Source: Candidatus Omnitrophota bacterium (GTDB taxonomy: Bacteria; Omnitrophota; Gorgyraeia; Zapsychrales; Fredricksoniimonadaceae). From it: a stretch of DNA of 62,610 bases. The stretch lies in assembly GCA_013287965.1 (NCBI GenBank), contig JABDCU010000008.1:1-62610 (forward strand). The letters run 5' to 3'. Positions 1 to 62,610 of this stretch are shown here, one piece after another. Below the pieces are notes generated by a model, which searched no databases, was not told where the DNA came from, and saw only the letters and a list, made by a program, of their open reading frames with translations. Numbering within the stretch: the stretch's first letter is position 1; every line of letters starts with the position of its first letter. Position numbers and translations under genes: made by a program.

Positions 1-1
1 A

Positions 2-337
2 TCGTATGTTTATATACAGGATTGTTTGGATGCCATATTTTTCAGCATGGATAAATTCAATGACAAGGTCAATATCCTCAACATCGGGGCCAATGAATAT
101 TGCCAGGTCAATGATTCCGTTGCCTGGATCACGGAATATCTGGGCGTTAAACCAAAACTTAAATATAGCGGCGGCGAGCGAGGGTGGATCGGGGACAATC
201 CTTTTATATTCCTGGACACTGCCAAACTCAATAACGCCGGCTGGAAGCCGAAATTAACGATCAAAGAATCTGTCATCAAGACCCTGGATTTTTTAAAAAA
301 TCATGATGCCTACAGTTGTCATACTTGCCGGCGGTGA
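2..337 (+). CDS. NAD-dependent sugar epimerase/dehydratase (extended SDR), C-terminal part; 5' end outside window
   Basis: Frame is open from the window edge (..SYVYIQDCLDAI..). GGERGWIGDNP and LDTAKL..GWKP motifs are typical of UDP-sugar 4-epimerase-like SDR C-termini. Overlaps the next gene by 35 nt. Confidence 0.7.
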   Translation, partial: SYVYIQDCLDAIFFSMDKFNDKVNILNIGANEYCQVNDSVAWITEYLGVKPKLKYSGGERGWIGDNPFIFLDTAKLNNAGWKPKLTIKESVIKTLDFLKNHDAYSCHTCRR

Positions 338-1010
338 GGCCACCCGTCTATCCCCTGTGACAAAAGCAATGCCCAAGTCCATGGTGGAATTAGAAGGCAG
401 GCCGTTCATTGCCCATCAGTTGGAAATACTCAAAAAAAATGACGTCAAACGTGTTGTCATTTGCGCGGGTTATCTTGGCCACATGGTGAAAGACTATATC
501 CACAAGGCAGGTGACCTTGGTCTAAAGGTGGAATTTTCCTTTGACGGCGATAAACTTCTTGGGACTGCCGGGGCCATCAGAAAGGCACTGCCGTTATTGG
601 AGAATGATTTCGCGGTCATGTATGGGGATTCTTATTTAACGGAAGATTTTCGTCCCATTGCCGGATTTTTCTTAAAAAGCGGTAAAAAAGGGTTAATGAC
701 CGTGTTTAAGAATGAGAACAAATGGGACATCAGCAATATCGTTTTTGATGGCGGCCAGCTCGTTAAATACGACAAGAAAAATTTGACCAAGGAGATGAAG
801 TATATTGATTACGGTTTGTTGTTTTTTAAAAAAGAGGTGTTTTCCAAGATCATTGAAGGGCGGGTGGCTGACCTGGCGGATCTATGCACGGAATTGGTCA
901 ATGGCGGCCATATGGCAGGATATGAAGTGAAGACGAGATTTTATGAGATAGGGTCGTTCCAAGGCCTGGAAGACACTAAGAAGTATCTTCAGAATACGAG
1001 CGAAGGATGA
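303..1010 (+). CDS. Sugar-1-phosphate nucleotidyltransferase (HddC/RmlA-like NTP_transferase fold)
   Basis: N-terminal VVILAGGEATRL (GxGTRL signature), GTAGA motif, ~235-aa single-domain size. Confidence 0.8.
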   Translation: MMPTVVILAGGEATRLSPVTKAMPKSMVELEGRPFIAHQLEILKKNDVKRVVICAGYLGHMVKDYIHKAGDLGLKVEFSFDGDKLLGTAGAIRKALPLLENDFAVMYGDSYLTEDFRPIAGFFLKSGKKGLMTVFKNENKWDISNIVFDGGQLVKYDKKNLTKEMKYIDYGLLFFKKEVFSKIIEGRVADLADLCTELVNGGHMAGYEVKTRFYEIGSFQGLEDTKKYLQNTSEG

Positions 1011-1174
1011 ATAGCTACTATGTTTTAGGAACATTCAGGGATTTTTGGCCAAATGTCTGCGAGGAATTACGTCAAAAATTTTCCAAATGAAGAGAATCTT
1101 TAGAAAATTTTTGACGTAAACCGAAGCAGACGGCCAAAATATCCCGTTCCGAAAACATAGTAGCTATTCATCCT
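1004..1174 (-). repeat. Long-hairpin repeat, copy 1 (inverted relative to copies 2 and 3)
   Basis: Perfect 23-bp outer stem (1004-1026 pairs with 1152-1174). Inner stem ttacgtcaaaaatttt / aaaatttttgacgtaa. Central 19 nt (1084-1102) is the reverse complement of taaagattctcttcatttg, found in copies 2 and 3. The 5' arm contains the stop codon of the nucleotidyltransferase gene. Confidence 0.85.
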
Positions 1175-1197
1175 GTACGAACTCTAAGGGGCCCAAT

Positions 1198-1713
1198 ATG
1201 TTTTATATCGTTTTTGCTGTAGCGTTGTTTATTGCCTCGGTAATCACCCATATATTCTTCTGCCGTAGAGTGGTGAAGACGGGCCTACATGCCAAGGCGT
1301 TTATTTTTACGGCTATTATTTTCTTTGGTGTTTATGCGCTCTCTGTTTTGGCCCTGTGGCATTCGCCGGTGCTTGACCCGCGCTCTTTATGGGGCCTGCC
1401 GTTTAGGATCACCGCTGGTCTCATTTTTCTTTTATTGGTCCCGGTTTATTTGTGTTTCTACGTGTTGACTCAGTTGACGAGCCCTTCTAAAAAGATCCTT
1501 CTGAGCATTTCCCAACGGGGAGCATTATCGCGCGCTGATATTTTGGCCGGTATTCAAGAGGAGCACTTTATCATGACGCGTTTGAACGATCTATGCGCCA
1601 GTGGGTGCGTGGCACGCACCAATGATAAGCATAGCCTTACTTCAGAGGGCCAAAAGATCGCGGCCATTTTAAATCTTATGCAATCCATCCTTGGCCGTAA
1701 TGTGGGAGGGTGA
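1198..1713 (+). CDS. Small membrane protein: 3 predicted TM helices plus C-terminal winged-helix-like soluble tail (paralogue A)
   Basis: Three hydrophobic stretches, then ..SISQRGALSRADILAGIQEE..RLNDLCASGCV..LTSEGQKI... Same layout as the next ORF. First gene after the hairpin repeat. Confidence 0.6.
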   Translation: MFYIVFAVALFIASVITHIFFCRRVVKTGLHAKAFIFTAIIFFGVYALSVLALWHSPVLDPRSLWGLPFRITAGLIFLLLVPVYLCFYVLTQLTSPSKKILLSISQRGALSRADILAGIQEEHFIMTRLNDLCASGCVARTNDKHSLTSEGQKIAAILNLMQSILGRNVGG

Positions 1714-1720
1714 GGGACTG

Positions 1721-2248
1721 ATGACCATGGACGTTTTGACAGCGGGCGCGGGGATATTTTCATTCCTTATTTTTTTATCCGTTCATTTCATTACATTTCG
1801 CTGGGTGCGCCCCGAAAATTTGTTGAGATCATTGCTTGTATGTGTGGTCACGGTGATGGGTTTCCCTGTTTTACTGATGGGATTTTTTTATATTTTAAAG
1901 GCGGCGGACGCAACACTGCAGGCGTGGATCTGTGCCGCCATCTTAGCATCGGTGCTGCAGGGTTTGCTGTGTTTTGTTTATGTCCTTTGCGTGTTCGGGC
2001 CCTATGAGACATCGGTGCGCATGCGCCTGGTGCGTGAAATTGCCTTGGCACCTCCCGGCGGCATCTCGATGGAGGAATTAGCCCGGTGTTATAACACGGA
2101 GATCATGGTCAATTTGCGCTTACAGCGGCTCTTGGGCTCAGGAGATATCATTGAAAAAGACGGCCTTTACCGGATCGGGCGGGAAGGGAATTTTTTCTTT
2201 ATTTTTGATGCCATTGCCGCGGTGCTAAAGAAATGGATCGCCCAATGA
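1721..2248 (+). CDS. Small membrane protein: 3 predicted TM helices plus C-terminal winged-helix-like tail (paralogue B)
   Basis: ATG at 1721 is preceded by GGGAGGG. The track start at 1691 would overlap the upstream gene. Tail is ..VRMRLVREIALAPPGGISMEELA..RLQRLLGSGDIIEKDGLYRI... Confidence 0.6.
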   Translation: MTMDVLTAGAGIFSFLIFLSVHFITFRWVRPENLLRSLLVCVVTVMGFPVLLMGFFYILKAADATLQAWICAAILASVLQGLLCFVYVLCVFGPYETSVRMRLVREIALAPPGGISMEELARCYNTEIMVNLRLQRLLGSGDIIEKDGLYRIGREGNFFFIFDAIAAVLKKWIAQ

Positions 2249-4479
2249 TCGTGGTTATTTATTCCATTTTATTGGCCATAGAAGTTTTGATCGTCGCTGT
2301 TCTTGTCTCCAATGCCATTCCCTTCGTGCATAATCCCTTCTGGGACACTGTATTGACCAATCAGCAAAGCAGCATATTTCCTAAAAGAGACCTATACCTG
2401 TACGCGTTTTTCTTATTAGTATGTTTTGGGACCTATGCGGGAATAGTGACCATCTTCCGCACGCGCCTCGAAAATCTCCAATGGCGTCAAAAATTAAACC
2501 ATTGGGCCGCAGCACAGGGGGCATGGGTTTTTATAGAGCTTTATGCTGCTTTTAAGATCATTGTGTACAATGACCCGCCTTGGGCCAGGATACTCCTTTA
2601 CGCAGGACTGACCGCTTCTTTTTTAAACAAGATATTTTGGCCTGAAATTTCTTATTTTACGCAAAAGAATTGGCCGCGCCTGGTGCTTTGGATTTCATCA
2701 AGGTGTTCGGGATGGCGCGGCAACGCGCTGGCGGTCTTATTTATTTTTGGTGTGATCTATATTCCTGACCCGCAGGCCGTGGTGGCCCAGCTTTATATGG
2801 GCGACCAGTTCCACACCTGGGACACTTCTTGTCTTGGAACGGTGTATGCCTTATTTAACGGCCTTCTTCCCGATGTGGATATTAATTCCAGATATGGGCT
2901 GGGGATGCCGGTGGTGATGGCAGGGATCATGAAATTCTTCGGAGGTTTTGATTACGTCAATGTTATCAAGGGGCTCTTGTGGATGGGGATCTTTTATTAT
3001 GTGACCTGGTTTTTTATCCTGCGACGGTGGTTTTTTAGCGGCCTGCTGGCTTTTGCCGCCATCCTCTTTGGCATGCGGGTGGCGATGTTCCCCATGTTCG
3101 TCATCCCATCGATCTGGAACGCGATGACGGAAAGTGTGATGAGATTTTGTTTTGACCCTTTATTTTTTTTGTTTTTATACAAACATGTGACCACCCATCG
3201 CAGGATATTTTTATGGGGCGCGTCCGTCATGGCCGGCATAGGGATGTTTTACATGTCCTCAACCGGCGCGTGGTTATTAATTGCTTTGTTAACCTATATG
3301 GGTATCCATTTTATTATCCCTAATATCCGTTCCCACATGGTCCGCTCCAAAGGCGATTATTTGTCCCTGGCGCGCATTATTTCTTTGGCGCCTCTTGTCA
3401 TGATCTTCCTGACGTGGCTGACAGTCAAAGGCAATGTTTTTAGGCCGGAATTCTGGAAGAACGTGATGGAATTCCACTTGATTTTTGCCAATGGGGTTGG
3501 CGGCGAATACCTCACCGCGGCCATCACGCAACGGAAAGAATTTTTATTCGCAGCCATCGGCTTGGGGCTGGTCTTGTTTTATGCCGGTTCCATTCTTTAT
3601 GCCATTCATCAGCTTTATTTTAAAAAGGCGGACCAAGGGCTTGTGTTTTCTATTCCCGTGGCTATTTATGGGCTGTGCCTGCAAACGTATTACATTGAAA
3701 TGGACTATTCATATTCCACCTTTACGCTTCCAGGTGTTTTTCTTTTGTTTTTTTGGATCGACCGCGCAAGCAAAGGACTGTCCCTTTTGAGGCAAAAACA
3801 AATCAGGGGGGTGCTGCTGGCGTCGGGTTTTTTCGCCTTGATCAGCGCGCCGATGTTCACGGCCTATCCTAATATTTTTAATTTGTCGCCCAACCCCATT
3901 GTTGACACCAATGTCTCCATCAAGCTCAGTAACGGAAAAATGTATTTTAATCAGCTGTACATTGATTTTCCGGAATGGGTGAAATTACCGGTCAATTCTT
4001 TAGGTGAAAAAGACGAGAAGCTTAAATATGAAAATGATTTTCAGACCGACGCGCAGTTGGTTGATTATTACAAACAGGAAACGGATTTTTCCAAGGACAC
4101 TGATCTGATCCGCCGGCTTACACCTGAAGGTGCGCGGGTGCCTTTGATCTCGAGCTTTGAGGTATTGATCCTCAGCGAGGCCCATCGCAAGCCGTTCTTT
4201 TATTATTTCCCTTTCTTGAGTTCCAAGCTGATGCGCACCAGGGCTTTTGTCACCTCGACACTTTATACTAAAACCCAGGTGGCCCAAATGCTTAGTCAAT
4301 TAGTACAAGCCAAACCTAAGTACATATTTATGGAGCGCATATTTTTAACGCCCCAGGTGCCCATGTGGTACGGCTATCAATTCGAAGACAGCATTGCTCT
4401 CATCAGATACATAGAAGCTTATTATCAACCGGACCAAACCGGCCAATTCCTCGTGGCCATGAAACGTAAGGAGGGATAG
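2233..4479 (+). CDS. Array paralogue 1 of 7: large polytopic membrane protein with soluble C-terminal domain, uncharacterised family (GT-C-like architecture is a hypothesis)
   Basis: Motifs KIFWPE, IPDPQAVVAQLYMGDQFHTWD, YGLGMP, GGFDY, AYPNIFNLSPNPIVD, LISSFEVLILSEAHRKPFFYYFP, GQFLVAMKRK. An alternative ATG at 2245 gives an ATGA overlap with the upstream stop. Confidence 0.9.
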   Translation: MDRPMIVVIYSILLAIEVLIVAVLVSNAIPFVHNPFWDTVLTNQQSSIFPKRDLYLYAFFLLVCFGTYAGIVTIFRTRLENLQWRQKLNHWAAAQGAWVFIELYAAFKIIVYNDPPWARILLYAGLTASFLNKIFWPEISYFTQKNWPRLVLWISSRCSGWRGNALAVLFIFGVIYIPDPQAVVAQLYMGDQFHTWDTSCLGTVYALFNGLLPDVDINSRYGLGMPVVMAGIMKFFGGFDYVNVIKGLLWMGIFYYVTWFFILRRWFFSGLLAFAAILFGMRVAMFPMFVIPSIWNAMTESVMRFCFDPLFFLFLYKHVTTHRRIFLWGASVMAGIGMFYMSSTGAWLLIALLTYMGIHFIIPNIRSHMVRSKGDYLSLARIISLAPLVMIFLTWLTVKGNVFRPEFWKNVMEFHLIFANGVGGEYLTAAITQRKEFLFAAIGLGLVLFYAGSILYAIHQLYFKKADQGLVFSIPVAIYGLCLQTYYIEMDYSYSTFTLPGVFLLFFWIDRASKGLSLLRQKQIRGVLLASGFFALISAPMFTAYPNIFNLSPNPIVDTNVSIKLSNGKMYFNQLYIDFPEWVKLPVNSLGEKDEKLKYENDFQTDAQLVDYYKQETDFSKDTDLIRRLTPEGARVPLISSFEVLILSEAHRKPFFYYFPFLSSKLMRTRAFVTSTLYTKTQVAQMLSQLVQAKPKYIFMERIFLTPQVPMWYGYQFEDSIALIRYIEAYYQPDQTGQFLVAMKRKEG

Positions 4480-6611
4480 TGGCGGACGTAAAGACAAAAA
4501 ATATTGTGGCCTACTCAGCGCTGGTCCTGGTGTTATCAGTGCAGCTTGTTATCATCCTCGCGGTCATCTCGAGCTTTATTCCTATCAAGCTTAACAGTTT
4601 TGTCCAGACACTCCTGCCTTTGTATTGGGACCAGGTGCGGCCGCACCGCCAGATGCAGATCTACGCGGTCTTCATTATTTTCGGGACCTTGGCCCAGGCC
4701 TGGGGCATGGTATTTTTAAAGAAACAGCTGCAGGATGATGGATTTGCCAAGGCCTTATGGCCCTTTGCCCTGATGCAATGGGCGTGGGTGCTGATAGAGG
4801 CGACGGCAGCCTTCAAGGTCTTTGTTTTTGGCAGTCCTGCCTGGGCCAAGTATTTTTTATATTTATCCCTGTGCGGGTGCGTTTTGAACACTATTTTTTG
4901 GCCGGAGTTTAAAAAGTGGTCAACACGCTCTTATCATTGGCTGGCCCAGCCTGCCGCGGTGTTATTGGTCAGCCGCATCGTGGACGTGCTGCTTGTGTGC
5001 GGTATCATTATTTTGCTGTGGCCGGCAGACATGGCTAAATTATTAGCGCATGTTTTTGCCTGGGATTATTTCCATCATTTGGACTTTTTCGTCATGTCTC
5101 CCGGCTGGGCCTATACGCACGGCCTGGCCATTAATAAGGACGTTGTCAGTGAATACAGTGTCGTGACCCCCGTGTTTTTAAGCACCGTCGCTAAATATTG
5201 CGGGGGCTTTAATTATGAGAATGTCATGCGTTTGATCGTTATCATGACCTTGGCCTATTATGCGGCGGTGTGGGCTTTTTTACGTGTTTGGCTCAAAAGC
5301 ACCTTGCTGGCTGCTTTCGGATTTTTGCTGGTGGTCAAACTCCAAATGTTCCACTGGGGCATTTTACCGGTGCTGTGGCGCTACCCCAGTGCCACGCCGG
5401 TGCGCTACCTTTTTGATCTCGTGCCCATCTTTTTGATATACAAACATGCCGAAGGCCTTGCCACAGGCGGGGCAGCCGGCAGCCGTGAAAAATATTTATG
5501 GCTGGCGGCTATGACCAGCGGATTGATGATGGCTTACACCATGGAGGTGGGAGTTTATTTGATCCTTGGCTTTTATGCCTACACCTTTATGCTTTTGACC
5601 TTGCCGCAGTTAAGGACAAAACTTTTTCATTTTCCCCGCGATATCCGCAAAATGACCGGGCTTTTTGTCCTGCCGTTCATAGCTGCTTTTGCCTTGTTAT
5701 GGATGGTGGGAGGCCGCGCGGTTGTGACCGGCGAATTCTGGAACAACACCACTGAGTTCGCACGGCTTTTCCTCAACGGCTTTGGCTCATTGCCGTATTG
5801 GGACGGGCTTAACGACAAACAGTTTTTTGCTTTTTGCATGGGATTTATCATCCCGGCGGTTTATGTCCTGACCATCATGATCGTCGGGGCATTTTTGTAT
5901 TTGCGCCAAATAGACACTCCCCAAATGTTCATCGTCTACGCGGCTGTCTATGGCTTGGGGATGTACCATTATTTTGTTTACCGCTCCGCGGTGACCAGTT
6001 ATTACGTGGTCTGCGTTCCCTTTGTTTTTGTATTGTGTTTTTGGCTCCAGCAGATCTTAAAACCAGTGGCCCTGCAATTGCGCCGGATCATTTTGTCCGT
6101 GCTGGTGCTGTTGACCTTGGGGGCCTTGGTAACGGGGTATTTATTTACCGTTTATCCTAATGTGCTTAACCTGTCAGGGCTTGACTTGGCCCCGGAACTG
6201 GCTTTTTATCAAAAAGAATTTCATTTTGAACCTGACGCGGCCTTGATCGACCGCCTGACAGGGCAAGATGAGCGGGTGGCCTTGATCAGCAGTTTTGAGA
6301 CGAGAATACTGATGGAGGCTGACCGCAAACCATTTTTTTATTATTTTCCCATGATCAATCCCGAGCCCATGGAAAATTTGGACTTTAAGGGTACGCAATT
6401 GTTCACCATTGACCGTGTGCGAAGGACATTGGGACAGTTAGAAAATGAAAAACCTGGCCTTGTGTTCATCGAGAAGAAATTGTTCTCAGGCCAATTGCCC
6501 GCGGCCTATTATCAGCATTTTCAAACATTGACGGTCTTAGTCCGGTATTTGACCCAGAACTATGCGCCGTATGATCAAGGCCAATTTCTGGTGGCATTAA
6601 AGCGCAAATGA
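4479..6611 (+). CDS. Array paralogue 2 of 7 (short-linker subtype)
   Basis: GTG start overlaps the paralogue 1 stop (TAGTG), with AAGGAGGG upstream. Motifs TIFWPEFK, FAWDYFHHLD, GGFNY, KLQMFHWG, YPSATPVRYLFD, VYPNVLNLS, LISSFETRILMEADRKPFFYYFP, GQFLVALKRK. Confidence 0.9.
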   Translation: MADVKTKNIVAYSALVLVLSVQLVIILAVISSFIPIKLNSFVQTLLPLYWDQVRPHRQMQIYAVFIIFGTLAQAWGMVFLKKQLQDDGFAKALWPFALMQWAWVLIEATAAFKVFVFGSPAWAKYFLYLSLCGCVLNTIFWPEFKKWSTRSYHWLAQPAAVLLVSRIVDVLLVCGIIILLWPADMAKLLAHVFAWDYFHHLDFFVMSPGWAYTHGLAINKDVVSEYSVVTPVFLSTVAKYCGGFNYENVMRLIVIMTLAYYAAVWAFLRVWLKSTLLAAFGFLLVVKLQMFHWGILPVLWRYPSATPVRYLFDLVPIFLIYKHAEGLATGGAAGSREKYLWLAAMTSGLMMAYTMEVGVYLILGFYAYTFMLLTLPQLRTKLFHFPRDIRKMTGLFVLPFIAAFALLWMVGGRAVVTGEFWNNTTEFARLFLNGFGSLPYWDGLNDKQFFAFCMGFIIPAVYVLTIMIVGAFLYLRQIDTPQMFIVYAAVYGLGMYHYFVYRSAVTSYYVVCVPFVFVLCFWLQQILKPVALQLRRIILSVLVLLTLGALVTGYLFTVYPNVLNLSGLDLAPELAFYQKEFHFEPDAALIDRLTGQDERVALISSFETRILMEADRKPFFYYFPMINPEPMENLDFKGTQLFTIDRVRRTLGQLENEKPGLVFIEKKLFSGQLPAAYYQHFQTLTVLVRYLTQNYAPYDQGQFLVALKRK

Positions 6612-6635
6612 CACCTGACGAAATGTCAGGTGTCA
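6609..6635 (+). other. Perfect 11-bp stem / 5-nt loop hairpin in the only sizeable intergenic gap of the array
   Basis: tgacacctgac-gaaat-gtcaggtgtca. The left arm includes the TGA stop of paralogue 2. No T-run follows, so this is not a canonical intrinsic terminator. Confidence 0.6.
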
Positions 6636-6669
6636 TCCTGAGCCAACGGGCGAAGGATCTCTACAACTT

Positions 6670-8892
6670 ATGAACCCTGTTATCCCTTTTTCCCTGGTCA
6701 TTTTTTGTGTCACGGTGCAGGTGTGGCTGGTATTGATCGCCTTGTCCGGTGTCATACCGCTGACGGACGCCGTAAGCACGGCGGTGTGGCCTGAGTGGCA
6801 GTATTTTGTGCGCCCCGAGAGGGATGCTTTATTGTTCCACTGTTTTGTAGGGCTGGCTTTGTTGGCCCAGGCCATTGGTATTTGGTCAATGCGGCATCAA
6901 TTAAACCAAGCCTCTTTTACCAAAACAGTGATGCCTTTTTTAGCGGCGGAGATGGTGTGGACCGCCCTGATGCTCAATGCCGCTTTTAAAGTGATCGTTT
7001 ATCATGACCGTCCATGGCTGGCCCAGGATGCTTTTATATTCCTTTCAGCAGGGGCATTGGCCAGCAAGGTGTTTTGGCCGGAGCTTAAAAGCTGGGCAGA
7101 GTGTTTTTATCAGAAGATCACGACATGTTCGTTTGGTATTAAAGCTGATGTGGCGGCATGCCTTGGTTTGGTCGTGCTGCTGTATGTTCCCGATGACAGG
7201 GCAGTGCTGGCCCGGATGTTTTTCGGCAATAATTTTCAGCATTTTGACAGTTTTACGGCACCTGCCTGGGCTTTTACCAAAGGTGCTGTGTTAAATGTGG
7301 ATGTGATGACCGAGTATGGGATCGGCATCCCGGTGATGATGTCCTGGTTTGCCAAGCTCACGGGCGGCTTTAGCTATACGCATCTATTATGGTTTTGGAT
7401 GGGAGGGACGATCACCTACTTTATTTTGTGTTTCGTATTTTTACGCCGCTGGCTGGGGTCTTTTGCCCTGAGCCTGATGGCGACCTTGCTGGCCATCAAA
7501 TTCCAAATGTTCCATTCCGGGGTCACCCCGTTTATTTTTACATTGCCGAGTGCCACGGTGGTGCGTTATTTTTGGGACATCCTTTTCTTTCTGTCCCTGC
7601 TGGGGCATTTGCGCACCTTGCGTAAGCGTTATTTGTTCAGGGCAGCTGTTTGCTGCGGAGTGCAGATCTTTTTCATGACGACCAGCGGCTATTGCCTGAC
7701 GATCGCTTTTATCGCGTATCTGACGGCTTTCATGGTCTTGGAACATTTAAGGCCTTTGGTATGTGAAAGTATCACGGAGGCTGTCAGGTTTTGCAGCTTT
7801 CTTTTCGTCGTACCTTTAACGACCTTAGGTTTTCTGGTTCTGACCCAGGGCGCCCATTTATGGACAGGGGAGTTTTGGTCCAATATGCAGGAATTTAATA
7901 ATTATTTCTTGTCCGGCTTTGGTTTGATGCCGATGTACGAGACCCTGCAGAACCATGAAACCATGGCAGGGTTAATGGGATTTTTTATTCCGGTTGTTTA
8001 TATGGGCACATTTTTAGTCACGGCAGGACTTTTGTTCTATCGACAAGTTCCACGGGAAGACCTCATGGCCGTGGTCCTTTCTTTGTACGGCATGACCTTG
8101 TACCACTATTATATCGGCCGCTCCGCACCGACGAGCTATTATGTGGTTTGTGTTCCCTATGTGTTTATTTTATTTTTTTGGCTGCAGCGATGGCTTTTGG
8201 TTTTAAAACAGGACAGGCGCCGGCTGATACTTCTGTCCTTGGGAGCGGTCATTGTTTATGCTTTGCTCACCAATCATACGTATTTGGCCTATCCTAATAT
8301 TTTTAACGTTTCACGAAACCCCATTGTTGATCCGTTGGTGGTAAGCCCTATACCTGATGGGCGTTCTTATTTTAACCAAAGCGTCAGCAAGCTCACCGAA
8401 GACCAGAAACTGCCTGCCAATTCTTTAGGCAATAAGGATGAGGGCATCAAATACGAAAAAGATTTTAAGACAGATGCCCGGCTCGACCAATATTACGACC
8501 AGGAATCTGATTTTGGCCGGGACGCGGCGTTGATCGCGGCTTTGACCAAGCCCGCAGACGCAGTGCCTTTATTAAGCAGTTTTGAAATTAAAATGCTGAT
8601 ACAGGCGGACCGCCGGCAATTCTTTTATTATTCGCCGATCCTGCTGGCCCGTCCCATGCGCATGCGCACCTTTCCTAACAGCACGATGTACAGCCTCATC
8701 CACGCGCGCAGAACACTGCACCAGCTTCAAGAAGCCAAGCCGGAATATATATTTATGGAGAAGGTCTTTTTGCAGGCGCCGGGTTTTGCCAATTTTAAGG
8801 ATGCTTCCCTGGCGTCGGTACTTAACTATGTTTTTGAGAATTATTCGCCGGATGCCCAGGGCCAATACCTGATAGCGATGAAGCGTAAATGA
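6670..8892 (+). CDS. Array paralogue 3 of 7 (long-linker subtype)
   Basis: Motifs WPEWQYFVRPERD, KVFWPELK, YVPDDRAVLARMFFGNNFQHFD, KFQMFHSG, AYPNIFNVSRNPIVD, LPANSLGNKDE, LLSSFEIKMLIQADRRQFFYYSP, GQYLIAMKRK. Confidence 0.9.
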   Translation: MNPVIPFSLVIFCVTVQVWLVLIALSGVIPLTDAVSTAVWPEWQYFVRPERDALLFHCFVGLALLAQAIGIWSMRHQLNQASFTKTVMPFLAAEMVWTALMLNAAFKVIVYHDRPWLAQDAFIFLSAGALASKVFWPELKSWAECFYQKITTCSFGIKADVAACLGLVVLLYVPDDRAVLARMFFGNNFQHFDSFTAPAWAFTKGAVLNVDVMTEYGIGIPVMMSWFAKLTGGFSYTHLLWFWMGGTITYFILCFVFLRRWLGSFALSLMATLLAIKFQMFHSGVTPFIFTLPSATVVRYFWDILFFLSLLGHLRTLRKRYLFRAAVCCGVQIFFMTTSGYCLTIAFIAYLTAFMVLEHLRPLVCESITEAVRFCSFLFVVPLTTLGFLVLTQGAHLWTGEFWSNMQEFNNYFLSGFGLMPMYETLQNHETMAGLMGFFIPVVYMGTFLVTAGLLFYRQVPREDLMAVVLSLYGMTLYHYYIGRSAPTSYYVVCVPYVFILFFWLQRWLLVLKQDRRRLILLSLGAVIVYALLTNHTYLAYPNIFNVSRNPIVDPLVVSPIPDGRSYFNQSVSKLTEDQKLPANSLGNKDEGIKYEKDFKTDARLDQYYDQESDFGRDAALIAALTKPADAVPLLSSFEIKMLIQADRRQFFYYSPILLARPMRMRTFPNSTMYSLIHARRTLHQLQEAKPEYIFMEKVFLQAPGFANFKDASLASVLNYVFENYSPDAQGQYLIAMKRK

Positions 8893-8896
8893 TCTT

Positions 8897-11146
8897 ATGG
8901 GACAAACAAAGAATATTTTAACATTGGTGCTGATCGCTTTTGCCCTGAGCATACAGGCATGGCTGATATCTATTTTTGCCTTGCAGTATCTTCCTTTAAA
9001 AGACACGCTTTCCCAGACTGTTTTTCCGGAATGGCGGTACTTTGTCAGGCCCGAGCGGGATGCCCTGCATTTTCATATTTTTGTTTTTGTCGCCTTGGGC
9101 TTGACAGCCATGGTCCTTTGGAAGATGCGCTTGAAACTGGCAGATGCTTTGTTAATGCAAAAAGCACGCGTGTTTTTAGTATTGGAGATGATCTGGACAT
9201 TTTTGCTTTTAAGCGCGGCTTTTAAAATGATCGTTTACGCCCAGCGTCCGCAATTAGCGGCCCGTGTTTTTTGGGTCATTGCCGCAGTAAGTGTCGCCGG
9301 TAAAATATTCATTAAACCTTTGAGCGTGTTTTTACACAGGGCTTACCAATACCTGCACAGCCCATCAAGCCGCCTGGCGTATTTAGCTGAAATATCTTTC
9401 CCTGTTCTTTTGGTTTTGGTCCTTTATGTCCCCGATGCCAGGGGAGTGATGGCCCGTGATTTTTTGGGGGAACAATATCATCATTGGGACAGCGCGGTGA
9501 TGGCACCAGGCTGGGCGTATTTGAGCGGTTCTGTGTTAAACGTGGATGTCATTTCCCAATACGGTTTAGGCCTGCCTATCTTTGTGGCCCAGTTGACAAA
9601 ACTTTTGGGAGGATTTACTTACGCAAATGTGCTTCGGGTCATTATGGGTGTGAACATTATTTATTATTTGGGATGGTATTTGCTTTTGCGTTCCTGGCTT
9701 AAAAATACGCTGATCGTCATCGCCGGCATGCTCTTCGCGGTCAAGATCCAGATGTTCCATAGCGGGGTCTACCCGATAGTTTTTACCTATCCCAGCGAGA
9801 CCATTTTAAGGTATATGTTTGATGTGGCCGTATTCGCCTTGATGCTGGGGCATTTAAGAACGGGCAAGTATTTTTATTTATGGGGCGGCTCCATTATTTG
9901 CGGCATTGCTGTTTTTTACATGACCACCACCGGCCTATGCCTGGCATTGACTTGGGGTGTTTATTTGGGAAGTTTGGCTGTTTTTCCTGGTCTGCGGTCC
10001 CGATTTTTGCCTGATCGCCGTAGTTGGCTGGCTTTGTCAGCCTGCCTGCCTGCTGTCGCGGCTGCCATTTTTGCCTGCCTTTGGTTTGCCGAAGGACAGC
10101 ATATGTTCACTGCTGAATTTTGGCGCAATACCGAGGAATTCAATAATTATTTCCTGAATTATTTCGGTACTGTTCCCATGGACCAAAATATCACTGACCA
10201 TAATTATTTATTTTTTTGGATGGGTTTGTGGATGCCTCTTGTCTACTTGGGGACTTTTCTTATGGTGATGAGTCTTTATTTTTGGCGCAAACTGTCAGTA
10301 GAGCACCTGTTGGCGGCTTTTATTGCTTTTTATGGGATGACCCTTTATCATTATTTCGTTGCCCGTTCCTTATCAACCGGCTTTTATAATGAAGGCTTGC
10401 CGTACGCCTTTATATTATGCTTTTGGCTGGCCTTGGGGCTCGAAAAAGCAGCCAAGCGCACCCGTCGTAATATTACTTTGGCCTGTATCGTCATCAGTGC
10501 GTACGCGCTTTTGACCAATTATAATTATATTGCTTATCCGAATATATTTAATTTATCCCGTCACCCTTTGACAGACCCGCTGGTCTTGAGCCCTTTGCCG
10601 GATGGCAGGTCGTATTTCAATCATCTCTACAGCCAATTGCCGATGGATAGCCGGCTGCCCAGCAACTCTTTGGGAGAAACAGATGAGAAATTGCGCAGTG
10701 AGAAGGATTTTTCCAGCGACGATGAAATGAACAAGTATTACAACCAGGAATTTGATTTTAGCGAAGATGCCGGCCTTATTGATGCGCTTGTGCCACCGCA
10801 AGGCAAGGCAGCGGTGGTCAGCAGTTTTGAGACCAAGATCTTGATGGATGCCAAACGCCCGCCATTCTTTTATTATGTACCCTTGATCATTTCAAGGCCC
10901 ATGCATATGCGTACCATGGTGGTGACAGCGTTATATACGCAGGACCATTTGCTCAGGACCATTGCCCAGATCAAGGCCCAAGCGCCGGAATATATTTTTA
11001 TTGAGAGGATATTCCGTCGAGAAAGCATTGACCTGGTCACTTATAAGGACGGGTCGGCTTTTTTGGCCTTGATGCATTATATCAACGCGCATTATGAGAA
11101 TTTCCGGGAAGGGCTTTTCTTAATGGCTTTAAAACGTAAGGTTTAA
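8897..11146 (+). CDS. Array paralogue 4 of 7 (long-linker subtype; closest by eye to paralogue 3)
   Basis: Motifs FPEWRYFVRPERD, YVPDARGVMARDFLGEQYHHWD, KIQMFHSG, AYPNIFNLSRHPLTD, LPSNSLGETDE, VVSSFETKILMDAKRPPFFYYVP, GLFLMALKRK. Confidence 0.9.
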   Translation: MGQTKNILTLVLIAFALSIQAWLISIFALQYLPLKDTLSQTVFPEWRYFVRPERDALHFHIFVFVALGLTAMVLWKMRLKLADALLMQKARVFLVLEMIWTFLLLSAAFKMIVYAQRPQLAARVFWVIAAVSVAGKIFIKPLSVFLHRAYQYLHSPSSRLAYLAEISFPVLLVLVLYVPDARGVMARDFLGEQYHHWDSAVMAPGWAYLSGSVLNVDVISQYGLGLPIFVAQLTKLLGGFTYANVLRVIMGVNIIYYLGWYLLLRSWLKNTLIVIAGMLFAVKIQMFHSGVYPIVFTYPSETILRYMFDVAVFALMLGHLRTGKYFYLWGGSIICGIAVFYMTTTGLCLALTWGVYLGSLAVFPGLRSRFLPDRRSWLALSACLPAVAAAIFACLWFAEGQHMFTAEFWRNTEEFNNYFLNYFGTVPMDQNITDHNYLFFWMGLWMPLVYLGTFLMVMSLYFWRKLSVEHLLAAFIAFYGMTLYHYFVARSLSTGFYNEGLPYAFILCFWLALGLEKAAKRTRRNITLACIVISAYALLTNYNYIAYPNIFNLSRHPLTDPLVLSPLPDGRSYFNHLYSQLPMDSRLPSNSLGETDEKLRSEKDFSSDDEMNKYYNQEFDFSEDAGLIDALVPPQGKAAVVSSFETKILMDAKRPPFFYYVPLIISRPMHMRTMVVTALYTQDHLLRTIAQIKAQAPEYIFIERIFRRESIDLVTYKDGSAFLALMHYINAHYENFREGLFLMALKRKV

Positions 11147-11149
11147 TTG

Positions 11150-13741
11150 ATGAAGAAATTATTCCAATCAAACATTATCACCGCGCTTGTCTTGTTCGCG
11201 GCCGCGGTCTTGGTCAGCATAGCCGTCTACCCTGAGGTTTTTATCAGCTCCAAGATGAGTGTCGTGATCTGGTCTGATTATTGTGTCGAATACGCGCCAA
11301 CCTTTATTTTAACCACCTTCCTATACCAGGGCGGGCTTCAGCTGTGGGATTTTTTCGCGCAGATGCCGTATTTTCACACCTACGCCGTGCTGGGATTATT
11401 TAAATTCCCCAACGTGGTGACGGCTATTTCATATTATCTGCTGGCGCCTTTCACAGAAGATTCCAGCCATCTTTTCCACCAGGTTTTTATCTGGGGCTAT
11501 TTGATGACACTTTTATTCTTAAGGGTCACAGGGATATTCCTGTTGTTAAAAACAGTGACGAAAAACCGCCCCTTTTTAAGTGCCGGCACCGTGCTCTTTG
11601 CCGTATTCTTTAGTCAAATGGCGTTCTTAAGGGGAACGCCCTATATGAGTTATTTTCCTTTAGGCATGTATTTTGTCGTGCGCCTGTTTCAAGACCTGCA
11701 GCTGCGTTTTCTGGTCGCCCTATTTTTCTTTTTTATGATCGTGCTCAGCACAGAATTGCTTCACGGCGCGTATTTATATTTGCCCATGCATTTTTTTATC
11801 ATCGCGGGCATTTTATGGCGGGTTTTCTTTAAGCCCGCCGTGGACAGGCCTTTTTGGACTTATTGGCGATGGAAGGACATGGCATGGGCCATCCTGGCAG
11901 CGGCCCTGATGATGGCGCCGTATTTGTTCATCATGAAATTTTCGTTGAATGATCTTGCCTTTGGCCAGGACAATAGCCGCATCGCGCATCCTTTCAGCCC
12001 GCAATGGTATTTTCAAAATCCCCAATTAGATCTAGGCAGCCCCGGTACTTTTTTCGGGGCGCTCTTGAATATACAAAAGGTGGATGCCTTGTTTTATGTA
12101 GGCCTGTCCTTTCTTTTTTTGGCGCTGGCCGGGTTTATTTTAAACCGCCATAAATTAAAGTGGTTTTTTGCCTTAGGGGTGTTCTTTTTATGGCTTTTAA
12201 GTTTTCCCCGTGAAGGGATCCATCTCGGCCTTATCGCGCACTGGGTCAATGTTTTGACAAACCCCCTAAAAGCCTTACCCCGTTCCTACCGGTTTACCTG
12301 TGAAGGGATGCTTCCCTATTTATTGATGCCGTTGGCTGTGATGGGCATAGAGGCCATGGTGGAGCTCTTTAAAGGAAAAAAATATCCTGCCGCGGCCTTG
12401 GGTTCTTTGGCCGGGATGACGTTTTTACTTGTATTGAACGGTATTTTTATAGTACCTCCTGAGGTTTCTGCTTACCTGATCGCGTGCGGCTTATTGCTGA
12501 TAGGGGGGATTGCCCGGGTCCATTTTAGGAATTCCCCGCGGGCGAGGAGTTTTCTCGTTGGGACCATCTGTTTTTTGGCAGTCATTGATATTTGCTTTAT
12601 TATTTATCAGTCAAAACACACCTTTGAGCGTTTCTGTTACCGTAAGCCCACTATTTTGGATGCTGCCCCGCAGGCGGGTGTCGTGGAGTATGATTATGAA
12701 AACCCGTCTATTTTTCCTTACAGGAATTCGTACACCTTCCATTTTTCTTATAATGACGAACTCGATATATGGTTCCCTCACGGCCTGTCGTCGGACCTGC
12801 ACCATGTCATCAACCAGGCGTTGAATTTTACTTTTCTCAACGGCTATAATCCCAGGCACAAGGAGTTTGCGAAATGGCTGAATGACCCGCAAATGCTGAC
12901 CTATTTAACGCAGAACAATGAATTCATTTTCCTGGCCCAGTCAGCGATCAAGGCCTCACCCGGGGCCTTAGGCCGGATCTGTTCAGCCGGGCTCGCCCGT
13001 CAGGTGGTGACAGTAGAAGATCCCAAGGGGAACTTGAATTTAGCGGACCAATGGCCGGGCAGCATCACGCCCAAACCCCAGGAAGATCTGCAGTACAGTC
13101 AAGTGGCAGGGACAATAGATGATAATACCCAACCCAACCAGTATCTTCAGACGGGGGGCATGATCATCTATACCCTGTATTTACCTTCTGATTTTCCCGG
13201 TCATTTGGCATCATCATGGTTTCCCGCCGAACAGAGGTATTTACGGTTCTTTGTCGAGGGAGAAGGAGGGCAATGGCGGGAACTCCAGGCAGCCCAAGGC
13301 GAATTGATCAGGCCATATACCTTTGATGTGCAGAATATCAAGCAAGGTGAATTGAAGGCAGCTTTTTCCAAGAATGATTTTCCCATGCACCACAAATGCG
13401 TTTTATTTTATCCTTCCAGTGAGAACCAGGGTGTTGAAAAAGTGTGGCGCAAGCAATTTGATAACTTAGGGACCATCTACAGGGCCAAGAGGGATGGCTG
13501 GTGGGTCGGCCATTATCCGTATGATCCTAAATGGAGGATATCTGTTGACGGCAAACCAGTGCCTTATTACCGGGTGGATAAAAGTTTTATCGGTTTTCCG
13601 CTGGGTCGCGGAGAGCATAAAATATTGGTCCAGTATTGGCCGCATTCGCCGTTGAGGATATTTCTTTTTATTTCCGCCCTGTTAACGACCTTGGGACTTC
13701 CCCTCTTGATTTTTTTAGCGTTGAAATGGGAGAATAAATGA
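11150..13741 (+). CDS. YfhO-like large membrane protein (GT-C-type candidate) interrupting the paralogue array
   Basis: Many TM helices. C-terminus ..ISVDGKPVPYYRVDKSFIGFPLGRGEHKILVQYWPHSP.. plus a final TM matches my memory of the YfhO family C-terminal pattern. It shares none of the array motifs. ATG at 11150; the track starts at TTG 11147. Confidence 0.55.
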   Translation: MKKLFQSNIITALVLFAAAVLVSIAVYPEVFISSKMSVVIWSDYCVEYAPTFILTTFLYQGGLQLWDFFAQMPYFHTYAVLGLFKFPNVVTAISYYLLAPFTEDSSHLFHQVFIWGYLMTLLFLRVTGIFLLLKTVTKNRPFLSAGTVLFAVFFSQMAFLRGTPYMSYFPLGMYFVVRLFQDLQLRFLVALFFFFMIVLSTELLHGAYLYLPMHFFIIAGILWRVFFKPAVDRPFWTYWRWKDMAWAILAAALMMAPYLFIMKFSLNDLAFGQDNSRIAHPFSPQWYFQNPQLDLGSPGTFFGALLNIQKVDALFYVGLSFLFLALAGFILNRHKLKWFFALGVFFLWLLSFPREGIHLGLIAHWVNVLTNPLKALPRSYRFTCEGMLPYLLMPLAVMGIEAMVELFKGKKYPAAALGSLAGMTFLLVLNGIFIVPPEVSAYLIACGLLLIGGIARVHFRNSPRARSFLVGTICFLAVIDICFIIYQSKHTFERFCYRKPTILDAAPQAGVVEYDYENPSIFPYRNSYTFHFSYNDELDIWFPHGLSSDLHHVINQALNFTFLNGYNPRHKEFAKWLNDPQMLTYLTQNNEFIFLAQSAIKASPGALGRICSAGLARQVVTVEDPKGNLNLADQWPGSITPKPQEDLQYSQVAGTIDDNTQPNQYLQTGGMIIYTLYLPSDFPGHLASSWFPAEQRYLRFFVEGEGGQWRELQAAQGELIRPYTFDVQNIKQGELKAAFSKNDFPMHHKCVLFYPSSENQGVEKVWRKQFDNLGTIYRAKRDGWWVGHYPYDPKWRISVDGKPVPYYRVDKSFIGFPLGRGEHKILVQYWPHSPLRIFLFISALLTTLGLPLLIFLALKWENK

Positions 13742-15744
13742 AGCGCAATATCCTCTATTTATCCGCGCTTGTTTTCGTCTTATCTTTGCAAGTACTGATC
13801 ATCCTGGCTTTTATTTACCAGTTCATCCCTTTGAAGGCGGCCGCGATCACCGAAGATGTTCCTGCGTCACTGCTCAAGGTGTTCCAGCCTAACCGCAATT
13901 ATTTTTTCTATCATGCCTTTATTGCCGCGGCGATCATAGGGGAAATGCTGGCCCTTTATCTATACCGTAAACGTTTGGAGCATGCCGACGTGGCAGGGGA
14001 GGTCCGGGACTTTTTGCTCTGCGAGACGGTATGGGTGTCGTGGCAGCTTTTCGCGGTGTTCAAGGTCCTGCAATACAATAATCCCGGGTGGGCAGAAGTT
14101 TTATTATATGCCGGTTTTGCCGCCGCCTTGCTGGCAAAGATCTTTTGGCCGGAATTAAAGCGCGGCCTTGCTTTTTTAAAGGATTACCTTCGGCGGGAAA
14201 TACCGGTGTCATGGCGTAAATTTGCGGACGCGGGTATTATTTTTATCCTGTTGGCGGTGATCGCGGTCCCTAATGGCGAAAAAGCGTTGCTGCGCATGGC
14301 CCTTGCCGACGGTAATGATCATTTTGACCAATGGCTGATGGCGCCGTTGTGGGCCTACCATAAAGGGCTGATACCTGCCTTGCAGTTTTTTAATCCGTTA
14401 AATTGGGGAGTGCCGGTCTTGGTCCACGCGCTGGTGAGTTTGATGGGTAGCGTGACGTGTGCGCATGTGATCGCAGTCCTTTGTTTATTGGCCATCGTGT
14501 ATTATGCGGTTTTTTATTATTTGTTGCGTTCCTGGTTAGGGACCTTGACAGCCATTTTTGGCGTGCTGTTGGCGGTAAAGCTGCAGATGTTTAACATAGG
14601 CGTTAACCCGTTGATCTGGGCTTTCCCGGCGCAGAGCATGCTGCGGCATTTATTCGACGTGGCGGTATTTTTCTGCCTTTTGTTTTATGCCCAAGGGCGA
14701 GGGGAGCTGTTCCTTTGGCTGGCCGCGGCAGCGGTGGGGATATCTTTGAGTTTTGTTTTTGATACCGGCGTGTATTTGCTGGTGGCTTTGTACGCGTATG
14801 TGGCCGCGCTTATGTCGTTCAAAGATACCCGTTGTTCATTGTGCCCAACCCCAAGGCAGTGGCGTAAGGTTTTAGGATTGGCTTTTCTGCCGTGGTTGGT
14901 GATGATCGCCGCGTTATTCTTTTGCATTGGCCCTGCTGTCCTGCATAGGGCATTTTGGATGGAGAGCTTCAAAGATGTTCCCCGTTGGCTCGCCGGTGCT
15001 GATTCCATATCGGTGTATTCTTGCTTAAGGGACAGGAATTTTTTTGCGTTCTTTGCTTCATTTTTTCCGCCTTTGCTCTACGCGGCAGGCATGGCAGCAA
15101 CGGTCAGCATGGTCTATTTTCGTTCCTGGAAAAGTGAAAAGTTATTCTTGGTCCCTTTAAGTGTTTATGGCTTAGGAGTCTATGCCCATTTTTTATGGCA
15201 TGCCAGCATCAACTACTATTACATGGCGCCTTTACCTTTGGTTGGCTGTGTCTGTTTTTGGATGACCCAGTACCTCGACGGGTTTAAAAATGCCCAACGG
15301 CGTTTAGTTAAATTGATCTTGGCCCTGCTTACCTTGATCGGCTTATTCACCAATGTCATTTTTACTTACTATCCGAATGTTTTTAACATGGCCGGGCAAG
15401 TATGGGACCGGCAAATGGCGTATTACCAGGCCAATTTTAATTTTAAGAATGATGCTGATCTCATCCGCCAAGCGACATCGCCTGATGAGCGGGTGGCCTT
15501 GATCAGCGGTTTTGAAATACAAGTATTGCTGCAAGCTGACCGGGCACCTCTCTTTAATAATAGCCTGGCGCTGATGGACCAATTGGATAAGGCCAAGCCG
15601 CGGCAGGTGTTTGTTAATAAAAGCATATTGAACATGGCCAATAACCCAGCAATTAGCGCATTGACCGATTACTTAAAAGCGCATTATCAATACACAGGCA
15701 AACAAAGCGATAACCTGGCCTTATTAGAGAAGACCCATGAGTAG
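13738..15744 (+). CDS. Array paralogue 5 of 7 (short-linker subtype, most divergent)
   Basis: ATGA overlap with the YfhO-like stop. Motifs KIFWPELK, LRMALADGNDHFDQW, KLQMFNIG, YYPNVFNMAG, LISGFEIQVLLQADRAPLFNN. Lacks the terminal KRK. Confidence 0.9.
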   Translation: MKRNILYLSALVFVLSLQVLIILAFIYQFIPLKAAAITEDVPASLLKVFQPNRNYFFYHAFIAAAIIGEMLALYLYRKRLEHADVAGEVRDFLLCETVWVSWQLFAVFKVLQYNNPGWAEVLLYAGFAAALLAKIFWPELKRGLAFLKDYLRREIPVSWRKFADAGIIFILLAVIAVPNGEKALLRMALADGNDHFDQWLMAPLWAYHKGLIPALQFFNPLNWGVPVLVHALVSLMGSVTCAHVIAVLCLLAIVYYAVFYYLLRSWLGTLTAIFGVLLAVKLQMFNIGVNPLIWAFPAQSMLRHLFDVAVFFCLLFYAQGRGELFLWLAAAAVGISLSFVFDTGVYLLVALYAYVAALMSFKDTRCSLCPTPRQWRKVLGLAFLPWLVMIAALFFCIGPAVLHRAFWMESFKDVPRWLAGADSISVYSCLRDRNFFAFFASFFPPLLYAAGMAATVSMVYFRSWKSEKLFLVPLSVYGLGVYAHFLWHASINYYYMAPLPLVGCVCFWMTQYLDGFKNAQRRLVKLILALLTLIGLFTNVIFTYYPNVFNMAGQVWDRQMAYYQANFNFKNDADLIRQATSPDERVALISGFEIQVLLQADRAPLFNNSLALMDQLDKAKPRQVFVNKSILNMANNPAISALTDYLKAHYQYTGKQSDNLALLEKTHE

Positions 15745-17950
15745 TTTAAAAGACCTTAAAAACTGGGGGCTATTTTCCCTGACAGCCCTGCTCTTGAGCA
15801 TCCAGGCCTTGCTGCTGATGATGAAAGCTGTTAATTTTTTTGAACAGCTGCCTCAATTCGTCATTTTAGGCATTGGGCTGGTGCTTTTTATCATCGGACA
15901 AATAGCAGCAGTGATAATTTATAAGCATAGGGCCCAAACAGGGGAGAAGGAAAATGGTCTGCGGGCATTTTTGATCGTGGAAGCCGTGTTGACTTTTTTC
16001 CTGTTGAGCGCCCTGGTCAAAACCATTTTTTATGATTACAAGGGGGAAATGGCCCAGCGCGCGTACAATATTCTTTTGATATTGGCTGTTTTAAATAAAT
16101 GGTTCTGGCCTCAAGTCAGGGAAACAGGACGCCGGGCCTGGGTGCTGATCAACGCAAGGGCCAATGAAAAAATATTGAGGTCATGGACCATCGTCATTGG
16201 GACGGTTTTATTGCCGCTTATTATTTTTGTGCCGCATTTTGAGCGGGTCCTGGCGCGCATGTATATCGGCGAGCAATTCCATCATTATGATATTTTTGTG
16301 ATGTCTTCCGGGTGGGCCGCGTATAACCATCACCTCATTGATGTGGACCAGACTTCTCAATATGGCGTAGGGATGCCGTATATTTTTGCCGAGTTATGCC
16401 GCTGGATGGGCGGGTTTTCATATAGCCATGTTTTTCTCATCATCATGACCGGCACCATGATCTATTACGTGCTGTTCTTCTGGCTTTCTTTGCGCTGGTT
16501 TAAAAGTGCGGCCTTCACTTTGGCGCTTATGCTTTGGGCCATACGCGTGCAGATGTTCCATCCGGGGGATTATCCGTTTGTGTTGACCTATCCAAGCACC
16601 ACGGTAATACGGTATTTCTTTGATATTTTTTTCTTTGCGGCCATTTTCTGCCATTTGCGGCGTGGGCGTCCGGCCTGGCTGTTGGCCGCTGCTGTTGTGA
16701 GCGGCATTTCGGTGTTTTATATGGATTGCACCGGGGTCTTCTTAGTTACCGCGTATTACGCTTATTTGACATGCCTGTTGAGCATGCCGTATACCCGCTC
16801 CATGCTTTATAGGACCCAGAGGGATTTGGCGCCTTTAGGAGGGTATTTTCTTTTGCCCGTGGCGGTGATATTTGTGTTTTTTTACAAAACAGTGGGCCAT
16901 CATATGTTCACGGCGCAATTCTTTCAAAACATGACCAGCATCGAAGAATATTATTTAAGCGGCATCTGGACGTATCCTATCTATAACAATTTTATATACC
17001 ATAATTTTTGGGCAGGGCTGGTGGGCTTTATCATCCCGGCGGTGTGGGTGTTTACCATGATCTTTGCGGGAGGGATGTGTTATTTTAAGAAATTTTCCAG
17101 GCAAAATATCCTCATCATCGTGGTCTGTGTTTACGGCCTGGGGGTCAACCATTATTATGTCGTGCGCGCCCTGCTGACCTGTTATTATGTGACAGCCCTG
17201 CCTTTTATTTTTGTCTGCGGCTGGTGGCTGAAGCTTTTGTTGTGGAGCTGGCCGCGCAGGGTTCGGACCAACGCTATCATGGCCTCGCTGTTCATCTCTG
17301 CTTGGGCGCTTGTCACCAACCATAATTTTATGGCCTATCCTAATATTTTTAATTTTTCGCGCAATCCCATGGTTGACATGCTGACAGCCCAGCCCTTGCC
17401 TGCGGATCTGTCGACGTATTTTAACCATCTTTACCGCAATGACCCCGCGGCATTGAAACTTCCCGCCAATTCCTTAGGGCAGACAGATGAGGAGCTTTTG
17501 ACGGAAAAAGATTTCAAGTCGGATGATGAGCTGACGGCGTATTACCGGCGGGAATATGATTTCACCAAGGATGCCGGTCTGATAAAATCGCTGACATTGC
17601 CTGGAAGCCCGGTTGCCGTGATCAGCGCTTTTGAAACCAAGATCCTGATGCAGGCAGACCGTCCGCCTCTTTTTTATTATTTCCCGTTGCTCAGCTCCAG
17701 ACCTAAGCATATGCGGACCATGCCGCTTAATTTTTTGCATACGAGCCCCGGACGCTTTAACCGCAAGGCCATCCAAGAATTGGAAGAGGCCCGTCCGGAA
17801 TATGTTTTCTTGGAGAGGATTTTCCTTTATGATTATCCTAAAGCATACGCGGACAAACCGGAAAACATCATCCCCATTGTTGATTATGTGCGCCTGCATT
17901 ATGCGCCTTATAAGGCAGGGGAATATTTAATGGCTATGAAACGCAAATGA
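15737..17950 (+). CDS. Array paralogue 6 of 7 (long-linker subtype)
   Basis: 8-nt overlap with paralogue 5. Motifs KWFWPQV, FVPHFERVLARMYIGEQFHHYD, RVQMFHPG, AYPNIFNFSRNPMVD, LPANSLGQTDE, VISAFETKILMQADRPPLFYYFP, GEYLMAMKRK. Confidence 0.9.
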   Translation: MSSLKDLKNWGLFSLTALLLSIQALLLMMKAVNFFEQLPQFVILGIGLVLFIIGQIAAVIIYKHRAQTGEKENGLRAFLIVEAVLTFFLLSALVKTIFYDYKGEMAQRAYNILLILAVLNKWFWPQVRETGRRAWVLINARANEKILRSWTIVIGTVLLPLIIFVPHFERVLARMYIGEQFHHYDIFVMSSGWAAYNHHLIDVDQTSQYGVGMPYIFAELCRWMGGFSYSHVFLIIMTGTMIYYVLFFWLSLRWFKSAAFTLALMLWAIRVQMFHPGDYPFVLTYPSTTVIRYFFDIFFFAAIFCHLRRGRPAWLLAAAVVSGISVFYMDCTGVFLVTAYYAYLTCLLSMPYTRSMLYRTQRDLAPLGGYFLLPVAVIFVFFYKTVGHHMFTAQFFQNMTSIEEYYLSGIWTYPIYNNFIYHNFWAGLVGFIIPAVWVFTMIFAGGMCYFKKFSRQNILIIVVCVYGLGVNHYYVVRALLTCYYVTALPFIFVCGWWLKLLLWSWPRRVRTNAIMASLFISAWALVTNHNFMAYPNIFNFSRNPMVDMLTAQPLPADLSTYFNHLYRNDPAALKLPANSLGQTDEELLTEKDFKSDDELTAYYRREYDFTKDAGLIKSLTLPGSPVAVISAFETKILMQADRPPLFYYFPLLSSRPKHMRTMPLNFLHTSPGRFNRKAIQELEEARPEYVFLERIFLYDYPKAYADKPENIIPIVDYVRLHYAPYKAGEYLMAMKRK

Positions 17951-20184
17951 TGATCTATTGGTCCGCCGTCTTAAGTGTCTTAATATCCATTGAATGTGTC
18001 TTTGCCGGCACATGCTTTTCCATTCTTTTTCCCCCCAAGCCGTCGCCCTTGGTCCAGGATTTTTTTACCACCTATCAGCACGCGATCACGCCTAAATATG
18101 ATGTATTGTTCTTGCGGCTTTTTATCGTGGCGGGTGTGGCTGCTTTTATTTTATTGATGCGGTTTTGCGGCCGGATGACCCCGCAAAAACATGCTTCATT
18201 CAAATATTTTACCTTTGTGCAGGCAGCGGTCATTATTACCGAGACATTCTTTCTATTCAAATTTGCCGTTTACCGCTATCCGGTGTTCCTTAATGGGTTT
18301 TACATAGCGTTGATGGCAAGTGCCGCCATCAAAATATTCACTCCGGAAGTCATGAAGTCATTGCGGCGTTTTGATAAGCGTATGAAAGATAAAACGCCTT
18401 TCTTAAATCTTTCTCTCTGGCTGACAGCAGCGGCAGGGGTGCTTATTCCCTTGATCATCTGGGTCCCGGATGTGGAAGGCTCCGTGGCCAGGATGTTTTT
18501 TGGCGAACAGTTCCACCATATTGATTCGATATTGATGGTGCCCGGATGGGTGCATCTGTCGGGGAATATTTTAGGGATAGATAATATATCCCGTTACGGC
18601 GTCGGGGCGCCTGTGCTTGTTGCTGAAATAGCACAGCGTTTATTGGGCCAATTTAGTTATGTCCATGTAGTGATCGTTACGATGGCCGTCAGTGTGGTGT
18701 ATTATTGGATATGGTTCTATGCCTTGCGCCTTGTTTTAAAAGACGCTGTCTGGGCATTCATTGCTATTTTTCTGGGCTTGCGCCTGCAATTTTTTAATAT
18801 AGAGACCTTCCCGTTTATTTTTACCTATCCTCAGGACACGCCTTTGCGGTTCTTTTTCGATAGTTTGTTTTTTTTATTTTTGGTCCTGCATACGCAAAGC
18901 GGCCGGATGAGATGGCTGTATTTAGCCTCGGCGGTGAGCGGCTTTTTTGTTTTTTATATTACCGGCGAGGGAGTATTCACCTTGGCCGCCTTTTATGTCT
19001 TTTTGGTCCTGCGTGAAGTGTTTGTGGTGATGAATCCCGGCGGTTTGATGCGGCGTGTCAACAAAGGACAGGCGGCCCTGTTATTAGGGACCCCATGGGT
19101 GGTTTTTTTATCCGGTTTCTGGATGGTGGCAGGCGGGCATATTTTTACTAAGGTTTTCTGGACCAATCAGCTTGAACTTATCCGTTTTTATGAGGCGGGC
19201 GGCCAGGCTGCTTTGATGATCAATAATTTGACACCTCCTTTTGTTGACCGCGCTTCCATCGCCTTTCTTTTGCCTGTGCTGTATTTGTTCGTCCTGGTTG
19301 TTTTGTTAGGAAAGCTGATGCAAAAGGCCCTTAAAATAGACGGCTTGCTCATGCTTGGCGCGTCTGTTTTTCTGCTGATGAGTTATCATTATCACGCGGC
19401 AATTGCCAACAATATGCCGTCTTATTTGCGCAATGGGGTGGTCATCGCGATGCTGACAGTTTATGTGCTTAAAGGGATGACGGCACGCCTGGGGCAATAT
19501 CATCAACGGCTTTGGAAGATTGCCTGCGGTATTTTAGTTTTTGTGATGATGGTGACGACGCATCAATTCCTGCTGCATCCGAATATTTTTAATTTGTCGC
19601 GTAACCCCATGACGCACCCGGTGGTAAGCGAAGTTCCCATCGGAAGGAACAGTTATTTTAGCCATTTGTTCATCAGTTATCCGGACGCCTTTAAACTGCC
19701 GGTCAATGGGTTGGGGCAGAAGGACGAGATGCTGGTGACGGAAAATGATTTTAGCGATGATAATCAAATGAAGGAACTTTTCAGAAAAGAATCGGATTAC
19801 GCTAAGGATGCCGCTTTGATCCAATCATTGACCGCTCCTGAAACAGAGGTCCCGCTGGTCTCTTCGTTTGAAAATCTGGTCCTCATGCAAGCCAAGCGCC
19901 GTCCTTTTTTCTATACCTATATGCTGGTCAACGCACAGCCCAGGCGCATGCGTAAATTCCCCGTTACCATGCTTTATACCAAAGGTAATTTACAGCGGGA
20001 GATCAGCCGTATTGAGAATTTCAAGCCTCCATATATATTTGTAGAGAAAACATTCCTTGTTTCCCCGATACCTCGGGCATATTTGTACGATAATGAGGAT
20101 TTGATCGCCCTGTTGTCGTATATTTTCAGCCACTATGGGTCGTATAAGCAGGGAGAATTCTTGGCAGCATTAAAACGTCAATAA
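17947..20184 (+). CDS. Array paralogue 7 of 7 (long-linker subtype)
   Basis: ATGA overlap with paralogue 6. Motifs KIFTPEV, WVPDVEGSVARMFFGEQFHHID, RLQFFNIE, LHPNIFNLSRNPMTH, LPVNGLGQKDE, LVSSFENLVLMQAKRRPFFYTY, GEFLAALKRQ. Confidence 0.9.
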   Translation: MMIYWSAVLSVLISIECVFAGTCFSILFPPKPSPLVQDFFTTYQHAITPKYDVLFLRLFIVAGVAAFILLMRFCGRMTPQKHASFKYFTFVQAAVIITETFFLFKFAVYRYPVFLNGFYIALMASAAIKIFTPEVMKSLRRFDKRMKDKTPFLNLSLWLTAAAGVLIPLIIWVPDVEGSVARMFFGEQFHHIDSILMVPGWVHLSGNILGIDNISRYGVGAPVLVAEIAQRLLGQFSYVHVVIVTMAVSVVYYWIWFYALRLVLKDAVWAFIAIFLGLRLQFFNIETFPFIFTYPQDTPLRFFFDSLFFLFLVLHTQSGRMRWLYLASAVSGFFVFYITGEGVFTLAAFYVFLVLREVFVVMNPGGLMRRVNKGQAALLLGTPWVVFLSGFWMVAGGHIFTKVFWTNQLELIRFYEAGGQAALMINNLTPPFVDRASIAFLLPVLYLFVLVVLLGKLMQKALKIDGLLMLGASVFLLMSYHYHAAIANNMPSYLRNGVVIAMLTVYVLKGMTARLGQYHQRLWKIACGILVFVMMVTTHQFLLHPNIFNLSRNPMTHPVVSEVPIGRNSYFSHLFISYPDAFKLPVNGLGQKDEMLVTENDFSDDNQMKELFRKESDYAKDAALIQSLTAPETEVPLVSSFENLVLMQAKRRPFFYTYMLVNAQPRRMRKFPVTMLYTKGNLQREISRIENFKPPYIFVEKTFLVSPIPRAYLYDNEDLIALLSYIFSHYGSYKQGEFLAALKRQ

Positions 20185-20202
20185 AACAGGAGAACGGATA
20201 TT

Positions 20203-20523
20203 ATGGCAACGATAGAAGATTTTAAGAAAATTGAATTGGTGGTAGCCCAGATCAAAGAGGTCAAGGAACATCCCAACGCGGACCGTCTTTATGTCCTGCA
20301 GGTGGACACGGGAAAGGATGTGCGGCAGATCGTCGCAGGGATCCGCAAAGCGTATACGCCCGAGCAGCTGGTCAATCGCCGGGTCATCCTGATCGTTAAT
20401 ATGGATCCCGCAGTTATTCGTGGGGAAACATCCAACGGCATGCTCTTGGCAGCATCGGATGTCAACGGCATGTCCTTGCTTGCGCCGGACAAAGAAATGA
20501 TGTTAGGCAGCATCGTCAAGTAA
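20203..20523 (+). CDS. Stand-alone tRNA-binding domain protein (CsaA / MetRS C-terminal EMAP-like OB fold)
   Basis: FKKIELVVAQIKEVKEHPNADRLYVLQVDTG..QIVAGI.. and SNGMLLAA are the classic tRNA_bind domain pattern. AGGAG lies upstream. Confidence 0.75.
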   Translation: MATIEDFKKIELVVAQIKEVKEHPNADRLYVLQVDTGKDVRQIVAGIRKAYTPEQLVNRRVILIVNMDPAVIRGETSNGMLLAASDVNGMSLLAPDKEMMLGSIVK

Positions 20524-20530
20524 TGCTTGT

Positions 20531-20716
20531 GAATATGGTTAAGCAGGTGTTGCTCCCGAAACGGGATATTTTTGCTGATCTGCTCAGTTTACAGCTCGAA
20601 TGTTCTAAAGATTCCCTTCATTTGGAACATTCTCGCTGTAAATCTTCGCAGATATGGAAAATTTCTCAGCAAAAAATCCCTATTGTTTCGTCCACAACAC
20701 CTGCTTAACCATATTC
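20531..20716 (+). repeat. Long-hairpin repeat, copy 2
   Basis: Perfect 22-bp outer stem (20531-20552 pairs with 20695-20716). Core ctcccgaaacgggatatttttg.. is shared with copy 3. The central loop (20606-20624) differs from copy 3 by 1 nt. The inner stem sequence differs from copies 1 and 3 but stays complementary. Confidence 0.85.
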
Positions 20717-20733
20717 AAAACTATTAGAAAACT

Positions 20734-21246
20734 ATGCCAGAACTGTCCCTTAAACAATTTGTCCCTTCAGAAGTTTGCCTTAAATGCGACGGCTGCTGCC
20801 GTTACAAGGAGGCAGATTCTGCCTGGCGCCCTAAACTAGGTGCCGGCGATAAGGCGGGTTTGGCTGACCTGATAACCGCGGGGGATGTCCTGGATGCTCA
20901 AGGGTATGTCAAAACCATTCAATCTTGCGGAAAGCATTTTTGCCAATTTCTCAACGGGGGGGACAACACCTGTAGCATTTATACCAAGCGGCCTTTTGAA
21001 TGTTCTTTGTATCCTTTTATCCTTGCCAAGACACCCGACACTGTTAAGGTCTATGCGCATTTAAGCTGTCCTTATGTCCAGGACCATTTGCCGCACGTGC
21101 AGTTTGATGCCTATGTGGCTTATTTGAAAGAGTTTTTCCATCAGGCGGATATCCGGGAATTTCTATCGCGCAATAAGGCCATGTTCCATGATTACAGCCT
21201 GTATGCTCCTGAATTATTGTATTTATTTGATCTGTCATTGCTATGA
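20734..21246 (+). CDS. YkgJ-family cysteine-cluster protein (CxxCxxCC, putative Zn/Fe-binding)
   Basis: CLKCDGCCRY motif near the N-terminus, further Cys residues (..CQF..C..C..), ~170 aa. Confidence 0.65.
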   Translation: MPELSLKQFVPSEVCLKCDGCCRYKEADSAWRPKLGAGDKAGLADLITAGDVLDAQGYVKTIQSCGKHFCQFLNGGDNTCSIYTKRPFECSLYPFILAKTPDTVKVYAHLSCPYVQDHLPHVQFDAYVAYLKEFFHQADIREFLSRNKAMFHDYSLYAPELLYLFDLSLL

Positions 21247-22157
21247 AGGACACGGCACTGCTTGACCAAAAACCGTTGGTAGATTCATATCTTAACTTGG
21301 GGGCGAGGCCCTTATCCGGTTTTTCTTTTGTCAGCTTGTTTGCCTGGTGTGATTTTTTTGATTTTGAGTTTAAAATGGTCCAGGACTGCCTGTGCATCTT
21401 TGCTCACGGAGGTCCGGGGTGCTTTTTATATTTGCCGCCTTTGGGGAAAAGTTTTGGTCCATCGACGATAGAGCTTGCCTTTAAGCATATGGCCCATGGG
21501 GGCAGGATCAAGGCGGTCAACCGTATAGAAAATATTCCGGGAAACTTATTGTCAGCCTTTGGCACAGGTAGTTATAATCAATACTTAAAGCCCGCGGAGT
21601 ACGTGTATCGCAAAGAAGACCTGATCGCCCTGAAAGGCAATGCCTATAAATCCCAGAGGCATGATTGCAATGGGTTTATAGCGCATCAGGCAGCACATTC
21701 TTTTGGGCCTTACATGGATGCGGATTTCGATCTTTGCAGGGACTTGTATGAACGCTGGGCGGATGATCGCGCGCAGTCTAACAGCGACGATGTTTACCGG
21801 TCCATGCTGCAGGAAAACCGCCTGGTGCACGCGCGTTTATTGAAATATTGGCAAGCCCTGGGGCTTATCGCCAGGGTCTTGAAGAAGGGCGAGCAGGTCA
21901 TCGGGTACACTTTTGGTTTCGCCCTGGATGAAAATACGTTTTGTGTTTACGCGGAAATTTCAGATTTGAAGGTCCCCGGGGCTGCGGCGTATATGTTCAG
22001 GAGTTTCTGCGCGGACAGAGCGTTAAAGGATTTCAACCGGATCAATACCATGGATGATTTTGCCATGCCCAAGGTGGCCCGGGCCAAGCAAGCGTATCAT
22101 CCTTCAGAATTAATTGCTTCATACACTGTATCGTTAAAGATCGGGGACAGCAGATGA
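21243..22157 (+). CDS. DUF2156-family protein (homologous to the C-terminal aminoacyl-tRNA-dependent transferase domain of MprF/lysyl-PG synthase)
   Basis: Pattern ..SFVSLFAWCDFFDFEF.., ..AEYVYRKEDLIALKGNAYKSQRHDCNGF.. matches my memory of the stand-alone DUF2156 layout, ~300 aa. ATGA overlap upstream. Confidence 0.55.
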   Translation: MKDTALLDQKPLVDSYLNLGARPLSGFSFVSLFAWCDFFDFEFKMVQDCLCIFAHGGPGCFLYLPPLGKSFGPSTIELAFKHMAHGGRIKAVNRIENIPGNLLSAFGTGSYNQYLKPAEYVYRKEDLIALKGNAYKSQRHDCNGFIAHQAAHSFGPYMDADFDLCRDLYERWADDRAQSNSDDVYRSMLQENRLVHARLLKYWQALGLIARVLKKGEQVIGYTFGFALDENTFCVYAEISDLKVPGAAAYMFRSFCADRALKDFNRINTMDDFAMPKVARAKQAYHPSELIASYTVSLKIGDSR

Positions 22158-22774
22158 ATATCAAGCTCGCGGAATTCGTCATTTTCGACGTAGAAACAAC
22201 CGGCCTTTCCCCTATTGACGGTGATCGCATTGTTGAAATCGCGGCAGTGAAGGTCAAGGGTTCCCAAGTGGTGGATAAATTTTATTCCCTGGTCAATCCT
22301 CAAAGGACTGTGCCGCCGCAGGCAACCCAGGTCAATAATATCACGGATGATATGCTTATATCAGCACCCGTCGCCGCTGATATCCTGCCTCAAATGATCC
22401 ATTTTATCGGCGGGGCATGTGTGGCCGGGCATAATGTGCGCTTTGACCTTAATTTCTTATGTTATGAATTGGCCCTGACCGGCCGCCGGCTTAATGACCA
22501 GACCCCGGCCGTGGATACTTTAAAAATGGCCCGTGACTTACTGCCTTATTTAAGTAACCATAAGCTGGGTTATTTGGCGCGTTCCCTGGGGGTGGTCGTT
22601 GACCAGACCCACCGCGCCATGGCAGACGTTGAGCTTACCGTCGCGGTGTTCCTGCGCCTGATGGACATGGCAGGGGACAAGGACCTCCAGCAAGTTTCGG
22701 TTTTCCTGAACCAATTTGGCGTTGAGAAGCCCAATTTCAAATTAACCCAAAAATCCCAAGCATCGCTTTTCTAA
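22154..22774 (+). CDS. DnaQ-like 3'-5' exonuclease (DNA polymerase III epsilon family)
   Basis: Exo I motif FDVETTGLSP, Exo II ..GHNVRFDLNFL.., Exo III ..HRAMADVE... ATGA overlap upstream. Confidence 0.75.
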   Translation: MNIKLAEFVIFDVETTGLSPIDGDRIVEIAAVKVKGSQVVDKFYSLVNPQRTVPPQATQVNNITDDMLISAPVAADILPQMIHFIGGACVAGHNVRFDLNFLCYELALTGRRLNDQTPAVDTLKMARDLLPYLSNHKLGYLARSLGVVVDQTHRAMADVELTVAVFLRLMDMAGDKDLQQVSVFLNQFGVEKPNFKLTQKSQASLF

Positions 22775-22777
22775 TCT

Positions 22778-24052
22778 ATGCCTTCGGTGCATCGACACAC
22801 TCTCTCCTTTAACGGGGATGCCTTTAGTATTTTCTCTATTTTTAAAGACCAGCCGCATCCATTTTTCCTGGACAGCAGTTTACACCGCTCCGGGGGCCAA
22901 TTTTCTTATATCGGCTTTGCTCCTTTCACGACGGTGAGGGGCAAGGACCTGTTTAAATTCAAGAAAGTATTTGATAAATACCGTATTGCGGCCTCAGGAC
23001 TGTCTTTTCCCGCCGGAGCAGTGGGATATTTAGGGTATGACGGCTCTTTATTTTTTGGGCTTTACGATACCGTTTTGTCCGTGGACCATCGAAAAAAGCA
23101 GCTGATCATTTCCAGTTTTTCCAAGGGCCGCATTCAAGATATTTTGAAATGCGTATTTTCGGGTGGCTCGGACTTGCTTAACAGCAAAGACGAGACAGGA
23201 CCCGAGGATCTGCGTTTCAAAAGTAATTTCACTAAAGCTGGCTACATGAAAGCCGTGCGCCAGGCGCTGGAACACATCCGCCGCGGAGACATCTATCAGA
23301 TCAATCTTTCTCACCAAATAAAGGTGCAGATACGGCATTGGCAGAGATACACAGAGCCGGCTGCCATTTATAAGAATTTGCGCCAGGCTTTCCCGTCGGA
23401 ATTTGGGGCTTATTTTGATGACGGCAGGCAGGTGATCTTAAGCGCCTCACCAGAGCGTTTTTTGAAATTGCAAAACGGGATTGCCCAGGTCAAGCCGATG
23501 AAGGGGACGCGTCCACGGGGAAAAACAAAGATCCAGGACAGGGGTTTAAAAGAGCAATTGCAAAAGAGTCCTAAAGAAATTGCCGAGCTTTTGATGGTCA
23601 CGGACCTGGAGCGCAATGATCTGGGCAGGGTCTGTGATTATGCATCAGTCGAGGTCAAGGCCATGCGCACCATTGAGACATACGCATCTGTTTTTCAGGC
23701 AACGGCGACGGTCGAGGGCCGCCTGCGGCACGGTTGTGATCAATTTGATCTGCTGCAAGCGACCTTTCCCAGCGGCTCAGTCACCGGCTGTCCTAAAATT
23801 GAGGCGATGAAGATCATTAAGAAATTGGAAGCTTGTCCGCGCGGACTATATACCGGTGCCTTGGGCTATATGAGTTTTTCAGGGGACATGGATTTTAATG
23901 TAATGATACGAACCATGTTCCTGGACCAGAAAGAGATCACTTTTCACGTCGGCGGCGGGATCGTGGCAGATTCCAAGCCCGCAGACGAGTGGCAGGAAAC
24001 CTGGGACAAGGCCAAGCCATTGATCGAAACGTTAAAGCGGTCTTTTTTATGA
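22778..24052 (+). CDS. pabB: Aminodeoxychorismate synthase component I (chorismate-binding enzyme)
   Basis: GDIYQINLSHQ, SASPERFLK, PMKGTRPRG, ERNDLGRVC, FPSGSVTGCPKIEAMKII and RGLYTGALGY motifs. Followed by a class IV aminotransferase-like lyase. Confidence 0.75.
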   Translation: MPSVHRHTLSFNGDAFSIFSIFKDQPHPFFLDSSLHRSGGQFSYIGFAPFTTVRGKDLFKFKKVFDKYRIAASGLSFPAGAVGYLGYDGSLFFGLYDTVLSVDHRKKQLIISSFSKGRIQDILKCVFSGGSDLLNSKDETGPEDLRFKSNFTKAGYMKAVRQALEHIRRGDIYQINLSHQIKVQIRHWQRYTEPAAIYKNLRQAFPSEFGAYFDDGRQVILSASPERFLKLQNGIAQVKPMKGTRPRGKTKIQDRGLKEQLQKSPKEIAELLMVTDLERNDLGRVCDYASVEVKAMRTIETYASVFQATATVEGRLRHGCDQFDLLQATFPSGSVTGCPKIEAMKIIKKLEACPRGLYTGALGYMSFSGDMDFNVMIRTMFLDQKEITFHVGGGIVADSKPADEWQETWDKAKPLIETLKRSFL

Positions 24053-24786
24053 AAACAATTTTTTTCGACGGCCGATATCTCAACGTGAACGCCCAGATCA
24101 CTGAGGCCTTCACACCAGGTTCTTTTAAGGGCAAAGGCGTTTTTGAAACCATGCTGGGCTTGGACGGGGCGGTGCTGGACACGGCCCTGCATTTAAAGCG
24201 CCTGCGAACAGGTCTGAAATTCTTGAGCATCAAAGCACCACTTATCAATCCATTGATATTAAAGGAATTATTGCAGCGTAATCATCTACCGTCTGGGCGT
24301 GTCAGGCTTATGGTCTGGCAAGCAGGTAAAGAGGTGCATGTGATGGCAGCGGCCTTGCCGTATAAGATCTCTAATAAGAAAATTTATCGCGTTTGTTTGG
24401 TCAAGACCAACCGTGCGGCCAATGCCCGTTTGGCCGACGTAAAATCATTAGATTATGGATTGTTCGCGCAAAGCCATGCCCAAGCCCAAAAACACGGGTT
24501 TGATGAGGCACTTTTGCTTAACCGTAGCGGCCATATTTTTGAAGCCAGCCGGGCAAATATTTTTTGGACCAAGGACAATGTCTTGTATACGCCGCCATTG
24601 TCTTCGGGGTGTTTGAACGGTATCACCCGCCAACAGGTCATCAAACACGCCGGCAATCTGAAAATTCCTGTGAAAGAAAGGAATTTGACGCCGGGGGCCC
24701 TCAAAAGATCCGATGCCGCTTTTTTGACCAATTCTCTCATCGGCATCAAACCTATCGAAGTCCCCCGTGAGCTATACTTGACCTGA
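24049..24786 (+). CDS. pabC: Aminodeoxychorismate lyase / class IV aminotransferase fold
   Basis: ATGA overlap with pabB. ..FEASRANIF.., ..GCLNGITRQ.., ..FLTNSLIGI.. is a typical class IV PLP pattern. The track start at 23989 lies inside pabB. Confidence 0.6.
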   Translation: MKTIFFDGRYLNVNAQITEAFTPGSFKGKGVFETMLGLDGAVLDTALHLKRLRTGLKFLSIKAPLINPLILKELLQRNHLPSGRVRLMVWQAGKEVHVMAAALPYKISNKKIYRVCLVKTNRAANARLADVKSLDYGLFAQSHAQAQKHGFDEALLLNRSGHIFEASRANIFWTKDNVLYTPPLSSGCLNGITRQQVIKHAGNLKIPVKERNLTPGALKRSDAAFLTNSLIGIKPIEVPRELYLT

Positions 24787-24817
24787 CGGATAAATTTATA
24801 TACACTAATCGAAATAA

Positions 24818-26116
24818 ATGGCATCCAAATCCGTACAAACTTTAAGTTCCGTGGACCCAAGCTCGGTAAAACCGCAAGAGAGCTGCCGCGTCTGCAAGGC
24901 AAAAAACCTGGTCACCTATTTTGATTTCGGCCTGATGCCTCTTGCCAACCGTAATCTTTCCCTTTCCCAGCTTGACTTAAAGGAACCTGTCTTTCCGCTG
25001 CAGTTGTTGTTTTGTAAAACCTGCGGTCTTTCCCAGCTAAGCCTGGTGGTGGCGCCGGAGGTTTTGTATCAGGGATACACTTATCATTCTTCTGTTTCCC
25101 AAACTTTCCAACAGCATTGCAGGGAAATTGTTTCGACGCTTAAGCAGCATCTTGACCTAAAGCCTAAGGGTCTTGTGGTGGAGATCGCCAGCAATGACGG
25201 GTGTCTTTTGTCAAAATTCGCCGAGAGCGGATTTCAAGTGATCGGTGTAGAGCCGGCCAAAGAGTTGGCCTCTTTGACGCAAGCGCAGGGGTTTACGACA
25301 TTTTGCCAATTTTGGGGCCCCGGCGTTGCCGTCGAGATCCAGCGTCAATTTGGTAAGGTTGACCTTGTCATAGGCACCAATGTCATGGCGCATGTTGATG
25401 ACCTGGACGAATTTTTAGGCGCGGTCAATTCGATTTTGGGCCCGGAGGGACATCTTGTTTTTGAAGTCCCCTATATGGCCAATTATATCGAGCAGCTTGA
25501 ATTTGATACTACCTATCACGAACATCTCTCTTATTTTTTGCTCAGCCCCTTGAAACGGGTCCTCGAGGCCAATGGCTTTTGCATCATTGACGTCCAACGG
25601 CTTAAGATCCATGGCGGGTCCATCAGGGTCATCTGCGGCAAGAAGAGCGCGGCCCACGCCGTGTCTGCCAGCGTCGAGGCGCTTCTTACTTTTGAAAGAG
25701 ACATGGGGCTTCTCGAAGAAGATATTTATTTGAAATTCGCGGCACGCATCCACCATCTGCGCGACAGGCTCCGGCTTCTTTTGTCGTCCTTAAAGCAGAA
25801 GTCAAAACACATTGCTGCCTACGGCGCGTCAGCCAAAGGCAATATCCTGCTTAATTATTGTGGGATAGGCAAAGAAACCATTGACTACATCATTGATGAC
25901 ACCCCCCAAAAACAGGGTAAATTCCAATCCGGAACGCATATTCCCATTGTGGACTCAAGCCGGATGCTTAAAGAACGCCCCGATTATCTGCTCATACTCG
26001 CCTGGAATTTTACCGAGGAGCTCATGAACAAAACAGCCAAGTATTATCAAACAGGCGGTAACTATATTGTCCCGATCCCCGAGGTCAAGGTCCTTAACTC
26101 TTCCAGCCCTTTATGA
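24818..26116 (+). CDS. Sugar C-methyltransferase-type SAM methyltransferase (N-terminal Zn-ribbon, class I MTase, C-terminal C-methyltransferase domain)
   Basis: CRVC..(x)..CKTCGLSQL zinc ribbon, VVEIASNDG SAM motif, C-terminal ..AAYGASAKGN..DDTPQKQGKF..P.. as in TylC3/NovU-like enzymes. Confidence 0.7.
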   Translation: MASKSVQTLSSVDPSSVKPQESCRVCKAKNLVTYFDFGLMPLANRNLSLSQLDLKEPVFPLQLLFCKTCGLSQLSLVVAPEVLYQGYTYHSSVSQTFQQHCREIVSTLKQHLDLKPKGLVVEIASNDGCLLSKFAESGFQVIGVEPAKELASLTQAQGFTTFCQFWGPGVAVEIQRQFGKVDLVIGTNVMAHVDDLDEFLGAVNSILGPEGHLVFEVPYMANYIEQLEFDTTYHEHLSYFLLSPLKRVLEANGFCIIDVQRLKIHGGSIRVICGKKSAAHAVSASVEALLTFERDMGLLEEDIYLKFAARIHHLRDRLRLLLSSLKQKSKHIAAYGASAKGNILLNYCGIGKETIDYIIDDTPQKQGKFQSGTHIPIVDSSRMLKERPDYLLILAWNFTEELMNKTAKYYQTGGNYIVPIPEVKVLNSSSPL

Positions 26117-26856
26117 ACCCTGTAAAAGTCGCCGTCGTACTACCGGCTTACGAAGCAGCTGCTACCGTTTCCGACGTCTTAAACGCGCTCCCGCGTGAAT
26201 TTTTTCAATATATCATTTTGGTGGACGACCATTCCAGGGACCAAACTTTTGAAATTGCTTCAAAAGACAAGTCAGTCCTCGCGTATCGCAATGAAAAAAA
26301 CCTTGGTTATGGCGGGAACATCAAAAAATGCCTTTGCATTGCCCTTGAGCTTGGCGCTGACATCATCGTCGAGATCCATCCTGACGGGGAATATGGTGTC
26401 GGATCGATCGGCAGGGCCATTGAAGAAGTCAAACACGGGGCCGGCCTTGTGCTGGGAAACAGGTTCGCTTTGGATGGAGGCCCTTTAAAAAACGGAATGT
26501 TCTTCTGGAAGTACCCTGTTATCAAGGTGTTGAATTGGGCGTGTAATCGTGCACTGGGGACCCGTCTGGGAGACCTGCACCAGGGATTCAGGGTCTACTC
26601 GTCGGCATTATTAAGAAATATTGATTTCATCCATAACAGCAACGAATACCTTTTTAGTTTTCAGATCATTGTACAGGCGGTCTTCCATCAATTTCCTGTC
26701 CGGGAAGTGCCTCAAAGCTGCCGTTACAAGGGCAAGAAACGGGGGGCCCGGCTGGGTGCCGCCGCCCTTTATTCAATTTCTGTCTTCGGGGTCATCATCC
26801 GGTTCTGGCTTGCGAAATTAAGATTAAGATTGCATGGATGGCAGGGGAACATATAA
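26113..26856 (+). CDS. Family 2 glycosyltransferase, DPM1/ArnC-like (candidate polyprenyl-phosphate sugar synthase)
   Basis: VAVVLPAYEAAATV.., ..IILVDDHSRDQT.., ..NLGYGGN... ATGA overlap upstream. Confidence 0.7.
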   Translation: MNPVKVAVVLPAYEAAATVSDVLNALPREFFQYIILVDDHSRDQTFEIASKDKSVLAYRNEKNLGYGGNIKKCLCIALELGADIIVEIHPDGEYGVGSIGRAIEEVKHGAGLVLGNRFALDGGPLKNGMFFWKYPVIKVLNWACNRALGTRLGDLHQGFRVYSSALLRNIDFIHNSNEYLFSFQIIVQAVFHQFPVREVPQSCRYKGKKRGARLGAAALYSISVFGVIIRFWLAKLRLRLHGWQGNI

Positions 26857-26863
26857 TAAGAGT

Positions 26864-28003
26864 ATGAAGATACGCACTAAAGCCGTACATACCGGTGTCA
26901 ACATTGATAAAACTTTTAATTCGGTGATAACACCGATCTATCCCACGTCCACCTTTTTCTTCGACGAGATCGGTAAGAACAAGGGATATGATTACACCCG
27001 CTCCGGCAATCCCACCCGCGCGGCCCTGGAGGCGAATATCGCGGCCCTCGAAGGGGGCATTAATTGCTCGGCGACTGCCACCGGCATGGCGGCCATCACG
27101 GCGGTGATGTTTTTTCTTAAAGCAGGGGACCACATCATCACCGGGGATGATATTTACGGCGGCACCTACCGTTTGTTTAACGCGGTCTTAAAGCCCATGG
27201 GTTATGATTTTTCCTTTATCAATATGCGTGACCTTAAAGCGGTCAAAGCCGCTGTGAAGAAGAATACCAAAATGGTGTGGATCGAAACACCATCCAATCC
27301 TTTGCTTAATATCGTGGACATGGAGGCAGTGATCGCTATTGCCCAAAAAGCCAAGGCCTTAAGCGTCGTGGACAATACTTTTTTGTCGCCGTATTTCCAG
27401 AAGCCTTTTGAGTTTGGGGCGGACATGGTGGTGCATTCGACGACCAAATACATCAATGGCCATTCCGATGTCGTTGGCGGGGCGATCATTTATGGACGCA
27501 AAGATTTGCAGGAGCGCGGCCGTTATCTGGTCAATGCCCTGGGGGTGTCCCAATCTCCTTATGATGCCTGGCTGGTCTTGCGCGGGGCGAAAACCCTGGT
27601 GCCTCGCATGGAAGCGCATCAGGTCAATGCCATTGAGATCGCCCATTTCCTCGAGGGGCATAAGAACGTCAAAAAGGTCTATTATCCAGGCCTTAAAAGC
27701 CATCCACAGCAGGTACTTATCAAAAAGCAGATGAAGGGCTTTGGGGCCATGTTGGCTTTTGAATTAAACACGCGAGAGGTGGCGTTAAATAAATTTTTCA
27801 AAAAATTAAAATATTTTGCCTTGGCTGAGTCTCTTGGCGGGGTAGAATCTTTGGCGGAGACCCCATGGTACATGAGCCATGCCTCCATGGGGGAGGCAGG
27901 TCTCCGTGCATCCGGAATAACCAGGGAAACCGTACGTGTTTCCGTCGGTATTGAAGATGCTGATGATCTGATCGCTGACCTGGATCAAGCGTTGAAAGGG
28001 TGA
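26864..28003 (+). CDS. PLP-dependent Cys/Met metabolism enzyme (cystathionine beta-lyase / gamma-synthase family)
   Basis: ..YTRSGNPTR.., ..VVHSTTKYINGHSDVVGG.. (PLP-lysine motif), ..ESLGGVESL... MKIRTKAVHTG start at 26864. Confidence 0.8.
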   Translation: MKIRTKAVHTGVNIDKTFNSVITPIYPTSTFFFDEIGKNKGYDYTRSGNPTRAALEANIAALEGGINCSATATGMAAITAVMFFLKAGDHIITGDDIYGGTYRLFNAVLKPMGYDFSFINMRDLKAVKAAVKKNTKMVWIETPSNPLLNIVDMEAVIAIAQKAKALSVVDNTFLSPYFQKPFEFGADMVVHSTTKYINGHSDVVGGAIIYGRKDLQERGRYLVNALGVSQSPYDAWLVLRGAKTLVPRMEAHQVNAIEIAHFLEGHKNVKKVYYPGLKSHPQQVLIKKQMKGFGAMLAFELNTREVALNKFFKKLKYFALAESLGGVESLAETPWYMSHASMGEAGLRASGITRETVRVSVGIEDADDLIADLDQALKG

Positions 28004-28004
28004 G

Positions 28005-28790
28005 ATGAAAAGAGATTACTTTGTAATGACATTGGGAAAAAACCTTACGGTGTCGATGATATTGGGCCTTTTGACACTAATTCCTTTGGCATACGCGGCA
28101 TTGCCGGATATTGAAGCTGCGGTGATGAACAAAGACTATGCCCAGGCCAGGGACCTGGCTTCCAAGATCATCAAAGACAGCAATGATCCCGCCCAGCGCA
28201 CGGAAGCGCAATATTATTATGGTCTGGCACAGCTGCGTTTGGGGCAATACAGCCAGGCGCGCAGCGCTTTCCAAAGTGTCATGGATACCCATCCGGCACA
28301 TGACGTTTATGACAAGGCCGCGCTCAGCCTGATCGAAGGATTTTATATGGAGGGTCTTTATACGGATGCCCTTGATACGGCCAAACAATTGCTTAAAAAG
28401 AGCCCCTATTCTTCATTTTTGAGTTTAATTTATTTTAAGATCGCCGGAGCTGACCTGAAATTGATGCGATGGGAAGACGCGAATAAATATTTAAACAAGA
28501 TCATCAACGAATTCCCTAAAAGCCCGGAAGTCCAGGTTGCCAAACAGCTTTTGGAAGAAAAGCAGTATTTCGCGGTCCAGGTGGGGGCATTTTTAGATAA
28601 AGGCAGGGCCTTGAGTTTGATCGATGATCTAAAAGGCAACGGGCAATATGCCTATGTGGTCGAGACCACCGCTTCCGACGGGCAGAAATATTACCGTGTG
28701 CGCGTGGGGCAGATGAGCTCGCTTGAAAGTGCCGAGGACTTGAAAAAACGGTTAGATAAGTTGGGATATCCAACCTTGATCTATCCCTGA
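28005..28790 (+). CDS. TPR-repeat protein with C-terminal SPOR (peptidoglycan-binding) domain
   Basis: N-terminal signal/anchor and TPR-like helices. C-terminal YFAVQVGAF..YYRVRVGQMSS.ESAEDLKKRLDKLGY is the SPOR pattern. Confidence 0.65.
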   Translation: MKRDYFVMTLGKNLTVSMILGLLTLIPLAYAALPDIEAAVMNKDYAQARDLASKIIKDSNDPAQRTEAQYYYGLAQLRLGQYSQARSAFQSVMDTHPAHDVYDKAALSLIEGFYMEGLYTDALDTAKQLLKKSPYSSFLSLIYFKIAGADLKLMRWEDANKYLNKIINEFPKSPEVQVAKQLLEEKQYFAVQVGAFLDKGRALSLIDDLKGNGQYAYVVETTASDGQKYYRVRVGQMSSLESAEDLKKRLDKLGYPTLIYP

Positions 28791-29677
28791 TGAAAGATCC
28801 CGCCCTTATTTTTATCGTCGGGCCGACCGCCGCCGGAAAATCCGAAATAGCCCTGTGTTTAGCCCAACGCCGTAATGCCGAAATTATCTGTTGCGATGCC
28901 ATGCAGGTTTATCGGGAAATCGCGGTCGCGAGCGATAAACCATCAGCCAAGGCCAGGTCCCTTGTCCCGCACCATTTGGTGGATGTGGTTTCCGTGACAG
29001 AAGATTTTAATGTGGCGCGTTATCGCGGGCTGGCCGCGCAGGCCATTCAGGACATACAGAAACGCGGCAAAACACCCTTGATCGTCGGGGGAAGCGGCAT
29101 GTATATGGCGGTTTTGCTGGATGGGATCTTTGAAGTAAAAGCCGGTGCCCGTATAGAAGACTCATCGTTATTGACCCATGATCGTCTCAAAACCTTAGAC
29201 CCGCAGGCAGCAAGGAAGATCCACCCTAATGATTCTCAAAGGATTGTCAGGGCTTTAGAAGTAGCTGTAGCAACAGGCCAGCCTTTATCGCGGCTGCAGC
29301 AAAAACGCGAAGGGCTGTGGGGCACAATGCCCATTAAAATATTCGCCCTTAACCGGCCGCGCGAAGAGCTTTACCAACGGGTCGAAGCGCGCGTGGATGA
29401 GATGTTTACTAAGGGATTAGTCGAGGAGATCAAGCAGGTCTCAGCGCTGTCCTTGAGCGTTACCGCGCGCAAGCTTATCGGCATTCCTGAAGTCATGGGG
29501 CATCTAAAAGGGGAATATGATCTCGAGCGCGCCAAGTATTTGATGAAACTCAACACCCGTCACTACGTCAAACGCCAATTGACCTGGTTTCGGCGGGACA
29601 AGCGGCTGACGTGGATCGACATTACGCCGGACCAATCTCCGGAGCAAGTGGCGGATATTATTGCAGGAGCGCTATGA
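28790..29677 (+). CDS. miaA: tRNA dimethylallyltransferase
   Basis: IFIVGPTAAGKS P-loop, ..CCDAMQVYR.., ..VGGSGMY.., ..RQLTWFR... Confidence 0.85.
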   Translation: MKDPALIFIVGPTAAGKSEIALCLAQRRNAEIICCDAMQVYREIAVASDKPSAKARSLVPHHLVDVVSVTEDFNVARYRGLAAQAIQDIQKRGKTPLIVGGSGMYMAVLLDGIFEVKAGARIEDSSLLTHDRLKTLDPQAARKIHPNDSQRIVRALEVAVATGQPLSRLQQKREGLWGTMPIKIFALNRPREELYQRVEARVDEMFTKGLVEEIKQVSALSLSVTARKLIGIPEVMGHLKGEYDLERAKYLMKLNTRHYVKRQLTWFRRDKRLTWIDITPDQSPEQVADIIAGAL

Positions 29678-30930
29678 AAGAAAAGATCATACTAGCCGTT
29701 GTCGTTGAGCATGCGCATAGTTCTTGGTCCCCTGAGGACGAGGCGGCTGAGATGCAACAACTCATCGCGACCTGCGGCGGTGAAATTGTCCATACGGTTT
29801 TTTGCAAAACCATGCCGCCCACCGCGTCCCATATGCTCACCAAGGGCAAGGTCGAGGAGATCAAGCTCTTGTGCCAGGCAGGCGGCATTGATGCCGTCAT
29901 CGTCAGTTGTGACCTTAAGGGCACTCAGCAGCGCAATCTTGAAGCTGATTTCGGGGTCAAGACCCTGGACCGCACCCAGGTCATTCTTGATATTTTTGCC
30001 AGGCGCGCCGCATCCCAGGAAGGCAAAATGCAGGTGGAGTTAGCGCAACTGCAGTACCGGCTTCCCCGGCTCACGGGGCATGGAGAAGAAATGTCACGTT
30101 TAGGCGGCGGCATCGGTACTTCCGGCCCCGGCGAAACCAAGCTTGAGATCGACCGCAGGCGTATCGGTGAGCGCATTACCAGATTAAAGAAAGACCTCAA
30201 AGCCGTCACCCAGAGCCGTCAAGTCAAACGCAAAAAGCGCCAGGACCAAAAGATACCGACCGTGGCCCTGGTTGGCTATACCAATGCCGGCAAATCGACC
30301 CTTTTAAATACTTTAACAGAGGCAGACACGCTCGTTCATGACGGGCTTTTTACGACCCTGGATTCACTTTCACGTCAGGCGCTATTGCCCAACCATACTA
30401 AAGTAGTTTTCTCCGATACTGTCGGGTTCATGCACGCCTTGCCTCACGGGCTTATCGAAGCCTTTAAGGCAACACTCGAGGAAGTCCAGGAGGCGGATCT
30501 CTTATTGCACGTGCTGGATATCAGCAACTCTGACTATCGGAAGTTTTATGACGCGGTCCGCGCGGTATTGGATGAACTGAAGGTCTTGGACAAGCCCGTG
30601 ATCATGGTGCTTAATAAAATAGATAAACTCGAGGACATGCAGCGTTTAAATGAGTTTAAGAGGGATGTTCCCTATTACATAGGAGTTTCCGCCCTTAAGG
30701 GAGAAAATATCCAGCAGTTGTTTTTGATGATCGAGGACATTTTATCGGAAGGTTCAGTGGATATTGACATTGTATTACCAGCCAATCGCATGGACCTGGT
30801 CAATCTGGCCCATGGCCAGGGGGTGGTGCATGAGGTCAAGTTTTTGGCTAAAGGCATACGCCTGAAAGCTTCCCTGCCGGCTAAAACTGCGGGCGCTCTT
30901 ACGGCCAAGCGAGTTGACAAAGCCGGTTAA
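29674..30930 (+). CDS. hflX: GTPase HflX
   Basis: ATGA overlap with miaA. HflX N-domain ..LDRTQVILDIFARRA..EGKMQVELAQLQY... G1 motif GYTNAGKSTL, G3 DTVGF, G4 NKID. Confidence 0.85.
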   Translation: MKEKIILAVVVEHAHSSWSPEDEAAEMQQLIATCGGEIVHTVFCKTMPPTASHMLTKGKVEEIKLLCQAGGIDAVIVSCDLKGTQQRNLEADFGVKTLDRTQVILDIFARRAASQEGKMQVELAQLQYRLPRLTGHGEEMSRLGGGIGTSGPGETKLEIDRRRIGERITRLKKDLKAVTQSRQVKRKKRQDQKIPTVALVGYTNAGKSTLLNTLTEADTLVHDGLFTTLDSLSRQALLPNHTKVVFSDTVGFMHALPHGLIEAFKATLEEVQEADLLLHVLDISNSDYRKFYDAVRAVLDELKVLDKPVIMVLNKIDKLEDMQRLNEFKRDVPYYIGVSALKGENIQQLFLMIEDILSEGSVDIDIVLPANRMDLVNLAHGQGVVHEVKFLAKGIRLKASLPAKTAGALTAKRVDKAG

Positions 30931-30932
30931 CT

Positions 30933-31892
30933 ATGTTAAATTTACAAAATATGTTCCGTCGAAACGTTGCTTTATCCGCCATATTTTTAGTCTTGTTTCC
31001 CTCGCTCAGCCCGGCTGACTGGATTTGGACCCCCGAGACAGGCAAGTTTATCAATCCCAAATGGGAAGTAAAACCCACTCCTGAAGACCAGCTGGAATAT
31101 GCCCAGAGTTTTAAGGACAAGGGCAATTGCAAGAAAGCCATGGCAGAGTTCAAAAAATTGATCAGGGCCTATCCTCGCGCCAAAGAAGCTCCGGAAGCTG
31201 AATTTTTTATAGGCCAATGCCAGGAAGACATGCATAAGCCGTATGAAGCGTATCAGGCCTATCAGCTGGTCATTGATAAATATCCCTTTAGCGAACGCGC
31301 CGCGCAGATCGTCGGCCTGGAATATAACATCGCCAACCATCTCCTGGAGAACAAGGACCGCAGTAAATGGGCGGAGACGGTGGTGGGCAGTGATGACAGG
31401 GTCATTGAAATATTACGTACCGTCATCAAGGACGCGCCTTATGGTAAATTCGCGGCGATCTCCCAGTATAAGATAGGGCTTTATTTTAAGGAAAAGGGCA
31501 TGTACCAGGAAGCCAGGGACGAGTTTGAGAAAACCATGAATGATTATCCCAACAGCGAATGGGCCCAAGCTTCCAAATTCCAAATCGCCATGGCAGACAC
31601 GGGCCGGGCTTCGGACGCGCAGCATGAGCAGAAGGTGACCAGCATTGCCATGGAAGAGTTCAATGAATTTGTCAAGACCCACCCGGACAGTCAGCTGACC
31701 CCGGAGGCACAGGCGCAGATGGCCCGCCTGAAAGCCAGGGAAGCGGAAAATAATTTTGTCATCGCCAAGTTTTATGAAAAGCAGAAAAATTTAAAAGCCG
31801 CGCGGATATACTATAAAGAAGTTGCCAGTAACTACGCGGACACTTCCTGGGGGCCTAAGGCCCTGGCCCAGTTGAAAATCATTGGTGAATAA
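30933..31892 (+). CDS. TPR-like outer-membrane assembly lipoprotein-type protein (BamD/YfiO-like)
   Basis: Signal peptide and repeated TPR-like helices (..AEFFIGQCQ..YEAYQAYQLVIDKYP..). Sits next to an LptE-like gene. No lipobox cysteine seen. Confidence 0.45.
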   Translation: MLNLQNMFRRNVALSAIFLVLFPSLSPADWIWTPETGKFINPKWEVKPTPEDQLEYAQSFKDKGNCKKAMAEFKKLIRAYPRAKEAPEAEFFIGQCQEDMHKPYEAYQAYQLVIDKYPFSERAAQIVGLEYNIANHLLENKDRSKWAETVVGSDDRVIEILRTVIKDAPYGKFAAISQYKIGLYFKEKGMYQEARDEFEKTMNDYPNSEWAQASKFQIAMADTGRASDAQHEQKVTSIAMEEFNEFVKTHPDSQLTPEAQAQMARLKAREAENNFVIAKFYEKQKNLKAARIYYKEVASNYADTSWGPKALAQLKIIGE

Positions 31893-32413
31893 TGGTACGT
31901 TTTCTTTTGTGCACACTGCTTGTCTTGGACCTTGCCGGCTGCGGTTATACGACGGGGTCCTTATTGCCCGGCAAATACCGCAGGATCGCCGTTGAGCCTT
32001 TTAAGAATAAGACCAACAATCTCGATGAAAATAACACCGGGCTTTACCTGCCGCAGATGGAAACCAGTGTCCGTACCGCCATTATAGACAAGTTTTTGTT
32101 TGACGGGAATTTGCATATTGCTGACCCGGACAAGGCCAACCTGGTGCTTAGCGGGGACCTGATCAATATTTCACAGGACACTTTGCGCCAGGACATCAAT
32201 CAAAATGTCCAGGAATACCGTATCACGGTCACTGTTTCTTTGACCTTGACGGACACGGAAACCGGCAAGGTCCTCTGGACAGAACCTTCTTTTTCCGGGG
32301 TGACAACGTATTTTCTCACAGGGTCCCAGGCCACCTCACAGAGCGCCGCGGTAGACGCGGCGCTGGCTGACCTTGCCACCCGTGTTGTTGAGCGTACCGT
32401 TGAGAATTGGTAA
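31892..32413 (+). CDS. lptE: LPS-assembly lipoprotein LptE-like
   Basis: Lipobox LAGCGY, then ..RRIAVEPFKNKT.. and a ~170-aa size typical of LptE. Confidence 0.5.
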   Translation: MVRFLLCTLLVLDLAGCGYTTGSLLPGKYRRIAVEPFKNKTNNLDENNTGLYLPQMETSVRTAIIDKFLFDGNLHIADPDKANLVLSGDLINISQDTLRQDINQNVQEYRITVTVSLTLTDTETGKVLWTEPSFSGVTTYFLTGSQATSQSAAVDAALADLATRVVERTVENW

Positions 32414-32416
32414 GCC

Positions 32417-33070
32417 ATGATTTATCTTTTCCTGGGCGATGACCTGCCAGCCAAAGACGCCAGAATTGCCGAGATCAAAAGTAAATTCTTCAAGAACTCC
32501 CAGGAAGCCCTCGCCTTTGATCTTGATAACCTTGATGCCAAGGAACTTGGGGATGACGCGCTAAAAAAAGCATTCTTGACCCTGCCGGTCATCGCCCCTC
32601 ACCGCCTGATCATTTTGCGCCAGGTCCATAAATTAAAATCCGCCGACATCCAAGTGCTGATTAAATTTTGCCAAAATCCGGCGAAGCACTGTGATGTGGT
32701 CTTGGAATCCACCGAGAATACGCTCAAAGGCGATCTAAAAGACCTGCCGCTCTATGCCAAGGGAGCGGTGATGGCCCGGCCTGAAGGTCCCAATGTTTTT
32801 GATATGACCAAATTGATAACAGCCCATCGCAGCGGTGACGCATTGAAAATGTTGGATGGTTTCTATCGCGCGGATGTGCATCCCTTACAGATCATGGGTG
32901 CCTTGGTGTGGTATTGGGGCAAGGAAGGCAAGGCTGCGGGGCGTGAACGTTTTGAGCGGGGGCTCAAGAGTTTGGAAGAGGCGGACTTGAACATTAAACG
33001 CAGCCGCCTGGACCCTCAATACGCCGTGGAAAAATTGGTGGTGGAATTAGGCTTGCTTTTGCGCCGGTAA
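32417..33070 (+). CDS. holA: DNA polymerase III delta subunit-like (short form)
   Basis: MIYLFLGDD.. start and helical domain layout. Only 217 aa, shorter than the typical ~330-aa HolA. The 3' end overlaps the convergent rpsT by 24 nt. Confidence 0.4.
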   Translation: MIYLFLGDDLPAKDARIAEIKSKFFKNSQEALAFDLDNLDAKELGDDALKKAFLTLPVIAPHRLIILRQVHKLKSADIQVLIKFCQNPAKHCDVVLESTENTLKGDLKDLPLYAKGAVMARPEGPNVFDMTKLITAHRSGDALKMLDGFYRADVHPLQIMGALVWYWGKEGKAAGRERFERGLKSLEEADLNIKRSRLDPQYAVEKLVVELGLLLRR

Positions 33071-33319
33071 AGCTAAGGACCGTGCAAAGCGGGATTTGCG
33101 TCGGGCAGCTGTTTTCTTGTGCATGACGTTGCGTTTGGCCGCTTTATCGAATTTCTTGTAGATCTCTTTGAGCAATTCCGTTGCGTCGGCTTTTTTGTCA
33201 GCAGCTGCAACAGTGAATTTCTTGACCGCTTTTTTCAGGTCAGTCTTGATCTGCAGGTTATGCAGGTGCTTGGTATGGGCTTTACGTAAATCTTTAATGG
33301 CAGTACGGCGTTGTGGCAT
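33047..33319 (-). CDS. rpsT: 30S ribosomal protein S20
   Basis: MPQRRTAIKDLRK..K..N...K..LK..VKKF..A....D......L.......DKAAK..V.HK..AARRKSR pattern. Confidence 0.85.
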   Translation of the reverse strand: MPQRRTAIKDLRKAHTKHLHNLQIKTDLKKAVKKFTVAAADKKADATELLKEIYKKFDKAAKRNVMHKKTAARRKSRFARSLALPAQKQA

Positions 33320-33376
33320 GAATAAACTCTCCCTTTAATTGTTTTAAGGTGAGAATAATAGCAAAGCACCCCCTAT

Positions 33377-34771
33377 ATGTCAACTGATAAATCTAAACCA
33401 CCGCACCAACACCGTACCCTTTTAAAATCCAGCGGCATCGTCGCTTGCGGGGTATTGGCCTCAAGGATGCTGGGATTTGTGCGCGATGTGCTCCTGGCAC
33501 GCTTTTTAGGCACCGGCTTTTTAGCTGAGGCATTTTTTGTGGCCCAGCGCATCCCTAATTTGTTAAGGGACATGGTGGGTGAAGGTGCTGCCAACGCTGC
33601 TATTGTGCCGGTCCTTTCCGGGTACGCCCACCAAAAGTCCAAAGAAGAATGGCAGGAATGCATTAACGTGGTTTTGGCCTGGGGAGTGATCATTTTAGGA
33701 AGCATCACTTTTCTGGGTATCTTTGCGGCGCCATGGATCGTGCGGCTCATCGCCCCGGGATTTGCCGGAGAGCCCGGGGAATTACAGCTGACGGTTGACC
33801 TGACGCGCATCATGTTCCCTTATTTGGTCCTGATCGCATTAACCGCGTTTCAGGCGGGGATATTATATTCTTTAAACGCATTTTTTGCGCCGAGCTGGGG
33901 CCCCTGCCTTTTGAATTTGGCCATGATCTTAAGTGTCTGGGTGGCTTGTTTGTTCTCATGGCCGTTGGCGTATATGCTTTCCGTTGGTGTTTTGATCGGA
34001 GGCGTCTGGCAGTTTTGGGCCCAATGGCTGGCTTTGCGCCGTAGGGGAGTGTATTGGAAGATGCCGGTATCTTTAAACCATGAGGGCGCTCGTCAGATCG
34101 GCCGGCTTTTGCTTCCGCGTTTATGGGGGAGCACCGTTTATCAGATCAATATATTTGTGGATACTTTTTGCGCGTCACTGGCGGTGATCGTGGGGACCGG
34201 CGGTATTGCCGCGATCTATTATGCCAATCGCATGATCCAATTTCCCCTGGGAGTTTTTGGATATGCTTTATCATCGGTTGCTTTGCCGTCGTTATCTAAG
34301 CTTGCGCAGGAAGGGGACATGGCCCGTTTTAGATCGACGCTGTTTTTTGCCTTGCGCAATTTGATGCTGATCTTAATACCCGCGGCCTTGGGCATGGTCA
34401 TTTTTTCGAAATGGATCATCCATCTTGTTTTTCAGCGAGGGGCTTTTGACGCGTATTCAACTTCTGTTACCTCGCAGGTGATGTTTTACGCGGCACTTGG
34501 ACTGCCTTTTGTCGGGGCCTCGAGGATATTAGTCTCTGCCTTTTATGCCTTGCAGGACACTAAGACGCCGGTGAAGGCGGCCACGGTTTGTTTGGTCGTC
34601 AACGCAGTATTGAATGGATGCCTGATGTTCCCCTTAAAGATCGGCGGCATTGCCCTGGCCAGCAGTATCGCGGGTGCCGTCAACTGTCTCTTGCTGTGGC
34701 ATGGACTTAATAAAAAATTGAAAGCGCACCAAAACAGCCAAAGGGATAAATTTTTTCCGCCAAAATGCTAA
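33377..34771 (+). CDS. murJ: Lipid II flippase MurJ/MviN
   Basis: ..ASRMLGFVRDVLLARFLGTG..AEAFFVAQRIPNLLRDMVGEGA..AAIVPVL.. is the MurJ N-terminal signature. Polytopic. Confidence 0.85.
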   Translation: MSTDKSKPPHQHRTLLKSSGIVACGVLASRMLGFVRDVLLARFLGTGFLAEAFFVAQRIPNLLRDMVGEGAANAAIVPVLSGYAHQKSKEEWQECINVVLAWGVIILGSITFLGIFAAPWIVRLIAPGFAGEPGELQLTVDLTRIMFPYLVLIALTAFQAGILYSLNAFFAPSWGPCLLNLAMILSVWVACLFSWPLAYMLSVGVLIGGVWQFWAQWLALRRRGVYWKMPVSLNHEGARQIGRLLLPRLWGSTVYQINIFVDTFCASLAVIVGTGGIAAIYYANRMIQFPLGVFGYALSSVALPSLSKLAQEGDMARFRSTLFFALRNLMLILIPAALGMVIFSKWIIHLVFQRGAFDAYSTSVTSQVMFYAALGLPFVGASRILVSAFYALQDTKTPVKAATVCLVVNAVLNGCLMFPLKIGGIALASSIAGAVNCLLLWHGLNKKLKAHQNSQRDKFFPPKC

Positions 34772-34851
34772 TTGCTACTTACTTATTCCTGGATAAGTTA
34801 GGAGCAAAAACACGCATTTTGGCTTCAAAAATTATCCCTTCGTCTGTTTTG
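34730..34851 (+). repeat. ~122-nt imperfect long hairpin spanning the murJ 3' end and stop codon
   Basis: The 39-nt left arm (34730-34768) pairs with the 38-nt right arm (34814-34851) at roughly 32 positions. An inner 14-nt pair (ttgctacttactta / taagttaggagcaa) matches 12 of 14. The segment gggataatttttg resembles the core of the hairpin-repeat family. Confidence 0.7.
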
Positions 34852-34863
34852 ACGCATCATTAA

Positions 34864-36117
34864 ATGATAGATATCAAAGTAAGAATTAAAGGATTACCAA
34901 CGAGCAGTGGCGTGTATTTGTATAAGGACGCCGCGGGTGCCGTCATTTATGTCGGCAAGGCGGTCAATATCCGTAAGCGTGTCGAATCGTACTTCCGTAA
35001 GGATACCGGAAGCTTGAAGACGGATTTTTTAGTCAGCCATATCGCTGATATTGACACCATCCAAACCGCCTCCGAGGCTGAAGCCCTGATCCTGGAAGCC
35101 AGCCTCATTAAACAATACCAGCCTAAATATAATGTTGAGCTCAAGGATGGTAAAACCTATCCGTATATTCAAATTACTAAAGACCAATTTCCTTTAGTTT
35201 CAGTGATAAGGTTTAACGCTCGTAAACATAAGGACATCAAAGCAGATCTTTATGGGCCCTATGTTAACCCAACGCTTATCCGCGAGGCCTTGCAGATCAT
35301 CCGCAAGATATTTCCTTTTCGCACCTGCGAGCCTTTTGCCCATAAATTATGTCTTTATTATGACCTGGGCCTATGCCAAGGGCCTTGTGAGGATAAGACA
35401 ACCAAGGAAGATTATCAGCGCAATATCCGCAGCATAAAATTCATCCTGGATGGCCGAAAGGATGACCTGTACCGTAATTTGCATTTAGAAATGGAGATAT
35501 TGTCCCGTCAGAAAAATTTCGAGGGAGCAGCCCGGCTGCGCGATCAGATACGCGCCATTGGCGCCTTGTATTCGGGGACAGGGGACATTAATTATTTTAA
35601 AGAAGCTGAACAATTACAAAGGGCGATAGGTCTTGAAAGAGCGCCGGTGCGTATCGAATGCTTTGATATTTCCAATATCATGGGTAATCAGTCGGTGGGT
35701 TCCATGGTGTCTTTTTTAAACGGCAAACCCGATAAGAATAATTACCGCCGATTCCGTATCAAGACAGTGAAAGGCATTGATGATTTTCAGATGATCGCGG
35801 AGATCGTGCGCAGGCGCTATACGCGGCTTCAAAAAGAAGGTTTAAGTTTTCCGGATTTGGTCGTGATCGACGGAGGCAAAGGCCAATTAGGCGCGGCGAT
35901 AAAGGAATTAAAGAAATTAAATTTGTCCTTGAGGCTGATCTCATTGGCCAAACGTGAAGAAGAGATCTTCGCTCCGGGTAAACGTAATCCCATTAAGCTC
36001 TCCCATGATTCACTTGGCCTCAAACTACTGATGCGTGTGCGCGACGAAGCCCATCGCTTCGGCCTAAAGTACCACACGCTTTTGCGTGCCCAAAAATTTT
36101 TAGGAGGTGAAAAATGA
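34864..36117 (+). CDS. uvrC: Excinuclease ABC subunit C, compact form lacking the C-terminal (HhH)2 domain
   Basis: GIY-YIG (SGVYLYKD..IYVGKAVNIRKRV), UVR domain (FEGAARLRDQIRAI), endonuclease domain (ECFDISN..DLVVIDGGKGQL..VRDEAHRF). Ends at 417 aa. Confidence 0.8.
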   Translation: MIDIKVRIKGLPTSSGVYLYKDAAGAVIYVGKAVNIRKRVESYFRKDTGSLKTDFLVSHIADIDTIQTASEAEALILEASLIKQYQPKYNVELKDGKTYPYIQITKDQFPLVSVIRFNARKHKDIKADLYGPYVNPTLIREALQIIRKIFPFRTCEPFAHKLCLYYDLGLCQGPCEDKTTKEDYQRNIRSIKFILDGRKDDLYRNLHLEMEILSRQKNFEGAARLRDQIRAIGALYSGTGDINYFKEAEQLQRAIGLERAPVRIECFDISNIMGNQSVGSMVSFLNGKPDKNNYRRFRIKTVKGIDDFQMIAEIVRRRYTRLQKEGLSFPDLVVIDGGKGQLGAAIKELKKLNLSLRLISLAKREEEIFAPGKRNPIKLSHDSLGLKLLMRVRDEAHRFGLKYHTLLRAQKFLGGEK

Positions 36118-36407
36118 AAGAAAAGAACAACTTAACCGATTTTGAATGGCAGGTCTTGCAAGCGTCTTTATCCATCCCTTTAGGTGAAACCCGTTCGTAT
36201 CAGTGGATCGCCAGGAAAATAGGCCATCCTAAAGCCGTGCGCGCCGTTGGCTCGGCCTTGCGTAAAAATCCGTATCCTTTGATCATTCCCTGCCACCGGG
36301 TGGTCAAATCAGATGGGACGCCGGGTGCCTATGCCGGCAAAATGGATGGCAAAAAAGCCAAATTATTGGCCATTGAACAAGTGATTGTCCGCCGGATCAA
36401 GCCGTAA
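36114..36407 (+). CDS. ogt: Methylated-DNA--protein-cysteine methyltransferase, single DNA-binding/active-site domain
   Basis: IPCHRVV active-site motif and ..YQWIARKIGHPKAVRAVGSALRKNP... ATGA overlap with uvrC. Confidence 0.7.
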   Translation: MKEKNNLTDFEWQVLQASLSIPLGETRSYQWIARKIGHPKAVRAVGSALRKNPYPLIIPCHRVVKSDGTPGAYAGKMDGKKAKLLAIEQVIVRRIKP

Positions 36408-36482
36408 AAACACCTCGACAAGCCCTGATTTTAAGACTATCATGTTCAAGTTTTTACAGGGCTATCTTTAGAAAGGTTTTGA

Positions 36483-37559
36483 ATGGAAATAGGTATTGTA
36501 GGCTTGCCTAATGTCGGCAAGTCCTCGCTGTTTAATGCTTTGACCGGTGCTGCCGCGGCCGCGGAGAATTTTCCTTTTACCACCATTGAGCCGAATATCG
36601 GGGTCGTCCCTTTACCTGATGAGCGCCTGCCATTTTTGGCCCAGGAATGGAACTCTGCTAAGGTCACTCCGTCGGGCATCCGTTTTGTGGACATCGCCGG
36701 TATCGTTGAGGGCGCTTCCCAAGGCGAGGGGCTGGGCAATAAATTCCTGGCCCACATCCGTACGGTGGATGCCATTGCCCACGTGGTGCGTTGTTTTAAA
36801 GATGAGAACGTGGTCAACGTGATGACTGAGCTTAATCCGCAGTCTGCCGCGGACATCATCACCACTGAACTGTTATTGGCAGACATCCAGCAATGCCAAA
36901 CAGCCCTTGACCGCTGGACTAAAAAAGCCAAGTCCGGGGATAAAGACTCCATTGCCAAATGCAATGCTTTAAATGATTGCGTGAAAGCATTTAATGAAGG
37001 GGTGCCTGCCCGTCGATTAAACAATATCCCACAGGAAATTTTAAATGAATTCCAGTTTTTGACAGCCAAGCCCTTAATGTATGTGGCCAATACCGACGAG
37101 GGAACGCCGGATGAGGCCCTGCTTAAGCCTTTGCGTGATCGCGCGGCAGCAGAAGGTGCTGTCCTGGTTTCTTTATGTACGAAATTAGAAGCTGAGATCG
37201 TGCAATTGCCCCCGGAGGAGCGTGACGAATATTACCAATCCGCGGGCATTACCTCGCCGGGTTTAGCGCGCCTGGCCCAGGCAGGCAAAGAATTGCTCAA
37301 GCTTATTTGCTTTTTTACGGCAGGCCCGCAGGAAACCCGTGCCTGGCTTATCCCTCAGGGGACAATAGCTGTTAAAGCCGCAGGGAAGATCCATACAGAC
37401 ATTGAACGCGGGTTTATCCGCGCTGAAATTTATAAATGCGATGACCTCAAAAGGCTTGGCACCTATAAGGCGGTACAGGAAAAAAATCTGGTCATCCTCG
37501 AGGGTAAAGAGTATATTATGCAGGACGGAGATTGCGCGTATTTCAGGTTTAGCGTGTAA
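36483..37559 (+). CDS. ychF: Ribosome-binding ATPase YchF
   Basis: GIVGLPNVGKSSLFNALT P-loop, ..FVDIAGIVEGAS.G.GLGNKFL.., C-terminal TGS-like ..IHTDIERGFIRAE... Confidence 0.9.
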   Translation: MEIGIVGLPNVGKSSLFNALTGAAAAAENFPFTTIEPNIGVVPLPDERLPFLAQEWNSAKVTPSGIRFVDIAGIVEGASQGEGLGNKFLAHIRTVDAIAHVVRCFKDENVVNVMTELNPQSAADIITTELLLADIQQCQTALDRWTKKAKSGDKDSIAKCNALNDCVKAFNEGVPARRLNNIPQEILNEFQFLTAKPLMYVANTDEGTPDEALLKPLRDRAAAEGAVLVSLCTKLEAEIVQLPPEERDEYYQSAGITSPGLARLAQAGKELLKLICFFTAGPQETRAWLIPQGTIAVKAAGKIHTDIERGFIRAEIYKCDDLKRLGTYKAVQEKNLVILEGKEYIMQDGDCAYFRFSV

Positions 37560-37565
37560 AGGCGT

Positions 37566-38700
37566 ATGACAGACCAATTATCCAAACAATTCGATGAACT
37601 TGCCCAAAGGCTGGCTGGCCTAAGGGGGTATCTTTGACCTGCCCCATAAAGAAAAATCCATCGCCGAGATACAAACACGGATGTCCCAGGAAGGATTTTG
37701 GGAACATCAGGAACAGGCCAATAAGGTCATGCAGGAGCTCAAGGGTTTAAAGAATATCGTCGAGCCTTTCCTGGAATGTGTCAAGCGTGTCAATGATGCT
37801 AAAGAGTTTTTGGCCCTGGCTGAAGATGATGAGGACCTCAATACGCAATTAGCTGACGAAGCAGCCATTCTGAAGACCCAAATTGATGACCTGGAATTGC
37901 AAGCGCATTTAAGCGGCCCTTTTGATGGCGCTAACGCGCTGTTAAGCATTAATGCCGGCGCCGGGGGTACAGAGTCCTGTGATTGGGCCTCCATGCTCAT
38001 GCGCATGTATGTGCGCCACGCGGACCTGAAGAAATACAAATGCGAAGTCATTGATATTTTACACGGTGATGAAGCGGGCATTAAAAATGTGACCTTGCGC
38101 ATCGAGGGAGAAAAGGCGTACGGGTATCTAAAATCTGAAAAAGGTGTGCACCGGTTAGTGCGTATTTCCCCTTTTGATTCCAATAAGCGCCGGCATACGT
38201 CCTTCGCTTCTGTTGAGATCATTCCGGAGGTGGAGGATGATACGGATATAGATATAAACCCCGCGGAATTGCGCATTGATGTTTTCCGTGCTTCAGGCCC
38301 TGGTGGGCAGAGCGTCAATACCACGGATTCCGCGGTGCGTGTCACCCATTTGCCGACGGGAATTGTGGCCCAATCGCAGAAAGAGCGCTCGCAATTACAA
38401 AATAAAGTCCAGGCCATGAAGGTCCTCAGGGCGCGGCTCCTGGCGTTAAGAACACAGGAGCAGGAAGCGGTGATGAACAAGGAAGCCGGGGACAAGCAAA
38501 AGATCGAATGGGGTTCCCAGATCCGCTCCTATGTCCTGCATCCTTATCTGATGGTCAAAGACCATCGCACGGGGGTGGAAACCGGCAATGCCCAGAAAGT
38601 TTTAGACGGAGAAATTGATATGTTTATTGAAGGATTTTTAAAAACGAAGCCGGAAGACAGGGACAAGCGTCTTAAATCACGAGGGAACGAGGATGTTTGA
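37566..38700 (+). CDS. prfB: Peptide chain release factor 2, expressed through a programmed +1 frameshift (37566-37634 joined to 37636-38700)
   Basis: Frame 0 gives [23 protein letters not shown] then TGA. The site AGGGGGTATCTTTGAC is identical to the E. coli prfB site. The +1 frame continues DLPHKEK.. into the 37681 ORF, which carries SPF and GGQ motifs. Confidence 0.9.
37623..37638 (+). promoter_or_regulatory. RF2 autoregulatory +1 frameshift site (internal SD-like AGGGGG plus CTT TGA C)
   Basis: agggggtatctttgac: CTT at 37632-37634, in-frame TGA at 37635-37637. Confidence 0.9.
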
Positions 38701-41653
38701 TTTTCTTATACGTAATGGCGTAGTAAAAAGTGCCCAGAATTTTATCGATCGGTTAAGTCCCAAGGTACAGGTCCACATCCATCCGGAGGCGCCTTTGCCT
38801 TCGATCGGGCTGGTCAAGAAATTAGCTGCCCGAGCTTCCGAGATCTGTGCCCTGGAAGAAAAGATCAAGGCCTTGTCCGACGATGCGCTCAAAGCCAAGA
38901 CCACGGAATTCAAGGCGCGCATCAAGCAGGCGATCAGTGTTAAAAAGAATGAATATGAGCAATTCCAGGAGAATTACCGCAAGGCCTCTTCAGGCCAGGA
39001 ACGCGAAGACTTGACTGTTGAGATCAAACGTTTGGAAAAAGAATTGTTTGAATCCAAGCAAGGCGTCCTGGATGAGATCCTCAATGAAGCCTTTGCCGTC
39101 GTGCGTGAGACAGGCCGCAGGGTTTTGAGCATGCGCCATTTTGACGTGCAATTAGTCGGCGGCATGGTCCTGCATAGCGGGGGCATCACGGAGATGACCA
39201 CCGGTGAAGGTAAAACCCTGGTGGCTACTTTGCCGACTTATTTGAATGCCTTGACCGGGGATGGAGTGCATGTGGTCACGGTCAACGATTACTTAGCTCA
39301 CCGTGACCGCAATTGGATGGGGCCTCTTTATGAATTTTTAGGTCTTACCGTTGGAGTTATCCAACATGACATGAACCCGCGTGAACGCCAGGCGGCCTAT
39401 GGCTGTGATATCACCTACGGGACGAACAATGAATTTGGTTTTGATTATTTGCGCGATAACATGGTTTCATTCAAAGAAGAAATGGTCCAGCGCGGCCATG
39501 CTTTTGCGGTCGTCGACGAGGTTGACAGTATTTTGGTAGATGAGGCGCGCACACCGCTTATCATTTCCGGGCCCGCGGAAGAAAGCACGGATAAATACTA
39601 TAAAGCTTTTCAGATCGCCCGTCAGCTTAAAGGCCGCCGTGTCACCGAAGCGCAGGAGATCGATGCCAAGCATAAAGGCGAGGATCTATATAAGGGATAT
39701 GATTATTTAGCTGACGAGAAAAACAAGTCCATTGCTCTTTCGGATGAGGGGGAAACTAAAGCCGCGCAGCTTTTTGGGGTCAGGAATTTGCATGAAATCG
39801 ACACCAATGAATACCGCCATCATGTGGTCTGTGCTTTGCGCGCCCAGGAATTTTTTGTGCGGGACGTGGATTATGTGGTCAAGGACGGTAAGGTCATTAT
39901 CGTTGATGAATTCACCGGACGCATGATGCCTGGCCGGCGCTGGTCAGACGGCTTACACCAGGCCGTGGAAGCCCGTGAAGGAATTAAGATCGAGCGTGAG
40001 AATCAGACCCTGGCTACTATCACCTTCCAGAATTATTTTCGCATGTACGGCAAATTAGCCGGGATGACAGGTACTGCCTATACAGAAGCCAACGAATTCA
40101 AACAGATCTATAATTTGGACGTGGTGGTCATTCCCACCAACCGCCAGCTGGTGCGCGTCAATTATCCGGACTGCATTTACAAGACCATGCAGGAAAAATA
40201 CAACGCCGTTGTCGAAGAGATCGCTGCCTGCCATGAAAAGCACCAGCCGGTTTTAGTGGGTACTATTTCCATCGAAAAGTCTGAATTGATCGGCGGGCTT
40301 TTAAAGAAAAAGGGTATTCCTCACCAGGTCCTTAATGCTAAATTCCATGAGTTAGAGGCGCATATCATTGCCCAGGCCGGGCGTTTCAATGGTGTGACCA
40401 TTGCCACCAACATGGCAGGCCGTGGTACAGATATTGTCCTGGGCGGTAATGCCGAGTATTTAGCGCGGGCCATGGCCGCTGAGAAATCCAAAGACGCTAA
40501 TGACCCGTCCCATGAAGAAATGGTCAAGAAATTCATCACTCAATTTAAAGAGCAGGTATCCAAAGAACGGGAGCAGGTCCTTGCTGCCGGCGGTCTGCAC
40601 GTCATCGGTACAGAACGCCATGAATCCCGCCGTATTGACAATCAGTTAAGAGGACGCTGCGGCCGTCAGGGAGACCCTGGTTCGTCACGGTTTTACGTGT
40701 CCCTGCAGGATGACTTGATGCGGCTGTTCGCCTCCGAGAATATCATGGCTGTCATGGACAAACTTGGGATGAAGGAAGGCGAAGTCATTGAATCGCGCAT
40801 GGTGTCAGGTGCGCTGGAAGTCGCCCAAAAGAGGGTTGAAAACTATAACTTTGAGATCCGTAAGCAATTGCTGGACTATGACAATGTCATGAACAAACAG
40901 CGCGAGGTCATTTACAGCCTGCGCCGTTCTATCCTTGAAGGGGAAAATTTAAAGGACGTGGTCCTTAACGCGGTGCTGATGGCTTCCGACGAGGTGGTAG
41001 ACAGCCACTACGCGCTGGAACAGAATGAAGAAACATTTAACCGTCTGGCTGCGGACGTGCAATCCAAATTTACAGTGAATATTGATGCCCTTAAAGAAGA
41101 GTGGAGTGCGTTTAATGCCCAGCAGATCAAGGATGAGCTTGAACGTGTCCTGACCCAAACCTATGAGGCCAAGGAAACCCAGGTGACGCCGGAGATCATG
41201 CGCCGCATGGAACGCATGATCCTTTTGCATGTCATTGATACGAAATGGAAAGAGCATTTGTATAGCATGGACCAGGTCAAGGATGGCATCAGTTTACGGG
41301 CGTTGGGCCAACGCGATCCGTTAGTGGAATACAAAAAAGAAGGCTTTGCCATGTTCAAGGCCATGTATGCCTCGATCAATCACGAGGTGGCGGCGATGAT
41401 CTTTAGGTTGGAAGCCATGCCGCAGGACCTTCGTCCGCGCTCAGTGTTTGGCGCCATCCCTCAAAAAGCCGTGCATCAGGAATTCCAAGCAGGTATCCCT
41501 AAACCCGTCTCACCCCAGCAAACCGTGTTAGAAGAAACGAAAATTTCGCAGCAACCCACAGCTGCCGCACCGCGCACCGAAGACAAAGTCGGTCGCAACG
41601 ACCCCTGCCCCTGCGGGTCAGGTAAAAAATACAAAAAATGCCACGGCGCGTAG
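38693..41653 (+). CDS. secA: Preprotein translocase ATPase SecA
   Basis: ..[31 protein letters not shown].., DEAD-like [21 protein letters not shown]-terminal Zn finger [15 protein letters not shown] more likely start is TTG 38795, which follows GGAGG. Confidence 0.95.
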
Positions 41654-41807
41654 CCCCCACACTGTCATTCCTCTTGCTTCTTCGAATAATTTTGACAATC
41701 CCGTTTAATACCAGTAAACTATGCAGCGTAGAAACTAGAGAAGTACATCGTCCCCCACGATGAGTAGCGTATAAAATTCCCCCGAAATGTTGGATCATAA
41801 AAACCAT

Positions 41808-41836
41808 TTGCAAAAGGTGTAATTTGTATATACAAT
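41808..41836 (+). promoter_or_regulatory. Sigma70-like promoter for the toxin-antitoxin pair
   Basis: TTGCAA (41808-41813), 17-nt spacer, TACAAT (41831-41836). The -10 element lies inside the palindrome. Confidence 0.5.
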
Positions 41837-41851
41837 ATTGTATATACAAAT
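41822..41851. promoter_or_regulatory. Perfect 30-bp palindrome, likely operator for TA autoregulation
   Basis: atttgtatatacaat|attgtatatacaaat. Overlaps the -10 element and lies 20 nt upstream of the GTG start of the toxin gene. Confidence 0.6.
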
Positions 41852-41871
41852 CGTCTGGGAAGGGGCGATTT

Positions 41872-42132
41872 GTGGACAAAGAACCAAAGTGGAATGCTCT
41901 TAAGAGTGAACGCTTGAAGAAAGTCCGAGGTGCTTCATTTGAAGATATTTTTAAAGGTAGGTATATAAAGACTGAAAAGCACCCCAGTCGTGAACATCAA
42001 AGACTAATGCTATTTGAGTATAAAGGAAAAATATGGGCAGTGCCGTTTGTCGAGAATGAAAAGGAACTGTTTTTTAAGACTTTGTATCCAAGCCGTAAGC
42101 ATACAAAGCTCTATCAAAGGGGGGCACTATGA
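41872..42132 (+). CDS. brnT: BrnT-like (DUF497) toxin
   Basis: GTG at 41872 follows GGGAAGGGG. ..W...K...L.K.RG.SFED.F......E.HPS.E.R.....Y.G.IW.V.F.....E.....L.PSRK..KLY resembles the BrnT pattern. The track ATG at 41824 lies inside the palindrome. Confidence 0.55.
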   Translation: MDKEPKWNALKSERLKKVRGASFEDIFKGRYIKTEKHPSREHQRLMLFEYKGKIWAVPFVENEKELFFKTLYPSRKHTKLYQRGAL

Positions 42133-42380
42133 GAAGAATTAAGCTTACCAAATATGAACAATCTATTGAGGATGCTATAGAAAGAGGCGAATATGTGCCT
42201 GTTTCTAAAGAAGAAGATGAAAGATACAGGCGTATGTTGGCTGCGTATCGAAAAAAGGCCGTACTGCATATGCGCATTAACAATAATGATTTATCCTTGC
42301 TCAAAAGTAAAGCCAAGAAGCTGGGTTTAAAGTATCAGACTTTTATAGCGAAATTCCTACACAAGATGGCCCACGCTTGA
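42129..42380 (+). CDS. brnA: BrnA-like antitoxin (CopG/RHH C-terminal domain)
   Basis: ATGA overlap with the toxin. ..HMRINNNDLSLLKSKAKKLGLKYQTFIAKFLHK.. is the typical BrnA/COG3514 C-terminus. Confidence 0.6.
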   Translation: MRRIKLTKYEQSIEDAIERGEYVPVSKEEDERYRRMLAAYRKKAVLHMRINNNDLSLLKSKAKKLGLKYQTFIAKFLHKMAHA

Positions 42381-42410
42381 CTTTCCACCCTCGACCGCTA
42401 AAATACCCCA

Positions 42411-43868
42411 ATGGTATTTCTACTTTGTCTGCTATCCGCAGGGCTTTTGGAATTGTCCTTTCCCCAAATCCAATGGTCATTCCTGGCATGGTTTGCGCTG
42501 GTGCCGCTATTTCTTGTCCTCGACGGGCAAGGGCCGTGGCGGGCGTTTAGGCGTGCTTATCTCTGTGGTTTTTTATTCTTTTTCGCCACCTTAGGCTGGT
42601 TTGTCTATGTTACCTATCCAGGGGCATTTCTATTAATTGCTTTCCTGTCCCTTTATTTTGCTATTTTTGGGGCGATGTTTGTTTATTTTCAGGAATTACC
42701 CGTAATCCCGCGCATTTTTGTTTTAGCGTCGGCATGGGCGGCCCTGGAATTTATCCGTGCCAATCTCTTTACCGGTTTCGGCTGGGTGCTGCTGGGGCAT
42801 TCGCAATACAAAAATCTTTGGCTCATTCAAATAGCGGACAAGACAGGCGTTTACGGGATATCGTTTTTGGTGATGCTGGTTAATCTATTGATCTTTGAAA
42901 ACTGGCGGGCGCGTTCATTTTTGCTCAAAGCAAATATCGCGGTGGTGGCGATTTTATCGATGGTTCTTATCTATGGCTGGCGGGTCACGGAACAAAAAAA
43001 AGATTACCAAATGGTCAAGGTTGGTATTGTGCAGCCCAATATCCCTTTAGCCATTAATTGGGATGAGGACCGTAAGCCCTGGATCGTTGCTAAAACCATT
43101 CAATTGACCCAGCAACTGCAGGGCCAAAAACTGGATTTGATCGTCTGGCCGGAAACATCTTTGCCGGGCGTTATCAGTGATGCCCCGTTTTTGACCAATG
43201 AGATCCAGGCAGACGCCGTTAGCCTGCATACGCCCATCCTGATAGGCTCCGTTGCCAATGATGGCGAAAAGTATTATAATTCCGCGTTTTTGATCGGCGC
43301 GGATGGACAAATGCTGGGCCGTTATGATAAGATCCATCTCGTGCCTTTTGGTGAATATTTGCCTTTAAGGCCGGTCTTAGGCTGGATCAATAAATTTGTG
43401 CCTTTGGATGATTTTACATCAGGCACGGCTTACAAGATCTTTTCGATCGCGCCTGCGCAAATGAGATTTGGTGTCCTGATCTGTTTTGAGGATACTTTAG
43501 GGTATTTGCGCCGTCATTTTGCCCAAGCAGGGGCGGAGTTTTTTGTGAACATGACCAATGATGCCTGGTTCCGTGACACCAAGGCGCCGTTTTTACATTT
43601 GCAGGCCGCGGTCTTTGGCTGTGTTGAAAATCACCGTTCACTGGTGCGCGCGGCCAATACCGGTGTCAGCGCCCTGGTGGACCCGTGGGGCCGTATCATT
43701 GCCGTGGTTGGCAACGGGCAGGGTAAAGAAACCTTTGTCGAAGGCACGGCCTGGGGATCGCTGCCGTTAAACCATGAAAAGACTTTTTATACAAAGTACG
43801 GAGATGTTTTTACTATCCTGTGTTTTTTGTGTATATTAGTGGCAGTGGTGTTAAGAAAATATATTTAA
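42411..43868 (+). CDS. lnt: Apolipoprotein N-acyltransferase
   Basis: N-terminal TM bundle plus CN-hydrolase domain (..DLIVWPETS.., ..KIHLVPFGEY.P.., ..VLICFED..) and a final TM. Confidence 0.85.
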   Translation: MVFLLCLLSAGLLELSFPQIQWSFLAWFALVPLFLVLDGQGPWRAFRRAYLCGFLFFFATLGWFVYVTYPGAFLLIAFLSLYFAIFGAMFVYFQELPVIPRIFVLASAWAALEFIRANLFTGFGWVLLGHSQYKNLWLIQIADKTGVYGISFLVMLVNLLIFENWRARSFLLKANIAVVAILSMVLIYGWRVTEQKKDYQMVKVGIVQPNIPLAINWDEDRKPWIVAKTIQLTQQLQGQKLDLIVWPETSLPGVISDAPFLTNEIQADAVSLHTPILIGSVANDGEKYYNSAFLIGADGQMLGRYDKIHLVPFGEYLPLRPVLGWINKFVPLDDFTSGTAYKIFSIAPAQMRFGVLICFEDTLGYLRRHFAQAGAEFFVNMTNDAWFRDTKAPFLHLQAAVFGCVENHRSLVRAANTGVSALVDPWGRIIAVVGNGQGKETFVEGTAWGSLPLNHEKTFYTKYGDVFTILCFLCILVAVVLRKYI

Positions 43869-43880
43869 GGCGGGGTGACT

Positions 43881-44249
43881 ATGTCCAAGAAGATCTTATT
43901 AGTTGATGATGACCCGGGCGTGCATATGGTCATTGTCCCGATTTTAAGCAAGGCCGGGTATTTCGCGGTTTCTGCCAAAAATGGAGAGCAGGCTTTACAC
44001 CTGGCGCTCAATGAACGTCCGGATCTGATCATCCTGGATGTTATCATGCCGGGGATCAAGGGGCGTGATCTGTGCAAGAAGATCAAAGCTTACGATGTTC
44101 TCAAGGATACCCCGGTCATTTTTTTGACGGCCAAAGATTCCGAAGATGATGTTAAGGCCGAGTTAGAAGCCGGGGCCATCGCCCACCTGACCAAGCCGGT
44201 CAATCCGGTCGACCTGTTGAAGACCGTCGACGGGATCATCGGGAAATAA
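43881..44249 (+). CDS. Single-domain response regulator (CheY-like receiver)
   Basis: KKILLVDDD.., ..DLIILDVIMPG..G.., ..PVIFLTAK... ATG at 43881; the track starts at GTG 43875. Confidence 0.8.
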   Translation: MSKKILLVDDDPGVHMVIVPILSKAGYFAVSAKNGEQALHLALNERPDLIILDVIMPGIKGRDLCKKIKAYDVLKDTPVIFLTAKDSEDDVKAELEAGAIAHLTKPVNPVDLLKTVDGIIGK

Positions 44250-44251
44250 CC

Positions 44252-45214
44252 ATGCTCAAGGAGCTGAAGAAAAATATTGAGAGGACCCTTGTGCGCTGGG
44301 CGTTTTATTTTTTCTCCTGGCTGTTCAGGACCCTGCCCTATTCTATCATCAAGGTCATATCAAACGGATTGTTGGCCATGGTTTATTTTGTCCTGCGGCG
44401 CATGCGCAAGGCAGCCATGAGTACTTTAAGCATAGCGTTTGGCAAAGAAAAATCCCAGGCGGAATTGGAAAAAATATGTAAGGATTGTTTTCATAACGCC
44501 GGCCGGGCGGCCATTGAGATAGGCTCCTTTACGACACGTCCTGCCTTGATCAAAGCAACATTTTCTTTTGAAGGCAATTCCCGTGAGCATTTGGACGCGG
44601 CTTTAAAAGAAGGCCACGGCGTCATCGGCATTTCCGCCCATTTCGGTAATTTTCCCATGATGCTGCTTTTTTTGGCACAGATGGGCTATCACACCAATGC
44701 CATCATCCGTCCCAACCGTGACCAGATCATTGAAAAGGATTTTCAGGCCTCGCGTTCACGTCTGGGCCTTAAGACAGTCCACAGTTATCCCCGCGAGACC
44801 TGTGTGGCCCAGTCGCTCAAAGCCTTGCGTGATAAAGAATTGCTGGTCGTTTTGCTGGACCAAAATACCGGCAGCAAGTCCGGTGTATATGTTGACTTCT
44901 TCGGGCAAAAAGCCGGAACAGCGACAGGTCCGATCATTTTTTCCATGCGTACCGGGGCCCCGTTATTGCCGATCTTTACCTTGCGCCAGGGTGATAGTGA
45001 TAAACATAAGGTGGTCATCGAAAAGCATTTTTATCTGGAGCAAAAAGCAACAGATGAAGAGACCATCCAATACAATGTGCAGAAACTGACGAATATCATT
45101 GAAGGGTATATCCGCAAGTATCCCACCGAATGGGGCTGGATGCACCGCCGTTGGAAAAGCCGCCCCCGGTCTGCTGAGGCCGAAGAACTGGCGAGGAGTA
45201 CACATGTGGCGTAA
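44252..45214 (+). CDS. Lipid A biosynthesis (Kdo2-lipid IVA) acyltransferase family protein, LpxL/HtrB-like
   Basis: N-terminal anchor, ..GISAHFGNFPMM.. (HxxxxE/D-type acyltransferase motif), ..LLDQN.., C-terminal ..YPTEWGWMHRRWK... Confidence 0.6.
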   Translation: MLKELKKNIERTLVRWAFYFFSWLFRTLPYSIIKVISNGLLAMVYFVLRRMRKAAMSTLSIAFGKEKSQAELEKICKDCFHNAGRAAIEIGSFTTRPALIKATFSFEGNSREHLDAALKEGHGVIGISAHFGNFPMMLLFLAQMGYHTNAIIRPNRDQIIEKDFQASRSRLGLKTVHSYPRETCVAQSLKALRDKELLVVLLDQNTGSKSGVYVDFFGQKAGTATGPIIFSMRTGAPLLPIFTLRQGDSDKHKVVIEKHFYLEQKATDEETIQYNVQKLTNIIEGYIRKYPTEWGWMHRRWKSRPRSAEAEELARSTHVA

Positions 45215-45377
45215 AGCGGTCATTTTTATAGCCGGATCCATCCTGACGATCTTAGGGATCACCCTGGTTTTGCAGCAATGGGAAGCGGTGGTCCTGGTGT
45301 TCAAGGCTTTTATAGGACCTATTTTGGCGGTGGCGGGGCTGGTCATTTTGTTTGCTTCCACTTTGAACAAGGCATGA
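45204..45377 (+). CDS. Small 2-TM membrane protein (58 aa)
   Basis: MWRKAVIFIAGSILTILGITLVL..ILAVAGLVILFAS... Overlaps the upstream gene by 11 nt and the downstream gene by ATGA. Confidence 0.45.
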   Translation: MWRKAVIFIAGSILTILGITLVLQQWEAVVLVFKAFIGPILAVAGLVILFASTLNKA

Positions 45378-46039
45378 AGACGGCAAAAATGCTTAAATTA
45401 GTCATTTTTGACCTGGATGGCACGCTGGTCAACGCCTACCCGGCGGTGAGCCGGAGCGTTAATTACACCCTGGGTCTTTTGGGCCTGCCTCCCCGTTCTC
45501 ACGCCCAGATCAAGCGCAGTGTCGGCGGCGGTGACCGCAAGTTGATGGTCCATTTCGTCGGGGAAAAATTAGCCGACCAGGCGATCGCTATTTACCGGCC
45601 CCATCATACTAAAGCGTTGAAGTTAAAGGGGGCGGTGAAATTATTGCCCGGCGCTTTAGGGATCTTGAAATTTTTAAAAGGCAAAGGGTATAAGTTAGCC
45701 ATTGCCAGCAACCGTCCAACCAGATTTACGCGCATCATTTTAAAGGTGTTGGACGTATTACCATTCTTTGATATAGTGCTTTGCGCGGATAAAGCTGCCA
45801 AGCCTAAACCTTATCCGGATATCTTGTGGGCCATTGCCAAGCGTCTAAGTCTTGATAGGGCAGAAGTTTTGTATGTCGGAGATATGACCATTGATGTCAA
45901 CTGTGCCCACAGGGCAGGTATACGTATGGTGGCGGTGAGTACGGGATCAAGTTCAAAGAAAGAATTAAAAGATTTGAAACCGTGGGCGTTTATCGGTAAA
46001 ATGAGTCAATTGAAAGAAATCCTAATGGAGGAGAAATGA
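45374..46039 (+). CDS. HAD-superfamily phosphatase (phosphoglycolate phosphatase-like)
   Basis: VIFDLDGTL motif I, ..IASNR.. motif II, ..YVGDMTIDV.. motif IV. Confidence 0.7.
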   Translation: MKTAKMLKLVIFDLDGTLVNAYPAVSRSVNYTLGLLGLPPRSHAQIKRSVGGGDRKLMVHFVGEKLADQAIAIYRPHHTKALKLKGAVKLLPGALGILKFLKGKGYKLAIASNRPTRFTRIILKVLDVLPFFDIVLCADKAAKPKPYPDILWAIAKRLSLDRAEVLYVGDMTIDVNCAHRAGIRMVAVSTGSSSKKELKDLKPWAFIGKMSQLKEILMEEK

Positions 46040-46116
46040 GCAAAAGATTACGTAAGGGCAAATTGAATTGGCGTTCCAAAAAAGCTAATCACGGTGCCAA
46101 ACCCGGCAAGGGCTGA
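46036..46116 (+). CDS. 26-codon highly basic micro-ORF (MSKRLRKGKLNWRSKKANHGAKPGKG)
   Basis: ATGA overlap with the HAD stop and GGAGGAG 3 nt upstream. 10 of 26 residues are K/R. Not in the ORF track because it is under 60 aa. Confidence 0.45.
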   Translation: MSKRLRKGKLNWRSKKANHGAKPGKG

Positions 46117-46119
46117 TTA

Positions 46120-47578
<1,459 letters not shown>

Positions 47579-47591
47579 GACTTAAACTCGT

Positions 47592-50500
47592 TCAATACCC
47601 TAGATTAGGTCCCAGCCATTTTTCTGCCACCTTTTCCGGCATTTTCTTTCGTTTGGCATAATCAATGATCTGGTCTTGTGCTATTTTGCCTATGGCAAAA
47701 TATTTTGATTGCGGATGGGCAAAATAGAGCCCGCAGACAGCTGCGGTAGGGAACATGGCAAAGGTTTCTGTTAAGGTAATGCCTGTTGCCTTGGTGGCAT
47801 CAAGGATCTTAAACAGGGTAGCTTTCTCCGTATGATCAGGGCACGCGGGGTATCCCGGGGCAGGACGGATACTGCGGTATTGACCCAGAATAATTTGATC
47901 ATCGCTTAAGTTCTCATCTTTAGCAAATCCCCAAAGTTCACGGCGGACCTTCTCATGCATGAGTTCCGCAAAGGCCTCAGCCAGGCGATCAGCCACTGCC
48001 TTGGCCATGATGCTTTTATAGTCGTCATGGTCAGCTTCGTACAGCGCGGTCAGCTCGTCTAAGCCAATACCCGTCGTGACAGCAAACGCCCCGATATAAT
48101 CTTTGACACCGGAAGATTTGGGGGCAATATAATCGGCATGGGATAAAAGAGGTTGGCCGTCACGGGCAATGATCTGTTGACGCAAATTATAAAGGATGTC
48201 CGTTACTTCTCGACGGTCATCATCCTTATAAAGTTCAATATCATCGCCCACCGCATTGGCAGGAAAAAACCCGACGACCCCATTGGCTTTGAGAAGTTTC
48301 TTTTTAATAATTTCATCTAAAAGAGCATTGGCATCGTTATAAACACGCTGGGCTTCCCTGCCTATGACAGGGTCTTTGAATATTTGAGGGAATTTACCTT
48401 TAAATTCCCAGGTGAAAAAGTAAGGCGACCAGTCGATCCGTTGGCGGATCAAATTCAAGTCAAAATCCTTAAAAGTCTTAACACCGATGAATGAGGGGGT
48501 GGTGATGTCGGCTTTTTTCCAGTCAGTGACAAGGCCTTGCTGCCGGGCTTTTTCGATAGGGACAAACGATTTAACAGATTGGCGGCTGGCATGTTCCTGG
48601 CGCAGTTTTTCATAATCAGCCCTGGTTTTATTGATGAGATCTTTTTTTAGTTGAGGTTCCATCAGGCTTCGGCAAACACCGACGCATCGGGAAGCATCCT
48701 TGCTATGGATGACAGCCCCCTCATAGGCCGGTGCGATCTTGACAGCCGTATGCGCGGGGGACGTGGTTGCCCCTCCGATCATCAGGGGGATCGTAAATCC
48801 TTGACGCTGCATTTCGCCGGCCACATTCACCATTTCATCTAAAGAGGGGGTGATAAGCCCGGAGAGGCCTATCGCATCGGCTTTGTGGTGTTTGGCTTGG
48901 GACAGGATCTTTTCACAGGCCACCATGACACCCAGATCAATGATCCTGAATCCATTGCAAGCCAGGACAACACCGACGATGTTCTTGCCGATATCATGCA
49001 CATCACCTTTAACGGTGGCCATCACCACGGTCCCGGCGACCTTAGCGTCCTGGTCTTTTTCTTTTTCAATAAAAGGGCTTAAATAGGCGACTGATTTTTT
49101 CATGACCCGGGCACTTTTAACAACTTGGGGCAGGAACATTTTGCCGGACCCGAAAAGATCGCCTACCACATTCATCCCTGCCATTAAGGGGCCTTCGATG
49201 ACATCCAGGGGCCGGCTGGAGCGTTTCCTGGCTTCTTCCGTGTCCTGGTCTATAAAATCAACGATCCCTTTGACCAGCGCATGGGAGAGCCGTTGGTCCA
49301 CAGGAAGACTGCGCCAGGCCAGGTCTTCTGTTTTTTTCTCGCCTTGGGACTTAACAGTTTCGGCAAAAGTAACTAACCGCTCCGTGGCATCCTTCTCACG
49401 GTTGAGGATGACATCTTCAATGATCTTCAAAAGGTCTTTGGGGATCTGGTCATAGACGGCGATCATGCCCGCATTGACGATGCCCATGTCCATGCCTGAT
49501 CTGATGGCATGGTATAAAAACACCGAATGCATCGCTTCGCGTACAGGATCATTGCCGCGAAAAGAGAAGGAAACATTCGATACACCGCCGGAGATCATGC
49601 AGCCGGGGCAGCTGGCTTTAATGAGACGGGTGGCTTCAAAAAAATCTTTCGCGTAATTATTGTGTTCTTCAATGCCGGTGGCGATCGCGAAAATATTGGG
49701 GTCAAAAATAATGTCATTGGGGGAGAAACCGATCTCTTCGGTCAATATTTTATAGGCCCGCTGGCAGATGCTGACACGTTTTTCCACTGTATCGGCCTGG
49801 CCGTTTTCATCAAAAGCCATGACCACGGCAGCAGCGCCATAATAAAGGACTTTTTTGGCTTGTTCTTTAAAAGAAGCTTCACCTTCCTTGAGGCTGATGG
49901 AATTAACGATCGATTTGCCCTGGACGCATTTAAGCCCTGCTTCAATGACAGACCATTTGGAAGAATCGATCATGATGGGAACGCGGGAAATATCAGGTTC
50001 AGAGCCGACGAGGTTCAAGAAGGTTGTCATGGCCTCCTTGGAGTTAAGCATGGCTTCATCCATGTTGATGTCAATGATCTGGGCACCGTTTTCAACTTGT
50101 TGACGGGCGACCACCAAAGCCTCATCGTATTTTCCGGCAATGATCAACCGGGCAAACTGTTTAGAGCCGGTGACATTGGTCCGTTCGCCTACATTGATAA
50201 AATTAATGTTCTCAGTGACGATCAACGGTTCCAGACCGGAAAATGAACTTAAATGTTTAAGTTTCGGCAGATCTCTTGGCGCAAGGCCGTTAACAGCGAT
50301 AGCCATGGCCTGGATGTGGGCGGGTGTTGTCCCGCAGCAGCCGCCGAGAATATTAATTAGTTTGCTTTGAGCAAATTCTTTGACAATGGCGGACATTTCA
50401 CGGGCTTCCATATCGTATTCACCAAAAGCATTAGGAAGGCCCGCATTAGGATAGCAGCTGACAAAACAGCCGGCAATGCGCGAAAGCTCGGCAATGTAGG

Positions 50501-51272
50501 CGCGCATATCAGCAGGGCCTAAAGCGCAATTTAAACCAATGGCCAATGGTTTGGCATGTTTAACAGAGATCCAAAAGGCCTCCGTGGTTTGTCCGGAGAG
50601 CGTGCGGCCGGAAGCATCGGTGATAGTCCCTGAAATAATGAGGGGCAGTTTATATCCGATCTTTTCACAGGTAGTTTCATAAGCAAAAATGGCAGCTTTG
50701 GCATTGAGGGTATCAAAGATGGTTTCGATCAGAATGAGGTCAACCCCGCCGTCAATAAGGCCTTTGAGCTGTTCTGAATAGGCCTCAACTAATTGGTCGA
50801 AATTAACGGCGCGGAAAGCCGGATCATTGACATCCGGGGAAATGGAGGCTGTCCGGGTCGTTGGGCCTATGGCCCCGGCCACAAAGCGTGGTTTAGCAGG
50901 GTCATTCCTGGTGAATTGTTCTGCCGTTTCTTTAGCAAGTTTAGCGGCGGCCACGTTTAGTTCATACACCAACCCTTCCATTTTGTAATCAGCCATGCTG
51001 ATACGATTGCTGTTAAAGGTGTTAGTTTCAATAATATCCGCGCCAGCTTTGAAATATTGAGCGTGGATCTCCTTGATGATCGCAGGCTGGGTCAAGGACA
51101 GAAGGTCATTATTGCCTTTAAGGTCGCTGGGCCAATCTTTAAAACGTTCACCGCGGTATTGGGCCTCGGTCAGTTTATGTTTTTGGACCATGGTTCCCAT
51201 GGCGCCATCGAGGATGAGGATGCGTTGGGAAAGGAGCCTGCATAAAATGCCGTATTGTTTGGAGAATTCCAT
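47592..51272 (-). CDS. metH: Cobalamin-dependent methionine synthase (full 4-module form)
   Basis: Hcy-binding ..GGCCGTTP.., pterin-binding domain, B12-binding [11 protein letters not shown] (DxHxxG), C-terminal AdoMet activation domain. 1226 aa. Confidence 0.95.
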
Positions 51273-51389
51273 AATGAGTAGTATTCTAAGATAAAAATGG
51301 GCAAATAGGAAATATAATCATTGACATTAAAAGGGCACTATTCAATAATACCAACGTCCAATGATTAAACTAAGCCGTTTCCTGTCTTT

Positions 51390-53141
51390 ATGGGCGTAAA
51401 AATCTCATTATGCAACATTGCCTTGCGCGCACAGCCTGATCCTTTCCCTCCTGTGGCGTGCACCAGCATCATCAATTATTTAAAGCGCGGCGGCTACCAG
51501 GCGGAGTTCTTTGATATCGATGCGAAGCGTCCTTCAGACAAGAAAGTATTGGAATATTTTGCCAGGGAACGTTTTGATATTGTCGGCATCAGCGCGGTGG
51601 TCTCGACAGGGTATGCCTACACCAAAAACCTGGCGCTCCTGATCAAAAAGGGTTCCCCGTCAACCAGGGTCATTGTAGGCGGGAATTTGGCCGCGACCCA
51701 TGAAGTCCTCCTGAGAAAATGCGAGATCGATATTTGCGCCATCGGAGAAGGGGAGAAGGTGATGTTGTCCCTGGCCCGGTATTTTGACAAACATGGGGAC
51801 TTTTTCCCGGTGACGGAAGAGCTTAAAAATATTCAAGGGATAGCTTTTTTGGATGAGGACAATGAAGTGGTCCATACAGGCACAGGTGAATTGGTGCCCA
51901 AAGAGGAGCTTTCCCAGCCGGATTATGAAATTTTAGCGATGCATGACGGGGTGCTGGGGTCTTATGTGACCGACCCTTTTTTGCGCAATGATTTTCCCGG
52001 GGACCAAAGGTCGTATGAGCCCCATCGCAAAGGCCAAAAGTTGGCCACTCTTTTTACGGCCAAAGGTTGTGTGAATACCTGTACCTTTTGCCACCGTTGG
52101 GTAAAAGGTTATAGGGTGTTCCCGATGGAAAATATCATCAAAACGGTCAAGACCTTAAAGGAAAAACACAATATAGGTTTTTTTAACTTCGGTGACGAAT
52201 GTTTTGGCGAGGACATCCGGTGGTTAAATGAATTTATCCGTCAGATGGCCCCTTTGGACGTTCTTTTCCAGTGCAGCGGGGTCAGGGTCGGGCTTGTTAA
52301 AAAAGACCCGACAAGCATCCGCCGCCTTAAAGAGGCGGGAATGGTGGCCATCTATTTCGGGATGGAAAGCGGTTGTGACAAGATACTTTCGGTCATGGAA
52401 AAAAGGGCCAGCCGCGTGGATAATATCAGGGCGGCCAAAGCGTGCGCGGAGGCGGGGGTTTATACCGAGATCCAGCTCATTTTGGGAATGCCGGGGGAAA
52501 GCGATGAGACCGTCAAGGAAACAACGGATTTTACCATTGAAGTGACCAAAGACCTGCCGTATCCGCCAATGCTGAGCATTAATTATTTGCAGTCCCTTCC
52601 CGGCACACCGTCGTATGATTTTTTGAAGCACTATCATTTAGTCGGCAGGTCGGTGGACGAAGAAGAGCGCTATTTGCTGTCTGTTTCAGATGTCAACGCC
52701 TGTGAATTTTCCCATTATATCAATGTCACGCAATCGCCCTTGGGACGTGTCATGACGTGGCAAAAAAAGATGGTATTTTTGGCAAGGATCGCATGGCTAA
52801 AAGAGCATCATTGGAAATTCACCCCTGAGCAAAAGATAAAGGCATTCGGCAGGTCAGAAAACCCCTGGTGGAGCTTTAAATACTGGAAATTCGTTTTAAA
52901 GACTTCCCCGTTGGTTTATAGGGGCATAGATCTTTTAGGCGAAGCTTTTTGGGAAGGGATGGTGGTGCGCAATACCATTTCTATTTTTGGTTTTCGCAAA
53001 GCAGTATTGATATTCTTAGGGTTATCCAAGGACGATCGTTCAAAGTATCAAGTTGTCGGGAAATCATTGAAGAAGATCGTAGCAGACCTAAATACAACAA
53101 CAGCCGCCGCCACGCCCGTTCTCGTAAGCTCCTGCCGGTAG
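51390..53141 (+). CDS. B12-binding-domain radical SAM protein (class B)
   Basis: N-terminal Rossmann-like B12 domain (..FDIVGISAVVSTGY..VIVGGNLAT..). Radical SAM cluster motif CVNTCTFC (CxxxCxxC). Confidence 0.75.
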   Translation: MGVKISLCNIALRAQPDPFPPVACTSIINYLKRGGYQAEFFDIDAKRPSDKKVLEYFARERFDIVGISAVVSTGYAYTKNLALLIKKGSPSTRVIVGGNLAATHEVLLRKCEIDICAIGEGEKVMLSLARYFDKHGDFFPVTEELKNIQGIAFLDEDNEVVHTGTGELVPKEELSQPDYEILAMHDGVLGSYVTDPFLRNDFPGDQRSYEPHRKGQKLATLFTAKGCVNTCTFCHRWVKGYRVFPMENIIKTVKTLKEKHNIGFFNFGDECFGEDIRWLNEFIRQMAPLDVLFQCSGVRVGLVKKDPTSIRRLKEAGMVAIYFGMESGCDKILSVMEKRASRVDNIRAAKACAEAGVYTEIQLILGMPGESDETVKETTDFTIEVTKDLPYPPMLSINYLQSLPGTPSYDFLKHYHLVGRSVDEEERYLLSVSDVNACEFSHYINVTQSPLGRVMTWQKKMVFLARIAWLKEHHWKFTPEQKIKAFGRSENPWWSFKYWKFVLKTSPLVYRGIDLLGEAFWEGMVVRNTISIFGFRKAVLIFLGLSKDDRSKYQVVGKSLKKIVADLNTTTAAATPVLVSSCR

Positions 53142-53151
53142 TTGATCATTA

Positions 53152-54024
53152 TCAGCGTCGTTCGGCATTAATGATTACATCAACCGGATGGACCTTGTTG
53201 AGCGTGTAGAAATGCAGGCCGGGAGCGCCTCCCTGGAGGAGTTCCCGGGTTTGTTTTAGGCAAAAATCAATTCCCGCTGCATAAGTTTTTTCGCGGTCCT
53301 CTGCGATGGCTTCGAAAATATCATGCACTTCCTGGGGGACTGTGGCCCCGCACATCGCACAAAAGCGTACTAAGGCCGGATAATCAGTGATCGGCAAGAT
53401 CCCCGGGATGATGCGGGCACTGACCCCTAATTTCCTCAAGCGTTCTACATAATCAAAATAATCCTGGTTTCTGAAAAAAAGCTGGGTGATGACATAGTCA
53501 GCGCCCTTGGTCATTTTATTCTTTAAATATTGGGCATCCAGGTCCCGGTCAGGGCAAAGCATGTGCCCCTCGGGAAAACCAGCCACCCCGATGCTAAAAT
53601 GCTCTTTGAAATGCTCCCGGATAAAAGCAACTAATTCCCAGCTGTATTTAAAATTATCCTTCCCCGGCGCCCAGTTGGGATTGTCTTTAGGGGGATCTCC
53701 CCGTAAGGCCAGCACATTGCAAATACCGCGGCGTTTCATTTCGGTCAGGATGTCCTTGATCTCGCTTTTAGTGTGCAAAACGCAGGTCAAGTGCGCCACC
53801 GAGGGGACATGATGATGGTTTTGGATGTGCTCCACAATGTCCAGGGTCTTCTCGCGGCTGCCCCCCCCGGCCCCGTAGGTGCAGGAGATAAAATCCGGCT
53901 TCAGGTCACAGAGCTGATGGACGGTGTTGAGCAGCTTTAAATAACCTTCCTGTGTTTTGGGAGGGAAAAGCTCAAAAGAAAAGGTCAGTTTTTGATGGGC
54001 GAAGATGTCAGTGATTTTTTGCAT
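53152..54024 (-). CDS. metF: 5,10-methylenetetrahydrofolate reductase
   Basis: ..FSFELFPPKT.., ..CTYGAGGGSR.., ..HLTC.., ..ALRGDPP.., ..GFPEGH.., ..ITQLFF... Confidence 0.9.
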   Translation of the reverse strand: MQKITDIFAHQKLTFSFELFPPKTQEGYLKLLNTVHQLCDLKPDFISCTYGAGGGSREKTLDIVEHIQNHHHVPSVAHLTCVLHTKSEIKDILTEMKRRGICNVLALRGDPPKDNPNWAPGKDNFKYSWELVAFIREHFKEHFSIGVAGFPEGHMLCPDRDLDAQYLKNKMTKGADYVITQLFFRNQDYFDYVERLRKLGVSARIIPGILPITDYPALVRFCAMCGATVPQEVHDIFEAIAEDREKTYAAGIDFCLKQTRELLQGGAPGLHFYTLNKVHPVDVIINAERR

Positions 54025-55378
54025 TTTGATTTATCCAAATGCCGATGCTGATTAAATAGAGCGGGGCAATGGGCAGCGCGTAGCGGGTGAGGATAAAGAA
54101 GAATGAGAAAAATAAAATATATAGGAAGACCAGCAGGCCTATGAGAAACCCCAGCGGATTTCTTTGCGGTGCGAAAGCTTGAAGCCATATGGATACAACA
54201 GCCATCAGGGAGACCAGGGAGGCCAGGAAGCGCAGGCCGTTATTGAGGATCTTAATATCATAAATTCTTTTCAGCCAATGAGGATAGTCGACAAATCCGA
54301 TCTGGGTCGATTCCCAGAAGAACATTTTTAACCCTTCCACGAGGGTCAATAGGGTGTACTGAAAAGGATTGTGAAGGGCTTTTTGGGCAGAGGCCCTGAT
54401 CAGGGCGGCATTTATTTCTTCATGGGACAGGTGCCGGTTGATCAATCCGCCTTCTTCATCATGCCCTAATTGATCAGATTCCCGGTAAGACCAGAAATCA
54501 CATTCCTGGGCCCCGAATATACTGTTACAGACGCCTTCCCCCGGGGCGTAGGCCAAAGCCTCCGCGAATCTTTTAACGGTCAATGGCTGCATCCGTCGGG
54601 CGGTATTGCCGTAAAGGGCCCATGAGGCGCGGTTGGTGATGGCGAAATTGCCGTTGTATTGCTTGTTGAGCCATTTATAGCCGGTGATAGGGACATAGAA
54701 AAAACTTACCGCGGCGGCCAAACAGAGCAAAAGCGTTGTTATTTTTTTTGATTTTTCCGTTAAAGATATAGTCATAAAGAAAATGATCAAATAAACCGGG
54801 CTGACGCATTCAAAAACAGCTTTGATCAGCGTTGCCGCTGCCAAGAGTATCCCTAATAATGCGCTGTAACCCATGGCCCCTTGCCGGTTATTTTGTTTAA
54901 TAGCTTCCCAGGCATAGTAACTGGCCAGGACTATGCCTAAAATAAACGGCAGTGCTGAAATTTCCGAATACAAACTGAATGCGGTATTATTTAAAGCAGG
55001 GGACAAGGCCAGATAGGCCAGCACTAAAGCGCAGACACCGTCGCGGATATTTAACAGGCGCAAGATCTTATAGGTCAATGCTTGTGTCAAAAGCAGGATC
55101 AAAACGCCAAAGATAGCCATTATTCTGACATAGGCAAGACCCGTGATATGTTCAAGGTGCATGGATGCGGCCACCAATAAGGGATAGATCGGTTCGCGGT
55201 TGGGGCCGGTTTGAAAATAGCCAAGCAAGCCATGGTTTTGCAAAAGACGCCCGAGGTCCTGGTAGCCGATAGCGTCACAGGAGATGTTCATCCTGGTGGC
55301 GTGCGCCAAATAAAGCCAATAGGCCAGGGACAATAGAAAAACAGCGATGATGCCCGGAGGCAATGAGGTCCGTTTCAT
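54008..55378 (-). CDS. ArnT/PMT-like (GT39-type) GT-C membrane glycosyltransferase
   Basis: Polytopic. The first loop ..CDAIGYQDLGRLL..REPIYPLLVA.. resembles the PMT_2 pattern. The 3' end overlaps the metF start by 17 nt. Confidence 0.55.
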   Translation of the reverse strand: MKRTSLPPGIIAVFLLSLAYWLYLAHATRMNISCDAIGYQDLGRLLQNHGLLGYFQTGPNREPIYPLLVAASMHLEHITGLAYVRIMAIFGVLILLLTQALTYKILRLLNIRDGVCALVLAYLALSPALNNTAFSLYSEISALPFILGIVLASYYAWEAIKQNNRQGAMGYSALLGILLAAATLIKAVFECVSPVYLIIFFMTISLTEKSKKITTLLLCLAAAVSFFYVPITGYKWLNKQYNGNFAITNRASWALYGNTARRMQPLTVKRFAEALAYAPGEGVCNSIFGAQECDFWSYRESDQLGHDEEGGLINRHLSHEEINAALIRASAQKALHNPFQYTLLTLVEGLKMFFWESTQIGFVDYPHWLKRIYDIKILNNGLRFLASLVSLMAVVSIWLQAFAPQRNPLGFLIGLLVFLYILFFSFFFILTRYALPIAPLYLISIGIWINQNAKNH

Positions 55379-55482
55379 TTTTTAGATTGCAATCCTATGG
55401 GTTATCTTTTAATATTGACTATCTTATCAGCATTGTTTCTCTCACACAAGGGCAGGGTCAATTTTGTGGCCCATTATTTCTT

Positions 55483-57198
55483 ATGTATATACTAGGCATA
55501 AGCAGTTATTCACATGAAGCTTCCTGCGCTTTGATCAAGGATGGAGAGGTCTGTTTTGTCATTGAAGAAGAGCGTTTGAACCGTGAAAAACATACCTGGA
55601 AATACCCGGCCAATGCCATTGCCCAGTGTCTGGCCTGTGAGGGGATCACGATGGCGGAGATTGACCACATTACTTTTTTCTGGAAACCTGAGCTGGAGAT
55701 ATTAGGGAACATAAAACACGTTTTGAAATATTTTCCCCAAAGTTTGAATTTACTGCGCGCTTCTTCCGGCGGAGGTGAGCTTTCAGTTTTAAACAGGCTG
55801 TCTTTGAAGAAAGGTATCGGGAAAAAAATAGCCCAGCAATTTGGTTTAAAGAAGGTCCCCCCGGTGCATTTTATTGAACATCACCTCGCCCACGCGGCCA
55901 GTGCCTTTTTTGTCAGCCCGTTCCAGGAAGCCGCCATCCTGACCCTGGACGGCCGGGGAGAGTCTACCAGCACCATGATGGCAAGGGGGCAGGGTAACGC
56001 GATAGAAAAATTGGCGGAGATCACGGTGCCGCACTCGCTGGGGCATCTTTACGCGGCAGTGACGGACTATCTGGGCTTCAAACCGTTTTTTGATGAATGG
56101 AAGGTCATGGGCATGTCTGCCTACGGTCAGGACACCTATGCGGCCTCATTCGCCAAGATCGTCGATCTTCTCCCTGATGGGACTTACCGCCTGAATTTAG
56201 ATTATTTTTCTTTTCATACCCATGGCAGCAGCCGCTGGGTCAGCGATCTATTCCTTGCCATCTTTGGGCCTAAGCGGCGCAAAGACCAGGCCTATGACCA
56301 GCGTCATTTCGATGTGGCGTATGCTCTTCAGAAAACCATTGAAAGGGCAGGCGTGCATCTGGCCCAAGGCATTTGGGAGCGTACAAAATCAGATAATCTG
56401 TGCATGACCGGCGGGGTCGTGCTCAACTGCCTGATGAACAAGAAGATCATCGAAGAGTCGCCTTTCAAGAATTTCTTTTTCCAGCCCATCGCCAATGACG
56501 CGGGGACATCCCTGGGCAGCGCTTTGTATTATTACCACCAAATATTGAAGAAGCCCCGCGTGGAAGTCTTTGAGTCTCCCTATTTAGGCATGCAGTACAG
56601 CAATGAAAGCATTGAGGCTGTTTTAAAAGAAAAAGGCGTGCCGTATGTCAGGACCAATAATATTGCCGGTGACACCGCTAAACATATTTCCCAGGGCAAG
56701 ATCGTCGGATGGTTCCAGGGGCGCATGGAAGCCGGTCCCCGGGCCTTGGGGCATCGCAGCATCGTGGTTGACCCGACTGACCCTGCCATGAAAGACCGGC
56801 TTAACGCGCGGGTCAAAAAACGGGAAATGTTCCGCCCTTTCGCGCCTTCGGTACTGGAAGAACGCGCCCAGGATTATTTTATCATGCCTAAAGGGCAAGC
56901 TTCGCCGTACATGATCCTGATCGCGGATGTTAAAGAAGACAAAAAACCACTTTTGCCGTCGATAACGCACCATGACGGCACGGCCCGGGTGCATACCGTC
57001 AGCCGTAAGACAGCCCCGGAATATTGGCAGCTGATCACGGAATTCGAAAAGCTCAAAGGTGTCGCGGTCTTGCTTAATACTTCTTTTAATGAGAACGAAC
57101 CGATCGTGGCCACCCCGCAAGATGCTGTTAATTGCTTTTTGCGCACGGAGCTGGATGTCCTGGCCATCGGGGATTTTCTGGCGGTAAAAAAACCATGA
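55483..57198 (+). CDS. NodU/CmcH-family carbamoyltransferase
   Basis: MYILGIS.YSHEASCALIKDGE....EEERLNREKH, ..HHLAHAASAF.., C-terminal ..LNTSFNENEPIV... The track start at 55363 overlaps the divergent gene. Confidence 0.85.
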   Translation: MYILGISSYSHEASCALIKDGEVCFVIEEERLNREKHTWKYPANAIAQCLACEGITMAEIDHITFFWKPELEILGNIKHVLKYFPQSLNLLRASSGGGELSVLNRLSLKKGIGKKIAQQFGLKKVPPVHFIEHHLAHAASAFFVSPFQEAAILTLDGRGESTSTMMARGQGNAIEKLAEITVPHSLGHLYAAVTDYLGFKPFFDEWKVMGMSAYGQDTYAASFAKIVDLLPDGTYRLNLDYFSFHTHGSSRWVSDLFLAIFGPKRRKDQAYDQRHFDVAYALQKTIERAGVHLAQGIWERTKSDNLCMTGGVVLNCLMNKKIIEESPFKNFFFQPIANDAGTSLGSALYYYHQILKKPRVEVFESPYLGMQYSNESIEAVLKEKGVPYVRTNNIAGDTAKHISQGKIVGWFQGRMEAGPRALGHRSIVVDPTDPAMKDRLNARVKKREMFRPFAPSVLEERAQDYFIMPKGQASPYMILIADVKEDKKPLLPSITHHDGTARVHTVSRKTAPEYWQLITEFEKLKGVAVLLNTSFNENEPIVATPQDAVNCFLRTELDVLAIGDFLAVKKP

Positions 57199-58595
57199 CA
57201 CAAAAAATTGCCCGGTATTATGATTCGTTGGCGTTAAGGCGGGATGATTTTCGCCGCAAGAACCGGTATTATTATGCTTTACTGGATAAACAGTACCGGT
57301 ATTTTGTCCCCGAAGGGAAAAAAGTCCTGGAGATCGGATGCAGTACAGGGGACCTGTTAGCTGCTTTAAAGCCCTCTTTGGGGATGGGGGTGGATATAAG
57401 CCCCAAGATGATCGAGAGCGCGCAAGAAAAATACCCGTCCCTGCATTTTTATGCCGGTACCGTCGATAATATCACTACTGATGAGAAATTTGATTATATT
57501 GTCCTTTCCGGGCTTTTAGGGGAGCTGGAAGACATACAAGCTTTTCTGCAGTCATTAAGAAGATTTTGCACACCCGATACGCGGATCATTATTGAGTATT
57601 ACAGTTATCTTTGGCAGTCCTTATTAAAGATCGCCGAGGCCGCAGGCCGTAAAATACCCCAGCGCGAGCAGAATTGGCTTGATTTTAATGATATCGGCAA
57701 TTTTTTAGAATTGGCGGATTACGAAATTATTAAAAAAGAGCGCACCATCCTCTTGCCTTTTAACATCTGGGGCATCAGCTTTCTCTTTAATAAATATTTG
57801 GCCAAACTCCCTTTCTTTAATGCCTTGACCCTTAATCATTTCATCGTTGCCCGCTCCCTATTTGAACACACCAAGGACTACTCCGTGACCATCCTTGTTC
57901 CCTGCCGTAATGAAAAGGGCAATATTGAGCAAGCCATCACACGTACACCTTTATTCGGCACCCATCAGGAATTTATTTTTGTCGAGGGACATTCTAAGGA
58001 CGGCACGTATGAAGAAGTTGAGCGTGTCATCAAAGCCTATCCGCAAAAGGACATTAAATTATTCAAGCAGCAGGGCCGTGGCAAGGGAGATGCGGTGCGT
58101 TTCGGCTTTGCCAAGGCCCAGGGTGAAATCTTGATGATCCTCGACGCGGATTTGACCGTGGCCCCTGAAGAAATGCCGAAGTTTTACGAAGCTGTCAGGA
58201 GCGGTAAAGGTGAATTTATCAACGGCTGCCGCCTGATCTATCCCATGGAAGATGAGGCCATGCGGTTTTTGAACCTGGTGGCCAATAAATTTTTCGGCTT
58301 GTTCTTTTCATGGCTTTTGGGCCAGCGTTTTAAGGACACCTTGTGCGGGACCAAGGTGATGTTTAAGCGCCATTACGACGAGCTTGTGGCCAACCGCCAT
58401 TATTTTGGTGACTTTGACCCCTTTGGGGACTTTGACCTGATCTTCGGCGCGGTGAAACTTAATTTGAAAGTGCTTGAGCTGCCTGTCCGTTATAAAAGCC
58501 GAACCTATGGAACAACCCAGATCCAGCGCTTCCGTCACGGACTGTTATTGTTTAAGATGTGCGGCTTTGCGATGAAGAAGATTAAGTTCATATAA
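57195..58595 (+). CDS. Fusion protein: class I SAM methyltransferase (N) plus DPM1-like family 2 glycosyltransferase (C)
   Basis: ATGA overlap with the carbamoyltransferase. VLEIGCSTGDLL SAM motif. ..SVTILVPCRNEKGNI.., ..ILDADLT.. GT2 motifs. Confidence 0.75.
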   Translation: MTQKIARYYDSLALRRDDFRRKNRYYYALLDKQYRYFVPEGKKVLEIGCSTGDLLAALKPSLGMGVDISPKMIESAQEKYPSLHFYAGTVDNITTDEKFDYIVLSGLLGELEDIQAFLQSLRRFCTPDTRIIIEYYSYLWQSLLKIAEAAGRKIPQREQNWLDFNDIGNFLELADYEIIKKERTILLPFNIWGISFLFNKYLAKLPFFNALTLNHFIVARSLFEHTKDYSVTILVPCRNEKGNIEQAITRTPLFGTHQEFIFVEGHSKDGTYEEVERVIKAYPQKDIKLFKQQGRGKGDAVRFGFAKAQGEILMILDADLTVAPEEMPKFYEAVRSGKGEFINGCRLIYPMEDEAMRFLNLVANKFFGLFFSWLLGQRFKDTLCGTKVMFKRHYDELVANRHYFGDFDPFGDFDLIFGAVKLNLKVLELPVRYKSRTYGTTQIQRFRHGLLLFKMCGFAMKKIKFI

Positions 58596-58651
58596 TTCAT
58601 AGTTTATGAACATATTGTAAGAGATAGATTTGTTCTTTTTGCTCCCGCTAA

Positions 58652-58839
58652 CGTAAATGGTTAACCGGCGTTGCTCCCGAAACGGGATATTTTTGCCGGT
58701 CTGCTCGGTTTACGTCAAAAATTTTCTAAAGATTCTCTTCATTTGGAAAATTTTTGACGTAATTCCTCGCAGACATGGAAAAACTTCTCGGCAAAAAATC
58801 CTTGAATGTTTCGTCCGCAACGCCGGTTAACCATTTACG
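58652..58839 (+). repeat. Long-hairpin repeat, copy 3
   Basis: Perfect 22-bp outer stem (58652-58673 pairs with 58818-58839). Its core, inner stem and loop (58727-58745) match the reverse complement of copy 1 closely. Confidence 0.85.
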
Positions 58840-58849
58840 ATATACGTGT

Positions 58850-59010
58850 ATCTATGAGGACATTGTGTTTCCTTCGAAGGCAGTAGAGGGCCGATTTGGC
58901 ATGGTCCGCAGGCGTTTTCATGTGGCGGCAAATCGGCCCGGGCCCTAGCGAAGCCGCATCGCTGGATGCGGCGAGCGTGCCTGAGAAGGGAACACAATGT
59001 CCGAATAGAT
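58850..59010 (+). other. GC-rich compound hairpin (three-way-junction-like), unrelated to the repeat family; candidate structured RNA or second MITE-like insertion
   Basis: Outer stem ggacattgtgtttccttc (58858-58875) pairs with gaagggaacacaatgtcc (58985-59002), with one G-T wobble (G-U in RNA) position. It is extended by atctat/atagat. Inner hairpins are gggccgatttg/caaatcggccc (58888-58898 / 58929-58939) and gccgcatc-gctg-gatgcggc (58953-58972). Confidence 0.6.
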
Positions 59011-59016
59011 CTGGAG

Positions 59017-59039
59017 CAACGCCGGCTTGACCATTTACG
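59017..59039 (+). repeat. Near-duplicate of the right arm of hairpin copy 3
   Basis: caacgccggcttgaccatttacg compared with caacgccggttaaccatttacg at 58818-58839. The two direct copies flank the compound hairpin. Confidence 0.7.
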
Positions 59040-59073
59040 TTATTATGTACTCGATAAGGAAACACAAGACCTT

Positions 59074-60213
59074 ATGAAAAATTCTAAAGCACTTATCGCT
59101 GCAACACTGGTTTTTATAGGGTGCCTCTGCGTGGGGTTTTGGATCGCGCGGCACAGGCCATTATGGAACGATGAGTATTATTCACAGGTTTCCAGCATTC
59201 ACGGCACATCCTACGCGGACCAATTTTCAGGGCATATTGCCGAGGGCGGCAACGCTCCGCTTTTTTACGCGCTGCAAAAATCATTTTTGCAATTGGTCCA
59301 CTATCAGGTCCCTTCCCCATGGTTAGAGGGGCATTGGAGCAATGATGCCTCTTCCCAAATTTTGTTACGGATCAATCCAATCATTTTCATGTCATTGTCC
59401 GTGGCCCTGGTGTTTTATTATTTTTGCCGTCGCTATTCATTAGGGACAGCTTTTTTGAGCTTATTTATTTATTTTTCATCCTATATGTTGTGGGCTTACT
59501 GGGCGGAAGCCCGTCCCTATGCACTGATGGTCTTTTTGACAACGGTGCAGTCGGTGGTGTTCTTGGAAGGAGGCCCATGGGAGACACTGGCAGGGACTAA
59601 TATTTTATTGGGTTTGACTTCTATTTTGAGTTTGGGAGAAATATTAGCAGTGTCTGCACTATGGTGGGCATTCAAAGACCGTGATTGGAAAAAATATATA
59701 GCGCTGACCCTGCTGCCGGCCATGATCACTTTATTTTATTACGCGCAAGCACCCAAGTATCCATTTTTCTTTGGTGATCTAAGCCCCGAGCAGCTGATCC
59801 GCGACAATATATCGCGGCAACAGTTTGATATTTTATTTATTTTTCTTATTTCTTTAGCCGCTTACTTTTGGGGCCAAAAGGTCCGGATGCCTAAGGACGC
59901 GCCGGGGGAGGAGATATTAAAACCCGTGACCTATGTTATTTTCATGGCTTTAGTGCTTGCTTCAACGGCGGTGGTGCTTTTCCTTTTTACCCTGCATACT
60001 AAAACCGGCCAATTTCCCATCACCAGCCGGTATTTTATTTATCTGACGCCCATCGGGGTCATGGCCGCGACAATGCTGATAGTGTCGCTTTATAAGTCCT
60101 TATCCAAACATCGCCTGATGCAGTTGATTTTTACAGGTCTCGTCGGACTTTTACTTGCCCAGCATTTTTTAAAGATCGTGCCCAAGGCCATCCATTCGCT
60201 CGCGGGAGGTTAG
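59074..60213 (+). CDS. Polytopic membrane protein, GT-C/ArnT-PMT_2-like candidate
   Basis: First loop ..RPLWNDEYYS.. (DE-type motif after TM1), about 10 or more hydrophobic segments. ATG at 59074; the track start at 58966 runs through the structured non-coding region. Confidence 0.45.
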   Translation: MKNSKALIAATLVFIGCLCVGFWIARHRPLWNDEYYSQVSSIHGTSYADQFSGHIAEGGNAPLFYALQKSFLQLVHYQVPSPWLEGHWSNDASSQILLRINPIIFMSLSVALVFYYFCRRYSLGTAFLSLFIYFSSYMLWAYWAEARPYALMVFLTTVQSVVFLEGGPWETLAGTNILLGLTSILSLGEILAVSALWWAFKDRDWKKYIALTLLPAMITLFYYAQAPKYPFFFGDLSPEQLIRDNISRQQFDILFIFLISLAAYFWGQKVRMPKDAPGEEILKPVTYVIFMALVLASTAVVLFLFTLHTKTGQFPITSRYFIYLTPIGVMAATMLIVSLYKSLSKHRLMQLIFTGLVGLLLAQHFLKIVPKAIHSLAGG

Positions 60214-60226
60214 AATTGGTTTGTGT

Positions 60227-61519
60227 ATGTTCTTAAGGGCGTTTTTCAGAATTTCGATTTTTTTATTGCTCCTTGAAATATTTTTAAGGTCAGGCGGAGG
60301 TATTTATATATTACACCAGGAATTCTTAAATCAGCATGTCTCCCTGCTGGGCTTAAAGAAATATAGGATCGTTTGTGTGGGCGATTCCATGACCGCGTAT
60401 GGAGAGAATGATTCTTATCCCCGCCAATTGGAAGGAATCTTAAATGGCCAAAATTTAGGGTATCACTTTGAAGTGATCAATAAAGGGCTGCCTGCCCAAA
60501 ATAGCGACACCATCATGCCGCACTTTTCCTCCTGGATGGACCAATATAAACCAGACATGGTCATTATGATGATGGGCATGAATGACCAGAATTTGAAAGG
60601 CGATATTTTTGATAAAAAAGCCATGCCGTTGGATGACCTGTTGAGCAGGTCTTTGGTGTACCGGCTTTTTAAAAAACAAATTGAAACGATCAGCCTGCGC
60701 CTGAATAAGGCCAAGGCGGTTGTTCATAAAGCCAGCACACCTCCCGAAGAGCCTAAAAATTATGATCCCAGGGTGATCTTATATTTTAAGATAGCCGAAC
60801 AATTAAACCGTCATGGCCAATACAGCCAAGCGGAGGCCATATTGTCCCGCCTACAGGCCGTTGATGTTGAAGAGACCAACAAGAATTTTATAGCCATTGA
60901 GCTGGGCAAGTCCTTGATGGCGCAGCATAAAACAGGGGCTTTAGTCGGGCCTTTCACGCAGCTGATGCGTTTTGATCCCTATAATGCGCTGGTGGCAGAA
61001 TGGGGCAAGGAGCTGTGCGGTCAAAAGGGATTAGCGTCATCCGTCGGTGATATCATTGAAACAATTGATACTGACCAGAGAGGCATTCCGCAGCTGGATG
61101 TGCTTTTAGGCGATTGTTATACCACCCGAGGGGACCTTAAAAAAGCCGGCCTTTATAGAAGATTGTCCCGGTCCCGGGGGGTCCGGCAGTCCTATCCGGT
61201 CTTGTATCATAATTATAATATTTATATTGATAAGCTTAACGCAAGGCAGATCAAAGCCGTCATTGCTCAATATCCTCTTAAAGATTTAAATACATTGAAA
61301 GAAATATTCAAAGACAGGCCGGATTATAGTGATTTACTTTTTGTTGATAATGGGCCAACGTTCAAAGAGGCGGTAGCGCGCAGTTCCTACGAGGATATTT
61401 TTGGGGATAAAGCCGGGGGGGATTTTGGCCATTGCACGCCCAAGGGCTACAAACTCCTCGCGGGAAATGTGGCTGCGGTCATTGCGGATCACTTAAGAGG
61501 AGCGCTACATAGGTATTAA
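60227..61519 (+). CDS. SGNH/GDSL-family hydrolase with a large insertion between blocks III and V
   Basis: N-terminal anchor, block I VCVGDSMT, block III MMGMND, block V-like ..DFGHCTPKGYKLLA.. near the C-terminus. A helical insertion of roughly 250 aa (by rough residue count) lies between them. Confidence 0.6.
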   Translation: MFLRAFFRISIFLLLLEIFLRSGGGIYILHQEFLNQHVSLLGLKKYRIVCVGDSMTAYGENDSYPRQLEGILNGQNLGYHFEVINKGLPAQNSDTIMPHFSSWMDQYKPDMVIMMMGMNDQNLKGDIFDKKAMPLDDLLSRSLVYRLFKKQIETISLRLNKAKAVVHKASTPPEEPKNYDPRVILYFKIAEQLNRHGQYSQAEAILSRLQAVDVEETNKNFIAIELGKSLMAQHKTGALVGPFTQLMRFDPYNALVAEWGKELCGQKGLASSVGDIIETIDTDQRGIPQLDVLLGDCYTTRGDLKKAGLYRRLSRSRGVRQSYPVLYHNYNIYIDKLNARQIKAVIAQYPLKDLNTLKEIFKDRPDYSDLLFVDNGPTFKEAVARSSYEDIFGDKAGGDFGHCTPKGYKLLAGNVAAVIADHLRGALHRY

Positions 61520-61600
61520 GCCGCCATTTGAATATATTCTCAATTTCTGTTAGTATTCTGCTATCATATAAGGGCAGTTTAATGAGGATCCGGGCAGGCC

Positions 61601-62610
61601 ATGATTAATAACAATATAGATTTGATCTTTATATCCCAGTCAGAGGTTGTCAATTTTGAGGGATATGCCAAACTTCCTGTTGACAGGGTCGCTATTTATA
61701 AAAATCTCGTTTACCCGCGGATGGTTTACTATAAGAACGGCTTTCGTTCCCATTACGATATTATCAATCATTTGCGCGCGGGGAAATTCTGGACAGAGGC
61801 AACCCCGCAGGACCGCCGCAGCTTACTGAGCATTTGGAATCTTCCGGGTTTTGTGGGCCCGCATATCGCGAATTATTTAAAAGAATCCGATATTAATACG
61901 CATATCGTCAATAATTTTGATTCTGAATGGGATATCCTTTGCCAGGTATATGAGAACAGCGACCCTAAGCCGATGGTCGCCATATCGACGACCTTCCATT
62001 TGAATTACGCGGAGATCACGCGCTTGGCCAAAATATTACGCGCCAAATACCCGGAGATGTCCATTGTCTTAGGGGGCGCGTTTATCAACGGGGAGATGTA
62101 TAAGGACGACCCGGGGCCTTTAAGTAAGGCCATGAAGAAATTAGGGATCGATTATGCCGTCCATAGTTTTAATTCAGAAGTGGACCTCAAAGACCTGGTC
62201 CTTGCCCATAAAAGTAAAGCCCCCCTTGAGTCTGTTAATAATCTTGTTTATAGGACAGGAACAAACGGCCAGACGGCTTTTGGGGTCACCAAAAAAGTCT
62301 GGAACAACCCTTTGATCAATGGTCTTCCTGATCATTGGGAGCAGCTGGACATGCCTTTTTTAAATAATACGATCCAGGTCCGGACAGCTTCCGGATGTCC
62401 TTTTACCTGCGCTTTTTGCTCCTATCCTGAAACAGCGGGAGGGCACTTTGCCATGCCCATTGAAATGGCAGAACAGCAGATCCAGTCGATATTGCGGCGC
62501 GGCAACATCAATAAAATTATTTTTCTGGATGATACTTTTAATGTGCCCTTGAGGAGATTTAAAGAACTGTGTCAAATGTTCTGCAAGTATAATTTTGAAT
62601 GGTTTTCTTT
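61601..62610 (+). CDS. Second B12-binding-domain radical SAM protein, 3' end outside window
   Basis: Frame is open from ATG 61601 to the window end (my own translation; absent from the track because it has no stop). ..MVAISTTFH..IVLGGAFI.. B12-like domain. CPFTCAFC (CxxxCxxC) at about 62394-62417. Confidence 0.7.
   Translation, partial: MINNNIDLIFISQSEVVNFEGYAKLPVDRVAIYKNLVYPRMVYYKNGFRSHYDIINHLRAGKFWTEATPQDRRSLLSIWNLPGFVGPHIANYLKESDINTHIVNNFDSEWDILCQVYENSDPKPMVAISTTFHLNYAEITRLAKILRAKYPEMSIVLGGAFINGEMYKDDPGPLSKAMKKLGIDYAVHSFNSEVDLKDLVLAHKSKAPLESVNNLVYRTGTNGQTAFGVTKKVWNNPLINGLPDHWEQLDMPFLNNTIQVRTASGCPFTCAFCSYPETAGGHFAMPIEMAEQQIQSILRRGNINKIIFLDDTFNVPLRRFKELCQMFCKYNFEWFS

Follow-up and report, generated by a model that had tools for sequence, protein, structure and literature searches.

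Family A, as we call it here, is a large and apparently previously undescribed family of hairpin repeats of about 170 bases in the intergenic DNA of Candidatus Omnitrophota. Three of its copies lie in the 62,610-nt stretch of Omnitrophota DNA that was analysed here as a whole (the window). The elements form covarying hairpins with a conserved asymmetry and a strand-specific mismatch spectrum, they are present or absent at orthologous sites, they re-use the same junctions, and they take part in nested insertions. We give about an even chance to the reading that family A is a lineage-specific, non-autonomous, REPIN-like hairpin replicator, whose folded single strand is mobilised by an enzyme acting in trans and whose copies are co-transcribed in operons; in this reading, recognition as a single strand, the kind of enzyme and any influence on RNA are inferred. 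To our knowledge, the mobile DNA of these uncultivated bacteria is essentially undescribed.

Hairpin copies and other repeats in the window

A preliminary description of the window had reported three copies, and their coordinates and quoted sequences were confirmed, with copy 1 inverted relative to copies 2 and 3 (Table 1). Each copy indeed folds into one long end-to-end hairpin (z −14 to −18). Folded as RNA, copies 1, 2 and 3 reach minimum free energies of −96.2, −92.9 and −101.4 kcal/mol (z −18.5, −15.3 and −15.7 against dinucleotide shuffles), and DNA folding of the complementary strands gave z −16.0 for copy 1 and −13.7 for copy 3. For the apex pattern, 0.00 occurrences are expected in the window and exactly three were found. 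The substitutions and the 1-nt indel that were said to be mirrored between the arms of copies 2 and 3 are present, and copy 1 does have a perfect outer stem of 23 bp. Copy 2 has an 11-nt insertion in its 3' bulge and a CTCG/CTCG block in its inner stem; this inner stem had been taken as fully complementary, but the block contains two pyrimidine–pyrimidine mismatches and recurs in other copies. Conservation of the apical segment, also part of the preliminary description, holds among the three window copies and in a search that requires the apex, but family-wide the apex is the most variable module. Similarly, the proposed start of all copies within 10 nt of an upstream stop codon, or overlapping it, applies to copy 1, which overlaps the stop of the NTP_transferase gene, and to copy 2, which begins 7 nt past the stop codon at 20521–20523, but not to copy 3, where the upstream ORF stops at 58593–58595, 56 nt before the hairpin, with a fragment of another repeat in between.

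Table 1. Positions of family A copies, neighbouring genes and other repeats in the window
Feature	Position	Strand	Remarks
Family A copy 1	1004–1174	−	171 nt; core (covariance model) 1025–1153, minus strand; apex 1083–1103
Family A copy 2	20531–20716	+	186 nt; core 20555–20692; apex 20605–20625
Family A copy 3	58652–58839	+	188 nt; core 58676–58815; apex 58726–58746
NTP_transferase gene, upstream of copy 1	303–1010		stop codon 1008–1010 inside the outer stem of copy 1
tRNA-binding domain protein gene, upstream of copy 2	20203–20523	+	Pfam PF01588, E 3e-29; synteny with empty sites
DNA absent from relatives at the copy 2 junction	20526–20733	+	copy 2 plus 5 nt 5' and 17 nt 3'; ATG (possibly ATGC) on both sides
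CxxCxxCC / YkgJ-type cysteine-cluster protein gene, downstream of copy 2	20734–21246	+	anchor for the empty-site search
Family D hairpin repeat	34730–34857	+	between two co-directional genes; ends ACGCAT; upstream ORF 33377–34771 terminates inside
Family B fragment	58611–58642	+	between upstream stop and copy 3; resembles one terminal inverted repeat (CATTGTAAGRGATAAATTTGTTCTTT)
Family C hairpin repeat	58850–59010	.	directly 3' of copy 3, unrelated to family A; inverted repeat; RNA fold −92.5 kcal/mol, z −8.0
Orphan copy of family A outer-stem 3' end	59017–59039	+	23 nt (CAACGCCGGCTTGACCATTTACG); one indel and one substitution relative to the end of copy 3

The surroundings of copy 3 contain several further repeats. 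Homologues of the adjacent family C hairpin adjoin family A copies in loci L092, L037 and L011 too, and the orphan outer-stem end beyond it was probably left by an earlier insertion into this junction. The family D hairpin elsewhere in the window is related to a family D element found at the junction of copy 2 in locus L031. A tRNA scan of the window gave zero genes.

Family size and hosts

A first scan for exact matches to the apex, with one genome per species, gave 29 loci, of which one (L026) is a chance match; the 28 real loci all belong to Candidatus Omnitrophota MAGs. The exact apex match accounts for 30 copies in Omnitrophota MAGs, and one MAG holds at least 13 copies. Some of the element-bearing Omnitrophota MAGs carry the label 'Planctomycetales'. 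A covariance model built on 29 cores detected three extra copies within the same loci, with a different apex on the same scaffold, and about 60 more came from a scan of metagenomes with an apex-free scaffold pattern and the model searches that followed it. The covariance-model search that had been proposed in the preliminary description thus enlarged the family, which together with the scaffold searches now stands at about 95 copies from Omnitrophota MAGs and metagenomes. Another 44 or so metagenome pattern matches had no model match, and most of these are chance matches inside unrelated coding sequence.

Rfam gave zero matches for the whole window at the gathering threshold, and an E-value scan around copy 3 returned just sub-threshold miRNA-precursor models, which are generic hairpin models. 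Viral contigs scanned with the apex pattern and plasmid and phage collections searched with blastn gave no match, and a literature search that combined Omnitrophota with repeats and hairpins brought up nothing relevant.

Anatomy of the hairpin

From base to tip, the hairpin consists of an outer stem, a scaffold with bulges and a loop, an inner stem and an apex. The outer stem measures 26–33 bp, is often perfect, and falls into at least three unrelated subfamilies with many variants. The conserved scaffold is made of three short helices (GGRAT/ATYCC, TTTTNGCC/GGCNAAAA and GTCTGC/GCAGAC), between which lie conserved unpaired parts. Two of these are bulges, one of 7 nt (YKAWTGT) and one of 4 nt (WTTT), and they occupy the 3' arm on the strand as read here. 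In addition there is a conserved UNCG-like internal loop, CTNCGG opposite NNCCTYG. These bulges and loops show little or no variation across copies. A reading of the CUGAAUGU bulge as a K-turn or C/D box was rejected, because the would-be G.A positions covary as Watson–Crick pairs. The inner stem between scaffold and apex is variable, and at least seven unrelated versions of the apex exist across the family. Inner-stem and apex modules are shuffled among copies, and the CTCG/CTCG block of copy 2 was seen with three apex types. The element is clearly asymmetric, with model scores of about 150 bits on one strand versus about 40 on the other.

Hairpin lengths are tightly clustered, mostly at 165–181 nt. 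Ends based on minimum free energy and on lenient palindrome extension overran into the flanks, and a stricter extension together with the pairwise end of similarity was used instead. In the closest non-orthologous copies, similarity stops 0–3 nt from the hairpin base, so that the repeat unit is the hairpin itself. Just outside many of the copies there is a weak motif, with TGCGT in 14 of 71 3' flanks (bottom strand) and GCATG or CGCAT in 8–9 of 71 5' flanks; the family C and D copies that were examined also have TGCGT- or ACGCAT-like ends. The stems are A+T-rich (GC 0.33–0.43).

Covariation of the stems

The covariation of the stems that had been claimed from three copies holds in the larger set. 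In an alignment of 29 copies, 98.2% of the cells are paired and both sides have changed in 20 of 48 pairs; in the alignment of 73 copies to the model, the values are 97.4% and 27 of 48 pairs. The latter alignment contains 346 double-change cells against 96.9 ± 10.3 after shuffling, and none of 500 shuffles reached the observed number; because the alignment is a fit to the model and the copies, being related, are phylogenetically non-independent, these are strong indications and p-values are indicative only. When the partners were slid by 1–3 columns as a control, 27–80 double-change cells were counted versus the 346 observed. By our own tally from the 73-copy table, transversion swaps (AU to UA or GC to CG, for example) make up about half of the alternative pair types. 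Neighbouring positions switch as blocks, e.g. AAAA/TTTT to TTTT/AAAA, and one-sided intermediates are rare. These data support the conclusion that the stems keep pairing rather than sequence.

Mobility

Family A elements are mobile. At the junction of copy 2, the tRNA_bind and CxxCxxCC genes of three related genomes (L032, L033 and L036) overlap directly (TAATG or ATGA) with no element between them, and in a fourth relative (L031) the junction is filled by a hairpin of a different family (D); a family A model search of L031–L036 found no copy. A comparison of flanks against all others, together with pairwise alignments, yielded further pairs of filled and empty sites: L021a and L021b versus L048 and L020, L060 versus L041 and L147, L097 versus L102, L098 versus L091 and L037, and L041 versus L147. 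Several of these additional empty sites are stop/start overlaps as well. For copies 1 and 3, exact-protein look-ups of the neighbours, aimed at empty sites in the same species, gave no recorded protein.

Junctions are also re-used. At one of them L003 has an element in one orientation, while L051 and L089 have an element of another subfamily in the opposite orientation; these must be independent insertions. Moreover, elements of family F, which have terminal repeats of their own, are nested inside family A copies in L045, L079/L093, L078 and L050, and in L011 a family C hairpin encloses a family A copy plus a family B element. The contrast with mobile elements that the preliminary description had implied does not hold in view of these filled and empty orthologous sites, of separate insertions into one junction and of nesting.

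The inserted DNA is often 5–40 nt longer than the hairpin. Possible target duplications amount to 0–4 nt (ATG/ATGC, AT, TAT, T), in flanks that are 80–88% identical and at junctions that are inexact; no consistent length of target-site duplication was found among the filled/empty pairs, and no fixed target motif is common to the empty sites compared. TGCGT was considered as a target motif and rejected, as a comparison of L097 with L102 shows that the element itself brings it in. At two shared sites where orientation and outer-stem type agree, the element is about 93–97% similar (by eye) versus 67–74% for the flanks, and the outer stem shows matched changes there. Such a higher similarity of the element than of its flanks fits selection and recent re-insertion equally, and re-insertion does occur, as at the L003 junction.

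Genomic context and strand asymmetry

The neighbours of family A are ordinary genes, e.g. for SecA, MetH, glycosyltransferases, Asd and MnmE. Between genes, 35 copies are sense, 16 antisense, 2 convergent and none divergent; if copies with one callable neighbour are included, 51 are sense and 25 antisense. Gaps to the neighbouring genes have medians of 20 nt on the side of the upstream stop and 75 nt on that of the following start. In L018 and L021, a single gene is bracketed by two copies in the same orientation, and the bracketed genes are housekeeping genes, e.g. for a GT4 glycosyltransferase and an E1 dehydrogenase. The search for a partner gene covered 4–10 kb around each copy: all-against-all clustering of 912 nearby ORFs, with Pfam searches of the largest clusters and of the bracketed genes, detected no recurrent transposase or recombinase, and the largest protein clusters were housekeeping. 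In the flanks listed, no T-run follows the hairpin on either strand. An intrinsic terminator was rejected because of this lack of a T-run and the A+T-rich stems.

The location of nearly all copies between co-directional genes, close behind a stop codon and with a 2:1 sense bias, argues for a host-selected cis-acting RNA between cistrons that would act in stabilisation, in RNase III-type processing or as a scaffold for protein binding, and for which mobility would be just the means of delivery. Conserved unpaired nucleotides combined with covarying stems are likewise the classic signature of a structured RNA, and the greater conservation of the scaffold than of the coding flanks at shared sites is explained equally well by purifying selection in the host. 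However, one third of the copies are antisense to their neighbours, Rfam has no matching family, the hairpin lacks a following T-run, and the different families, subfamilies and orientations at the same junction point to turnover and not to a fixed function.

The mismatches within the helices also bear on this question. Apart from the conserved apical T.G, which was set aside, isolated transition mismatches on the strand as read here comprise 80 A.C cells (49 contexts) versus 23 G.T cells (19 contexts), and an A.C on this strand corresponds to a G.T wobble on the complementary one. The A.C:G.T ratio is alike in copies that are sense (49:15) and antisense (27:8) to their neighbours, and the asymmetry is therefore intrinsic to the element. 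A mutation bias linked to transcription or replication was rejected as its cause, as the asymmetry is unchanged by orientation to genes. Of 72 copies, 49 fold more stably as the complementary strand (mean 2.6 kcal/mol with RNA and 1.6 with DNA parameters), with Wilcoxon p-values of 4e-4 for RNA and 6e-6 for DNA parameters, calculated on copies that are non-independent. As the asymmetry does not flip with the direction of transcription, sense copies place A.C instead of G.U in the mRNA strand. A purely mRNA-level function is disfavoured, since the wobbles are not in the mRNA strand of sense copies, and we regard a cis-acting RNA as an unlikely explanation of family A as a whole.

In roughly two thirds of the copies, the strand that appears to fold runs antisense to the genes on either side, and GC skew is positive; the folding strand is probably on the leading-strand template. 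This placement is contrary to what the IS608 model predicts for active copies and counts against the explanation by a mobile single strand that we prefer.

Selection, templated copying and possible transposition as a duplex

Arm-to-arm templated repair, which had been put forward as an alternative to selection, accounts for part of the pattern. In L005, a sequence exactly complementary to the opposite arm has taken the place of the conserved internal loop, and the transversion swaps, the mirrored blocks and the mirrored indel also fit; templated copying is the simplest explanation of the mirrored indel and the block swaps. On the other hand, the asymmetric bulges and loops are conserved, and a whole subfamily has an uncompensated block, CCTCACAC opposite TATTCGG, that is stably inherited in several genomes. 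Wholesale homogenisation of the arms is excluded by the persistence of bulges, internal loop and CCTCACAC block across genomes. Templated copying and selection probably both contribute.

If complementarity of the arms arose by replication template-switching or palindrome repair, family A might be an ordinary MITE that is mobilised as double-stranded DNA by a DDE transposase. It is small and multicopy, it shows presence and absence at orthologous sites, it occurs close to the MITE-like family B with its clear terminal repeats, and the weak TGCGT/ACGCA motif is common to families A, C and D at or near their tips; the symmetrised loop of L005 and the other signs of templated copying would find a ready place here. 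Yet the ends are the most variable and the centre the most conserved part, the reverse of a terminal repeat bound by a transposase, and templated repair would erase the asymmetric bulges and internal loops that nearly all copies keep. The inheritance of the uncompensated CCTCACAC block and the lack of a clear target duplication are further points against it, and at the level of the duplex the strand-specific mismatch spectrum has no explanation. A duplex MITE thus seems quite improbable to us. It is very hard to believe that the copies are independent small-RNA genes with a promoter and terminator of their own, a reading suggested by long stable hairpins with conserved loops and by promoter-like TATAAT or TACAAT abutting some copies, because these promoter-like sequences are family B termini that are unfixed in position and orientation and missing from most copies, while the unit ends at the hairpin base with no terminator and copies overlap stop codons.

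A folded single strand as the proposed mobile form

The REPIN-like reading that we favour could work as follows. A folded single strand, most likely of DNA, would be recognised and moved by a structure-specific enzyme supplied in trans, for which REP/REPIN with RAYT, IS200/IS605 ends with TnpA, and attC with IntI offer analogues of enzyme and substrate. Such an enzyme might read the conserved mid-stem scaffold with its unpaired bases (YKAWTGT, WTTT and the UNCG-like loop), while in the outer stem and the apex pairing alone would be needed, and these parts would drift in matched pairs. The matched changes may have come about by ordinary compensation and by occasional templated copying from arm to arm. 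Copies that keep the scaffold would go on spreading, which might hold it near constant across genomes. Insertions would survive just in the few bases between consecutive genes of an operon, and copies that are co-transcribed there should form long RNA hairpins, with possible side effects on the processing or stability of the mRNA.

A more far-reaching variant is that family A, perhaps with families C, D and F, is a substrate of a non-RAYT type of structure-specific mobilisation that reads the scaffold on one folded strand, cuts at a fixed distance and inserts precisely in stop/start junctions and hairpin tips, or else that the host has domesticated the scaffold and keeps it as an RNA or DNA module for protein binding. 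A molecular ruler is suggested because the unit ends at the hairpin base and its length is tightly constrained while its ends vary freely; we nevertheless consider this variant doubtful.

The approximately 95 copies represent a natural mutagenesis set that separates the parts that must pair from those that must keep their sequence and marks the relevant strand, which makes the search for a partner enzyme or RNA-binding protein directly testable. If this partner is not an enzyme of the RAYT type, family A would stand for a new kind of structure-guided mobility. Furthermore, the few bases between overlapping genes are colonised again and again by several hairpin families that are unrelated to one another, which bears on operon evolution in Omnitrophota, on gene calling (as repeats can supply stop codons) and on the assembly of MAGs.

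Comparison with known systems

Family A departs in at least one tested defining feature from attC sites, IS200/IS605 derivatives, classical MITEs, terminators and Rfam families. It resembles attC in being an imperfect hairpin with strand-marking extrahelical bases, a variable terminal structure and, as proposed here, recognition by structure. Integron attC sites sit at the upstream gene's stop codon or span it, and family A copies start at or just past stop codons; the two same-orientation copies around one gene in L018 and L021 could likewise recall a cassette. However, the R/L boxes (AAC/GTT) are absent from the stem base, where sequences such as GAATAG/CTATTC or GGACAG/CTGTCC occupy the place of the R''/R' core sites (RYYYAAC ... 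GTTRRRY). The element is also longer than the attC range and has an additional, variable outer stem, the copies are dispersed in both orientations and 19–38 kb apart with no tandem cassette arrays, the bracketed genes are housekeeping, and there is no integrase among the annotated neighbours. We thus find it very improbable that family A is an integron-like marker of gene cassettes on which a tyrosine recombinase acts.

With IS200/IS605 elements and the transposase-less PATEs, family A has in common an orientation bias, the apparent lack of an obligatory target duplication and, if our reading is correct, strand-specific recognition that depends on a hairpin. Those elements, in contrast, have distinct left and right hairpins, both small and subterminal, and insert on the 3' side of a fixed target of four or five nucleotides, whereas family A forms one end-to-end hairpin and no fixed target was found at its sites. 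ERIC, Correia/NEMIS, RUP and BOX are imperfect palindromes of 100–200 bp in transcribed intergenic regions that fold in the mRNA. They differ by their conserved terminal repeats and, usually, a TA duplication, and covariation around an asymmetric core is not their hallmark. In family A, no terminal inverted repeats of the kind that define MITEs are common to all copies, the outer stems belonging to three unrelated subfamilies.

The closest likeness in our preferred explanation is to REPINs and their RAYTs. Compensatory changes on the two sides are common in REPIN hairpins, one example of which consists of two conserved 16-mers 71 bp apart (PMC3116915), and TnpA-REP binds one folded single-stranded REP strand specifically, with the bulge being required (PMC8266576). 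Family A is also extragenic, non-autonomous, multicopy and hairpin-forming, its arms compensate each other, and both systems combine long-term persistence with turnover. The arrangement of conserved and variable parts is reversed, however: in REPINs the ends (the REPs with their GTAG) are conserved and the spacer is variable, while in family A the middle of the stem is conserved and the ends and apex vary. Family A is longer as well (about 170 nt), and the GTAG hallmark of REPs is not general in it, GTAGC being present in 6 of 71 5' flanks. REP–RAYT systems include a cognate single-copy RAYT gene (Y1/HUH) in the genome, typically with the repeats on its flanks; in the 4–10 kb read around each family A copy, no transposase-like cluster recurs. 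Membership of family A in the REPINs is thus not established. Since compensatory change has already been described for REPINs (PMC3116915), it is not new to mobile hairpin repeats, and the general kind to which family A belongs, that of non-autonomous hairpin repeats with compensatory evolution, is already known; what is new is a large family of this kind with an unusual organisation.

Repeats sharing junctions with family A

The junction occupied by copy 3 of family A, the hairpin repeat present three times in the window, also holds further elements. The family C hairpin found there folds as RNA at -92.5 kcal/mol (z -8), and its homologues also adjoin family A copies at L092 and L037, two of the loci from other Omnitrophota MAGs and metagenomes (L-numbers). 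At L011, one family A copy and one family B element are enclosed between family C arms. Beyond the family C hairpin in the window lies an orphan outer-stem fragment of family A: a copy of the 3' end that a single indel plus a single substitution separate from the end of copy 3 and that has the same length as the corresponding end of copy 2. This orphan is probably the leftover of an earlier insertion at the copy 3 junction.

Family B has clear terminal inverted repeats (CATTGTAAGRGATAAATTTGTTCTTT), within which outward-facing TATAAT/TACAAT-like hexamers are located, and the L011 element carries GCGTGC on either side. Solo family B ends adjoin many family A copies, copy 3 among them. Family D hairpin repeats have ACGCAT or GACGCAAGG at their end. 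In L031 such a repeat sits at the exact junction that is filled by copy 2 in the window, and the window copy of family D contains the terminus of the ORF upstream of it (33377-34771). A further neighbour of family A copies is family E (…TAGCGGGTGTCATTAGCCTCGATATTAAGGCGCGCACGG…).

Coordinates of accessory repeats and of the paralogous ORFs
Feature	Sequence	Position	Size	Remarks
Eight consecutive paralogous ORFs	window	2233-20184	~670-860 aa	+ strand
Family D hairpin repeat	window	34730-34857
Family D hairpin repeat	L031	2335-2500
Family B, solo end	window	58611-58642		beside copy 3
Family B element	L011	459-690	~230 bp	MITE-like
Family C hairpin repeat	window	58850-59010	161 nt	immediately 3' of copy 3; unrelated to family A
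Orphan family A outer-stem 3' end	window	59017-59039	23 nt	beyond family C hairpin
Family E, G+C-rich structured repeat	L003	~7046-7200
Family E	L027	~6862-7012
Family E	L082	~1833-1944

Changes within family A copies

Family F, with terminal repeats ATATTCCCTATT…AATAGGGGATAT, lies within family A copies at L045, L079/L093, L078 and L050 (around matches to the scaffold pattern), where its insertion splits or replaces the inner stem and apex. Family A has many apex types, some of which may have arisen through such nesting. A different change affects L005 (1-111, minus strand). Here, and in no other family A copy, the conserved asymmetric internal loop has given way to a sequence exactly complementary to the opposite arm (GTAAACCGAAGCAGAC), a hallmark of template switching from arm to arm.

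Host assignment and genomic context

Family A is common to Omnitrophota MAGs and to seven loci (L004, L010, L013, L014, L022, L025, L028) from MAGs labelled 'uncultured Planctomycetales bacterium' (binchicken assemblies), a label that may be a taxonomic misassignment. Between positions 1 and 60000 of the window, GC skew is positive in all 5-kb bins (+0.04 to +0.09) and the long ORFs are nearly all on the + strand, which fits a location of the entire window within a single replichore, the + strand being the leading strand.

The eight paralogous ORFs between copies 1 and 2 have repeated DNA blocks in common. Those tested matched no family in Pfam or NCBIfam, and one ORF gave a weak, far sub-threshold match to a PgfM1-type glycosyltransferase tail. 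Other Omnitrophota loci also contain comparable groups of paralogs that lack annotation, e.g. 13 members in three loci around L068.

Follow-up and report, generated by a model that had tools for sequence, protein, structure and literature searches.

Introduction

GT-C enzymes build bacterial and eukaryotic surface glycans, and the usual position of their catalytic base is an Asp directly after the first core helix. In mycobacteria, the Emb and Aft proteins (embCAB, aftA-D) form a series of GT-C paralogues that use polyprenyl-phosphate monosaccharides for a complex envelope glycan. The YfhO family (B. subtilis CsbB/YfhO; S. mutans PgfS/PgfM1) pairs a GT-C type enzyme with a GT2 polyprenyl-phosphate sugar synthase. 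PMT, DPY19, TMTC, OST and the YfhO-type PgfM1 glycosylate proteins. PgfS and PgfM1 are a streptococcal protein O-glycosylation pair (PMC12041528). Three-component periplasmic glycosylation systems comprise GtrA/GtrB/Gtr* of Shigella and Salmonella and Citrobacter ORF15/ORF14/ORF12, with GT136 (PMC11127046). New GT-C families are now regularly found by structure prediction, GT136 in 2024 being one example (PMC11127046).

Here we describe a tandem array of GT-C-like paralogues in a stretch of 62,610 nucleotides (the window, which is the whole of the DNA analysed), whose host is a diderm bacterium, probably Candidatus Omnitrophota.

Results

The array and its surroundings comprise the following features.

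26..337, + strand: C-terminal fragment, NAD-dependent sugar epimerase/dehydratase-like, cut by the window edge; recognised by eye
303..1010, + strand: sugar-1-phosphate nucleotidyltransferase (makes NDP-sugar); Pfam NTP_transferase, E 2.5e-24
1198..1713, + strand: small membrane protein A, 171 aa; hydrophobic N-terminal helices, soluble C-terminal domain
1691..2248, + strand: small membrane protein B, 185 aa; three TM helices, 16-nt overlap with member 1
2233..4479, + strand: member 1 (M1), 748 aa, 'long' class; family profile E = 0
4479..6611, + strand: member 2 (M2), 710 aa, 'short' class, lacking profile positions 564-613
6670..8892, + strand: member 3 (M3), 740 aa, 'long'; the modelled member (AF2)
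8897..11146, + strand: member 4 (M4), 749 aa, 'long'; alignment and family profile
11147..13741, + strand: distant YfhO-type gene, 864 aa; Pfam YfhO, PgfM1
13738..15744, + strand: member 5 (M5), 668 aa, 'short', the most diverged of the seven
15737..17950, + strand: member 6 (M6), 737 aa, 'long'; alignment and family profile
17947..20184, + strand: member 7 (M7), 745 aa, 'long'; alignment and family profile
20203..22774, + strand: downstream anchor genes (tRNA-binding domain protein, CxxCxxCC protein, LPG_synthase_C-like protein, RNase T-like exonuclease)
24818..26116, + strand: NDP-sugar C-methyltransferase-like enzyme; Pfam Methyltransf_13/14/23
26113..26856, + strand: GT2, polyprenyl-phosphate sugar synthase-like, candidate maker of a lipid-linked donor; Pfam Glycos_transf_2
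57132..58595, + strand: methyltransferase-GT2 fusion, AglJ/ArnC/PgfS-like, second candidate donor synthase

The eight ORFs of the array lie on the + strand exactly where the initial annotation had placed them. The tight or overlapping junctions that it described also stand: taken in order, the first two genes overlap by 1 nt (TAGTG), the next three junctions are spaced by 58, 4 and 0 nt, and the last three are overlaps of 4, 8 and 4 nt. M2 starts at a GTG codon with GGAGG ahead of it, and M5 additionally lacks profile positions 660-683 and the terminal KRK motif. Seven copies and a YfhO-type enzyme are packed within 18 kb, a density unusual in its height.

The seven members (668-749 aa) are end-to-end homologues with 23-43% pairwise identity and 33 invariant columns, which confirms the proposal of a seven-member array of diverged paralogues split by a YfhO-like gene. 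Each matches the family profile far beyond chance (E 1e-214 to 0). The longest exact nucleotide word common to members is 24 nt, and they are therefore neither recent duplicates nor an assembly artefact; the array architecture was found again in independent assemblies from three different samples. Ten of twelve motifs listed earlier are colinear, but two long composite patterns match none of the seven members as literally written, although their elements are visible in the alignment and the spacing of the one inspected (VPD...AR) is off by one. Eight of the colinear motifs occur in 5-7 of the seven members; LR.W[LF] occurs in four at the aligned position, with a fifth match, in M5, elsewhere in the protein, and YH[YH][YF]..RS in three of seven.

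No Pfam or NCBIfam model matched any of the seven paralogues, a search of 18 family members against Pfam gave nothing relevant even at E<=10, and the family profile matched no PDB sequence at E<=10. The family comprises about 1,100 representative clusters, the labelled genomes being Candidatus Omnitrophota. It is a new, uncurated sequence family within a known fold (GT-C).

The fold assignment comes from an AF2 model of M3 (pLDDT 80.5, pTM 0.82). When this was compared with the PDB by Foldseek, 33 of the first 34 matches were membrane transferases of the GT-C type that use lipid-linked sugars, the sole exception being a weak match to a GPI-transamidase chain at rank 25. Eighteen GT-C matches had E<=1e-3 and prob 1.00. 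The best was AglB (E 3e-6), AglB, PglB and STT3 together ranging from E 3e-6 to 1e-3, and DPY19, ArnT, Pmt4, EmbA/B/C and ALG9 also matched. TM-scores to GT-C structures are modest (0.3-0.54, the best to Pmt4 at 0.54). Transporters appeared only at E>0.3 and prob <0.25, and no SEDS-, Wzy- or WaaL-type structure was among the 50 matches listed. Neither profiles nor structures gave a confident match to a non-glycosyltransferase, and no known unrelated role of the family emerged. The model thus supports a GT-C(A) fold for the family, the six other members being full-length homologues of M3, and upholds the GT-C-type assignment of the initial annotation.

The expected dozen or more helices and soluble C-terminal domain of some 150-200 aa are seen in the model as about 15 membrane helices followed by residues 541-740. 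M3 divides into a 4-helix N-terminal module (1-151), an 11-helix core (157-533) and a periplasmic domain (541-740). The N-terminal module is doubled in some relatives and missing in others, and the core therefore starts at about position 160. The first periplasmic loop, EL1 (172-235), follows helix 157-171 and holds helices 176-185, 189-203 and 219-230; a flexible periplasmic loop is a further part of the fold. By positive-inside analysis of 18 aligned members, EL1 is acidic and poor in K/R (2.4 K/R vs 5.6 D/E), and the charge bias places the N-terminus of the 11-helix core inside, with EL1 and the C-terminal domain in the periplasm. Judged by this bias, the active site and the soluble domain would lie on the extracytoplasmic side.

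Across 168 diverse sequences the ~200-aa C-terminal domain is more conserved than the membrane core. D193 (91%), R299 (97%), D303 (96%), D618 (99%) and R648 (99%) are kept in all seven members. D193 is the conserved FHHxD aspartate within EL1, R299 and D303 sit at the periplasmic end of core helix 4, and a YPNxFN motif is conserved directly after the last membrane helix. The Asp right after core helix 1 (D175 of 'VPD') is not conserved: M5 has N and M6 has H in its place, and in M2 it is shifted. WWD[YWF]G and WWD are absent from all seven members.

The YfhO-type protein has about 15 hydrophobic segments and a terminal TM helix. Its designation as YfhO-like holds in that it exceeds the Pfam YfhO cut-off (PF09586, 36.8 bits against 28.5), but the match spans only residues 775-841 of 864; it also matches PgfM1 (E 1.5e-6). 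None of the seven paralogues matched Pfam YfhO at E<=10, and hhalign with the neighbouring YfhO-type gene gave a probability of 0.2%. Orthologues of the YfhO-type gene are embedded in arrays at related loci L005, L013, L014/L020, L017, L019, L025 and L026. The gene lies inside this array and many related ones, so YfhO-type proteins and the paralogue family operate at shared loci.

Sugar-nucleotide enzymes, GT2s and YfhO-type genes recur beside arrays in relatives. The initial annotation placed an epimerase immediately upstream; relatives have a full-length gene there (313 aa, Epimerase/RmlD_sub_bind/GDP_Man_Dehyd) but here only the C-terminal fragment lies within the window. The best NCBIfam matches of the nucleotidyltransferase (MurU, HddC, archaeal GlmU-like) are all below cut-offs. 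The C-methyltransferase-like enzyme, assigned by profile, likely tailors the donor sugar, and its homologues adjoin arrays in L003, L007, L008 and L022. Two GT2s had been called DPM1/ArnC-like, and their best matches are indeed polyprenyl-phosphate sugar synthases, but all fall below curated cut-offs; for 26113..26856 these are PpgS (1.2e-15), AglJ and Dol-P hexose transferase. Distances of 6 and 37 kb separate the GT2s of the window from the array, whereas in relatives GT2s directly adjoin arrays: a 247-aa GT2 is found directly upstream of the small membrane protein pair, and homologues of the methyltransferase-GT2 fusion are interleaved with arrays in L004, L014/L020 and L017. Two multi-span proteins earlier claimed as ArnT/PMT-like (54008-55378, minus strand, and 58966-60213) had no profile match at E<=10; the earlier count of about 10 GT-C-like genes included both and is therefore unsupported.

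Arrays in relatives are preceded by a conserved pair of membrane-anchored winged-helix proteins. Here the pair, proteins A and B, had no profile match beyond a weak HTH_45 hint for protein A (Pfam/NCBIfam, E 0.24), and a promoter-like site lies ahead of the protein A gene (1111-1140). Homologues of protein A are found directly 5' of arrays in L006, L007, L008, L011, L012, L015, L023 and L026-L028. Protein B (AF2 pLDDT 84) has 112 unnamed homologues. It carries a juxtamembrane helix with the conserved sequence GPYETSxRMRLxRE and, on the cytoplasmic side, a winged-helix domain; the fold search gave winged-helix domains of MarR/ArsR/GntR/CggR as its best matches, none below E 0.12. The model of three TM helices and a winged helix is unlike any known flippase fold. 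Pfam recognised no flippase (GtrA, SMR, MATE/Wzx) in the window or the annotated related loci, nor did the surroundings reveal an acceptor pathway (Wzx/Wzy, ABC exporter, initiating phosphoglycosyltransferase).

The downstream anchor genes mark the end of the variable locus and are also found 3' of arrays in L001, L002, L004, L016, L018, L020, L024 and L025. Arrays with 2-6 copies recur in Omnitrophota relatives, and the survey of copy number suggested at the outset gave 2-7 copies at the same anchor. Each window member has its nearest relative in another genome: M1 in L008_9998 (71%), M2 in L011_2325 (77%), M4 in L011_6699 (66%), M5 in L025_4916 and L022_6 (about 66%), and M6 in L022_2146 and L025_7055 (about 66%), where it again follows the orthologue of M5. 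For M7 no close orthologue was found (best 38%). The paralogues are ancient subfamilies, not recent duplicates. Sub-blocks M2-M3-M4 and M5-M6 keep their order across genomes, and a 'short' member precedes a 'long' one in 22 of 25 adjacencies (nominal binomial p 0.003, the loci not being independent). The closest relative found has three copies (only M2-M3-M4) at the corresponding locus against seven here; in L016 the flanking anchors are 70-88% identical, but its copies share only 39-47% identity with any member in the window. The arrays are built as mosaics. Their conserved sub-blocks, in many cases a 'short' then a 'long' member, come, go and are exchanged from one related genome to another while the chromosomal site stays fixed, much like O-antigen and capsule loci.

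Discussion

We propose, as the probable reading, that this is a hypervariable periplasmic glycosylation locus of ancient paralogue cassettes, each member of which would transfer a lipid-linked sugar. The nucleotidyltransferase, epimerase and C-methyltransferase would make NDP-sugars in the cytoplasm, and the DPM1-like GT2s would load these onto polyprenyl phosphate. The lipid-sugar would be flipped to the periplasm by a further component. There the active sites of the seven paralogues and of the YfhO-type enzyme would face it, and each of these proteins would transfer a sugar to an envelope acceptor, each subfamily with its own donor, linkage or acceptor specificity. That related genomes hold different copy sets at one site suggests a variable cell-surface sugar coat. 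Weighing against this proposal are (i) the variable residue at D175, the usual catalytic-base position; (ii) the modest TM-scores; (iii) the lack of a sequence-level link to a curated GT-C family, a solved structure or the adjacent YfhO-type gene; (iv) the sub-threshold matches of the GT2s and their distance from the array; and (v) the lack of a recognised flippase at any of the loci and of an acceptor pathway nearby.

The single, tightly coupled operon would also suit a fixed assembly line, the working hypothesis of the initial annotation, in which the seven paralogues and YfhO extend one defined, complex glycan residue by residue in an obligatory sequence, much as ALG3/9/12/6/8/10 or the mycobacterial Emb/Aft series do. 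The subfamilies are ancient, distinct and individually conserved, gene order is kept within sub-blocks, and the C-terminal domain, itself strongly conserved, could be where a growing acceptor shared by all members binds. An obligatory pathway is, however, expected to keep its steps. Copy number varies from 2 to 7 at the same site, the closest relative has three members where this locus has seven, and cassettes beside conserved flanks have been replaced by non-orthologous copies; this points to a modular, variable locus, and a scheme of variable length or variable decoration therefore fits better. We consider the assembly line unlikely, while a sequential order within each strain is possible. 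We also doubt that the members are protein glycosyltransferases with different targets or sequons among periplasmic or surface proteins, rather than acting on polysaccharide or lipid. The best fold matches (AglB, DPY19, STT3, PglB, Pmt4) do modify proteins, the embedded gene and one GT2 are similar to PgfM1 and PgfS, respectively, and no genes for polysaccharide export or polymerisation were seen beside arrays. Yet Foldseek E-values fail to part protein-modifying GT-Cs from those that modify lipids or glycans (ArnT and Emb also match), the OST hallmark WWDYG is absent and the locus encodes no candidate acceptor protein.

A role other than glycosyl transfer appears very improbable. In that case the GT-C-like scaffold would move lipids or glycans, carry out chemistry of the polymerase or ligase type on diphosphate-linked donors, or act as a structural element or receptor; alternatively, most copies would be catalytically dead. 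The unconserved Asp after the first core helix, a soluble domain more conserved than the membrane core and the need for something in the locus to move the donor if no recognised flippase does so would fit such a role. Against it, the top fold matches, one weak GPI-transamidase aside, belong without exception to GT-C transferases, no transporter exceeds prob 0.25, and the presence of D193, R299 and D303 in every one of the seven members and in over 90% of the 168 relatives argues for retained catalysis.

Within the proposed glycosylation locus, we tentatively raise a further idea that is itself rather speculative: in this family, which would be centred on Omnitrophota and previously unrecognised, two-gene units ('short' plus 'long', perhaps heterodimers of the Pmt1/2 or EmbA/B kind) may be shuffled between genomes at one chromosomal hotspot to diversify the surface glycan. 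They would depend on a new accessory, the winged-helix membrane pair together with a conserved 73-aa protein (in relatives), which would replace a GtrA/SMR/MATE flippase or couple donor supply to the array. That the pair is conserved while no known flippase is present suggests an accessory function not described before.

Omnitrophota are uncultivated, have very small cells and are thought to depend on other organisms. If true, such a hypervariable locus for periplasmic glycosylation would be a strong candidate for the means by which they vary their surface, interact with hosts or prey and evade phages. Lacking a curated model, family members are now annotated only as 'hypothetical protein', and a profile would improve the annotation of many metagenomes.

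Comparison with known systems

The seven paralogues differ from YfhO proteins in having neither the YfhO profile match nor the terminal TM helix. Like AglB, PglB and STT3, they have a membrane domain of many helices that leads into a C-terminal domain in the periplasm (or lumen), and in both groups a conserved motif immediately follows the final helix. They lack WWDYG, however, and match no STT3 profile; to judge by the neighbouring GT2s, their donors would be monosaccharides linked through a monophosphate, whereas OST uses diphosphate-linked oligosaccharides. Pmt1-Pmt2 have the same GT-C(A) core of 11 membrane helices, Pmt4 giving the best TM-score. Two-subfamily PMT pairs recall the short-then-long gene pairs here, for which gene order leads us to hypothesise heterodimers. 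PMTs differ in carrying a MIR domain in a loop, not a C-terminal domain as here, and a DE motif right after TM1.

Gtr-type three-component systems resemble this locus in several ways. A GT2, here a DPM1-like candidate, would load sugar onto polyprenyl phosphate; genes for small membrane proteins lie between those of the GT2 and the GT-C (here in relatives); and a periplasm-facing enzyme of GT-C fold varies from locus to locus and would change the surface glycan. Gtr systems have one GT-C gene; this operon has 7+1, and its paralogues come from a different, uncurated family that adds a 4-helix module at the N-terminus and has a conserved C-terminal domain of 200 aa. No GtrA-, SMR- or MATE-type flippase was recognised here, and the small partners are a 3-TM winged-helix pair.

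The Emb/Aft proteins resemble the array as a series of GT-C paralogues. embCAB is likewise a tandem array, EmbA and EmbB form a heterodimer, and the C-terminal domains are periplasmic, as predicted here. EmbA/B/C are among the Foldseek matches, yet have no sequence relationship to the array family; they are about 1,100 aa long, carry CBM-type domains and number three in tandem against seven here. The Emb set is essentially fixed within its lineage, whereas the array described here is swapped between relatives.

A tandem array of diverged paralogues

Seven paralogous membrane proteins (M1 to M7) and one YfhO-type gene make up the array, and all eight ORFs lie exactly where the initial annotation had placed them:

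2233-4479 (+), M1
4479-6611 (+), M2
6670-8892 (+), M3
8897-11146 (+), M4
11147-13741 (+), YfhO-type gene, 864 aa
13738-15744 (+), M5
15737-17950 (+), M6
17947-20184 (+), M7

M1 and M2 overlap by 1 nt (TAGTG), with a GGAGG Shine-Dalgarno sequence before the GTG of M2. Gaps of 58 and 4 nt separate M2 from M3 and M3 from M4, M4 directly abuts the YfhO-type gene, and the junctions YfhO-type gene/M5, M5/M6 and M6/M7 are overlaps of 4, 8 and 4 nt. A terminator scan found no intergenic terminator-like site inside 2233-20184, and a promoter-like site lies at 1111-1140, upstream of the first of two small membrane proteins (A and B) that precede M1. The overlaps and abutments, the lack of terminator-like sites between genes and this site are consistent with co-transcription of the array from upstream of protein A. 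Over the array itself, the promoter and terminator scan returned consensus noise only, all of it inside the T-rich genes for membrane proteins. Across 2001-20000 the AT skew is strongly negative (-0.14 to -0.23; in the rest of the window it is about 0). This reflects how rich in T the codons of membrane proteins are, and it also inflates the count of terminator-like patterns within the array genes. Rfam found no RNA family in the window.

M1 to M7 (668-749 aa) can be aligned along their whole length, with pairwise identities of 23-43% and 33 invariant columns, and the longest exact nucleotide word common to members is 24 nt. This bears out their description as homologous but strongly diverged, with no long nucleotide identity. 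Of twelve motifs proposed to occur in a fixed order, ten are colinear: eight are present in five to seven of the seven members, LR.W[LF] matches four of them at the aligned position, and YH[YH][YF]..RS is shared by three. The other two, long composite patterns, match none of the seven members in their literal form, although their elements are still visible in the alignment. An assembly artefact or a recent duplication is ruled out, since the copies are diverged and the architecture recurs in independent samples.

The array proteins have a predicted GT-C fold

Pfam and NCBIfam scans matched none of M1 to M7, Pfam at E<=10 gave nothing relevant for 18 family members, the family profile found no chain among PDB sequences at E<=10, and the oligosaccharyltransferase (OST) motif WWDYG is absent from M1 to M7. 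The intervening 864-aa gene scores above the Pfam YfhO cut-off, over residues 775-841 only, and weakly resembles PgfM1; profile-profile alignment (hhalign) detected no relationship between it and the family.

An AlphaFold2 model of M3 was built on an 18-sequence alignment (mean pLDDT 80.5, pTM 0.82). In a Foldseek search of the PDB, 33 of its first 34 matches were GT-C-type transferases, which use lipid-linked sugars; they include AglB (E 3e-6), DPY19, STT3, ArnT, PglB, Pmt4 (target TM-score 0.54), EmbA/B/C and ALG9. The one exception was a GPI-transamidase chain at rank 25, and transporters appeared only at E>0.3 and probability <0.25. Nothing significant came up in the viral structure library, hence no evidence of phage-borne relatives. 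Model helices combined with K/R and D/E counts across the 18 aligned sequences give the following topology (M3 numbering):

1-134, four N-terminal helices; a basic cytoplasmic amphipathic helix follows
157-171, first of the 11 core helices
172-235, first core loop: three short helices, acidic and K/R-poor
399-428, periplasmic loop, low model confidence
541-740, alpha/beta C-terminal domain of 200 residues, periplasmic

The loop 172-235 is read as periplasmic because it is acidic and K/R-poor, and the C-terminal domain because it comes after an outward-going helix. Conservation was computed over 168 diverse family sequences, and five charged residues stand out as the most conserved. D193 (FHHxD, first loop) is conserved in 91%, R299 and D303 at the periplasmic end of core helix 4 in 97% and 96%, and D618 and R648 of the C-terminal domain in 99% each; all five are retained in 7/7 window members. 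The Asp of VPD, straight after core helix 1, shows no such conservation in the family.

The GT-C-type call made in the initial annotation is thus upheld by the Foldseek matches and by the periplasmic topology from charge counts. Modelled structure and topology place the family among GT-C enzymes, yet Pfam, NCBIfam, the YfhO comparison and the OST motif do not.

The N-terminal four-helix module is doubled in several relatives, sometimes with more family-like membrane segments (P0015, P0046, P0083, P0089, P0113 and P0148 among the variants; up to 1,166 aa), and a complete protein follows; other relatives lack the module and start at profile position ~160. It is therefore a separable, independently evolving unit. 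We considered whether long N-terminal extensions were informative fusions, for example to a GT2. Pfam finds no domains in them, and rather than fused small membrane proteins they are duplications of the family's own module, sometimes with family-like membrane segments.

Arrays in related genomes

A word-indexed search found only 14 relatives of the family; an exhaustive search with the profile returned 1,141 representative clusters (E<=1e-3), of which 406 reach E<=1e-30. With so many clusters and no curated model, the family is sizeable but uncurated. Genome hits, from a scan with a 5-sequence alignment, are labelled Candidatus Omnitrophota, with some MAGs called 'Planctomycetales' or 'uncultured bacterium'. 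The window genome is that of a diderm (LptE, BamD-like, LpxL-like and Lnt proteins are encoded), and the window is syntenic with those MAGs, which makes an Omnitrophota origin probable.

Profile searches across 28 related loci show that tandem arrays, of 2-6 copies, are the norm, among them:

L013, 159-kb contig: five copies and two YfhO-type genes
L014/L020, 400-kb contig: six copies and one YfhO-type gene
L017: at least five copies and one YfhO-type gene; a sixth, shorter profile match (positions 3-550) is also called

Many arrays stop, like that of the window, at one set of anchor genes, which encode a tRNA-binding protein, a CxxCxxCC protein, an LPG_synthase_C-like protein and an RNase T-like protein. 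In a neighbour-joining tree of 72 family members, the nearest relative of every window member is in a different genome. M1 pairs with L008 (71%), M2, M3 and M4 with three consecutive L011 genes (77, 76 and 66%), and M5 and M6 with genes that are likewise neighbours in L022 and in L025 (about 66%); M7, at 38%, lacks a close orthologue. Of the relatives found, L011 is the closest; it carries the small membrane-protein pair and only M2-M3-M4 at the corresponding locus. L016 has anchors 70-88% identical to those of the window, but its three copies share only 39-47% identity with any of M1 to M7. It follows that the paralogues are ancient subfamilies and the arrays mosaics of conserved sub-blocks, which are acquired, lost and exchanged at one fixed position.

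The family has two classes of member, 'long' ones and 'short' ones that lack a ~45-residue insert in the C-terminal domain (profile 564-609). In 22/25 adjacencies of the window and L001-L025 arrays, the gene directly after a short member encodes a long one (nominal binomial p 0.003, the loci being phylogenetically non-independent), and minimal arrays consist of one short and one long member. This order could reflect heterodimeric units.

Genes around the array

The features nearest the array and the candidate donor-side genes are:

window edge, epimerase fragment
303-1010, nucleotidyltransferase
1198-1713 and 1691-2248, small membrane proteins A and B
20203-22157 (+), anchor cluster: stand-alone tRNA-binding domain (MetG C-terminal/CsaA-like), CxxCxxCC metal-binding protein, LPG_synthase_C (DUF2156-type)
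24818-26856, C-methyltransferase and GT2 pair
57132-58595, methyltransferase-GT2 fusion

The small pair recurs directly upstream of arrays in at least 10 loci, whether the first array gene is a family member or a YfhO-type gene, and in relatives GT2, epimerase, SDR or methyltransferase genes lie immediately upstream of it. Protein B has 112 homologues. Its model (pLDDT 84) has three membrane helices, a basic juxtamembrane helix of conserved sequence (GPYETSxRMRLxRE) and a winged-helix domain; the best fold matches are MarR/ArsR/GntR-type domains, none of them at a significant E-value. The idea that the pair is a GtrA- or SMR-like flippase is not supported, given the lack of a profile match and the modelled three helices plus winged helix with its weak fold matches; the predicted fold of protein B is no known flippase fold. 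No GtrA, SMR, MATE or Wzx family genes were seen in the window or related loci.

The GT2 of the 24818-26856 pair best matches the polyprenyl-phospho-GalNAc synthase PpgS, AglJ and Dol-P hexose transferase, and the fusion AglJ, ArnC and PgfS, all below curated cut-offs. The anchor genes in combination are a hint that a lipid or glycan may be modified in an aminoacyl-tRNA-dependent way.

One highly conserved protein of 73 aa with a single TM helix and no Pfam match (…SVNWRLCTIERGKYLLGIxYNG…THGITHEFIKENI; L008:5802-6023, L026:8383-8601, L027:8481-8702) lies in relatives between an upstream YfhO-type gene and sugar-modifying enzymes or the small pair. The equivalent region falls upstream of the window's 5' edge. 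The locus probably continues beyond that edge, because relatives carry a YfhO-type gene, the 73-aa protein and a C-methyltransferase there.

Two multi-span proteins, at 54008-55378 (-), 456 aa, and 58966-60213 (+), 415 aa, match nothing in NCBIfam or, even at E<=10, in Pfam. By eye, each has an acidic motif straight after its first helix (SCDAIGYQD and LWNDEYYS, respectively), which recalls the first loops of GT-C enzymes. Between them lie a carbamoyltransferase, the methyltransferase-GT2 fusion and a GDSL-like protein, and this neighbourhood may be a second glycan-modification cluster.

Elsewhere in the window, prfB (release factor 2; 37567-38700, +) has a classic programmed +1 frameshift site: the ATG at 37567 opens a short frame ending AGGGGG TAT CTT TGA C (about 37621-37640), and in the main ORF (37681-38700) the PCRF match starts only at profile position 12. 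A DNA polymerase III delta-like ORF (32417-33070, +, 217 aa) is shorter than typical bacterial homologues, as is a UvrC-like ORF (34864-36117, +, 417 aa) with GIY-YIG, UVR and RNase H-like domains and no C-terminal HhH region; genome streamlining or ORF calling may account for both.

Discussion

Three-component glycosylation systems combine a polyprenyl-phosphate sugar synthase, a flippase and a GT-C (PMC11127046). The best-supported reading is that this is a periplasmic glycosylation locus of that type, with putative activity, donor, acceptor and flippase; it agrees with the fold, the topology, the acidic and basic residues conserved on the periplasmic side and the genes nearby. On this reading, the GT-C component has expanded into specialised subfamilies, all of them ancient and part of one new sequence family, that are shuffled among genomes. 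Given the near-uniform GT-C matches and the poor scores of transporters, a non-glycosyltransferase role for M1 to M7 is unlikely.

The initial annotation had proposed a periplasmic-face assembly line, each paralogue adding one linkage of a complex envelope glycan. A line that is strictly sequential and fixed accounts less well for the variation in copy number and the turnover of cassettes, although the paralogues of any one strain may act in a set order. Acceptors within such a periplasmic glycosylation locus could possibly be proteins rather than glycans.

New GT-C families now turn up regularly through structure prediction. We rate as new here a GT-C sequence family that has an additional N-terminal module and a conserved C-terminal domain, its unusual paralogue density and the conserved accessory pair; we found no prior description in the literature of this family, nor of such arrays in Omnitrophota.

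Among the closest systems are the Gtr-type and GT136 three-component systems, which have a flippase, whereas none was recognised in the window locus. The CsbB/YfhO and PgfS/PgfM1 pairs and the mycobacterial Emb/Aft series are likewise among the closest to the array, and OST and PMT enzymes are close to the M1 to M7 family by fold.
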